This document shows, piece after piece, positions 1-64,000 of a stretch of DNA of 64,000 nt. The notes under the pieces are model-generated. The model searched no databases. It was not told the origin of the DNA and saw only the letters and a program-made list of their open reading frames with translations. Origin of the DNA: the human T2T-CHM13v2.0 reference genome, Homo sapiens. The position numbers were made by a program, and so were the translations under genes. The stretch spans positions 8,576,001 through 8,640,000 of the forward strand of contig CP086569.2 of assembly GCA_009914755.4 (NCBI GenBank), in the 5' to 3' direction. Positions within the stretch are counted from its first letter, which is position 1. Each line of letters starts with the position of its first letter.

Positions 1-783
1 GTATGAGCGACATTACAGCTTCACTCTATTAATTCTTTTGGGACATACAATAAATCATTATTAAATGTACTCATCCTGTGCTACTGAACACTAGATCTTA
101 TTCCTTCTAAGTAACTATAATTTAACCCAACCCCATCCCCTCTTTGATCCCTTCCTTACCAGTACACATTGCTTGTATCAAAATATCACATGTATGCCAA
201 AAATACCTACAACTGTTATGTACAAATTTTTTAAATAAGTAAAATATCAATAAAATGATATCTCCAACAAGGTGATAAAATAGGAGGCCCTATTTTGTTC
301 CTCCATCCACAAATGCAAAAAATAAGCCACACTGACATCAATTCCCTGTGAGATAAACTCAGAAATTAGTTGAGATACTCTTCCACATAGGATTATGAAA
401 ATATTCACTTAAAAAGAGGTAAGATAAACTGAATCATGATCTTGTTCTAGAGTTTATCTCTGACACATTGCCCTAGAATCCATAGGGAACTGTTATTTCA
501 CAGCTTCTCTCAGAGGACTGAAGTATTAATCCACATATGTAATGCCCCACTTGTTAACAGCTTCTTCTCAATGAAATGATTCCTCATTCGCCTGTTTCTG
601 GATTCTAACATAGATTGACATTCATAACTCTCCTAGGACCTCCAAGATAAAAGAGGTATTTAAATAGACATTCAAGCACTTCTGAAACTGTTTCCTCCTG
701 GTTTACAGGATCTGAAGCAGTCAAGAAAGCTCAGCTCCCACTTTGTGTCTTGAAGAACTTAGATTGTACATCTAACACCTTGA

Positions 784-1091
784 CTTTTTTTTTTCCTTTT
801 TCCTTTTGAGATGGCGTCTTGCTGTGTCACCCAGGCTGGAGTGCAATGGCACGATCTTGGCTCACTGCAACCTCTTGCCTCCCAGGCTCAAGTGATTCCT
901 CTGCTTTAGCCTCCCAAATAGCTGGGATTACAGGTGGCCATCACCATGCCAGGCTAACTTTTGTATATTTTAGTAGAGACAAGTTTTCACCATGTTGGTC
1001 AGGCTGGTCTCAAACTCCTGACCGCAGGTGATCCACCTGCCTTGGCCTCCCAAAATGCTGGGATTACAGGCATGAGCCACCGCACCCAGCC
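784..1091 (-). mobile_element. Alu SINE (full length, antisense orientation)
   Basis: Reverse-complement Alu consensus: poly-T head at 784-794, body 'gagatggcgtcttgctgtgtcacccaggctggagtgcaatgg...', and it ends '...gagccaccgcacccagcc'. The '+' ORFs at 819-1170 are the usual Alu pseudo-ORFs. Confidence 0.93.
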
Positions 1092-2061
1092 ATGTCTTGA
1101 CTTTTATAGCTTCTGCCCAAGTATCTTGCTTGTAATTCTCCTTACTTTTGAATCTCTCAAGGTCCTCTGAGAGCAGGCACGAAGGCATTTCTTATCAGTC
1201 TTCATCATCACTCACTCTAGCAATATACTCAGCTTCTAAATTTTCCTTCCAAGAAGTCAGAGTACCCAGCTATTGTCCTGACTTCTCAGGTTGCTGCCTA
1301 AGAGTTTGAATACTAATTTGCCAATCTCTGGAAGCTAATGAATCCCAGTTTTTTGTAATCTCAAGATTCTAAAGAGGAAAAAGAATTGTTTTATGAAAAC
1401 TCTGCATGATCTTTAAACTTCCCTATCGATATAGTTTGGATATTTGTCCCTCCAAGCCTTAGGTTGAAATGTGGTCTTCCACACTGTAAATGGCACCTAG
1501 TGTGAGCTGTTTGTTTGTGTCATGGGGATGGATGCCTCATAAATGGCTTGGTGACCTCGCCATGGTTTAATAAGTGAGTTTTCTGCTCTATTAGTTCCCA
1601 CAATGCAGCTTACATCCAAGTAAGTTGTTGAAAAGAGCCTGATACCTTCTCCCCTTCTCTCTCTTTCTGTCTCCACATGTGACATGCCTTATTTCCTTTT
1701 ACCTTCTGTCTTGAGTGGAAGCCTCATGAGGCTCTCATCAAATACAGATGCTGGCACCTCACAACTTTTACAGCCTGCAGAACCAGGAACCAATGGAAGA
1801 TCTTTTCTTTATAAATTTTCCAGTCTCATATTCTTTTATAGGAACACAGACTAAGACATGTATCTCTGGCTGCTTACTTGCCTATATCAGTAAGCAGTGG
1901 AGATCAGCATTTACTATCTCCTGAGTTCCATAGAGGACAAAGAGGTGGTTTTCAATGGTCCTGTGAGTGCTTCCTTATATCCAACCCTTGGCTTGCTCTA
2001 GCTTTCAGCTTCTCCGTGAAAGCACCCCAACCTTTTAAACTCCTCCCTTAGGACAAGTATT

Positions 2062-2108
2062 TTGTTGTTGTTTTTGTTTGTATTTATTTGTTTGTTTGTT
2101 TGTTTCTT
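2062..2108. repeat. (GTTT)n microsatellite abutting the Alu tail
   Basis: The tract 'gttgttgtttttgtttgtatttatttgtttgtttgtttgttt' sits directly 5' of the Alu. Confidence 0.8.
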
Positions 2109-2403
2109 GAGATGGAGTTTCACCCTGTCACCCAGGTCGGAGTGTAGTGACGTGATCTCAGCTCACTTCAACCTCCACCTCCTGGGTTTAAGAGATACTC
2201 CTGCCTCAACCTTCTGAGTAGTAGCTGGGACAACAGGCACATGGCACCAGGCCTGGCTAATTTTTGTTTTGTTTTGTATGTTTAGTAGAGAGGGGATTTC
2301 ACCTTGTTAGCCAGGATGGTCTTGACCTCCTGACCTCATGATATGCCTGCTTCGGCCTCCCAAAATGCTGGGGTTACAGGTCTGCGCTACTGTGCTCAGC
2401 CTG
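2106..2403 (-). mobile_element. Alu SINE (antisense)
   Basis: Starts 'ttgagatggagtttcaccctgtcacccaggtcggagtgtagtg' and ends 'cccaaaatgctggggttacaggtctgcgctactgtgctcagcctgg'. Confidence 0.92.
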
Positions 2404-3694
2404 GACCAGACTTAACTTGCCTGTTTCTAGGGTCTGATGCGACAGAACAGGCATTCTGTGACTCTGCTAATTCCCACCGTCTCTGCAAAAAACCTCAACT
2501 CACAACTATCCTTAGATACGGACACCTGAGTGAATGATTCTATAGCTTGGGATTGGATCTCTGACACATTTTTTTAACTGTAGAACTGAGAATAGCCACA
2601 CAGATAGGATAAAAGAACAGTTTTAATTTGATGCTTTTTCTCCTCCCCAAGCCAGCACAATGTTGCATACAAAAAATTCCCCTGAACTCACAGTTTCTTC
2701 ACAGAGGAGAGAGTTGAAGATGTACATTCTGTCCTTTCTTTTCCATTTTGCAATTCGTCACATGAAGTTCTCTCTAGTCTTACCCTGTGGGAAACAGTGG
2801 GGGTATCAGACAATGGCGGTCAATTAGAAACAAAGTACATGGGTGGGGCTCACAGTGACCATAACAGTAATCTTATTCATGGCTTTGCATTCCAGCCAGC
2901 AGAGTTGCACCATCAGAAAAACTAGGCAACAGCATCATTCTGCAGCAACCAACCATGGTTGATGGGTCTGCCAGGCTCAAATCACTGGCCAACTGACAAA
3001 TCCCACCCTGGTTTTCTCTGCAAAACTTCCAAGGCTGTGACAAAGAGGCAGCTTGGTGATTATCCACGGAAGGGTCATGTGACCCCACCCATTCCCAGCT
3101 GCCATACTTTTGACCATCCTAGCCCTGTATTCTCCACCCATCCCCAGGCTGAAAAGCAGAGGCAATTTAGTGGTTGAGGATGAATTTTCTGGCCCTACCT
3201 GGACCCAGTGGGCAAGTAGCTTATATAATAAGTCTTGGTACCCCTAGAAGGAAGTTCACTTCTGATATATCTAATGGAAATCACTGGGGCATTAGAATCT
3301 GTAGAGCACATGACTTTATTGAGAAACAGATAATCCCATGCTCAGCTCCAGCCCTTCCCACTGCTGTTGGGAAGCAACTACCCTGCTGGGAAAAGTGCCT
3401 GTCTGAGCTGATGAATGCAGTCTATCCAGGCTCTGTCCAGCAGAAAATGGATCTAGACTCTCCAGGCTTTGTCTCCTATAGGGATGACCCACTCTCAGCT
3501 CTGGCCCTTCCACTTTAGTCAGGGAACTCTATAATCCTTGAGAAACTTTCTGGGCAATGTGCAACTTTCTTAGGAGAGACCAGGATTTAAATGATCTGTT
3601 CAACAGCAGATGTCAAGGGATCTGGTTGTCAGCCCCAGGCCCTCTTGCTGCAGGCACAAAATTAGCCCATCTGTGCAGAGACCTTCCAGAATCA

Positions 3695-3733
3695 TTAGTA
3701 ATAAATAACCTACAAGCCAAAAAAAAAAAAAAA
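3695..3733 (+). other. 3' end of an unidentified retroposed element (AATAAA signal plus A15 tail)
   Basis: The sequence 'agtaataaataacctacaagcc' is followed by 15 consecutive A. I did not recognise the upstream sequence as a known family. Confidence 0.3.
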
Positions 3734-4097
3734 CACCCAGGAACCGACAGATTCCAGATGAATTCTACCAGATCTACAAAGAGCTGCATCATATTCCATT
3801 GTAAGAGTGATCCCAGTTTTTTCAACCGGTGTGCTTACACACACTCACTCAAAAAAAGCACACACCTATGTTTCATGTTTTCTCAAAAAGCTGCAGTGGA
3901 AATGCCAAGCTGGCCTCTGGTGTCTTCCAAAGGATCAGTGGGGAAGGACCCATTCCTTTGCTTGCCTTACATTGTCGCCAGCAGCCTTGTCCTCAATGGC
4001 AGTTGTTCAGTGGTTTCTTACGGCTCTCTAGAGAACCTGCAATTATATTTATTTATATGGTTTACAATATATTCTTAGCCTTTATCTCTAAACATGA

Positions 4098-4250
4098 GGC
4101 TGGGTACAATGGCTCAAGTCTGTAATTTCAGTACTTTGAGAGGCTGATGTTGGAGGATCCTCTGAGCCCAAAAGTCTGAGACTACAGTGATCTGTGATTC
4201 AGCCTGGTAACAGAGCAAGACCCTGCCTCTAAGTAAATAAATAATAAAAA
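4098..4250 (+). mobile_element. Alu-derived fragment (monomer-like or internally deleted)
   Basis: The left arm 'ggctgggtacaatggctcaagtctgtaatttcagtactttgagaggctga' joins straight onto an Alu 3' end '...gcctggtaacagagcaagaccctgcctctaagtaaataaat'. Confidence 0.75.
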
Positions 4251-4857
4251 TACAACTGATAGTAATATTTTTGTTTTACAGTTTTGGAAACACAAATTTC
4301 CTTGATCAGATAAATGAATACTTGATAGTCACTAACACAGCACATTTGCTTGTGTATGGGAACCAGTGCAGGAAAGCAGTAGGATTGGATGCTCTTTCCC
4401 CTTGATCTCTGAACATGTATATACTGTGATAATAAAGAGTGAATTTGGATCAGGGAGTCTTTCTGCCAGAGCCATCAAAACTGTGGAAATAAAACCCTCC
4501 ACAAGTCAGGAAACAAAACAGTCTTTACTGGTAATAGTAACTATAAAATCTTTTGCAGATTTCATTTCATTTTTAATTTAGTGTAAATTAGGCAGCATAA
4601 CACAGACTACCCTGCTGCTAGTAGTATGCAATTTAATGACAAAAGTCAATTAGACTTGGTTGTTTAAAACTACAGAAATCTTAATTAACATCATAGTTAC
4701 ATGAGTAATTTTGAAAATATAAACCAGCTTATTTTAAACTTTCAGTTAGTCCACTAGATACCGAAATATTATTTGAAACACATTTCAAAATTCATGTGGA
4801 TAATGGGCAAAATGACAAGCTTTTATTTTTATTAATTTCCTTTTGGTTTTATGCCTT

Positions 4858-5108
4858 TCATTCTCTCTTTTCTCCCTTTCCTCCCTTCCTTCTTTCCTTC
4901 CTTCCTTCCTTCCTTCCTCTCTCTCCCTTCCTTCTCTCCCTCCCTCCCTCTCTCTTTCTCTCTTCCTGCCTTCCTTCCTGCCTGCCTGCCTGCTCACCCT
5001 CCCTCCCTCCTTCCTTCCCTCCCTCCCTCCTTCTCTTCCTTTCTTCCTCCCTTCCTTCTTTCTTTTTTTCCTCTATCTCTGTTTCTCTCTTTGATTTTTT
5101 TTTTTTTA
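4858..5108. repeat. (TTCC)n/(CTCC)n polypyrimidine microsatellite, about 250 bp
   Basis: Continuous 'ttccttccttcc...ccctccctcc...' run. It is the source of the low-complexity S/L/P-rich and E/R/K-rich ORFs at 4785-5215. Confidence 0.95.
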
Positions 5109-5393
5109 GGCAAAACCTTGCTCTGTCACCTAGGCTGGAGTGCAGCAGCATGATCTCATCTCACTGTAACCTCCCCATCCTGGGTTCAAGCAGTTCTCCA
5201 GTCATACCCTCCTGAGTACCTGCAACTGCAGGCATATGACACCGATCCTGGCTTTTTTTTTTAAATTGTATTCTTAGTAGAGACCAGGTTTTACAATGTT
5301 TGCTCAGGCTGGACTCGAACTTCTGTCCTCAAGTGATCCACCCACCTTAGCCCCTCAAAATGCTGGGATTCCCAGCATGAGCCAAAATGCCCA
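5098..5393 (-). mobile_element. Alu SINE (antisense)
   Basis: Poly-T head, then 'aggcaaaaccttgctctgtcacctaggctggagtgcagc...', ending '...ctcaaaatgctgggattcccagcatgagcc'. Confidence 0.9.
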
Positions 5394-5461
5394 CCAAGTG
5401 TTACGCATTTCTCTCCTCACTCATCTCTCTTATCTCATTTTTTATTTTATTTTATTTTTAT

Positions 5462-5743
5462 TTCTTAGACAGAGTCTCGCTCTGGTGCCAAGTCTGGAGT
5501 GCAGTGGTGTGATCTCTTCACTGCAAACCCTGTCCCCAGGGTTCAGTGGACTCTCCTGCATCAGCCTCCCAAGTAGCTGGGATTGTATCCATGGGCCACC
5601 ACACCCAGCTAGCTTTGGTATGATATTAGACATGGGATTTTGCTGTGTTGGCCAAGCTTGTCTCAAACTCCTGAGATCAAGAGATCACTCACCTTGGCCT
5701 GCCAAACTGCTAGGAGTGCAGGTGTGAGCCTCCATGCCCTGCC
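5462..5743 (-). mobile_element. Alu SINE (antisense), in tandem with the Alu at 5098-5393
   Basis: Body 'agacagagtctcgctctggtgccaagtctggagtgcagtggtgtgatc...', ending '...tgctaggagtgcaggtgtgagcctccatgccctgcc'. A (TTTTA)n tract at 5440-5465 precedes it. Confidence 0.9.
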
Positions 5744-8700
5744 TCATATCTCTTTTAAAGCTCAGTTGATTAGCAATATTGTCTTCCTGGAATGCTTTAT
5801 GTTTACAAAACAGCTATAGCACTATTATTTAGCCTCTTTGGATAAAGTATGGTAACACACACAACATATGTACATATGCACAGACACAGTCAGTGATCAA
5901 AAAAATCATTGTAGGCCAGGACCTAAAATGAAAGATGAGTTGCTGCAGTTGGCTAGTATTAAAGCAGACCAGATTTGACCCGTACCCAGCCAAGAGATGT
6001 GAACAGAGGCTTTCAAAAAACTCCATCATATACATGTTAGATTATTCTCCAGCCATATAGCAAGGGGACATTAAAGATCTGTTTGTGTTTAGAAGAGCCT
6101 GGATGGTTTGACTTTTCCAGGGTATTAGCATTCGTGACATTGGCCTTTAAAGCTCTCTGCAATTACTCAAATCAGTAGACAACTCAGTTTTTCTAGGAGT
6201 CTAAAGTGCTTTTCAAAATTATCTAAAACTTAATGGCTTAAAACAATAATTATAATTTACTAACTTCAGTCTTTGCAAACTTCCAGTCCCTCAGCCAAGT
6301 GATTGTGGTTCAGGGGCACTCAGAAGGATGCAATCTAGTGATGGCTGAGGACTGGGACATTGTTAGGTATCTTCTCATCTCCCTGGTGCCATGGCTAGCA
6401 TGACTCAAATAGCGGGGGCTGTACTGCTGAGATCCTTGGGCATCTCCTTCTATTTCTATGAGTCTCTCCATGGGATGTCCCTTCTGCATAGTGTTATTAG
6501 GGTGTTCGACTTCATGATGTACTGGTCCAGGGCTCCTGGGGGGTTTGTCCTCATGAAAGCAGGAGACTTAGGCAGAGCTGTGTCACCTTTTCTAACCTAG
6601 GCCAGGGGTGGCCCAGTATCCAGAAAATGCTTGCACTGTTTTCTATTCATTAGAAGCAAGTACTGTGTTCAGTCCCATCAGGAATATTTTCAAATGGGTT
6701 TGCAAAGAATTTCAGTGTTTTAGACCACTACAGTGGCCATGACTAATAATTACTTATTTTTATAAGTGCTGGATGGGTTTTACCCAACATAATAGCAGAT
6801 ACAGACTTTTAAGCTTAAAACCTAAATGTCATAGCTCCGAACATTTGGTTATATGTTGAAATAACTCTCAAGGAAAAATTGATTTAGAAATGAGAACTAT
6901 AAATAAATAAATGAGATAAACTCATAAATATCTGGATGAAATGCTTACAAAGAGGTCAGCCTGAAAAATGTCATGAAGTCTAATGTGCCACTATTTTACT
7001 ATTTCTATGGATATTATTTGGACAGGAGGACAAGGACTCAGGGGTCTGCTGGTCAGTCTCTGCACCTTGAAACAGCGGCTGGGGAACCAGGAGTAACACT
7101 TCCAGCCAACACCATGTGGTGAGGATGAGGAGTCCACCCAGGTTAAGGAGGATGTCAGCCAAATGTGACCTGAAGGAGAGTACACCTGGTATGACCAGGA
7201 TCAAGGTCTCTGGCACACATTGAAATCCCCCATGCCCAGCTGTGGCAGAGTGAATCACTCAGCTGGTGCTGGGTTTCCAGGTGTGTTCAGGAAGCAGCTC
7301 CCTGGGCTGGGAAGGATCCCCTCATTCCCTTGCCATGTGGGAGGGTGAGGCTTGTGGCCCCTGCTCTGTCTGTTCCCGCTCTTTACCTTCCCATTATCCC
7401 ACAGCTGGGTAAGGTGGCAGGACCCTGGAATGTAGAAGGGCCCTGGGTTGTTGACAGTGTCTGCGGGTGGCCATGTACTAGGAGGAGAGTCCTCACTGAG
7501 CCTCCCGTGAGCTTGGAGGCAGAGAAGGAACAGTCATGGGGCACTGGCTGTTCCAGAGTCCAGGGGCCTGTCCCAGAGAAGGCCAGGGGGACATTGTAAG
7601 CCTGTGGATCTGCAATCTAGGTGGAAGAGCTGTATCTGCCATGGCTGACATCATCAGGACAAGACACCCACTGGGTGGAGAGCTGGGCTTATGCATTTTA
7701 TCCCTGTCCTGAAGAGACTCTGCATGCCTGGCTCTCCTGGGAACAGTGATCCTGCGGACCCCTCTCTAGGACCACTCATGACCATAAGCTTAGGATCTTG
7801 TGTGCCTTGCTTCCAATCCACCCAGGTGACACATCCTGGAGAGGATATGTGAGGTGAAGCTCATGTGCGCACATGCTGCACTGGAACGGGGTGTCACCAG
7901 CCAGTTAGGCCACTGCTCACCAGGCCCTCTCCTGAGCTCCCACCTGGCTAAATGATAAGTGTCCCATCTACATGACCCCGCAGCCCAGGTTTCTCCTCCA
8001 CTTACCGACCCGCACCCTCCTGGGGAGAATGCCAGCCTCCTTGAGACTCAGGCCCTGCCGGACCCACATGCTGTCCTCTCTCATGGGCTGGACATGCTCT
8101 GGTGCATAGGGATTCCTGAATAGCAAATCCCAAAGCTCCACGGGTTCAATTGCTTCTTCTCTGAATACCTGCCTTCCCCGACCAAACACACAGGAAGACA
8201 CATACAGCTGCTAGGTTTTATTTCCCTCCAGGTGTCATTTCAGGTCCATGACATCTCCTCTAGGTAGCTTGCATCTGCCACCCATTTCCTCCTACCTCTG
8301 CCATTTGTGAAAACTATGAGGACTCTTCCCATCTCCCAAGAGTTCAGACTTCATGGGTCCTGAAGTTGGATTGCCAAACCTGGCAGTGCCCTGCTTGCCA
8401 GCTCAAGAGCTGAGTTTGAGGCACACCTCTGGCAGGAGTGTGGGCCCCCCTAAACCAAGGTACACAGTGGTACACAGCCACAGGTGTGCACACACAGGCA
8501 CAGCTCAGACACGCAGGCTGGAACATCTCCACACTCACACTGGTACGATTGAAACTGGCTGTCTACACCAATACTAAAGTGGACCTTAATGCTCAGCCAC
8601 ATTCCTTCACTACACACACACAGAAGGTCCCCTGTCATTTAATTGATCATCTATAAAGGGATTTATTTTTACTTTTATACTTTTTTAACTTACCAAAGTA

Positions 8701-11638
8701 TGTTGCATTCTTTCCCCCATCATGAAAAAGACTTTGATACAAGTAAGGAGGAAGAGCACTTTTTATAATAAAATGCTGTATCTGCATCTATATTAAGGCA
8801 TTTTACAAACTTTATGTCTATTTTTTAATGTCACAGGAGATGTCTCAGGGGCCGGGGAAGCATGAGTGAGGATGGCAGAGGGGAGAAAGCATGTCAGGGG
8901 AGGCTGGGGTCATTGAAACAAAACATGACACGACTGGGATAGCCATTCTAGAAGTATGTAGACCTAGGCGTGCCTCATGTGCACCTCTCTGTGGAGGGTA
9001 AAAGGGCCCTAGTGGAGGCCAAACTGAGCCCCAGGTGGTAGCAGGTATCAAGGCGCTGAAGGGAGCCAGGGAAGGATCATGTGGCCACTATCCATTGAGA
9101 TTGCTTCTCACCCATTGACCTTCGCCACTTCTGCCTCTTAGGTGGCTTCGGGTGCCCCAGTTCTGAAATATGAGTGTTACATTTCCCTGATGGGTTCTTC
9201 TCCCCCAGCCCAGGGATGGCCTGGGATTTCTCAGGGCAGGCTCCTCCCTGAGCTTTGAGTTCTCCATGTGTGTCCCAGCTCCAGGACCCACAGGGCTCTG
9301 AACCCCCTGCCCTGGGCTGCTTACCTGGCCTCCTCTCTGTTCCCTCTCTGAGGGCCTAACTCCTTCCAGTAGTGCTGCAGGGGATTGAGACAGAGGCCCT
9401 GAATGATAATTGGGGGGACTGGGGAATGGGGTCCATGACTGCTCAGGTCATGGTTCAAAGCCAGTTCCCCAGATGCCAAGGAAAGACCAGCAATGTCCTT
9501 TAATATGACACCCCTCAGCGGCACCCACCTCAGCAATCCTGACTGACTTTGAGTGATCACGGTCAGCCAACCAGCTGAAGAAGCTCAGTTAGGCTGTGTC
9601 CTGCCTGAAGCTGGGGGCTTCTGCTACATGACTCTAGAACCACTGGGCTACGTCATGCCAGACATCCTGTATCCTGGAGCAAGAGGAGTTGGGAAGGCTC
9701 ATGCCAGGCATAGCCTCCCACACTCCACCCCCGCTGCCATGCCAATAGGCACTCCTTACAGAGGATGCCAACCTGATACTCCTTAATGATCACTTCATTG
9801 CAGAAATAAAGGTTGTGACAAAAGGAAAACTTTGTCCTGCCGCCAGTACCCTGGATGGCTGTTTCTTCACCTGCCAGTCCAAGAAGAAGAGAACAGACTC
9901 AAAGGGATCATTTCATCTTGCTAGGCTGAGGGCCTGCTAGCTAGGATGAAGCATGCATTTCCCCTTCCCAGCTCTCCCACTGAGACACTCCTGGACCCCA
10001 GGAGGGCCTCAACCTGACCAGGACCCTCCATCCCTCCCCCAGACCCAGGTACCCCAGACTGATCTGCAAATCCATCATGTAGCTTACTTGGCAGGACTTC
10101 CTCATGGTTTCTGAACCCTGCCAATATCTGGGTGTGTGCACAATCTGCCTCTGTTCAAGGAGCCTCCAAATGATTGGATGGGTGTGCCAGGAAACATCCT
10201 GCAACTTTGCAAGAGCTGGGAGACTGTTGGGCAGGGCTATCCCCCAGACCTTTGACCTGGCACTCTGCATTGGTGGTCCTGTCTCTGTCCAGCGTGGGGG
10301 CACTGTAGCAGATGTGGTGGTCTTGTGGGCGGGTAGAGGGAGGCCCAGAAAGCTTCTGCCAACAAGGAGCGGGGGAGCACAAGTAGGCAAGGGATTGGGT
10401 ATGGGGTGCTGTGGTGTAAGGCAGCTGTTTCTTCAGATTTCCTGAGCTGAGCGGCACATAGGTGCTAGACAGGCTCTGCTGAGGGTGTCAAGGTGTGTGG
10501 TCCCCTCTTCTCCTGGTCTCCCTGAGGGGTGGGTGTGTCCACTTGAGGGAACTTGTGTGGGTAGAAGGGACTGCAAGGCTGTGCCTGTCACTCCTTATGG
10601 GGCTTGTGTGTGTGCAGTGGAGGAGTGTGTGCAACAGAGGTTATATGTGCTCAGGTCCTACAGCTCTTTGGGTGCAGCAGAGGCAGAGGAAAGAAAGCCT
10701 GTCTGGGTAGCTGGTGTTTGCCTTGCAGAGGACAGCAGCCCCCTGCATCGTGAACCTGAGTCTTGAGCAACTTGTGATTCTGGTGTGAGGCCTCTGGACA
10801 CACACACGGGGAGTAGGTGTCGTTCCATGGCTGGCATGGGCATGCAGACTCCCCTTCCTTCAAGGACTTTCCCAGGGAAACCTGCCCTTCAACTTGCTGC
10901 TATGCCTGAAGGGTCCTTGGCACCACTATTCTCTCTTGTGAGTGCTGAGCTTGGCTCCCAGTCCCTGTCACATGCTCTCAGGGTACCCACAAGCAAGCTG
11001 TCTTACTATCTGCTGGAGCCTAGCCTCAGCTCCCCTCGCTGTCCCCCATTCCCTGCCTCCTGGCTGACTCTGTGTGCCTCTGTCCTGGTTCCCGTGCTCC
11101 CCACCCCCAGAAGCCTGATGCCAACCCACTGCTGCCAATCATCCCAAATGGGCAGCTGCAAGGATATGCTCTGGCCCAGAAGCCAGAGATGCCCTGGCTG
11201 ATGGCACCTGTTCTGTCCAGGCTGGGCAGGCGCCTCTGCCAAAGCTTCTGCCTCAGCCTCAGGCAGGCCATGAGGCCTGGGCCATTCACAGAGCCCAGCT
11301 CTGAGTGAAGGACCTCCAGCGAGTCTGCTGCTGGCTGGCGAGTCCTGGGGCCAGGGCCAGGGCCAGGGCCAGGCTGTGTCCACCTGTCCTCTACCTGCAG
11401 CTCCATGTTGGCCTTCTCTTTGACCAACACCTGGACCACCGCCATGATGTCATCCATCACCAGCACCTTCTCCTCCCACGAGGGCACCTCCACACTCTGT
11501 GCCCTGGCTGGCCTCTCCTGCAGAGCCTCCAAATTCAACGGGGTGCCTCCTTTGGAGGTCCCACTGACTACGACCTGTACTTTCCCCTCCACATCCAGAT
11601 ATGTGTATCCTTAAAATATACATAAAACAATAACTTAA

Positions 11639-12062
11639 AGGCATTCCCATTTCTCCACATCCTCTCCAACATCTGTTGTTTCCTGACTTTTTAATGGTCG
11701 CCATTCTAACTGGCATGAGATGGTATCTCATCGTGGTTGCAGGGCCATTGATGAAGCTGAAAACCATCATACTAAGCAAACTACCACAAGGGCAGAAAAC
11801 CAAACACCGCATGTTCTCTCTCATAAGTGGGAGTTGAACAATGAGAACACATGGACACAGGGCTGGGAACATCACACATCCGGCCCAGTTTGGGAGTGGG
11901 GGCCTGGGGGAGGGATAGCATTAGCAGAAATACCTAATGTAAATGATGAGTTGATGGGTGCAGCAAACCAACATGTGACATGTATCCCTATGTAGCAAAC
12001 ATGCACGTTCTGCACATGTGCCCTAGAACTTAAAGTATAATTAAAAAAGGAAAAAAAAACTC
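11639..12062 (+). mobile_element. LINE-1 3'-end fragment with internal inversion (twin-priming structure)
   Basis: 11639-11748 is the reverse complement of L1 ORF2 ('aaccacgatgagataccatctcatgccagttagaatggcgaccattaaaaagtcaggaaacaacag...'). 11749-12062 is sense L1 ('...gatgaagctgaaaaccatcatactaagcaaactaccacaagg...catgtgacatgtatccctatgtagcaaacatgcacgttctgcacatgtgccctagaacttaaagtataat') ending in a poly-A. Confidence 0.85.
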
Positions 12063-13317
12063 AAAAGGAAAAATAGCTCTCCAAACCTAAATACTAAATA
12101 GAAAATTAGTATCAAGTGACCTAGAATGTAATTTACATGAAAATGTCACAAACATTCAGCAGATAGTTTCTAAATGCCAAAATAAGCCTGGCAGTCAGCA
12201 AGAAGCTAAGAACAACACGGTCCTTGCTCTTCTGAGTATGCAGTTGTTACAGGCACAGAGATAAATGAGGAATAATAAGTGCTGTAACTGCTTTAATAGG
12301 CAAATACAGGAAATATAACAAAATAAGGGCAACAATTTTGATAAACAAAACATTAATAAATGACAAAATGTTAAAAAAAAATGCATGATTTTAATAAACA
12401 TTGCCTTCTTCTTCCCACCAGAAGAAAACTCATGCCTCTGCTTTATTGGCTGACATGTTCCTAAGGAGATGTGACAGGTCTGATTTGTATTACTAAATCA
12501 CAATTGCCTCATTTATGAAACACATGTTTTAAATCCTTTTGAAGGTCAAATGAGAATATTTGCTGTTACTGGATAAACTGTCAAGTGCTAACCAAATATT
12601 ATTTTCTCACAGTGATTTATACCATGTGTATATTACATGGTTAGTGTAGCATTCTCATAAAGAAAACCTTGAAACATATCTGCTGCTCAGTTTTTATTTT
12701 TCAACTGTATCAGTCTTTATTATTTATCATATGTTTTCTAGCAGCTTTTGAATTTTAAAGAGATATGTATAGACCAAAAAAAGAAGGACAATGAAATTGT
12801 GAGACTACAGTAGTAATAATTTCATTGATAAATTTGTTTATAAAGCTAGATTAGATTCTATTTCTCCCAAAAGATTCTCAGAGAAATACTAAGCTGATGC
12901 ACCCACTGTTTGAAATGGTCTTAAAGTTGTTGCTTAAGTTAGAGTTAACTATTTTTAAAGCCTGAAGATACAGTAATAGTTTCATGCACCACAACAGGGA
13001 ATATAGGATTTTTAGTGCTACTTGCTCTCACCAGAAATAATCATAACTATTAAATTGTTCTTTATGTCACAGTAAATTTTTCATTTCTACCTCATGTTTT
13101 GGCATTTATTTTTAAATGCATTTTCACCCTTATTGTGCTTCTGTGAAAAACTGCGGATTTAAGTTCATATCATAATTATTTTTCATTGTTATTTGTCTGT
13201 TCCTAAAGCTTCACAGAAATAAAGAATTCCATTTATGCTTGTATCTTTCAGCAACCTCATTTCAGATAATGGTGCACATTACTGCAAGTATCACACGTAC
13301 AGGTCCAAAGTTGGGGG

Positions 13318-13505
13318 GCAGGGCAGGAGGAGGAGGATGAGATGGAAGAGGAGAAGGAGAAGGAGAAGAAGAAGGAGAAGAAGAAGGAGGAGGAGGAGGA
13401 GGAGGAAGAGGAAGAAAGAAGGAAGAAGGAAGGAAGGAAGGAAGGAAGAAGAAGAAGAAGAAGAAGAAGAAGAAGAACAAGAAGAAGAAAAAGAAGAAAA
13501 CAGCA
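13318..13505. repeat. (GGA)n/(GAA)n/(GAAG)n purine microsatellite
   Basis: The tract reads 'ggaggaggaggatgagatggaagaggagaaggag...gaaggaaggaagg...gaagaagaagaag'. It explains the R/K/E-rich pseudo-ORFs at 13235-13558. In copy B it is only about 25 bp (56290-56315). Confidence 0.95.
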
Positions 13506-15744
13506 AGCTTTTAAGTCTGTATATTTGTAACACTAGATCAGAAACTCAGTACTCATAGTGAAATCCAAAAATGATCACAGTCAATTCCATCTCATACCTA
13601 GACTGAAATAAGAACCTTCGAAAGAAAAGAAAGTTGAGAGCTTCAGGCTTGTCAAAATTTTCCTGTATAGGTAAAATTATTGGTGACTTTCTCTCACTAG
13701 AAAACATAAACAAAAATTCATGCTTCATATATTTGTAAATAGAATATATTTATTTCTATCAGTTATGACATGCAAGCAAGTAATAAAGTGAAAGTATAAT
13801 AATAAAATGATATAAGGAAATGTCTCTGTGTCAAAAAACTCTATTGAGGCTATTAATTTTATAAAAACCATAGAGAATATTTCATGAAACTACATTATAC
13901 AGTACATTTTACTATTTTACTGATATTTTAATACTCAATAAATTAAAGAAAATTCTTAATCATTATTTATTACCAATAACATTATTCTACTTGAGTAATC
14001 ATTTTGAGATTAAATATTTTAAATAAAACATTAAAAACAAATTGTGTTGACTGATATCAGCTTTCAATGAAATAATACTTCTGTATTTGTAGTCATGTGA
14101 AGTATAACTTTCTCCTCACAATGGTTCTTTTATAACACCAGTGGTATTTTTTTCTCTGATATACATCCTTTTTGATCTCACAGTTTTACTGTAACCATAC
14201 ATTACATGACTCCAGAGGGTAGCCTTCAAATAAATGGAAAAATTATATTTGTGACAAAATTCTAGGAAAGGGAATGGTAAAATGGGAGAATAATTTCTGA
14301 ATTTCTAACTGTTCATTAGTGGATTTGGATGTATTAAGATATAGACAAATATTTGCACCCTGCAAGTTTCCATATGTGTATATAAATTTAAATGAGGTAC
14401 CCATAATGTATGGGTTGTGTAATCTTTCAATTCATCCTTAATTTTCCATGTGGGAAATTTGATAAGAGTTTATCCTTATCAAATACTCAATTTGAAGTAC
14501 TATACCCAATTTCAAGTACTACACTCAATTTGATAAAATTTTGTTGGTAAAGCCAACAAAATCTGTGTCAACATTCATTTCAATTAATCCAATAATGTTA
14601 ACTGCTGATAGCTTCATTCTCCTTCATCCCTGTTGGCAGCCTGAAAGCTAATTCTTACTCTAATTCAGTGCTCAAGGTGCCATCCACAAGTGGCTGTCAT
14701 CTTGCTGTGGATTGTGACCTCTGACTCCACCACTTTCATCCTATAGTAGTCCTACTTTTGCATATTTAATAAACTTTGTACATGGTTAAATAATAAAAGT
14801 GCAGTGAAATGTCAGACCATGCTGTGAAATGTTCCATTGTTTCTATATCTGTAATTGACCTTTCATGTTGTGGAGGACAAGAAAAACAATTCAATATGTT
14901 TCTTAGTATCCAGTCCAATGCACCCTTTCTTATTAATGTGCCAAACCTGTACCTTCAAGGCACTGACATCCAAGCATGGCTAGATGTATCAAAATATCTT
15001 CTGATTAATCACCATTATGTTAATCACTGTTGCCCAGATCTGGACTCTGACTGTGAAATTGTAGGGTGGAAATTGCTATAATTGCTCAAACTATGGGAAT
15101 GACTATGTTTTGTCATAATTACTACTGTCACCTTACTGAAAAATACCACATTACATGGCAACTTTTAGTTACATAAATCCTGTTGATTAATTTTTAATGT
15201 CCAGCATTTATGATATTGCACAAGTAAAGATCTTTGATAACTTAAATGATTAGCTGAGCAATGATTAAAATAACTCACAGCAATTTAAACATTCATTTAC
15301 TTACTAGAAGTGCCATACGTCATTATCTCCAGATGAAAACAAAGTTGGGAAATTGCAAGGGCTGAACTGGTTACTAAAGTATGTATTTCAGGATATTTTA
15401 TAAAACTATCCATGCCATGTATGATGCCTCACCTGCAAGGATAAAGCTTTAGCATATATAAAAAATAAATGCTTTTGGTTCTTAATATCTCTCTACATTT
15501 GTCTTCATAACCACAACACAAAAACACCCATGTACTTGACTTTTGGCTGAGTTGACTATCAGTTACTAGGGTTTAAGTAAACAGAATAAAGATTTCAAAA
15601 TTTGGTGACCAAATATGAAAAATCGTATTCTCACCATAACATACAATTATTCTCAAATGCCACTGCAAATGCAAAATCAAAAGAAGAAATTAAATCTAAT
15701 ATATTGCAATATTCTAGAGTCTAAAATTTTTTCTTTGAGGTCTG

Positions 15745-16010
15745 GTGGTTCACGCCTGGAATCGCAGCTCTTTGGGAGGCTGAGAAGGGAGGATTGCTTC
15801 AAGCGCAGGGTTTAAGACCAGCCCAGGCAACATAGCAAGTCCTATCTCTACAAATGTAACTAATTAATTAATTAATTAAATTGGGCATGATGGCACACAT
15901 CTATCGTTCTATTTACTCAGCAGTTCAAGGTTGTAGTGATCTGTGATCACACACTACACTTCAGTCTGGCCCACAGAGCAAGACTTTGTCTCTACAAAAT
16001 AATACAATAT
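15745..16010 (+). mobile_element. Old Alu (AluJ-like), sense
   Basis: The sequence reads 'ggtctggtggttcacgcctggaatcgcagctctttgggaggctgagaagggaggattgcttcaagcgcagggtttaagaccagcccaggcaacatagcaag...cacttcagtctggcccacagagcaagactttgtctc'. It has many substitutions. Confidence 0.85.
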
Positions 16011-17249
16011 AACGAAACAAAATAAAATAAAAAACACATTCAGTTGTTTTTTGGAAGTTTGTGTAATTGCTCAAAATCACAGACATTGAAGTTGAGTGCT
16101 TCATGGGGGAATGGGCAGTGAACATTGTTTATATTGTTTTCCAAAAATTAGGATAATTGTTAGAATATTATATATAAATACCTCATAACCTTTTGTACAA
16201 TAAATATTGACAAATGTCAAGCAATTGTGTTTATAGGCTTTTCCTTCAAAATATTCATAGTTTAATTGGAGAATGAAGAGAAGAGCAATAATTGCAATGT
16301 ACTCTGAGAAGTGTTACAATAGATACAATTCAGTAACTTAGTTGGACAGGAAGGAAGTTCTTAACTAGGTTTTCAGGAGTTTGGAAAGCTTAGGTCAGGA
16401 ACAGTTGAAGCATCTGTAAGGATACAGATTTGCAAGAGAAATGTTTGGGAGATAAACACTGTAGAAAAAAAGAAACATTCTTTCTATCAATGATAGATGT
16501 GTACTAACAGTGCATATGATGCCATCTGCCCAATTCTTAGACCATACTAGCTCAATAAATATTTCTTGAATGAATCCATGAATGGAAGATATTGGGAAAA
16601 GGATGCTGGAAGGGATTTTCAAAATCATCTGAAGGAAAGGTAAACACCCTGGACTTTACAATTTTGCCTGCTTTTCTTTAAGTTCTTGTTATGTTTACTA
16701 CCTCATAAGCTCTGTTTTATTTTTTGGTCTTTTCACAAATATCATGTATGTATCGTTCCTGAAACTATTTCTCTCTTGATCCCTTGATACTATATTTATC
16801 TCTGATACTCCTTTGTGTGAGGTCCTGGGTTTTTATGCCAACAGCTACATCACTCACCTCTTCCTGGCACTATTCTATGATACAGTGGCCTGGCCCCTGA
16901 GAGGCATGGTTCCTGGGCTCTCATAAAAATTACTTCCTGTTTCAGCTCAATCAAGTGGTAACACTGCAGAGATTAGAGAACAAGAAGATGAGAGAAGCCA
17001 GTTTGTGTCACTTTCCTTCCAAGCAGGAGGTATGTTTCCACAGTGATTCCATGCCTGCAGGAATGCTCTCTGTGTTTCCATTTTCCATGTAGTGACCCTA
17101 AACCTAGACTGGCTCTTCTAATGCTATTTTCTGCAATTGTCTTCTCTGAAGGATTTGGGTACTATTTCGGAGTTTTAAATTTAAAAAAAATATTGATATA
17201 GAATGGGGGCAGGGAAGTGTCTGGTAGAGGATGGGGTGGTTCTTGGCTA

Positions 17250-18200
17250 GGGGATCCACCCTCAGGCCTGTGCTCACTGACATATGTAAGGACATGCCTT
17301 TCTGTTTTCTTGCTCAAATTGGTGAGGGCATGCAGTTCTGTTTTTTTGCCCACCTGTTGCATTTTTCAAGACCACCCTGGCCTGCCATACCCGCATCCTA
17401 TGCTATCAGAAACCCCGAGACCCTAGTGGGCAGAGACAGAGTAGATGGACATCAAGAAGAACCATCAGCAGAAGAAGACACAGCAACTGGACGTCGAGAG
17501 GACACCGGAGGAAGGAGAGCACAAGGACAGAGGCGGCAGGCCATCCACCGCAGAAGAACACGGAGTTTTGTGGGGCTGTGGGAGGAGACCGCTGACCTGC
17601 CCCATTCCAAGGTAAAACCACCTTCCGGCTCCATCTCCCTTCTGGCTCCCCCATTCATCTGCTGACAGCTTTCACTCAATGAAACCTTGCACTTATTCTC
17701 CAAGCCCACATGTGAGCCAATTCTTCAGCTACAACAAAGCAGGAAACCCCCAGGACCCAGAAAGCCTTCTGTCTTTGCAGTAAGGAAGGGTGTAAAATTG
17801 AGCTAACACAAGCCGCCTACAGATTGATAAACTAAATTAACACCGTGTAACACATGCCCGCTGGGGATTCAGGAGCTGTAAACATTCACCCCTAGATGCT
17901 GCCTGGGGTAGGTGCCCCACAACCTGTCCTCATTGCTAGCTTCACAGAAGGGGATAAGGGACATTTCAATATCAGTCTGTTTCCAATGCAGTGTGCTTTC
18001 TGCAATACTGCAGTGTTACCTCATTGGATATATTTGACAAAATAAGTTACAAACTATAATGTGAGAAAAAATAAATGATGGAGAATAAGGAAGGAAAATG
18101 AAACATTGTATCAGTAATGAGTGGTTTTTACTTCATATAACAGAAAAAGTAAACATGAACTAAATAAACACAGATTTCCAGTTTTCACATGTGAACCAGT
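17250..18200. other. Unclassified sequence, possibly an LTR/ERV relic, present in copy A but missing from copy B
   Basis: Copy B jumps from the homolog of about 17245 straight to the homolog of about 18876. The A-only segment is moderately GC-rich and contains 'tcactcaatgaaaccttgcacttattctcc'. I cannot assign it to a family. Confidence 0.3.
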
Positions 18201-19948
18201 CATAGTTAGGCAGTTGCTGCCTTTGATCAGTTGCTCTGCTGCATGGTAGTAGCAGAGCTGCATGGTAGTAGTGAGAGGTGACAACGTGCTGGCAGCCCTT
18301 GCTCACTCTCTGTGCCTCCTCCACCTTGGCCTCTGCTCTGACCATGCTTGAGGAGCCCTTCACCCACTGCTGCACTGTGGGAGCCCCTATCTGGGCTGGC
18401 CAAGGCTGGAGCCGACTCCCTCTGCTTGCGGGGAGTTGTGGAGGGAGAAGCGCTGGCAGGAACCAGAGACCTGCCCAGTGCTCGAGGGCCAGCATGAGTT
18501 CTGGCTGGGTGTGGGTTTGCTGGGCCTGCACTCAGAGCAGTCAGCCTGCCACACTGGGGGGCAGTGAGGGGTGTAGCACCTGGGCCAGCAGCTGCAGAGG
18601 GGGTGCTGGGTCTCCCAGCACTGCTGCCCCACCTGCACCATGCTCGAATTCTTGCCAGGCTTCAGTCACCTCCCCTGGGGCAGGGATCAGGACCTGCAGC
18701 CCGCCATGCCTGAGCCCCCCTCCATGGTGGGCTGCAACACCACCAAAGACTCCCGGATGGGTGCCACCCCTCCTCCATGACACCTGGTCCAATCGACTGC
18801 CCAAGGGCTGAGGAGTGCAGGCATGTGGCACCGGACTGGTGGGTAGTTCTGCCTGTGGCCCTGGCGCAGGATCCACTAGGTGAAGCCAGCTGGGCTCCTG
18901 AGTTGGGTGGGGACTTGGAGAACTTTTATGTCTAGTGGAGGATTGTATATGCACCAATCAGCACCCTGTGTCTAGCTTGGGGTTTGTGGATGCACCAATC
19001 AGCACTCTGAATCTAGCTAACCTGGTAGGGACTTGGAGAAATTTTATATCTAGCTAAAGGATTGTATATGCACCAATCTGCACTCTGGGTCTAGCTCAAG
19101 GTTTGTAAATACACCAATCACTGCTCTGTGTCTAGCTAATCTAGTGGGGACTTGTAGAACTTTTATGTCTAGCTAAAGGATTGTAAGTACAACAATCAGC
19201 ACTCTCTGTCTAGCTCAAGGTTTGTAAACACACCAATCAGCACCCTGTGTCTAGCTCAAGGTTTGTAAATGCACCAGTCAGTGCTCTGCATCTAGTTAAT
19301 TTAGTGGGGACTTGGAGAAATTTTACTCTAGCTAGAGGATTGTAAATACACCAATCAGCACTGAGTATAGCTCAGGGATTGTAAACGCACAAATCAGCAC
19401 CCTGTCAAACTGGACCAATCAGCTCTCTGTAAAGTGGACCAATCAGCTCTCTGTAAAATGGGCCAATCAGCAGGATGTGGGTGGGGTCAGATAAGGGAAT
19501 AAAAGCAGGCTACCCAAGCCACCAGCAGCAATGCCACCGGGTCCACTTCCACACTGTGGAAGGTTTGTTCTTTCACTCTTAGCAATGAATCTTGCAATTG
19601 CTCACTCTTTGGGTCCACACTGCCTTTATGAGCTGTAACACTCACGATGAAGGTCTGCAGCTTCACTCCTGAGGCCAGCGAGAACACAAACCCACTGGGA
19701 GGAATGAACAACTCCAGACGGGAGAAAGGAACAACTCCAGACGCGCTGCCTTAGGAGCTGTAACACTCACCACGAAGGTCTGCCGCTTCACTCCTGAAGC
19801 CAGTGAGACCATGAACCCACCGGAAGGAACAAACTCTGAACATGTCTAAACATCAGAAGGAACAAACTCTGGATACAGCATATTTAAGAAGTGTAACACT
19901 CACCGCGAGGGTTGGTGGCTTCATTTTTGAAATCAGTGAGCCAAGAAC
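18200..19948 (+). mobile_element. LTR12-family (ERV9) long terminal repeat, apparently a solo LTR
   Basis: A GC-rich, CpG-decayed 5' part ('ggctggccaaggctggagccgactccctctgcttgcggggag...') runs to about 18880. Then come tandem units of about 40-70 bp, 'ggggacttggagaac...tctagctaaaggattgtaaatgcaccaatcagcac' (the CCAAT-box repeats typical of LTR12). Next are 'gataagggaataaaagcagg' (TATA/poly-A region) and the U5-like '...gagctgtaacactcaccgcgagggt...'. No PBS or gag follows, only AT-rich non-ERV DNA from 19950. Confidence 0.8.
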
Positions 19949-22214
19949 CTGCCAATTTCGGTCACAGGAGCAGTGACTTCCTTTTTGCTATTTTCTCCAA
20001 GGTGACACCTAGATCAAATCCAACACCATGTTTGGTCCAGTTGTTGCTAGCCAGCTTTGCCCACACTCTGGTTTTTCAGTCTTATCAGCTTCTGGTTTAT
20101 GCAGCTACGTTAACAGTGTGTTATTTCTAGTCATGTTTGCTGCCTGAAATTTTCTATTCTGCTGCAATCACTTTTTGTTTTTCCTTCTCTAATTATGTGA
20201 CTTGCTCATTTTTCTTCTCAGGACACTATAGGTTGTTCTTTAGCTGATTTTTTAAAAAGAGCATTGGTAAACCTGTTTCATTTCCTTCAAATACATCTGA
20301 GAATTCTTGAGAAACTTAAGCATGTCTCACTGGACTGGACCACTGCCCACTCGGCTGCCTGCTATTGACTTCCTTCTTTAGATAAGATCCCCCAGACAGC
20401 AAATGCATGCCCCCCCACACCACACTCCCACTAAATACCAATATCCAATGTAATGAAATATTTTAAGTCTTAGATATAGCATAAAGGGATTGTAGGATAC
20501 AAAACGACAAATCAGACACATATATTAAGAAAGAAAAATTCAGCCAGTATCAGTCTTTGACAACAAAATTAACCATTTTAACTATACAGTATAAATGTAT
20601 TTACAAATAAAGTGTATGCCTTTATTAAGTGAATTGTTTCTTGCATTGTATATACTTTGTCTAGTGGTGTCTTAGGCACTCATTTAAAATAGGTCATTGA
20701 TTGAATTGGAGCTGTAATCCATAATGAAAATAGAGTAGAAAAGTTTTTTTTTTTTAAATCATATGTATATATTGTTTGGTCTTCCAGGTATACCATTTCT
20801 TTTGCATGTGTGGATATGTGTCTATGTAATTTTAGATACTTATAGGGAATAGATTTAGCACAAGTAATTAAAAATTAAGCAGATTTTCTTTGTAATGAAA
20901 AAGGAAATGATTAACTTTAATTGAATTTTTAGTGCAACAGTAAAACTGGATAAGAATTTATTCTGCTCAGGGAAAAGATATACTGTGGTTTGCAACTGAA
21001 AGAGTTCTCTCCTGAGTAAGCCAGTGTTGGCCTATACTGCAGAAATAGATTGTTTTTGGTAGACCCTATAGTCAGCTACCCTATAGTCAGCAGAGAAGGA
21101 AATCCTTGTAGAGAGAATTTTAAATTGAATATCAAATATTCTTTCATGTAGGTGAAGCATTCACATATGATATTATTTTACATTCAGCATAATTATAAAA
21201 GTTAATTTTAATACATTGGAAAAAATAAAGCAATTACAAAAATTAGCAAGATAATTGTATATTCCTCCTTTAAAAATTTTAGCCTATTCAAATCTAACAA
21301 GTCCACTCTGAAATACCTGAAAATAAGATATGAAATGAATAAGAAAAGAAAATACAGCAGAATGTACCAGATGTTATGTGTTCGGTGTTGGATGTACATA
21401 TATCTGTTAGTTTTTAGTGGCAGACAGAGTGCAGTCTACATAATTTTATTCATAGTAGATGCCTATCCATCATATATTCACTAATAAATATTATTTCTCT
21501 GAAGATTGAAATAGAAAGCTAGGAAAACAACATGGCACAAAAGCCGAATTATATTTAAGCAATTGTGAATTATATAGTTAAATAATCTCTTCGAGGGTCT
21601 TCTTATCACTCTCTCACTGGGTAGTCTAAGGATTAATTAGTCTAAGTTCCTAGGCTCTTTCAAGCTAAGAAACACTGTGTATGTGCTATGCATTATCATG
21701 GTAACATGAGAGTGAGGCATAAGTGATTTGTAACAATATGGGCTCTGTGAAATGTGTGTCTAGCCTGAAAACTGTCGTTTTCTCTAACAGGGTTTTATGA
21801 ATTGGAAAGTTCTTATCATATTTGAAGATGAAATGTCCTGTATTGAAATCAGGCAAATCCACTTAATCTTTGTTCTATATATTAGTAGAGTGATGTTTCT
21901 CAAAATAGAAGAAAACTTGGGATATGATTTCAAAGGTAATATATAATAAGGTAGAATTTTGACAACAATTATAACTTGTCTATTATCATTTGATTGACTC
22001 AGCTGTTGCTCTGTTAATTAGTGCAACTGAAGTCTAGTTAATTTGCATAAAAGTAGCTATCCCATCTTTTATAATTTTAAAGACAGTCAGGAGAGTATTC
22101 ACTGGTTCTGTAAAGCTTGTATAGATTTTATCAACATGTTTCAATTACGTATGACTGAAATAATGCCAATTCTAAAATGTAATTTATTATTTCCTTTAAG
22201 AATATTTTTATTTT

Positions 22215-23025
22215 ATTTTTTATTTTCATTTTTATTATAGATTCAGAGAGTACATGTGCAGGCTTGTTAGAAAGTATATTGCATGATGCTGACATTTAGT
22301 CTTCTATTGATCCCATCACCCAGAGAGTGAATCTAGTACTCAACAGGAAGGTTTTCAGGCCCTGCCTGTCTCCCTTTGGAGTCTCCAGTGTCTATAGTTC
22401 TCATCTTTATTTTTCTGTGCACCCAAGTTTTATCTCCTATGTATGAGAATATTCAATGTTTGATTTTCTGTTTCTCCATTATTTTGCTTAGGTTAATGAC
22501 CTCCAGCTGTATCCACATTGCTGCAAGTGACATGATTTTGTTCTTTTAATGGCTGTGTACTATTCCAGGGTTCATATGTACCACATTGTCATTGTCCCAT
22601 CCTCCATGGATGTGCTCCTAGGTTTATTCTATGTCTTTGCTATGGTGGTGAATATGAGAATTCTTGTGTCTTTTTGGTAGCTTTAATAATTTATTTTCAT
22701 TTGAGCATATACACAGTAATGGGATTGCTGGGTGAAATACTAGCTCTATTGTTAGTTCTTTTAGAAATCCACAAACTGCTTTCCACAGTGGCTGAACATT
22801 CTCTCCAGCAGTGTATAAGTATTATTTTTCCTCCACAGCCTTGCCCACATATGTTGTTTTTTAATTTTGTTTTTTTAATAATAATACTCATGCTGACTGG
22901 TATGAGATGGTACCTTATTGTGACTTTGATTTGCATTTCTCTGATGATCAGTGATGTTGAGCAGTTTTCTTATGTTTCTTGTCCACTTGCATATCTTAAG
23001 AAGATATTTTAAATAAACATACAAT
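22215..23025 (-). mobile_element. Older LINE-1 3'-end fragment (antisense)
   Basis: Reverse complement of the L1 ORF2 3' end and UTR ('...gtaatgggattgctgggtgaaatac...', '...ctgactggtatgagatggtaccttattgtgactttgatttgcatttctctgatgatcagtgatgttgagc'). It is more diverged than the neighbouring L1. Confidence 0.75.
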
Positions 23026-23718
23026 TATTTCCTCTACTCATAGATCAAATTCTGCCAGTGTCTTTCTCTCTTATTCTACTACATGAATTTACATGGATAA
23101 TGAGTCAAAAAATGTGAAGTGCTGGTAATACATTTTATTTCTTTTTTTTTCACTCTTTTTTTATTATACCTTAAGTTCTAGGGTACATGTGCACAACGTG
23201 CAAGTTTGTTACATATGTATACATCTGCCAAATTGGTATGCTGCACCCATTATCTCATCATTTACATTATGTATATTTCCTTATGCTATCCCTCCCCCCT
23301 CCACCCACCAAACAACAGGCCCCGGTGTGGATGTTCCCCTTCCTGTATCCAAGTGTTCTCATTGTTCAATTCCCACCTATGCGTGAGAACATGTGGTGTT
23401 TAGTTTTTTCTCGTTGTGATAGTTTGCTGAGAATGATGGTTTCCAGCTTCATGCATGTCCCTACAAAGGACAGGAACTCATCTTTTTTATGGCTGCATAG
23501 TATTCCATGGTGTATATGTGCCACATTTTCTTAATCCAGTCTATCACTGATGGACATTTGTGTTGGTTCCAAGTCTTTGCTATTGCCAATATTGCTGCAT
23601 ATAACATACCTGTGCATGTGTCTTTATAGCAGCATGAATTATAATCTTCTGGGTATATACCTAGTAATGGGATGGCTGGGTCAATTGGTATCTCTAGTTC
23701 TAGATCCTTGAGGAATCG

Positions 23719-26999
<3,281 letters not shown>

Positions 27000-27258
27000 T
27001 TGCTTGGCAGATCTTCCTCCATCCCTTTACTTTGAGTCTATGTGTGTCTCTGCACGTGAGATGGGTCCCCTGAATACAGCATCCTGATGGGTCTTGACTC
27101 TTTATCCAATTTGCCAGTCTGTGTCTTTTAATTGGAGCATGTAACCCATTTACATTTAAAGTTAATATTGTTATATGTGAATTTTATCCTGTCATTATGA
27201 TATTAGCTGGTTATTTTGCTTGTTACCTGATGCAGTTTCTTCCTAGCATCAATGGTCT

Positions 27259-27819
27259 TTACAATTTGGCATGTTTTTGCAGTAGCTGGTACTGGTCATT
27301 CCTTTCCATGTTTAGTGCTTCCTTCCGGAGCTCTTGTAGGGCAGGCCTGCTGGTGACAAAATCTCTCAGCATTCGCTTGTCTGTAAAGGATTTTATTTCT
27401 CCTTCACTTATGAAGCTTAGTTTGGCTGGATATGAAATTCTGGGTAGAAAATTCTTTTCTTTAAGAAAGTTGAATATTGGCCCCCACTCCCTACTGGCTT
27501 GTAGAGTTTCTGCCAAGAGATCAGCTGTTAGTCTGATGGGCTTCCCTTTGTGGGTAACCTGACCTTTCTCTCTGGCTGCCCTTAACATTTTTTCCTTCAT
27601 TTCCACTTTGGTGAATCTGACAATTATGTGTCTTGGAGTTGCTTTTCTCAAGGAGTATCTTTGTGGCATTCTCTGTATTTTGTGAATTTGAATGTTGCCC
27701 TGCCTTGCTAGTTTGGGGAAATTTTCCTGGATAATATCCGGCAGAGTGTTTTCCAACTTGGTTCCATTCTCCCCATCACTTTCAGGTACACCAATCAGAT
27801 GTAGATTTGGTCTTTTCAC
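27259..27819 (-). pseudogene. L1 ORF1p remnant (C-terminal about 186 aa only)
   Basis: The fragment 'MKRPNLHLIGVPESDGENGTKLENTL...RFTKVEMKEKMLRAAREKGQVTHKGKPIRLTADL...ISYPAKLSFISEGEIKSFTDK...' matches the ORF1p C-terminal half at about 85% aa identity to L1HS from memory. The N-terminal half is disrupted. Confidence 0.85.
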
Positions 27820-30800
27820 ATAGTCCCATATTTCTTAGAGGCTTTGTTTATTTCTTTTTACTCTTTTTTCTGTAAACTTCTCTTCTCACTTCATTTCATT
27901 CATTTTATCTTCAATCACTGATAGACTTTCTTCCTGTTGATCAAATCGACTATTGAAGCTTGTATATTAATCATGTAGTACTTGTGCCATGGTTTTCAGC
28001 TCCATCAGATCATTTAAGGACTTCTCTACATTGGTTATTCTAGTTAACCATTCATCTAATCTTTTTTCAAGGTTTTTAGCTTCTTTGTGATGCTTTCAAA
28101 CTTCCTCCTGTAGCTCAGAGAAGTTTGATCATCTGAAGTCTTCTTCTCTCAACTCATCAAAGTCATTCTCTATCCAGCTTAGTTTCATTGCTGGTGAGGA
28201 GCTGCATTCCTTTGGAGGGGGAGAGATGCTTTGAATTTTACAATTTTCAGCTTTTCTTCTCTGTTTTTTTTCTCCATTTTTGTGGTTCTACCTTTGGTCT
28301 TTGATGATGGTGATGTACACATAGGGTTTTGGTGTGGATGCCATTTCTGTTGTTTGTTTTCCTTCTACCAGTCAGGACCCTCTGCTGCAGGTCTGTTGGA
28401 GTTTGCTGGAGGTCCACTCCAGACACTGTTTTCCTGGTTACCAGCAGCAGAGGCTTCAGAACAGCGAATATTGCTGAACAGCAAGTGTTGCTGCCTGATC
28501 GTTCCTCTGGAAGCTTCATCTCCAAGGGGTACCTGGCTGTGTGAGGTGTCAGTCTGCCCCTACTGGGTGATGCCTCCCAGTTAGGCTACTCTTGGGTCAG
28601 GGACCCACTTGAGGAGGCAGTCTGTCCGTTGTCAATTCTCAAACTCCATGCTGGGAGAACCACTACTCTCTTCAAAGCTGTCAGACAGAGACGTTTAAGT
28701 CTGCTGAGGTTTCTGCTGCCTTTTGTTTCACTATGTCCTGCCCCAAGAGGTAGAGTCTACAGAAGCAGGCAGGACTCCTTGAGCTGCAGTGGGCTCCACA
28801 CAGTTTGAGCTTCCTGGCAACTTTGTCTACCTACTCAAGCCTCAGCAATGGTAGGTACCCCTCCTCTAGCCTCGCTGCCACCTTGCTGTTTGATCTCAGA
28901 CTGCTGTGCTAGCAATGAGTGAGGTTCTGTGGGCATGGGACTCTCAAAACTATGTGTGGGATATAATCTCCTGGTTTGCCGTTTGCTAAGACCATTGGAA
29001 AACTGTGGTATTAAGGTGGGAGTGACTTGATTTTCCAGGTGCCATCTGTCACAGCTTTGCTTAGCTAGGAAAGGGAATTCCCTGGCCCCTTGCACTTCCT
29101 GGGTGAGGTAATGCCTAGCCCTGCTTTGCCTCACACTTGGTGCAGTGCACTCACTGTCCTGCACCCACTGTCCAACAAGCCCCGGTGAGATGAACCTGGT
29201 ACATCATTTGGAAATGCAAACATCACCTGTTTTCTGTGTCACTCATGTTGGGAGCTGTAGACTAGAGCTGTTCCTATTCAGCAATCTTGTTATTTCATAC
29301 TTATAAATGTAAAATGTTTTTCTTTGAAAGATACCACATTATCCAATTTTTACTTTTTTAAAATTCTTTCAAAGCGGCAATGGGGACAGGGAAATTTTAA
29401 AGCAAGTACTTCACAAGATGATTCCAATTTATATGGAATATTGTTCATTATAAAATTATTTTGTTTTTGAGTAAAATCAAAATATATATGCAAATACGAA
29501 ATAATATAATAAATACTAATTTAACCCCACTTAAAAATAACAGCTATTATTGCATTCTTTGTTCTATTTAAATTACCTCTGGTTCTAATTGGAATACATC
29601 CCATCAGGTTCATTTGCCTTTCTCTATTTCCAGAGTCGCCATTATCATGAGCCTGGTTTTACCTTTATATTTTTATACATTAAGATATGTATTTCTAAAT
29701 AATACTGGTGTTTCATGAGCTTTTAATGTTTATGTGAATATATAAGGTGTGTATTAGTTCACATTTTTTTGTTAACATTCTTATTGAGAGCTGCCATTAT
29801 TGATGGCATAGTTCTCAATCTACTGAATTTTATCATGTTCCATGATGTGCTTATTGAAATGCTCCAATGAAAAACCTTCCCTGTGCCTCTGGGTACACAT
29901 GTATGAGAGTTTCTAATGAGTATACTAGAAGAATGGCTGGACTGCAGTGTGCATACAGTTTTAATTTTGAGGGGATGAAATATTCTTATTAGCTCCCAGG
30001 ACTACCACTTTATTATTGTTGTTAATCCCTGCTAACTGGCTTAACATATGTCTTAGATTTTTCATTTTTAATGAAGTATTATTATAAGTTACATTGGTTA
30101 GAACCAGCATGTGTTTGTTAAATGTTCATTTTGTTTAATAATTATAGCTATTGTCAGGGCTCTATCAGTATGTGAGGAAAATAAAATATTAACAGAATGA
30201 TGACTTGAGTTGGGGGATAAGTGTGAAAATCAACTTTATTTTCCTAACAGTTTATACAAAACATAGTTAATGCTTCTTTTTCAAGTACAGCTTGCAGCAG
30301 AATGCTTGACAATAAATCAATATACGCTGAGTCAGTATTGGCTAGTAATGGCTAGCTTCTTCCAACCTTGCCTGGTGATGGAAGAAGTATTTAACATAGT
30401 TTTTTGTTTGTTTGTTTTTTCTATATGGTTCACTTATGTGACACTGCCAGATCATCATATGGTGGGTTTGGGGAAAATGAAGGAAACAATGAGCTAGATA
30501 TATGTAAATTATGTGCTAGAAATAGAAGCTTAGCACAGGCAGAGTAGTAACTGGTCTGGCCACAGGGGTTTTGTCATCTCTCATATACCTACAACTATTT
30601 ATTTATGGGCTATTTTCTAATGATTTTTTTAAAAATCTGCTTCAGCAGCAATGACTAAAAAATGCAAGTAGATATTTAATTAAAAACAACTCAATTTCCT
30701 TTCCAATCAAATTATGGGTTGAAACATACCTATAAACACATGGTGTAATCATTAAGCCTTGTATTCTGTGATTGGGACCACAGGCTAAAAGTGATATCCG

Positions 30801-33800
30801 GAAATCCAGAATATAGAAGGCTGAGAGGAAAAACCAGCTGCTACTTCAAAAGGTAATACTTAGTTACATCAAGAAAACTATGCCTGAAGATCACATTTTC
30901 ACAGATTTAATATGTGAATATGGAAAACTAAACATATAATTCTGAGATTGTTGGCTTTTTATTTACAACAAATTACTATATTTTAAAATCAATTGTGTAC
31001 ATTTTTTAATTCTAATTTTTCTGCACTTAAGAAATATGCATCAGTAATTTTAATATATTAGCTCCATTAGCTACCGAAGAAATTCTAAAAGAGTTGAATA
31101 ATGCCATTTAGATGTTTCAAACATAAAATTGGATTAAAAAATGGTTTGAATTTTTAATCAATCATTGGAACCGAAGTAATGCTGTTGAAATATTATTGTG
31201 TCAGAAAAAAAGAGAACATTGAATAATATGATAATTTTTTTAAAGTTCACTTGAAAAGCTAAACATTGTTGATAAAATTTATTGGTGACAAAGATAAGTA
31301 AACTTTGGAAAAGCTTACAAGTAACTTTATTTAAAAATCAATATAATATTCAAACAAATGCATTTTCCAGAAAAGAACTACAGATAATTTTGTTAAGAAA
31401 CAGATTAATACTTATAAATATGTTCTAGAATTATTATTCTGTCTCTTATTTGTAATATTTCAATAATAAATATAAAGAAGTTATTTTTTCTGTTTTGCCT
31501 CAGGCTATATAATTGTAGATTTAAATTTTTGAAGGGATTTCATTTCCAAAAATAGTTGGAAGGTACCTATTTCATAGGTCCATTGATATAGTAAAAGAAA
31601 TTGCCTGTAAGGAAATAACATAATAAATATTAAATAATTTTGCATATGTTAGTACTCTTTTATTCTAAAGAAAGTTTCCTAGGGAACAATAAATATTTTA
31701 TTCACCTTAATTTTACTGAATATCATTAGATAGTGGGACTTGTGATTGATGGAACCAAATTACCATTCCTTACATCCTTGACTACACTCGGTGTTATTTT
31801 AATAGTGGCCAAGCAAATTAACAAAAGTTGGAATGTAATGTGGTTTTGATTTATATCCCTGGATTACAAATGAGCTCAAGCATCTAGCCATTTTTCATTG
31901 GTCATTTGACTTTCTTCTTTTCTAAAATGTATTTACCTGTCCTGCTTTCTTCTACTGGGCTAGATTGTCTTTATATTTTCTTTTCTAGTTATTTTGAGTT
32001 TTTTGGACACTGGTAATTTTATGTATGTTTTTCTTATTGATTTTCTGAAGTTTTATAAACCCCCAATATAATTTTTAAAATTTAAGATCTGAAGATTTTC
32101 AAAAAGCTAACTCAGAAGTCATTTGTGGCCATAATGTTAACTTCTAATGAAAAAAATAATTTTGAAACTTTAGCAAAACATACTTTAAAGATACCAATTA
32201 GAAAGCACTGAAGTGCTCAATTCTATCTTTTTAATAAAATTTGCATTTAAATAGTCAATTCAACAAAATACTTTACCCTTATAGTAAGAACCAATTATTA
32301 AATGTTGATTACCTATCTCCTGCATGGTTTTCTAAATATTTCACAATTGTCATTTTGGTAACAATCACTTAGCATATTTGTTAGAATTGCTGGTTTTCCA
32401 GGTCTCATCTCAAATGATTGAACCAGGATTTTGAAGCAAAATAATGAGAAATATCAGGATATATATTTTATGACCCACATAATTATTTGCGGATATTTGT
32501 GAAACTCTGGTCTGACACATAAAATAAAACAACAACAACAACAGCAATGGAAAGAAAACAATCAAACAAAGAACATCAAGTCAGGAATACATACCTTACA
32601 GTCTCCTCACTCCCTACTTCTCAAGTCATATGCCCCTGTCTTCTTTCTCATTCTTGGTAAATACTACTCCATCTATGTAGCACTTCACAGGAGTAATTAA
32701 CCTGCTAGTTTGCAATTTAGCAAAAAGTAAGAAACCTATTTCTGAACATTTTCTTTAGGAACATGGTTCTTGCTATACACTGTGTGTCAGTTAATGCTAT
32801 GGATAGATATAAAATAGCAGTATTTAACAAAAATATTTGACCACTGTGGCAAAATTACCTTCCGTAAATGATCCACTGCTACTAAGATTACATTTACATT
32901 TTGGAGAATGTGCTGACATTTTGAATTTCACATATTCATGGGAGATTGGAAAGTGTCTTCAGATGTCAGTGTTTATAATGTTGAGTTAATAGTTGTATTA
33001 ACCTCAAAATTTTTCTCTATTAAAGCGGTGTGCAGGTATTGGATAAACAGGTATGCCACTGAAGCATAGCTGTGGCTAAAGTTGTAAAAGTTTTTGTGAA
33101 ATTGCACAAGACAACATCTCCACAGCAAATTTAGATTTTTGGCTCACATGGGTGATGTTTGAGAAAAGGACATTTTTTATTCTTAATGATTTCCCAGATG
33201 GTCCTTAAAGCGAGATAACACAATACTGTGGAAAGAGGCAATTCTGTAATCTGACATTAGACTTTAAGATATGCTAACTATTTTGAGAGCCAAATTTCAG
33301 AAGTATGAAGTGGGGTCTAAAATATCTTGTACCTGTGTGTAGAGTTATAAAGATAATATAATAATAATAGATCCTGTTTGCCTTGTGCTTTTCTGTAAAA
33401 CAAAGTCATCATTTAACTTTGTTACTTAGTATAGCTTCGTGTGGGCATTTTTTTAAGGAACATTTATATTGTGATAAAGAAAACAGTAATACTGGCACAA
33501 AATGGTACTTACTCCAACATTGACTTTGAAGAGTTCCAGCTGTTCTGTAAAGAAACTGATGTGAATTAAAAAAGAAATTGGATGATTGAAGATTGTTAAG
33601 GGGCAAGTCTTTATTTACCGAGAAAAATTTTCAGGGAGGACACACAGCCTGTGAAGTGTTGGATGTGAAGGATGAAGACCCATCAAGAAGAGGCTACCTC
33701 AAGGATCATCCTCTACATTTCTAGCTTGAAATACAACATATATAGTGCTGTGAATTTCTGAAATAGTGGAATACTGTAGAGGGAAACACGTTTGGAGGAT

Positions 33801-33837
33801 GAAATGTAATATAATTAAAATAATCCTTACTAACCAT

Positions 33838-33950
33838 TAGAGACAGGTTTCACTATGTTGGCCAGGATGGTCTTGATCTCTTGACCTCGTGATCCACCCA
33901 TCTCAGCCTCCCAAAGTCCTGTGATTACAAGCCTGAGCCTCCACACCTGG
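33838..33950 (-). mobile_element. Partial Alu (antisense, 3' portion)
   Basis: The sequence reads 'gagacaggtttcactatgttggccaggatggtcttgatctcttgacctcgtgatccacccatctcagcctcccaaagtcctgtgattacaagcctgagcctccacacctgg'. Confidence 0.85.
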
Positions 33951-34330
33951 TTAAAATTTTTATTTTTTATTAAAGCCTTTTAAACCTTATTAACAGTATT
34001 TTTCTGATATTATAAACTATTCTCTAATATTTTCTTCTAGCAATTTGGCAGCTTTGGTTTTTACATGTATTTTTAAAATCATTGTCCATGGGGTCTTCTG
34101 TATATCATGACATAAAGATTTATTTTTATATGTGTTTAACAAATGTGTTTAGTCCATTTTGCCTTCAATTTTCTTCTTAGGATATTATTGAATAGTGCAT
34201 TACTTCAGCATTGCTTAGACTGCAACTTCTGTCATAATAGTGTATTTACTTCCAGGTTACTTCTATTTGCAATAGATTTTTACATACTATAATATTTAGA
34301 AACAGCTGTATGGAAGTGTTCACTATTAAG

Positions 34331-34620
34331 CAGAGTCCTCAGCCGGACGCGGTGGCTCATGCCTGTAAACCCACCACTCTGGGTGGCCAAGGGGAATGGA
34401 TCACAAGGTCAGGAGTTCGAGAACAGCCTGGCCAACATGGTGAAACTAAGTCTCTACTAAAATTACAAAAACAAGCCAGGCATTGTGGCAGACAAAACCC
34501 AGTTACTCGGCAGGCTGAGGCAGGAGTGTCACTTGAAACCAGAAGGTGGAGGTGCAGTGAGCTGAGATTGGGTGACAACACTCCAGCCTGGGCAACAAAA
34601 GCAAAACTCCTTCTCAAAAA

Positions 34621-34663
<43 letters not shown>

Positions 34664-34672
34664 GTCCTCTTT
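34331..34672 (+). mobile_element. Alu SINE (sense) with an (AAAT)n-expanded tail
   Basis: Begins 'gccggacgcggtggctcatgcctgtaaacccaccactctgggtggccaagg' and runs to 'ctccagcctgggcaacaaaagcaaaactccttctcaaaaataaataaataaat'. The (AAAT)n tail covers 34618-34672. Confidence 0.93.
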
Positions 34673-36102
34673 TCCATCTTCCTCTTCAATACCATTGTTT
34701 TCCCACGCTTACTGCAAATTCGCCTAGATGAGTCCCATCCCTTTTCAATTCTGTATTTAGAATTAGCTTGTCAACATACAAGCATCTTGCTGTAATTTTT
34801 ATTATTATTGCCTGAAGTTATGTATTAATTAATTTATATATTAATATAGAAAGAGACTTCTTATCATGTGAAGATATTTTAACAATTGCCTAGCACACAT
34901 TTTTATGTATATTTTGACTTCCATTTATGATGCCCTTCAATAAAATTTAGTACTTTTCCTTGAAAATTTTTGTGTTTTTTTATACCATTTATTTTTATAT
35001 GGCTCATAATTTTGTTTGTTCTCATAAATTCTATCAATTGTAATTAAATTCTAATCATATTGGTTAGAATTTTAGGCGCACCTTACCTACATACTTAATT
35101 ACTCAGTGTTTATGTTACCATTTACATTGTTATTTCTAGCTTAGGGATATGTTCCTCCTTATTAATTTCTTTACTCATCTTCTTGAATTTTCCCTTTTGT
35201 GTGAAATTTCCACTTTCCTGAAACTTAACCTTAAGAAATTATTTCAGCAAACAAACTGTTTGTACTACATCCTTTCAATTTTGTATATCATAAAGTATCT
35301 TTATTTCAATACTCACATTTTAACTGTAGTTTTTAAAAATATATTATTTTAGATTATGGCTTGACAAAACCCTGCTTGTTTATGTTTAATTGTTGCTTTT
35401 TAGAAACTTCTTGCTAGTGGAAATGCCATTCAGGTATAGGAAATTTGTCATTATTTCTAGTACCCTTTAAGATAATTTCATTATATTTGGTATCTATTTA
35501 GGGTGTTTTTGTTTGTTTGTTTTGGAGGAGAACAATAAAGCTCTACTCTCTAAGCAAGTTTGTTAAGTATACGGTATAGTATTGGTGACTGTAGTCACCA
35601 CAGGGGAATGTTTTCATGAGCTATGAGTGAAGTCCCAGCTGTCAAGACTTGTGGCATATAATGAGATTCCCTCTCCAGATGTCTCAGATCTGTAATGGTA
35701 TAGCTTATTTCTCCCAGCATTAAATTTTTTTTTCAAAAAAACAATAGTTACAGCCAATGTGGAACTTTTGTACTCTACCTGATGTCTGCAAATGTGTATT
35801 ATCTTGCACTCAATCTGAATGTTCTATATCATACCTATTATCTAATTTTCACTACCACTCTCATAGCCTGTGACAGAGGATCAGTGCAGGGAGAAGCAGT
35901 GGCCATCCTCGCACTCAGCCCAATGTATCAAATGTAAATTATCTGAAAACAGTGTACTTACTTTGCAAATACTGCTTTAAGACATATCTCTTAGCATCTT
36001 ATGTATATTCATTTAAGTTTAGCCCTAATGGATTTCCCAATGACATCGTGCAGACTTATTCTCTATTTCTGTTAAAAAAAATGTTAATTTAATTTTGGTT
36101 AG

Positions 36103-37346
<1,244 letters not shown>

Positions 37347-38105
37347 ATTCCAATTCACAATTGGTTCAAAGAGAATAAAATATCTAGGAATCCAACCTAC
37401 GAGGGATGTGAAGCACCTCTTCAAGGAGAACTACAAACTCAATGAAATAAAAGAGGATATACACCAATGGAAGAACATTCCATGTTCATGGGTAGGAAGA
37501 ATCAATATCATGAAAAGGGCCATACTGCCTAAGGTAATTTATAGATTCAATGCCATCCCCATCAAACTACCAATGACTTTCTTCAGAGAATTGGTAAAAA
37601 CTACTTTAAAGTTCATATGGAACCAAAAAAGAGCCTGCATCGCCAAGTCAATCCTAAGCCAAAAGAACAAAGCTGGAGGCATCACGCTACCTGACTTCAA
37701 ACTATGCCACAAGGCTACAGTAACCAAAACAGCATGGTACTGGTACCAAAACAGAGATATAGACCAATGGAATAGAACAGAGCCCTCAGAAATAATGCCG
37801 CATATCTACAACTATCTGATCTTTGACAAACCTGACAAAAACAAGAAATGGGGAAAAGATTCCCTATTTAACAAGTGGTGCTGGGAAAATTGGCTAGCCA
37901 TATGTAGAAAGCTGAAACTGGATCCCTTACTTACACCTTATACAAAAATTAATTCAACATGGATTAAAGACTTACATGTTAGATGTAAAACCATAAAAAC
38001 CCTAGAAGAAAACCTAGGCAATACCTTTCAGGACATAGGCATGAGCAAGGACTTCATGTCTAAAACACCAAAAGCAATGGCAACAAAAGCCAAATTGACA
38101 AATAG

Positions 38106-38780
<675 letters not shown>

Positions 38781-41700
38781 AGAAAAAGAAAAAGTCAGGA
38801 AACAACAGGTGCTGGAGAGGATGTGGAGAAATAGGAACACTTTTACACCGTTGGTGGGACTGTAAACTAGTTCGACCATTGTGGAAGTCAGTGTGGCATT
38901 TCCTCAGGGATCTAGAACTAGAAATACCATTTGACCCAGCCATCCCATTACTGGGTATATACCCAAAGGAGTATAAATCATGCTGCTATAAAGACACATG
39001 CACAGGTATGTTTATTGTGGCACTATTCACAATAGCAAAGACTTGGAACCAACCCAAATGTCCAAAAACGATAGACTGGATCAAGAAAATATGGCTCATA
39101 TACACCATGGAATACTATGCAGCCATAAAAATTGATGAGTTCATGTCCTTTATAGGGACATGGATGAAACTGGAAACGATCATTCTCAGCAAACTATCGC
39201 AAGGACAAAAACCAAACACCGCATGTTCTCACTCATAGGTGCTAATTGAACAATGAGAACACATGGACACAGGAAGGGGAACATCACACACCGGGGACTG
39301 TTGTGGGGTGGGGAGAGAGGGGAGAGATAGCATTAGGAGATATACCTAATGCTAAATGACGAGTTAATGGGTGCAGCACACCAATATGGCACATGTATAC
39401 ATATGTAACAACCCTGCACGTTGTGCACATATACCCTAAAACTTAAAAGTATAATAATAATAAAATTTTAAAAAAAGAAAAAAACAAGACACAAGACAAA
39501 TATTTTATGCACTTTACATAGAATTAACCCACTATGTCACTTAGAATGCCTGTGTATGTGTAGAAAAATTTGAGTTGCGTGCTCTTTTTTATTATATTGC
39601 CACTATGTCAACAGGTAAAACTTGTGTTCTTTTCCATTAATTAACAAAAATAATGCATGGGTATGGTTGTATCACTTTAAAACTCAAAACAACTTTATTT
39701 TATTTTAAAACATTCAATTTAATTTTGTGAAATCAGACATAGATTTTTAAATATCTTTAAATCAATTTGAAGTCATCTAACTTCTTTTAAATTCAATTAA
39801 GTATATTTTTTTGTTTGTTTTTCGATGGTCTCAAATCTTGCTCCATGTCATTTTCTCAGAGAAAATTAGTAACATAACATCAGCTTTACCAATTCAAAAT
39901 TTTTAGTGCCTTACCTCTGCTTGATCTTAAAGTCTTAGCTCATTTTATTTGTAGTCTACACTGTCTTTATTTCAACTAAATTCTTGAAGATTTCAAAACT
40001 GAGTGGTTAAATAAATTAATTATCACCTATTTCTGTGGTGGAAAGACTCCTACTCAGGGCGCTGGAGATGATACCATTTCACGGTCTAAAGTTTCAAATC
40101 AAAGACAAACTAAATCAGGTTGAATTATTCAGTGCTTTTCATTGGCCACCTGACATTACGGTCCAATCAGTAACATTTTATAGCCTGTATGTTAGGTCAA
40201 AATAAGCATAAGGCATGGTTCAATTGGACTTCTAATTTAAAATGAGGAAAGAAGAAGGGAAGGAAGGAAGGAAGGAAGGGAAAAGGGGGCCATAAAAAGC
40301 TAAAGATAACTTAGAGCTTGTCATCAGCATGAACTCTGTTACTGTATTATTTCATTAAATAAAAAAGCCAAAATGTGTGCTATGCAGGAAGTGTAAATGG
40401 AAGTGGATCTCTGTTATCCATATATTATTCGTAGGTTCTGACTTCAACTGAATCAGTCAAACCCAGCTTGCACCGTATGGCATGACCTGATCATATTCCT
40501 GCAGCTTTTTAAACATGGTTCATTTTTTCTGTTTATGCCTTTATTTCTTCAGTGAGTTCCAGATAGTCTTATTGACTGTCAGTCTCTTATTCACTCTCAG
40601 TTGCTCAGTTTATTGTTTCTATGTTTATTTTTTTGGGGGGGAACTTTGTATTTTAGGAAACACCCCAGTGGCACGTGTCTATTTTCATTTTACTCTGGCA
40701 CTAAGATTGTTGTAGGGCCATCAATCCTCTGTCTTTAGAATTATACATAACCTATGATTTACACACAGTTTGTCATCAAAAATTTGCATTCATTTTCGTT
40801 CAACATCTCTTTCCATTCACTAATTCACCTTCTTGTCTTCTGAATGCTTTTCCAATTGGACTTTGCCAGCCACCTCCACTTTCTAGGAAGAACTTTCTTT
40901 TTCAACAATGTAGATGAGACTGCTTTTCTAACTGCAGTGATGAATCTAATTGGAACTTCATAAATCTTTACAAAATTACAACTCAATACATTCATCGCCA
41001 TCAGTGAGGTACCATTAAAACTATTTTTGTCAAAATAAATCTTGGTTTGGGATGGGCAGAGATGTGGGGATGGACTTTTCCAAAAGAGTACCATCACTTT
41101 GTTTCAGTTTTTAGAATACATTTTTGGGGGTGGTAGAGGGAATAACTGGACTTTTAATAAGTTGGAATAAAACAAACCATCATAATTTCAATCTATAATT
41201 GTAAAAACTTTGGAAGAACCAGTACCCTGAGTTTAAACTATAGTATCATTTTACAAAATTCCTCCTTTTGATAATATAGCATATTTCCTAAAAGGAAAGC
41301 TCTTTAGTCAGATGTATCCTGTATTTACAAATGGCTTTTGAGACTGGTGATTTTACACCAGCACTTACAGTAAGTAGAGTAGAATTATTACTTCCCTAGC
41401 TTTGTGTCTCTCTATATGTCAACATTGTGGGGGAAAGTCTTAAAAAATCAAAACTGATGACTCTAGAGGGAATCCCTCTAATGCCTCAGCTGTTATTAAG
41501 GCACCCCGATGGGAACACTTTAATGGCTCTTGACCATGGCCCTGCTTTCCTAGCCAATCTGCCCCCCTGGATATTCTGTAAGACAAGTATAGACTCTGTT
41601 AACTTTAACTCAGCAGCAAGGTACCTTTTTCTGGCTCCATAGTGCCTACTTAAAACAAAACAAAATGAAACAAAAACATACCAGGCTTATCTTGAATATT

Positions 41701-43057
41701 CTCAAATAAGGCCTCAGTTAAAACAGAAGACAGAAATTTGAGGCCAAATGAAACATTATGTTTTAATTCAGCAGAACTGTCTTCTATTTCTTTATAAGAA
41801 GTCATCAGTTGGTAATGAGAAACCTAGAAAAGTTGTGAAAATTAATTTGCTTCTACAAGAATATGCAATAAATCATCCTTTATAATTTTACTCAAAAGGT
41901 AGGAGAGTGATGGTCTGCATATCATCCAGTATTCTCTTCATTGCAATGAGGTTAAAAGATAGCATGAACAATAATGGTTAATACTATATTTACATTTTAA
42001 CTAAAACGTTAAGGTTTACAATGCATTTTGTTTTACCCTGAAGTGGGTAGCCATTACTCCAACTGTATTAATTTGGATGTGTTTGAGGATTAAATCCATA
42101 ATGTCTGGAACACAGTGTATAGTCATATCTTATTCTTCCTATCTTGTGGGTAGCTGATCCATAACATTTTGAAGAGTTTTGTCACGGATTCATGGGTATA
42201 AATGTGAAATAAGTGAAACTAGTATGTATCTTGAGTATCCTTTATTCTTGCTAGACACAATGTCATGGATGCAGTACCTCCCACAAAGTTTTATGGATCT
42301 CTTCTTCACTAATAAACTATGGCAGAGCTCCAAATTAGTAAAACTCCTCAGAGGAGTTCTACTTTGGGATTCCTGGAGCCTAGGTTTCTGTTCTTTCTAC
42401 AAATTACGGATTCCATTATTTGGTGACAAATCATCTATTTAGTAGCAGTATGTGTTGAATGGTTGTGTAAAGTAAAACTAATAAGCTTTCTAGGATGGAA
42501 AATATTTAAAAAAAAAGATTGTCAAATGAGTCTACTTTTAACAATGGTAACAGAAACTAGCAAGTGCATATGTTGAAGGCAATAACATGCAGAACCTTTT
42601 TGTGGTTTCAGAGGAAAAGATGGCAACCCAACCTCAGCATGATAGCGTGCTTAACTTCAGTAGGATAGTGTTTGTATTTTTAGGTACAGTGTAATTTCAA
42701 CTTTTTTGGGTTGGTAATTACAATTAAGGTAGGTTCATGAATAATCCTTGATGAATGAAAATCAATATCTTATATATAAAAATGATACTACTAGTCATGT
42801 ATTTAGGAATTACAAAATTTGTTCCCTACTGTCAGATATTCATTACCTACAATGAAAACTGTTAAAGAGCACACTTTTCAAAGCAAATGTAAGTCTGTCT
42901 CTGGTTGTATTCATGTGATTGATACGCAATGATTCCTTCTCTCCTAAAGGCTTCTAATGGAGAGAGATCTTTATTGAGGCATATATTAAAATATACTCCT
43001 GATATAACATTATTTATGTCAATATTAAGAAGAATTTTGGGAGGTATTTGTAGTTCG

Positions 43058-43157
43058 TTTCTTCCTTTCTTCTTTCTTTCTCTTTCTTTCTTTCTAATTT
43101 TCTTTCTTTCTTTCCTTCCTTCCTTCCTTCTTTCCTTCTTTCTTTCTTCCTTCTTTT

Positions 43158-43162
<5 letters not shown>
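43058..43162. repeat. (TTTC)n/(TTCC)n polypyrimidine microsatellite
   Basis: Run of 'ttctttctttc...ttccttccttcc'. It looks like an expanded Alu tail. Confidence 0.9.
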
Positions 43163-43432
<270 letters not shown>

Positions 43433-44067
43433 GATGGCTGTAGTTATTTCAATATGCACTAAATAATTTTAACTTAAGGTAACTTCATATTTCTTTGTAA
43501 CATTAAAGAGTCTTTGGATCCAACTTTAAATCTTGAATACAGTTTATTTAACTATTTAGAGTAAGAACAGATATATTTAAGGTAATAATATTGGTTCAAA
43601 TGTATAATTTATGACAGAACATATGCTCTCTACACTGACCATTTCGCAGTTACCTTGTGAAAGATCATAAAGCACCATGGACAAATTCAGGATTCTGTCC
43701 TTGTGTCCTGATTGTTCTTGCTGGGCCTTCCTCCAAATCCTGACTGCCTCACTGACATTCAAGTTTGAGTGGGGCACTGTACATGGTATAAGCAATAAAA
43801 GCTGACCTGCAACTAAAAAAAACATTAATCATATAATCTTATTCACTGTCTTTGTACCACATTATGATACTAATCCCGCTGGGCATAGTTCACTTTCTGC
43901 AATCCTCTTGAATAAGGTCTTTGTTAATAGTTTTCCATGGAAACTTACTTGATCTGGGAAATATATTCCTCTTTGAAATTTAGTTGTGTATATCTGTGAT
44001 GTGTTGATTAATTGCTGGCTCTTTTGCTGCAAGCAACTATGCATGAGATCGAAGCAAAATTACCAAA

Positions 44068-44345
44068 ACACCAGGTGTGATGGCTCACATCTGTATTCTC
44101 AGCACTTTGTGAGGCTGAGTCAGGTGGATAACTTGAGGTCAGGAGTTCGTAACCAGCCTGGGTAATATGGAAAAACCCCGTGTCTACTACAAATACAAAA
44201 ATCAGCCAGACATGATGGTGAATGAAGCCTTTTGTCCAGCTACTCAGGAGGCTGAGACAGAAGAATCACTTGAACTCAAAGGTAGAGATTGCAGTGAGGT
44301 GGGATCATGCCACTGCACTCCAACCCTGTGAGACTCTGTCTCAAA
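44068..44345 (+). mobile_element. Old Alu (AluJ-like), sense
   Basis: Starts 'caccaggtgtgatggctcacatctgtattctcagcactttgtgaggctgagtcaggtggataacttgaggtcaggagttcg' and runs to 'cactccaaccctgtgagactctgtctcaaaaatatatat'. Confidence 0.88.
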
Positions 44346-44739
44346 AATATATATATAATAAAATATAAAAGCTCCAGGATATCATCTTGCCTATGTATCA
44401 TACATCATCATTTAAAGAACAGAACACCTATTTATATAAATGAGACTATACCAGCAATAATATTAAATATAAAAGTTTGATTTTTAAGTTCATTATTAAA
44501 AGGAGCCTTAAGAAGGTGCAGAATGGATAAAGTTCAAATGTGTATCTTTATTAAAATAGGAATAAATTTTTGGATCAAAAGATGAATTAATGTCAGAATT
44601 TGTCAGATGGAATCTCAATATATATGATACTGTGTATTAATACTTTGGCACAGGTGTTTGGAAATTTTGTGACAAAAAGAAAAAATGTAGCATATCAACT
44701 TACCTTGTATTTAACAAAAAATAATCTCTTCATTATATA

Positions 44740-44860
44740 ATATAAACATATTTATATTATATTATATTATATATTTAATATTTAAATATTTAATATTTCA
44801 TGCTTATTTGAATTATAATAAATTTGCCATGGAGAATATTTAAGTGTGTGTGTGTGTTTG
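44740..44860. repeat. AT-rich low-complexity tract ((TATTA)n-like) plus a short (TG)n
   Basis: Tract 'tatattatattatattatatatttaatatttaaatatttaatattt' followed by 'gtgtgtgtgtgtgt'. Confidence 0.8.
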
Positions 44861-45711
44861 AGAGAGGAGATTTCTTATCGTAAAATGGATTATGTTACTA
44901 AATTATTTCAAATTATTTTTAAAAAGGTATACATTTTCCCATAATAATAATGCCACAAGAATTGGAAAGATACATAACAATCTTTGTAATTTCAGGATCC
45001 AACATTAATAAACTCTGACAGGCAAGACATAATTCACTTTGACTCTAAAATGAGTAGGAAGATGGTTAGAAGAGTGGAGGAATACAGCCAGTGGAAGTGA
45101 GAAAAAGATCTGACAACTGAACACCTCTAATATCAGGAGCAAGGGATAAAGCTTTCCGGGTATGGATTTCTAGTAGAAAGGTAACATGTAAAGTCACTTG
45201 CAATCTAATTGTTCACAGAATAAAAACCACCTAACGGCTTATTATTTAAAATTAATAGTCCTGTTGCTTAGCACATATTCATACTTTCCATGGCAGAATT
45301 GTGCTTTCCTATTCCTTTGCTTCCTCTTAGGGGTTAATGGGATGCCCAGACATGAAAAACAAGGAAGGTCTTGAAATGTGTTTGGCAATTGAACTTACGC
45401 TCTTGCCTTCCTGCTTTTCTTTATAAGGAGAAAATAACTTAGCTGTAGGTTTAAAGAGAAAGCATTAGAATCAACTGAGACAAAACCAATTCCAACTAAG
45501 CTTAGAAGAGTAAAAAATCCCTCTTTTTCTGCAGTTACAAAGGCAAAAATACATGCTTACTATAAAATGCTACCAAGTTTTGGTATGGGTAATTATGCAG
45601 CATTATTACTGCATATAATATGTAAAGAGTATAACTTTTATACTCTTTAGCTAAAAAAAGTAGTTTTGCCAAACAAGCATTTGGTACAGAAAGTGTTAGA
45701 CTAAGGTCTAT

Positions 45712-45858
45712 ACAGAAAAATTAAAAGTGAGTAATATTAACAAGAATATTGATGATAACCTCAGTAGCAATAACAGTTAAAACAGAAAATTAGAAGTAAG
45801 TAACATTAACAAGAACAGCAATGATAACCTCAATAGCAATAACAATTAAAACAGAAGT
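45712..45858. repeat. Local tandem duplication (about 69-bp unit, two copies plus a partial third)
   Basis: The unit 'acagaaaaattaaaagtgagtaatattaacaagaatattgatgataacctcagtagcaataacagttaaa' is followed immediately by 'acagaaaattagaagtaagtaacattaacaagaacagcaatgataacctcaatagcaataacaattaaa'. Confidence 0.85.
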
Positions 45859-46277
45859 GTCTTACTTACATTATCTCATTTTATATAAAAAAGAAACAAT
45901 TCACATTGTGCATTGGAATGCTTTTAAACTCCCACTTTTTTTATTTTAAAATACTATATTTCCATGTAAATGGAGTCTTGCATTTTTCACTCAAATCAGT
46001 GAGACATCCCTTTATTGTGGTTGAACTGCTCTTATCTGCATATGTGGGAATAAATCTTGTCCTAGTTTACAGTTTCTTGAATGAAACAGCAGTAATAACA
46101 ACAACAAGATGTCCTCATCACTGATGCTATGTATGACTTTTTTAAAAAAATCAGTGTTATTTTCTCTATGTTTTGATTGGGCTGTTCTTAGCTTTTCAAA
46201 CAGGCTTTTCAATATCTGTCTTTAGAGAACATCTATCCTTGCCTTATCCTTTTGCTAGCATATAACATGAAGCAGGA

Positions 46278-46400
46278 GTGAGAGAGAGAGAGAGAGAGAA
46301 ACATACAGAGAGAAGCAAATAGAGAGAGAGTGAAACAGGAAAACAGAGAGAAAGAAATGGAGAGAGAGGGAGAGAAACAGAGAGAAAGAGATAAAGAGAT
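46278..46400. repeat. (GA)n/(GAGAAA)n polypurine microsatellite
   Basis: Run of 'gagagagagagagagagagaaacatacagagagaagcaaatagagagagag...'. Confidence 0.9.
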
Positions 46401-47169
46401 TCTTCAAAAACAAGAAAGTATTTCTACATCTTAAAGAAAGCAAAATTTGCTGGTGGGTTTGAACTACGGAATGGAAACTGGTTCTATATGTTTAATTAGT
46501 TTCTAATTTCTCTGTAATCTCATCATGAGTCCCTAACAGGAAATAATATTGGCTATACATTTTGTACAATTAGGTGCTCATATATTAGATCATTCTGAAG
46601 GGGCTCACTAAATTATTTACTAAGCCTAATGTATTACTAATGCAAGTTAAACTCTATCTCTAGTGTAATTGTAAAACTCAATGAGTAAATAGTGCCCTGT
46701 GATCATCATGGGCTTGTTATTAGAGGTAAGTGAATCGAGTGCCTCGCGCAATATCTATAATGAAATACCGTATCAACTTGCCCTGATCCATTAAAGGAAT
46801 GAGGGTTTACATCATATTCCACACAAGGAAAAATTGTTAATTGCTTCATTTTCCCTAACATAAGCCACAAAGAATAACAACAACAACAAAAACAAAAATA
46901 GATTCATTCTGTCTTAGTTCTAGTCCAAAAATTAAATCAAACCTTGAGCTTTTCTGTAAATTCCCGACTCCCTAACAAAAATAACTTTATCTTTGCCTTC
47001 GAAATGTTCATACATAGAAATGGAAGAATATTATCTAATTTAACAATAATTCAAAGAAGTGATTAATTGTCCATCATGAACATTACAAATGCAATAAATT
47101 AAATATCTAGTCATTTTTTTTAAATTTTAGAGCAAATTCTGTTTTTATTTTTATTCATTTCATTTTGGT

Positions 47170-47454
47170 TTTATGCCTTTCATTCTCTCCTTTCTCCCCT
47201 TCCTTCCTTCTTTCCCTCCTTCCTTCTGTCCTTCCTCCCTTCCTTCTTTCCTTCCTTCTTTTCTACCTCCCTCCCTCCCGTCCCTCACCTCTTCCTCCCT
47301 TTTTTTCTTTTATTTTTTCTTTTCTTTTCATTCTTTCTCTCTTTTTCTTTCTTTCTTCTCCTTTCTTTTCTTTCTTTCTTTCTTTCTTTATTTCTCTCTT
47401 TCTTCTTTCTTTCTTTCTTTCCTTTTTTTTCACTGTCTCTGTTTCTCTTCTTGA

Positions 47455-47465
<11 letters not shown>
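47170..47465. repeat. (TTCC)n-type polypyrimidine microsatellite (paralog of 4858-5108)
   Basis: Run of 'ccttccttccttctttccctccttcc...tttctttctttctttc'. Confidence 0.95.
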
Positions 47466-48127
<662 letters not shown>

Positions 48128-51100
48128 GATATCTGTTGTAAAGCTCAGTTGATAAGCAATATTGTCTTCCTGGAATGCTTTATGTTTACAAAACAATGAT
48201 AGCACTATTATTTAGCCCCTTTGGATAAAATACGGTAACACACAAAACATATATACACATACACATACACAGACACAGACACAGTCAGTGATCAAAAAAC
48301 CAGTGTAGGCCAGGACCTAAAATGAAAGATGAGTTGCTGTAGTTGACTAGAATTAAACCAGACCAGAGTTAACCCACACCCAGCCAAAAGATGTGAACAG
48401 GGGCTTCAAAAAACTCCATCAGATACATGTCAGATTACTCTCCAGCCATAGCAAAGGGACATGAAAGATCTGTTGTGTTTAGAAGAGTCTTGATGGTTTG
48501 ACTTTTCCAAGGTATTAGCATTCATGACGTTGACCTTTAAAGCTCTCCGCAATTACACAAATCAGTAGACAACTCAGTTTTTCTAGGAGTCTAAAGTGCT
48601 TTTCAAAATTATCTAAAACTTAGTGGCTTAAAACAATAATTATAATTTACTAACTTCAGTCTCTGCAATCTTCCACAGTCTCTCAGCCAAATGATTGTGG
48701 TTCAGGGGTACTCAGGAGGATGCAATCTAATGATGGCTTAGGATGGGGACATTGTCAGGTGTCTTCTCATCTCCCTGGTGTCATGGCTAGCATGACTCAA
48801 ATAGCAGGAGCTGGACTGCTGAGATCCTCAGGCATCTGCTTCTATTTGTATGAGTCTCTCCATAGGATGTTCCTTCTACATAGTGTTATCAGGGTGTTAG
48901 ACTTCCTGATGTACTGGTCTGGGACTCCTGAGGGGTTATTCCCCATGAGAGCAGGAGACTTAGGCAGAGCTGTGTCACCTTTTCTAACCTAGGCCAGGGG
49001 TGGCCAGTATCCAGAAAATGCTTGCACTGTTTCCTATTAATTAGAAGCAAATACTGTGTTCAGTCCCAACAGGAATATTTTGAAATGGGTTTGCAAAGAA
49101 TTTCAGTGTTTAAAACCACTACAGTGATCATGCCTAATAATTACTTATTTTTATAAGTGCTGGATGGGTTTTACCCAACATAATAACAGATACAGACTTT
49201 TCAGCTTAAAACTTAAATGTCATAGCTCTGAACATTTGGTTGAAATAACATATGTTGAAATAACTCTCAAGCAAAAGTTTATTTTGAAATGAGAGCTATA
49301 AATAAATAAAATAAATGAGATAAACTCATAAATATCTGGATGAAATGCTTATGAAGAGGTCAGCCTTAAAAAAGTCAATAGGTCTAATGTGCCACTCTTT
49401 TACTATTTCTATGAATATGACTTGGACAGGAGGGCAAGGACTCAGGGGTCTTCTGAACTGTCTCTGCACCTTGAAACAGTGGCTGGGGCACCAGGAGTAA
49501 CACTTCCAGCCAACACCATGTGGTGAGGATGAGGAGTCCATCCGGGTTAAGGAGGGTGTCAGCATAATGTTACTTGAAGGAGAGGCGACCAGGATCAAGA
49601 TCTCCGGCACACATTGAAATCCCCCATGCCCAGCTGTGGCGGACTGATTCCCTTAGCTTGTGCTGGGCTAACAGGTGTGTTCAGGAAGCATCTCCCTTGC
49701 CTGGGAAGGATCCCCCGCTTCCCTTGCTATCAGGAAGGGTGAGGCTTGTGGCCTCTGCTCTATCTGTTCCAGCTCTTTCCCTTTCCATTATAGCACTGCT
49801 GGGTAAGGTGGCAGGACCCCAGAATGTGGAAGGGCCCTGGGCTGTTGACAGTGCCTGTGGGTGGCCAGGTACTAGGAGGAGAGTCCTCACTGAGCCTCCC
49901 GTGAGCTTGGAGGCTGGGAAGGAACATTCGTGGGGCACTGGCCAGTCCAGAGTTCAGGGGCCTATCTGGAGAAGGCCAGGGCGATGTTGTAAGGCTGTGG
50001 ATCTACAATCTAGATGGAAGAGTTGTATCTGCCATGGCTGACATCATCAGGGCAAGACACCAACTGAGTGGAAAGCTGGACTTATGCATTTTATCCCTGT
50101 CCTGAAGAGACACTGCCTGGCTCTCCTGGGACCACTGATACTGGGGACCCCCTCTGGGTCCACTTATGACCATAAGCTTAGGATCTTCTATGCCTTGCTT
50201 CCTATCCACCCAGCTGAGGTATCCTGGAGACGATGTACGGGGCGAAGCTGTTGTGTGCACATGCTGCACTGGAATGGGGTATCATTGGCCAGTTAGGCCA
50301 CTGCTCCCCAGGCCCTCTCCTGAGCTCCCACCTGGCTAAATGATAACTGTAACATCTACCTCGCCCTGCAGCCCAGGTTTCTCCTCCACCTACTGACCCA
50401 TGCCCACTTGGGGAAAATGCCAGCCTCCCTGGAGACTCAGGCCCTGCCAGACCCACCTGCTGTCCTCCTCTCTCATGGGCCAGACACTCTCTGGTGCACA
50501 GGGATTCAGGAACAGCAAATACAAAGCCCGGCAGGTTCCATTGCTTCTTTCCTGAATGCCCGCTTCCCTGGACGAACACACAGGAAGACTTGGGCAGCAG
50601 CTAGGTTTTATTTCCCTCTGGATGTCATTTCAAGTTCATGACATCTCCTCTAGGTAGCTCATGCCAGCCATCCTTTCCCTCCTCCCTCTGCCATTTGTGA
50701 GAACCATGAGGACTCTTCACAGCTCCCACGTGTGCAGGCTTCACAGGTCCTGAAGTTGGATCACCAAACCCAGCAGCCCCTAAGCCAAGGTACACAAAGG
50801 TACACAGCCACAGGTGTGCACATGCATGCACTAGCTCAGACATGCAGGCTAGAATGTGCCCACACTCATACTGGTACAAGGGAAACAGGGTGTCTACACC
50901 AATAATCAGATGGGACTTAATGTTCAGCCACATTCCCTCGCTGGATACACGTAAAAGGTCCCCTGCGATTTAACTGTTCATCTGCAGTAGGATTTACTAT
51001 TACTTTTATACTTTTACAACTTACCAAAGTATGTTGCATTCTTTCCCCCATCATGAAAAAAGGCTTTGATAAAAGTAAGAAAGCTGAGCATTTTTTGTAA

Positions 51101-52447
51101 TAAAATTCTTATCTGTATCTATACTATTAAGTCATTTAAAAATATTACATCTTTTTTTTAATGTCATAGGAAATGTCTCAGGGGCAGGGGAAGCATGAGT
51201 GAGGATGGCAGAGGGGAGAAAGCATGTGAAGGGAGCCTGGAGTCATTGAAACAAAACATGACAGGACTGGGATAGCCATTCTAGAAGGACATAGACCTAG
51301 GTGTGCCTCATGTGCACTTCTGTGTGGACGGTAAGAGGGCGCTAGCTGAGCACAAACTGAACCCCGGCTGGTAGCAATCCTCAAGGCGTGGAAGAGAGGC
51401 AAGGAAGGATAATATGGCAGCTATCTGTTGATCCTTGCTTTGCACCAATTGACCTTCACCACTTCTCCTTTTTAGGCAACTTCAGGTTCCCCAATTCTGA
51501 GACATGAGTGTTACAGTTCCCTGATGAGCCTTTCTCCCCTAGCCCAAAGATGGCCTGGGATTTATCACTGCAGGCTCCTCCCTGAGACTTGAGTTCTCTA
51601 TGTGTGTCCCAGCTCCAGGACCCACAGGCCTCTAAGCCTCCAGCCCTGGGATCTTTACCTGGCCTCCTCTCTGTTCCCTCTTTGAGGGCCTAACTCCTTC
51701 CAGCAGTGCTGCAGGGGATTGAGACAGAGGCCCTGGGTGATATACTGGGTGACTGGGGAAAGGGGTCTATGACTGATCATGTCATGGTTCAAAGCCAATT
51801 CCACAGATGCCAAGGAAAGACTAGCAAGATCCTTTCCCATGACACCCCTCAGCGGTGCCCACCTCAGCAATCCTGGCTGACTTTGAGTGATCACGGTCAG
51901 CCAACCAGCTGAAGAAGCTCAGTTAGGCTGTGTCCTGCCTGAAGCTGGCGGCTTCTGCTGCATGACTCTAGAACCACTGGGCTATAGTCATGCCAGACAT
52001 CCTGTATCCTGGAGCAAGAGGAGTTGGGAAGGCTCATGCCAGGCCTAGCCTCCCACACTCCACCCCCGCTGCCATGCCAATAGGCACTTCTTATAGATGA
52101 TGCCAACCTGATACTCCTTAATGATCACTTCATTGCAGAAATAAAGGCTGTGACAAAAGGAAAACTTTGTCCTGCTGCCAGTACCCTGGATGACTGTTTC
52201 TCCACGTGCCAGTCCAAGAAGAAGAGAACAGACTCAAAGGGATCATTTCATCTTGCTAGGCTGAGGGCCTGCTGGCTAGGATGAAGCATGCATTTCCCCT
52301 TCCCAGCTCTCCCAGTGAGACACCCCTGGACCCCAGGAGGACCTCAACCTGACCGGGACCCTTGACCCCTCCCCCAGACCCAGGATCCCCAGCCTCATCT
52401 GCAAATCCATCATGTAGCTTACTTAGCAGGACTTCCTCATGGTTTCT

Positions 52448-52761
52448 TTCTTTCCTTCTTTTCTTTTCTCTTTTTCTTTTCTTTTCTTTTCTTTCTTTAG
52501 ATGGAGTCTCACTCTGGCTAGAATGCAGTGGCGGGATCTCAGCTCACTGCTAGCTCCACTTCCCAGGTTCACGCCTGCCTCAGCCTCCCCAGTACCTGGG
52601 ACTACAGGTGTCCACCACCAGCCTGGCTAATTTTTTGTATTTTTAGTAGAGACTGTGTTTCACTGTATTAGCCAGGATGGTCTGGATCTCCTGATCTCCT
52701 GATCCGCCCACACTGGCCTCCCAAAGTGCTGGGATTACAGGTGTGACCCACCGTGCCCAGC
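52448..52761 (-). mobile_element. Alu SINE (antisense) present only in copy B, with a target-site duplication
   Basis: Copy A reads 'cttcctcatggtttctgaaccctgcc' uninterrupted at about 10095. Copy B has 'tcctcatggtttct' (52434-52447), then a degenerate poly-T/(TTTC)n, then an Alu ('agatggagtctcactctggctagaatgcagtggcgggatctcagctcactgc...gtgacccaccgtgcccagcc'), then 'tcctcatgatttct' (52762-52775). Confidence 0.9.
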
Positions 52762-54292
52762 CTCCTCATGATTTCTGAACCTGACTGACATCTTGGTGTG
52801 CAGCACAATCTGCCTCTGGTGAAGGAGGCTCGAGATGATTGGGTGGACATGCCAGGAAACATCCTGCAACTTTGCAAGAGCTGGGAGAGTGTTGGGCAGG
52901 GTTATACCCCAGATCTTTGGCCTGGCACTGTGCATTGGTGGTCCTGTCTCTGTCCGGCATGTGGGGGCATAGTAGCAGGAGTGTTGTTCTTGTGGGTGGG
53001 TGGAGGGAGGCCCAGAAAGCCTCTGCCAACATCGAGAGGGGAGCACGAGTAGGCAGGGCATTGGGTGTGGGGTGCTGTGGTGTGACGCAGCTGTTTCCTC
53101 AGAGTTCCTGAGCTGCACCTGGCACTTGTGTGCTCAGTGCTGGACAGGCTATAGTAAGGGTGTCCAGGTGTGTGGTCCCCTCTTCTGGTCTCCCTGAGGG
53201 GTGGGCGTCTCCATTTGAGGTAACCACTGTGGGTAGAAGGGACTGCAGGGCTGTGACTGGAACACTCCAGGGGGCTCGCGTGTGCAGCGGAGGCATGTGT
53301 GCAATGGAGGTTTTATATGCTCAGGAACTACAGCTCTTTGATTGCAGTGCAGGCAGAGGGAAGAAAGCATGTCTAGGAAGCTGGTGCCTGCCTTGCAGAG
53401 GATGGCATCCCCATGTACCGTGAACCCAGGTCTTGAGCACCTTGTGTTTCTGGAGTGAGGTTGCTGGACACCAACACGGGGAGTGGGAGTGGTTCTATGG
53501 CTGGCGTGGGCATGCAGACTCCCTTTTTCCAAGGACTTTTCCAGGGAAACGTGCCCTTCATCTTGCTGTGCGTGAAGGGTCCTTGGAGCCACTGTTCTCA
53601 CTTGTGAGTGCTGAGATTGGCTCCCAGTCCCTACCACGTACTCTCAGTGCACCCGCAAGCAAGCTGCCCTCCTATCTGCAGGACGCTGGCCTCGGCTCCC
53701 CTCTGTGTCCCCATGCCCTGCCTCCTGACTGACCCTGTATGCCTCCCGCCTGGCTCTGTTTCTCCCCACCCCCGGAAACCTGACGCCCATCCCCTGTTGT
53801 CGGTTATCCTCAATGGGCTGTTGCAAGGATATGGCTCTGGCCCAGAAGCGGGAGATGCCCTGGCTGATGGCCCCTGTGCCGTCCAGCCCGGGCAGGCGCC
53901 TCGGCCAAAACTTCCGCCTCAGCCGTGTGTCCCATGCAGCCTGGGGCATCCACAGAGTGCAGCTCCAAGTAAAGGACCTCCAGAGAGTCTGTTGCCTGCT
54001 GGGGCATGCTGGGGCCAGGGCCAGGCTGTGCCCGCTGGTAGTCCTTCTACTGCTCTATGTTGGCCTTCTCCTCGACTACTATCTGGACCACTGCCATGAT
54101 GTCGTCCAGCACCAGCACCTTCTCCCCGCCAAGGGCGCCTCTGCACTCTATACCCTGGCTGCTGTCTCCCGCAGAGCCTCCAATTTGAAAGGGGTTCCTC
54201 CTCTGGACTTCCCGCTGACCATGACGCGCACTGTCCACTCCACCTCCGAATAATGTATCCTTAAAGTATCCTTTAAAAAAAAAAAACTTAAA

Positions 54293-54705
54293 ATCATTCC
54301 TATTTCACCACATCCTTTCCAATATCTATTGTTTCCTGACTTTTTAATGATCGCCATTCTAACTGCAATGAGATGGTATCTCATTGTGTTTGCAGGGTCA
54401 TGGATGAAGCTGAAAACCATCATACTAAGCAAACTATCACAAGGACAGAAAACCAAACACCACATGTTCTCTCTCATAAGTGGGAGTTGAACAATGAAAA
54501 CACATGGACACACAGTGGGTAACATCACCCTCCTGGGCCGGTTGGGGGATGGGGGTCTGGGGGAGGCATAGTATTAGAAGGAATACCTAATGTAAATGAT
54601 GAGTTCATGTGTGCAGCAAACCACCATGGCACATGTATCCCTATGTAATAAACCTGCACATTCTGCACTTGTACCCTAGAACATAAAGTATAATAAAAAA
54701 ATTAA
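54293..54705 (+). mobile_element. LINE-1 3' fragment with twin-priming inversion (paralog of 11639-12062)
   Basis: Same inverted and sense L1 segments, with the junction at about 54390 ('...gagatggtatctcattgtgtt|tgcagggtcatggatgaagctgaaaaccatcatactaagc'). Confidence 0.85.
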
Positions 54706-55606
54706 AAGGAAAAATAGCTCTCCAAACCCTAAAACTGAATAGAAAATTAGTATCAAGTGGTCTAGAACGTAACTTACATGAAAATGTCACAAACATTTAG
54801 CAGATAGTTTCTAAATGCCACAATAAGCCTGGCAGTCAGCAAGAAGCTCAGAAAAACATGGTCTTTGCTCTTCTGAGTGTGCAGTTGTTACAGGCACATA
54901 GATAAATGAGGAATAATAAGTGTGTTAAGTGCTGTAATAGGCAAATACAGGAAATATAACTGGAAATAAGGGCAACAATTTTGATAAACAAAACGTTAAT
55001 ACATGATGAAATGTAAAAAAAAAAAAAAAAAAAAAAGAACAAAACTCATGACTTTAATAAATGTTGCCTTTTTCTTCCCTCCAGAAGAAAACTCATGCCT
55101 CTGCTTTATTGGCTGACATGTTCCTAAGAAGACTTAACAGCTCTGATTTGTATTAATCACATTTTCCTCAGTTATTAAACATGGGTTTAAAAATCCTTCG
55201 AAGGTCAAATGAAAATATTTGCTATTACTGTATAAACAGTCAAGTGCTACACAAATGTTATTCTCTCATGCTGTATTTATACCACATATATCACATGGTT
55301 AGTGTAGCATTCTCATAAAGGAAATCTTGAAATGTGTCTGCTGCTCCATTTTTATTTTTCAACTGTTTCAATCATTATTATTTGTTATATGATTTCTAGG
55401 GGCTTTTGAATTTTAAAGAAAATATGTATAAACGAAAAAGAGGACAATGAAATTTCGAGACTACAGTCATAATTTCATTGATTAATTCAATTGTTTGTAA
55501 AGCTAGATTAGATTATATTTCTCCCAAAAAATCCACTGAGAAATTCTAAGATTACGCACCTATTGTTTGAATGACTGTAAAGTTGTTGCTTAAGTTAGAG
55601 TTCACT

Positions 55607-55903
55607 ATTTTTTTTTTTTTTTTTTTTTTGAGACAAAGTCTTTCTCTCTTGCCCAGGCTGATACGGTGTGGCACAGGATCTCAGCTCACTGCAAACTCCG
55701 CCTCCCAGGTTCTCCTGCCTCAGCCTGATGAGTTGCTGGGACTACAGGTACCTGCCACCACAGCCGGCTAATTTTTTGTATTTTTTAATAGAGACGGGGT
55801 TTCACAGTGTTAGCCAGGATGGCCTCAATCTCCTGACTTTGTGATCCACCTGCCTTGGCCTCCCAAAGTGTTGGGATTACAGGTGTGAGCCACTGCTCCA
55901 GGC
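55607..55903 (-). mobile_element. Alu SINE (antisense) present only in copy B
   Basis: Copy A reads 'gttagagttaactatttttaaagcctgaag' at about 12940. Copy B has 'gttagagttcactat', then 25 T, then an Alu ('gagacaaagtctttctctcttgcccaggctgatacggtgtggcacaggatctcagctcactgc...gtgtgagccactgctccaggcc'), then 'agagttaattaactctttttaaagcctgtag'. The TSD copies have diverged. Confidence 0.88.
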
Positions 55904-58211
55904 CAGAGTTAATTAACTCTTTTTAAAGCCTGTAGATACAGTAATAGTTTCATGTATTAAAACAGGGAAAATAGGATTTTTGGTGCTAGTTGCTCTCACC
56001 AGAAATAATCATAACTTAAAAGTTATGATTTAAACTGCTCTTTATGTCAAATTAAATTTTCATTTTTCTACCTCATGTTATGGATGAGGTATGTATTTTT
56101 AAATGTATTTTCATGCTTATTGTACTTCTGTGAGAAAATGCAGACTTAAATTCATATCATAGTTATCTTTCAGTTTTACCTGTCTGTTCCAAAAGGTTCA
56201 CAGAAATAAAGAATTCCATTTATGCTTGTATCTTTCAGCAACCTTATTTCAGATAACGGTGCACATTACTACAGATAGCACATAGACAGGTCCAAAGGGA
56301 GAAGAAGAAGAAGAAATCAAGTTTTTAAGTCTATATATTTGTAACACTGAATCAGAAACTCAGTAGTCATAGTGAAATCAAAAAATGATCTTAGTCAATT
56401 TCATCTCATACCTAGACTGAAATATGAATCTTCAAAAGAAAAGAAAGTTCAGAACTTTAGGCTTATCAAAATTTTTCTATATAGATAAAATTATTGGTGA
56501 CTTTCTCTCACTAGAAAATGTAAATAAAAATCCATGCTTTGATTATATGTAAATAAAAATATTTTTATTTATATCACATGACTTATGCAAGCAAGTAGTA
56601 AAGTGAAAGTACAATAATAAAATGATATAAGGAAATTTCTCTGTGTCAAAAAATTCCATTGAGGTTATTAATTTTAGAAAAACCATAGAGAATGCTTCAT
56701 GAAACTACATTATACAGTGCCTTTTAGTATTTTACTTACATTTTAAATAATCAACAAATGAAAGGAAATTTTTAATCATTATTTATTACCAATAACATTA
56801 TTCCACTCAAATAAGTCTTTTGAGTTAAATATTTTAAATAAAACATTAAAAACAAATTGTATTGACTGCTGTCAGCTTTTGATGAAATAATACTTCTTTA
56901 TTTGTAGTCATGTGAGGTATAACTTTCTTTTCACAGTAGATCTTTTATAACACCAGTGGTATTGTTTTCTCTGATACAAACCTTGTGATATCTCACAGCT
57001 TTTCTGTATCCATACATTACATGCCTCCAGAGAGTAGGCTTCAGATAGAAAAATTATATTTGTGATGAAATTCTAGGAAAGGGAATGGTAAAATGGGAGA
57101 ATAATTTCTAAATTTCTAACTGTTCATCAATGGATTTGGATATATTTAGATATAGACAAATATTTGCACACTGCAAGTTTGCACATGTGTATAAAAATTT
57201 ATATGAGATACCCATAATGTATGGGTTGTATAATCTTTTAATTATACGTGTGGGAAATTTGATAAGCATTTATCCTTATCAAATACTCAATTTGAAGTAC
57301 TATACTCAATTTGATGTAAAGCCAACAAAATCTCTGTCAACATTCACTTCAATTAATCCAGTAATTTTACCTGCTGATAGCTTCATTATCTTTTTCCCCT
57401 GTTGGCAGCCTGAAAGTTGATTTTCACACTAATTCAGTGCTCAGTTTGCCGTCCATAAGAGACTAGCACCTTGCTGTGGATTGTGACCTCTGACTCCAAC
57501 ACTTTCGTCTTTTAACAGTCCTAACTTTGCATACCTAATGAACTTTGTACATGGTTTAAAAAAAGTTGAGTGAAATGTCAGGCCATGCTGTGAAATACTC
57601 TATTGTTTCTATATCTCTAATTGAACTTTCAGGTTGTAGAGAACAAGAAAAACAATTCAATACATTTCTTAGTATCCAGTCCAATGCACCATTTCTTATT
57701 ACTACCAAACTATTCCTTCAAGGCACTGATATCTAAACACAGCTAGATATATCAAAATCTCTTCTCATTAATAACCATTATGTTAATCACTCTTGCCCAG
57801 ACCTCCACTCTGACTGTGAAATCCTCAGGTGGAAATTGCTGTAATGGTTCACACTATGGGAATGACTATTTTTTGGCATAATTACTGCTGTCCAACTTAC
57901 TGTAGAATATCACATTAAATGGCAGCTCTTAGATACATAAATCCTGTTCATTAATTTTTAACGTCCAACATTTATGGTATTGCACAAGTAAAAATCTTTG
58001 ATAACGTAAATGGTTAGCTGAGCAATGGCTAAAATACATCATAGCAATTCAAACATTCATTTACTTAACTAGAAGGGTGATAGCTCATTAACTCCTGATG
58101 AAAACAAAGTTGGGAAATTGCACGTGTTGAATTGGTCACGAAATTATGTATTTCAGGGTATTTTATAAAACTATCCCTGCTATGTACGATGCCTCACCTG
58201 CAAGCATAAAG

Positions 58212-58295
58212 CTTTAGTATATGTATGTATATATATAGATAGATAGCATACAGATAGATAGATAGATACAGATATAGATAGAGATAGAGGTATAG
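58212..58295. repeat. (GATA)n/(TAGA)n microsatellite, copy B only
   Basis: Run of 'tatatatagatagatagcatacagatagatagatagatacagatatagatagagatagaggtatagata'. Copy A has only 'tatatataaaaaataaatgc' at the paralogous site near 15460. Confidence 0.85.
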
Positions 58296-58574
58296 ATACA
58301 CACATAATGTGTTTTGGCTCTTAATGTCTCTCTACATTTGTCTTCATAACCTCAACACAAAACCACCCATGTACTTGACTTTCAGGTCAGTTGTCTACCA
58401 GTTATTAGGGTTTAAGTAAACAAAATAAAGATTTCAAAACATGGTGACCAAATATGAGAAATCACACTCTCCCCATAAGAAATAATTATTCTCAAGTGAC
58501 ACTGCAAATGCAAAATTAAAAGAAGAAATTAAGTCTAACATATTGCAGGATTCTAAAATCTAAAATTTCCTGTT

Positions 58575-58870
58575 GGAGGTCTGGTGGTTCATGCCTGGAA
58601 TCAAAGCTCTTTGGGAGTCTGAGAAGGAAGGATTGCTTCAAGCCCAGAATTCCAGACCAGCACAGGCAACATAGCAAGATCTACTTCTACAAATGTAACT
58701 AATTAATTAATTAATTAAATTGGGCATGATGGCACACATCTGTTGTTCTATTTACTCATGAGTTCAAGGTTGCAGTGAGCTGTGATTGCACACTGCACTT
58801 CAGCCTGAGCCACGGGGCAAGACGTTGTCTCTACAAAATAATTCAATATAACAAAACAAAGTAAATTAAA
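58575..58870 (+). mobile_element. Old Alu (AluJ-like; paralog of 15745-16010)
   Basis: Starts 'ggtctggtggttcatgcctggaatcaaagctctttgggagtctgagaaggaaggattgcttcaagcccagaattccagaccagcacaggcaacatagcaag' and ends '...cacttcagcctgagccacggggcaagacgttgtctc'. Confidence 0.85.
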
Positions 58871-60074
58871 ATAAAAACACTTTCAGGTGTTTTTTGGAAG
58901 TTTGTATAATTGCTCCAAAGCATAGATATTGTTTAAAGTTGAGCAATTCATGGGGAACAGGCAGTGAATATTGTTTATATCATTTTCCAGGAATTAGGGT
59001 AAATATGTTAGAAGATTATATATAAATATCTAATAAGCTTTGGTATAAAAAATATTGACAAATGTCAAGCGATTGTGTTTATAGACACTTTCTTCAAAAT
59101 ATTCATAGTTTAATTGGAGAATGAAGAGAAGAGAAATAATTGCAATATACTCTGACAAGTGTTACAACAGATACAATTTAGTAACGGAGTTGGAGAGGAA
59201 GGAAGTTCTCAACTGGGTTTACAAGGGTTTGGGGAACCTTCTTAGGGCAAGAAGAATTGATGGCACCTGTAAGTATTCCAATTTGGAAGCAGAAAGTTTG
59301 GGAGAAAAACACTATAGAAAAAAAAAACATTCTATCAATGATAGAAGTACTAACAGTGCATATGATGCCATCTGCCAAATTCTTAGACCATACTAGCTCA
59401 ATAAATATTTCTTGAATGAATCCATGAATGGAAGATATTGGAAAAAGTGTTCTGGAAGAGATTTTCAAAATCCTATTAAGGAAAGGTAAATACCATGTAC
59501 TTTACAATTTTGCCTGCGTTTCTTTACGTTTTGTTATGTTTACAACCTCATAAGCTCTGTTTTATTTTTTGGTCTTTTCCCTAATATCATGTATGAATCT
59601 TTCCTGAGACTACTTATCTCTTGATCCTTTGACACTATGTTTGTCTCTGATACTCCTTTGTGTGAGGTCCTGGATTTGTATTCCCACAGCTACATCACTC
59701 ATCTCTCCCTGGCACTATTCTGTAATAGAGAGGCCTGGCCCCTGGGAGGCAGTGTTCCTAGGCTCCCATAAAAATTACTGTTTCAGATCAGTCAAGGGGT
59801 GACTCTGCAGAGATTAGAGAACAAGAAGATTACAGAAGCCTGTTTGTTTCCCACTCCTTTTCAGTAGGGAATGTTTCCACAATGATTCCATGCCTGCAGT
59901 AATGCTCTCTGTGTTTCCATTTTCCATGGAGTGGCCCTAATCCTAGACTGGCTTTTCTGATGCCATTTTCTCCAATTATCTTCTCTAAAGGATTTGGGTA
60001 CTATTTTTGGAATTTTAAATTTTAAAAAATATTGATATGGAAGGGGGTCAGTGAAGTGCCTCTTAGAGGAGGGT

Positions 60075-60728
60075 GTGGTTCTGAGAGGTGAAGCTGGCTG
60101 GGCTTCCGGGTCTGATGGGGACTTGGAGAACTTTTGTGTCTAGCTGAAGGATTGTAAACACACCAGTCAGCACTATGTGTCTAGCTAAAGGTTTGTAAAT
60201 GCACCAATCAGTGCTGTTTCTAGCTAATTGGGTGAGGACTTGGAGAACTTTTCTGTCTAGCTAAAGGATTATAAATGCACCAATCAGCACTCTGTCAAAA
60301 TGAATCAATCAGCACTCTGTAAAACAGACCAATCAGCACTCTGTAAAATGGACCAAACAGCTCTCTGTAAATTGGACCAATCAGCAGGATGTGTGCCAGA
60401 CCAAATAAGGGAATAAAAGCAGGCCACCTGAGCCAGCAGCCACAACCCACTCAGGTCCCCTTCCCCGCTGTGGAAGTTTTGTTCTTTCACTCTTCACAAT
60501 AAATCTTGCTGCTGCTCACTCTTTGGGTCCACGCTGCCTTTATGAGCTGTAACACTCACCATGAAGGTCTGCAGCTTCACTCCTGAAGTCAGCAGGACCA
60601 CAAACCCATTGGGAGGAATGAACAACTCTGGACATGCCACCTTTATGAACTGTATCACTCACCATGAAGGTCCGCAGCTTTACTTCTGAAGTCAGCTAGA
60701 CCACGAACCCACCCATTCTGGACGCACT
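60075..60728 (+). mobile_element. LTR12-family (ERV9) LTR, lacking its 5' third relative to copy A. It is the 5' LTR of the downstream ERV internal region.
   Basis: The CCAAT-repeat units 'ggggacttggagaacttttgtgtctagctgaaggattgtaaacacaccagtcagcac...' are followed by 'ccaaataagggaataaaagcagg' and then '...gagctgtaacactcaccatgaaggtctgcagcttcactcctgaag...'. The GC-rich part seen at 18200-18876 in copy A is absent here. Confidence 0.8.
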
Positions 60729-60729
60729 T

Positions 60730-60748
60730 TGGCTACCACAAAGGGAAC
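60730..60748 (+). promoter_or_regulatory. Putative retroviral primer-binding site immediately 3' of the LTR
   Basis: 'tggctaccacaaagggaac' begins 2 bp after the LTR end, with the 5'-TGG start typical of a PBS. I believe ERV9 uses a tRNA-Arg-type PBS, but I cannot verify the match from memory. Confidence 0.45.
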
Positions 60749-62603
60749 ATCGCCTATCACCAAGCAGTGAGATTATCACCTATCGACAAGTGGTGAGTAC
60801 CATCAGATCACTTTTACTTGCTATTCTGTCCTATTTTTCCTTAGAATTCAGGGGCTAAATACTGGGCACCTGTCAGCCAGTTAAAATTGACTAGTGCAGC
60901 CATGAGACTAAAGACATGGGTGTCAGGCTTTCTGGGAAATGACTCTCTAACAATCCCCAACTCTTTGGAGTTGGGAACGTTGGTTTGTCTGGAGCCAGCT
61001 TCCACCTTTCCTGTACTTCTGGGCTGAGCCAGCGGTCAAGAGAGAGGAAAGCCATTCATCTCTGGGGTCCTGACAACAAGTTGGTTGACCCTGCAGCCAT
61101 GAGTTGAACTCTCCAAGGCATGTTGCCCAAGTGAGACTCGCCCATCTACCCATCTGTTCTGACCCTTGCCCCCTGGGTCCTCACATCTGCCAGACAAACT
61201 TCCTTTCACCTCTCCTCTCCCAGGATAGCCCCACTTCTAAAAACCACTGCCAGTCTCTGGAACTTTTCTAGTTTCTCCTATAAGAAAAATTTCTAGTATA
61301 AACTCCAGGACTCTATTCCCTTCTTTAGGCACATGGGCTTACCAATCAGAGAGACATATTTTTTTCCCAAAGCACCATTGTAGGGGGAATTATCTGGGAT
61401 TTTAGGATCCCTCCTCAGACTAGCAGGCCTAGCAAAAGCTATTCCTGAAGCTAGGATATGGGGAGCCTCAGAAATTGTATCCTTCCTATTCATATAAGTG
61501 AGGATAAAAGGTGTCATTTCCAACCCCGGAGATCCCTTCTTCCCTCCACTTCATTTTTGGGAATAGCATCTTTATAGGACATGGGTATGTTCCCAATACT
61601 AACAGAAGAATGCTAAGGACTCTAACAGTTTTTCTAGAATATGTCAGTAAGGGCCACTAAGTCTGAACTTCCTTGGTCCTCCTTGTGGTCTGGGAGGAAA
61701 ACTTGTGTTTCTGCTGCTGCATCAATCAGCACAACTATTCCTGTCAGCAGGGTCCAGGAACCATTGCAGGTTCTTGGGCAGGGAGAGAAACAAAACAAAC
61801 CAGAACTGCAGGTGGTTTTGTCTTTCAGATTGGAAACATTCAGGCATCAACAGGCTTACCCTTGAAATATATCCTTAGCCATTGGGACCAATTTGACCCA
61901 CAAAACCTGAAAAAGAGGCAGCTCATTTTTCTCTGCACTATGGCCTGGCCCCAATATTCTTCTTTTCATTGAAGTAGAATACACAATTATGCAAAGCTTG
62001 TAATTTACATCCCACAGGAGGACCTTTCAGCTTACTCCCATATACTAGCCTCCCTATGGCTCCCCTTCCTATTAATGATAAGCTTCCTCTAATCTCCTCT
62101 GCTCAGAAGGAAATAAGCAAAGAAATCTCCAAAGGACTACAAAAATCCCCAGACTATTAGTTATGTCCTCTTCAAGCTGTAGGGGGAGGGGAATTTGGCC
62201 CAACCCAAGTACATGTCCCCTTCTCCATCTCTGATTTAAATCAGATAAAGGAAGACCTGGGGAAGTTTTTGGAAGTTTCAAATAGGTACATAGATGTCCT
62301 ACAGGGTCTAGGGCAAACCTTTGATCTTGCTTTCAGAGATGTCATGCTATTGTTAGATCAATCCCTGGCCTTCAATGAAAAGAATGCAGCTTACCTGCAG
62401 CCCGAGAGTTTGGAGATACCTGGTATCTTAGTCAAGTAAATGATAGAATGACAGCGGGGGAAAGGGACAAATCTTCTACTGGTCAGTAAGCCATCCCCAG
62501 TATGGATCCCCACTGAGGCCTTGACTCAGATCATGGGGACTGCGGTCATAAACATCTGTTAACCTGTGTTCTAAAAGGATTAAGGAGAATTAGGAAAAAG
62601 ACC

Positions 62604-63081
62604 ATGCATTATTCAATGATGTCCACCATAACTCAGAGAAAGGAAGAAAATCAGTCTGCCTTCCTTGAGTGGCTATGGGAGGCCTTAAGAAAATATTCTC
62701 CCCTGTTACCTGAATTACTCAAGGGTCAATTGATTCTAAGAGATAAATTTATTACCCAATCAGACCCAGATATCAGTAGAAAGCTCCGAAAGCAAGCCTG
62801 GGCCTGGAGCAAAATCTGGAGGCATTATTAAACCTGGTTCCTCGATGTTTTATAATAGGGGCCAAGAGGAACAGGCCCAAAAGGAAAAGCAAGATCAGAG
62901 AAAGGCCACAGCCTTAGTCATGGCCCTCGGAGAGACAAACTTTTGTGGTTCAGAGAGGACAGAAAATGCAGCAGGCCAGTCAGCTGGTAGGGCTTGTTAT
63001 CAGTGTGGTTTACAAGGACACTTTATAAAAGGTTCTCCAATGAGAAACAAGCCACCCCCTTTTCCATGTCTGCTATGCTGA
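62604..63081 (+). pseudogene. gag remnant (capsid C-terminal part and nucleocapsid with CCHC zinc knuckle)
   Basis: ORF 62604-62831 reads '...QSAFLEWLWEALRKYSPL...' and is CA-like. ORF 62845-63081 contains 'CYQCGLQGHFIKGSP' (C-X2-C-X4-H-X4-C) at about 62995-63040. Confidence 0.75.
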
Positions 63082-63189
63082 GACAATCACTGGAAGGCAC
63101 ACTGCCCTAGAGTGTAACAATTCTCTGGGCCAGAAGCCCCCAACCAGATGACCCAACAACAGGACTGAATTTGCCTCAGGCAAGCACCA

Positions 63190-63777
63190 GCTTATGTCAT
63201 CACCCTCACTGAGCCCCAGGTACATTTAACCATTGAGGACCAGGAAATTGATTTCCTCCTAGACACTGGCACAGCCTTCTCAGTGTTAATCTTCTGTCCT
63301 GGACGACTGTCATCAAGGTCCGTTACCATCCAAGGAATCCTGGGACAGCCTGTAACCAGGTATTTCTCCAATCTCCTCAGGTGTAATTGGGAGAGCTTAC
63401 TCTTTTCACATGCCCTTCTTGTTATGTCTGAAAGTCCCACACCCTTATTAGGGAAGGATATATTAGCCAAAGCTGGAGCTATTATCTGCATGACTATGGG
63501 GATCAAGTTACCCATTTGTTGTCTACTACTTGAGGAGGGAATCAACCCTGAATCCTGGGGATTGGAAGGACAATTTGGAAGCAGAAAAAAATGCTCACCC
63601 AGTCCAAATCAGGCTAAAAGACACCAGCACTTTTGCTTATCAAAGCAATATCCCTTAAGGCCTGAATCTCAAAAAGGATTACAGGATATTGCTAAACATT
63701 TAAAAGCTCAATCGAGCCTTAGTAAGGAAATGCAGCAGTCCCTGCAACACCCCAATTCTAGGAGTACAAGAAAATGA
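63190..63777 (+). pseudogene. Retroviral aspartic protease remnant running into the RT N-terminus (pro-pol, same frame)
   Basis: 'DQEIDFLLDTGTAFSVLI' has DTG at 63262-63270. Downstream is 'LLGKDILAKAGAIICM' (GRD/GKD-type motif). 'LSKQYPLRPESQKGLQDIAKHLKAQ' resembles the gammaretroviral RT N-terminus. The frame ends in a stop at 63777. Confidence 0.75.
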
Positions 63778-63839
63778 ATGGTCATTGGAGACTAGTGCAG
63801 GATCTTAGACTCATCAAGGAGGTAGTAATCTCTCTATAT

Positions 63840-64000
63840 CCAGTTGTACCCAAACTCTATAACCTGCTGCCTCAAATACCAGAGGAAGCAGAATAGTTCA
63901 CTGTTCTGAACTTCAAGGATGCCTTCTTCTATATTCCCCTGCACTCTGACTCCCAGCTTGTCTTTGCCTTTGAGGATAGCAGGGACCACACATCCCACCT
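63840..64000 (+). pseudogene. Reverse transcriptase remnant (fingers region), frame-shifted relative to pro
   Basis: 'VPKLYNLLPQIPEEAE*FTVLNFKDAFFYIPLHSDSQLVFAFED' matches the gammaretroviral RT motif '...YNLLSGLPP..WYTVLDLKDAFFCLRLH..SQPLFAFEW', with an in-frame stop. Confidence 0.75.

What the first reader, a model, noticed from the sequence alone, without database searches (positions are those of the whole stretch)
4815..60728. Old direct segmental duplication (about 15.1 kb vs 13.6 kb, about 42 kb apart) that makes up close to half of the window
Copy A (4815-19948) and copy B (47135-60728) are collinear and share the same ordered landmarks. These are the (TTCC)n tract, two antisense Alus, GC-rich CpG-poor segments, the L1 twin-priming fragment, an AluJ and the LTR12. 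By hand alignment of several hundred bp they differ at roughly 7-9% of sites. That makes this an old duplication, tens of millions of years on a neutral primate clock, and not a recent one. The proximal breakpoint sits exactly at the start of a long polypyrimidine microsatellite in both copies. The distal end sits at the 3' boundary of an LTR12.
Basis: seen in the sequence. Interest (0 to 1): 0.6.

Follow-up and report, generated by a model that had tools for sequence, protein, structure and literature searches.

The report
Old non-coding direct duplication, primate DNA
Two stretches of about 12.5 kb lying 42 kb apart are diverged copies of one ancestral non-coding segment, an ordinary relic of an ancient duplication in a primate genome; its far end cannot be located because a later retrovirus insertion interrupts the second copy and runs off the window.

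Summary
The direct duplication is real. A collinear +/+ chain joins A 4821-17243 to B 47143-60081: 11,834 aligned bases, 87.1% identity, K2P 0.143. The same two Alus, the same twin-primed L1 fragment and the same AluJ-like piece sit at the same positions, so this is not repeat paralogy.

Three details of the finding need correcting.
- Divergence is about 13%, not 7-9%.
- The proximal edge lies about 55 bp before the microsatellite, in AT-rich DNA.
- The 'distal end at the LTR12 3' boundary' does not hold. B's LTR12 (60082-60726) is the 5' LTR of a provirus: a PBS-like site, gag p30 and protease follow, and it runs off the window. A's LTR (18272-19966) is a 1.7 kb type with the ~600-nt 5' extension, and about 1 kb of A-only DNA separates it from the shared flank. 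The two LTRs are probably separate ERV9 insertions, so the distal end cannot be determined here.

Two AluY-like insertions with target-site duplications are specific to B. Together with shared AluS-like elements, they place the event at very roughly 25-40 Myr ago. No coding or Rfam signal was found. Two islands of 3-5% divergence suggest gene conversion or constraint. Overall this is ordinary and of low interest.

The parts
4821..17243 (+). Copy A, robustly collinear core (12.4 kb)
   Evidence: BLASTN chain and global alignment to 47143-60081; 87.1% identity over 11,834 columns.
47143..60081 (+). Copy B, robustly collinear core (12.9 kb)
   Evidence: Same chain. It is longer than A because of two B-only Alus and microsatellite growth.
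4878..5062 (+). (TTCC)n polypyrimidine microsatellite in copy A. Homology begins about 55 bp upstream, at 4821.
   Evidence: TRF, period 4, 44.8 copies; sequence read directly.
47177..47431 (+). (CCTT/CTTT)n microsatellite in copy B. Homology begins at 47143.
   Evidence: TRF rows; sequence read directly.
5117..5743 (-). Two antisense AluS-like elements in A (5117-5384 and 5467-5743). They are shared with B and so predate the duplication.
   Evidence: At 461 non-CpG sites there are 51 differences from the consensus shared by A and B, 31 A-only and 31 B-only.
47477..48125 (-). The same two Alus in B (47477-47750 and 47848-48125)
9524..10019 (.). Low-divergence island 1 in A (partner B 51858-52354): 3.4% divergence against a 12.9% background
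   Evidence: Scan statistic LLR 26.9; the largest value in 200 shuffles was 11.3. No ORF is kept in both copies. RNA fold z about -1.9 on both strands. CpG o/e 0.12, like the flanks.
51858..52354 (.). Low-divergence island 1 in B
6558..6947 (.). Low-divergence island 2 in A (partner B 48950-49351): 4.9% divergence
   Evidence: LLR 13.9; shuffle maximum 11.3.
11644..12041 (+). L1 3'-end fragment with an inverted upstream piece (twin-priming layout), shared with B at about 54300-54701
   Evidence: 11741-12041 matches the window's own L1 3' end (39154-39455) on the plus strand, and 11644-11692 matches L1 38837-38789 on the minus strand. Translations look like the L1 ORF2 C-terminus.
15743..15854 (+). 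AluJ-like fragment, shared with B 58583-58831
52443..52771 (-). B-only AluY-like insertion flanked by a target-site duplication (TCCTCATG). It is post-duplication.
   Evidence: Alignment gap with the repeated flank. Non-CpG divergence from AluY 5.6%.
55601..55912 (-). Second B-only AluY-like insertion with a target-site duplication of about 15 bp (AGAGTT.A.T...)
   Evidence: Non-CpG divergence 8.1%.
17244..18271 (+). 'X': about 1 kb present only in A, between the shared flank and A's LTR12. It has no counterpart anywhere else in the window.
   Evidence: Its first ~600 bp look like an LTR of another family; that is my reading of the sequence and was not tested.
18272..19966 (+). A: solitary ERV9 LTR of the 5'-extended (LTR12C/D/E-like) type, 1.7 kb, TG...CA termini, followed by non-retroviral DNA
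   Evidence: CCAAT-bearing ~41-bp repeats. The 602-nt extension at 18282-18883 is absent from B. This matches the description in PMC11853044. There is no homology between 19967-23132 and 60729-64000.
60082..60726 (+). B: short (645 bp) LTR12-type 5' LTR of a provirus. It begins with TGAGAGGTGA directly after the shared flank.
60730..60747 (+). Primer-binding-site-like sequence 3 nt after the LTR
   Evidence: TGGCTACCACAAAGGGAA matches 15 of 18 bases of the complement of a tRNA-Arg(TCG) 3' end. That tRNA sequence was recalled from memory. It is the only match in the window.
60748..64000 (+). Decayed internal retroviral sequence running off the window
   Evidence: Pfam Gag_p30 at about 62562-62792 (E 2.7e-9) and RVP protease at about 63211-63480 (E 3.7e-8). 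A reverse-transcriptase-like motif sits at the window edge.

Best explanation
An ancestral non-coding segment of at least 12.4 kb already carried two AluS-like elements, a twin-primed L1 fragment, an AluJ-like piece and a polypyrimidine microsatellite. It was copied once in direct orientation, so the two copies now start 42.3 kb apart. Since then both copies have decayed essentially neutrally, about 6.7% per lineage at non-CpG sites.

Changes after the duplication:
- Copy B acquired two AluY-like elements and an ERV9-type provirus.
- The microsatellites changed length.
- Two short tracts stayed, or were made again, much more alike than the rest.

The proximal junction lies in AT-rich, non-repeat DNA, which points to a non-homologous or replication-based origin rather than Alu-Alu or LTR-LTR crossover (inferred).

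The apparent distal end is not a breakpoint. Collinearity stops exactly where B's provirus is inserted, and the provirus runs off the window. Homology to A 17244 onward is therefore expected to resume beyond B's 3' LTR. The event may have been a tandem duplication with a unit of about 42 kb, of which only the first third of unit 2 is visible (inferred, not shown).

The LTR12-to-LTR12 similarity is most likely family resemblance between two independent ERV9 insertions of different subtype.
For: - Duplication: a collinear chain through unique DNA and four different repeats at identical positions.
- Neutral decay and absence of genes:
  - No Pfam domain in any open frame of 55 aa or more in A 5744-17243.
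  - No hit among 5.8 billion proteins for the open frames of A 5832-11622.
  - No Rfam or tRNA hit.
  - CpG o/e 0.12-0.18.
- Order of events:
  - The shared Alus carry 51 common, 31 A-only and 31 B-only non-CpG changes.
  - The two B-only Alus have target-site duplications and 5.6% and 8.1% non-CpG divergence.
- Provirus in B:
  - The LTR starts with TG right after the flank.
  - A PBS-like site lies 3 nt after the LTR.
  - Gag_p30 and RVP domains follow.
- Different LTR subtypes: A has the 602-nt 5' extension and more U3/U5 repeat units, and B does not. PMC11853044 describes this extension as a feature of LTR12C/D/E.
- A's sequence runs uninterrupted (GGTTCTTGGCTAGG) across the point where B's LTR begins.
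- No homology upstream of the proximal edge or after either LTR.
Against: - Two ERV9-type LTRs in the same orientation within about 1 kb of homologous coordinates is an unlikely coincidence if they are independent. About 5,000 LTR12 copies per genome are reported.
- A single ancestral provirus is not excluded. It would have been reduced to a solo LTR in A and 5'-deleted in B, with X gained or lost.
- Nothing beyond base 64000 could be obtained. Resumption of homology and the tandem 42-kb unit are therefore predictions, not observations.
- Absolute dating is loose:
  - The Alu consensus sequences were written from memory.
  - All Alus in the window look roughly twice as diverged as is typical for human DNA.
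  - K/2 = 0.07 gives 32 Myr at 2.2e-9 per site per year, but more than 60 Myr at hominoid rates. The larger figure conflicts with the shared AluS-like elements.
Confidence: 0.65

Rival explanations
1. One ERV9 provirus was already in the segment when it was duplicated. Copy B kept the provirus. Copy A lost the interior by LTR-LTR recombination and now holds a solo LTR. The LTR12 pair is then truly paralogous, and the duplication again continues past B's provirus.
For: - The two LTRs have the same orientation and nearly the same homologous position.
- Most HERV copies are solo LTRs formed by recombination (abstract of PMC11007075).
- The R/U5 regions align at 83.5% over 510 bp.
Against: - It needs about 1 kb of extra DNA (X) gained in A, or lost in B, exactly at the LTR's first base.
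- It also needs loss in B, or gain in A, of precisely the subfamily-defining 602-nt extension while keeping the 10-nt LTR terminus.
- LTR identity (81-84%) is below the flanking 86-87%.
- The bases flanking A's LTR (GTAG / GGAG) match at only 3 of 4 positions.
Confidence: 0.2
2. The duplication really ends at or inside the LTR12. The copying event used ERV9 sequence as its distal breakpoint, for example recombination or template switching between two ERV9 elements.
For: Within the window, homology stops at the LTRs and nothing after them aligns.
Against: - A simple LTR-LTR unequal crossover predicts homology between 1-4820 and the about 4.8 kb before copy B. None is found (score 14 against a shuffle mean of 14.7).
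- The X segment and the different LTR subtypes remain unexplained.
- B's LTR is an ordinary 5' LTR followed by a PBS-like site and gag.
Confidence: 0.1
3. There is no duplication. The matches are only independent copies of interspersed repeats, or an assembly artefact that placed two haplotypes in tandem.
For: About a fifth of each copy is Alu or L1 sequence.
Against: - Collinearity runs for 12.4 kb, including about 9 kb in which I recognised no repeat, although no repeat library was available.
- The repeats sit at identical positions.
- 13% divergence, copy-specific Alus with target-site duplications and a copy-specific provirus are incompatible with haplotype duplication.
Confidence: 0.01

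Closest known systems
Segmental duplications / low-copy repeats of primate genomes, as catalogued at >=1 kb and >=90% identity
   Same: It is a large (>10 kb) direct intrachromosomal copy of mixed unique and repeat DNA, followed by copy-specific retroelement insertions and possibly local gene conversion.
   Different: Identity is 87%, below the conventional 90% cut-off (PMC2796684). It belongs to the older, largely uncatalogued class that is seen only in genome self-alignments. No gene content was detected. The proximal edge is not in an Alu.
Local tandem duplication by non-homologous or replication-based mechanisms
   Same: Orientation is direct, there is a single sharp proximal junction in AT-rich non-repeat DNA, and the spacing is a few tens of kb.
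   Different: The second junction and the rest of the putative second unit lie outside the window, so tandem organisation is not shown.
ERV9 provirus and solitary LTR12 elements
   Same: - U3 tandem repeats of about 41 bp carry CCAAT, TCTAGCT and GTGGGGA-type motifs.
- U5 has repeated units and the termini are TG...CA.
- A's LTR has the ~600-nt 5' extension.
- In B, gammaretrovirus-type gag p30 and protease lie downstream.
   Different: They are passengers in the duplicated region, not its cause. Both are heavily CpG-depleted (o/e 0.17-0.19). Subfamily assignment was made by architecture only, because no Dfam or Repbase consensus was available.

Membership tests
Segmental duplication (conventional catalogue definition) | Length >= 1 kb | tested here: met
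   12.4 and 12.9 kb collinear.
Segmental duplication (conventional catalogue definition) | Sequence identity >= 90% | tested here: not met
   87.1% over 11,834 aligned columns. The threshold is as stated in PMC2796684.
Ancient genomic duplication (as opposed to repeat paralogy) | Collinear homology through unique DNA and through several unrelated interspersed repeats at identical positions | tested here: met
   Two Alus, an L1 fragment and an AluJ-like piece are shared in order. No homology exists outside the block.
Ancient genomic duplication (as opposed to repeat paralogy) | Copy-specific insertions with intact target-site duplications, showing independent history after copying | tested here: met
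   B-only Alus at 52443-52771 and 55601-55912 have target-site duplications.
Tandem duplication | The second unit reproduces the whole first unit, so the spacer is also duplicated downstream of copy B | not testable with these tools
   It would lie beyond base 64000. Attempts to obtain flanking sequence failed.
Alu-mediated (NAHR) duplication | Breakpoint inside or at an Alu in both parental positions | tested here: not met
   The proximal edge is in AT-rich non-Alu DNA, about 290 bp before the first Alu body. The distal edge is not visible.
ERV9 / LTR12 | U3 tandem repeats of about 41 bp with CCAAT (NF-Y), GATA-type and GTGGGGA motifs | tested here: met
   TRF finds a period of 41 with 6.1 copies in A. 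CCAATCAGCNCYCTG occurs 7 times in A's LTR and 4 times in B's, against 0.03 expected. The motifs are as described in PMC11853044.
ERV9 / LTR12 | ~600-nt 5' extension (LTR12C/D/E subtypes) | tested here: met
   Met for A (18282-18883). Not met for B, whose LTR jumps from terminus nucleotide 10 to the A-equivalent position 18884.
ERV9 / LTR12 | Provirus organisation: LTR, then PBS, then gag-pro-pol of gammaretroviral type | tested here: met
   For B only: a PBS-like site at 60730-60747, plus Gag_p30 and RVP domains. The tRNA-Arg identity of the PBS rests on a sequence recalled from memory.
Solo LTR formed by LTR-LTR recombination | Single LTR flanked by a 4-5 bp target-site duplication | tested here: inconclusive
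   A's LTR is flanked by GTAG and GGAG, a 3 of 4 match.

The most novel reading that the evidence does not exclude
The two low-divergence islands are paralogous functional non-coding elements, such as enhancers or exons of an unannotated transcript. They are A 9524-10019 / B 51858-52354 at 3.4% divergence and A 6558-6947 / B 48950-49351 at 4.9%, against a 12.9% background. On this reading selection has held them in both copies for tens of millions of years, rather than gene conversion producing them. Island 1 has an acceptor-like CCCCTCAG|CGG at about 9518 and an AATAAA at about 9806 on the + strand.
Probability: 0.2. Interest if true: 0.35.

Novelty: new member of a known kind. Interest (0 to 1): 0.15.

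Why it matters
It matters little beyond bookkeeping. The result shows that about 40% of this window is one old duplication. That affects repeat annotation, read mapping and any inference about 'conserved' elements, since each copy's best match is its paralogue.

The useful corrections are methodological. A duplication boundary that coincides with a retroelement edge should first be suspected of being a copy-specific insertion or a provirus versus solo-LTR difference. Hand-estimated divergence from a few hundred bases can also be off by nearly two-fold when divergence varies along the duplication.

The two low-divergence islands are the only part that could repay follow-up. They would serve as a test case for gene conversion versus constraint in old duplicates.

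Tried and rejected
1. The inverted 3-kb match 23133-26138 vs 39484-36146 (89%) as part of the duplication: rejected.
   - These are two L1 elements in opposite orientation.
   - Pfam finds L1 ORF1 domains at 27262-27819(-) and RVT_1 at 36315-37343(+).
   - The match starts at the poly(T)/poly(A) end of each L1 and stops where the right-hand L1 is 5'-truncated.
2. The microsatellite as the expanded tail of the adjacent antisense Alu, with Alu-mediated crossover: rejected.
   - About 35 bp of non-repeat DNA and a separate T13 tail lie between the microsatellite and the Alu.
   - Homology begins about 55 bp before the microsatellite.
3. LTR12-LTR12 unequal crossover as the cause: rejected. It predicts homology between the DNA preceding copy A and the DNA preceding copy B, and none is found.
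4. X (17244-18271) as the 3' interior of a provirus: rejected. There is no polypurine tract before the LTR and no match to B's internal sequence.
5. Hidden genes: none found.
   - Pfam on all open frames of 55 aa or more in A 5744-17243 gave nothing.
   - A composite of the open frames of A 5832-11622 searched against 5.8 billion proteins gave nothing.
6. RNA genes: none found.
   - Rfam at gathering threshold on the whole window gave nothing.
   - Rfam at E<=1 on copy A gave only a chance-level bacterial sRNA hit.
   - There are no tRNAs.
   - Folding of island 1 gave z about -1.9 on both strands.
7. Getting sequence beyond the window or from another species: all empty.
   - Exact-protein look-ups of two window ORFs.
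   - Two metagenome scans.
   - One prokaryote-genome scan.
8. Confirming the tRNA-Arg primer of ERV9 from the paper library: no usable source found.
Full report
**Observation**

BLASTN of the first half of the window against the second half, and of the window against itself, gives one collinear plus/plus chain. It has six large pieces running from A 5031-17243 to B 47392-60082, at 83-88% identity and E-values of 0 to 1e-97. Weaker microsatellite matches extend it back to 4821/47143.

A global alignment of the two regions has 11,834 aligned columns between A 5031 and 17243. Identity is 87.1%, with 889 transitions and 643 transversions (K2P 0.143) and about 1,260 gapped columns in 84 events.

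Both copies contain the same elements in the same order:
- a polypyrimidine microsatellite;
- two antisense Alus;
- a GC-rich, CpG-poor stretch (GC about 0.51, CpG o/e 0.12-0.18);
- an L1 3'-end fragment whose upstream piece is inverted relative to the window's own L1;
- an AluJ-like fragment.

That criterion is clearly not met, so the duplication is real.

**Corrections to the description**

- Divergence is about 13%, not 7-9%. Only two islands are that similar or better.
- Homology begins at A 4821 / B 47143 in the shared sequence TTTTATTTTTATT.ATTTC.TTTTGGTTTTATGCCTTTCATTCTCTC. That is about 55 bp before the microsatellite. A local alignment of the 1 kb upstream of each copy scores no better than shuffled sequence (14 against 14.7 +/- 1.6).
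- The microsatellite is not simply the tail of the neighbouring Alu. That Alu has its own T13 tail, and about 35 bp of other sequence separates the two.

**The distal end**

Robust collinearity stops at A 17243 / B 60081. In B the next bases are TGAGAGGTGAAGC..., the start of a 645-bp LTR12-type LTR (60082-60726). It has CCAAT-bearing tandem repeats.

Three nucleotides after this LTR comes TGGCTACCACAAAGGGAA. This matches 15 of 18 bases of the complement of a tRNA-Arg 3' end. I recalled that tRNA sequence from memory, and the match is the only one in the window.

The following 3.2 kb encodes, in decayed form, a gammaretrovirus-type Gag p30 (E 2.7e-9) and a retroviral protease (E 3.7e-8). A reverse-transcriptase-like motif sits at the window edge. 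B's LTR12 is therefore the 5' LTR of a provirus that runs off the window.

In A the shared flank continues uninterrupted (GGTTCTTGGCTAGG...) into about 1 kb of A-only sequence, which I call X (17244-18271). X matches nothing else in the window. Only after X does a 1.7-kb LTR begin (18272-19966), and non-retroviral DNA follows it.

A's LTR starts with the same ten bases as B's (TGAGAGGTGA). It then carries 602 nt (18282-18883) that B lacks, after which the two become alignable (38 of 50 matches from A 18874 / B 60082).

A recent review describes exactly this feature (PMC11853044). LTR12C/D/E carry an additional extension of about 600 nt at the 5' end. The U3 and U5 regions vary through repeats of about 41 bp and 72 bp. 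The U3 repeats carry CCAAT/GATA/GTGGGGA motifs.

The two LTRs are therefore different structural subtypes. They also align at only 81-84% in patches, below the 86-87% of the adjacent unique DNA.

The simplest account needs no base-exact coincidences. B received its own ERV9 provirus at the position homologous to A 17243, and the true continuation of copy B lies beyond the provirus, outside the window.

The main alternative is one ancestral provirus, kept in B and reduced to a solo LTR in A. That needs X to be gained or lost exactly at the LTR's first base, and the subtype-defining extension to be gained or lost cleanly. It would still place the end of the duplication beyond the provirus.

A true breakpoint at the LTR by LTR-LTR crossover predicts homology between the DNA preceding copy A and the DNA preceding copy B, and none is found.

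Against independent insertion, two ERV9 LTRs in the same orientation about 1 kb apart in homologous coordinates is an unlikely coincidence. About 5,000 LTR12 copies per genome are reported. I therefore hold this reading at about 0.6-0.7, not higher.

**Order and age of events**

I used Alu consensus sequences written from memory. That makes them a lead, not a reference.

- The two shared Alus are closest to AluSx. At 461 non-CpG sites, 51 differences from the consensus are common to A and B, 31 are A-only and 31 are B-only. This gives about 6.7% change per lineage since the duplication and about 11% before it.
- The alignment gaps at B 52443-52771 and 55601-55912 are Alus flanked by target-site duplications (TCCTCATG, and a repeat of about 15 bp). 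They are insertions into B after the duplication.
- These two are closest to AluY and differ from it at 5.6% and 8.1% of non-CpG sites, about the same as the post-duplication divergence.

From general knowledge of Alu subfamily ages, the event therefore falls after AluS-type activity and about when AluY-type activity began. I put it at very roughly 25-40 Myr ago.

K/2 = 0.07 gives 32 Myr at 2.2e-9 per site per year. At slower hominoid rates it would exceed 60 Myr, which conflicts with the shared AluS-like elements. All Alus in the window also look about twice as diverged as is usual for human DNA. Absolute dates are therefore soft.

**Content**

- No Pfam domain was found in any open frame of 55 aa or more in A 5744-17243.
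- A composite of the open frames of A 5832-11622 found nothing among 5.8 billion proteins.
- Rfam at gathering threshold, and at E<=1 over copy A, gave nothing credible.
- There are no tRNAs.

The duplicated segment is non-coding as far as these tools can see.

**Heterogeneous divergence**

A scan statistic on the mismatch string finds two tracts far less diverged than the 12.9% background.
- Island 1 is A 9524-10019 / B 51858-52354, with 17 mismatches in 496 bp and LLR 26.9.
- Island 2 is A 6558-6947 / B 48950-49351, at 4.9% divergence and LLR 13.9.
- The largest value in 200 shuffles was 11.3.
- One tract is unusually diverged: A 10967-11641 at 20.8%.

Island 1 keeps no ORF in both copies, because a 1-bp indel breaks the only 77-aa frame. 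It folds only marginally better than shuffles on either strand (z -1.9 and -2.0). It is as CpG-depleted as its flanks (o/e 0.12).

These data do not separate interlocus gene conversion from purifying selection. An outgroup is needed.

**The rest of the window**

The other large self-match is 23133-26138 vs 39484-36146, inverted, at 89%. It is two L1 elements in opposite orientation. L1 ORF1 domains lie at 27262-27819(-) and RVT_1 at 36315-37343(+). The match begins at each element's poly(A) end and stops at the right-hand element's 5' truncation. It is repeat paralogy and not part of the duplication.

**Comparison with what is known, and verdict**

This is an old, direct, non-coding genomic duplication of a well-known kind. 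At 87% identity it falls below the >=1 kb, >=90% convention used for segmental-duplication catalogues (PMC2796684). It belongs to the older class seen only in self-alignments.

The proximal junction is not in an Alu or an LTR. That favours a non-homologous or replication-based origin, which is an inference.

Whether it is a tandem duplication of about 42 kb or an interspersed copy cannot be decided without sequence beyond base 64000. I could not obtain that sequence.

Interest is low.

Noticed in passing
window 23133-26138 and 36146-39484: There is a 3-kb inverted match at 89% identity between two L1 elements in opposite orientation. The left one (about 23133-29200, minus strand) is near full length and has an L1 ORF1 open frame of 186 aa. 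The right one is 5'-truncated at 36146. This is repeat paralogy, not part of the duplication.
   Followed up: yes
window 38454-38793: An AluY-like element with a tail of about 49 A's is inserted into the right-hand L1. It is absent from the left-hand L1 at the matching position.
   Followed up: partly
window 60082-64000: A decayed ERV9-type provirus (5' LTR, PBS-like site, gag p30, protease, start of RT) runs off the right end of the window. Its 3' LTR and target-site duplication are not visible.
   Followed up: yes
window 17244-18271: About 1 kb of A-only DNA lies between the shared flank and A's LTR12. Its first ~600 bp look like an LTR of another retroviral family (TG start, a polyadenylation-signal-like CAATGAAAC, a U5-like tail). 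It could not be identified without a repeat library.
   Followed up: partly
whole window (Alus at 808, 2109, 34342, 38454, 43162, 44056 and others): Every Alu is unusually far from the consensus sequences I recalled. AluY-like elements show 4.5-8% non-CpG divergence and AluS-like elements 7-18%, roughly twice what is typical for human DNA. This could reflect a fast-evolving region or lineage, or errors in my consensus sequences.
   Followed up: no
window 10967-11641 / 53633-54294: This is the most diverged tract of the duplication (20.8%). It is GC-rich and contains a short GGCCCA-type repeat. Some of the excess may be alignment error.
   Followed up: no
window 13311-13483 and 58226-58299: Each copy has its own microsatellite expansion: (AGG/AGA)n only in A and (GATA)n-like only in B, at otherwise aligned positions.
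   Followed up: partly
window 9518 and 9806 (+ strand), inside low-divergence island 1: A splice-acceptor-like CCCCTCAG|CGG and, about 285 nt downstream, an AATAAA followed by GT-rich sequence are both kept in copy B. This could mark the terminal exon of an unannotated transcript, or it could be chance.
   Followed up: no
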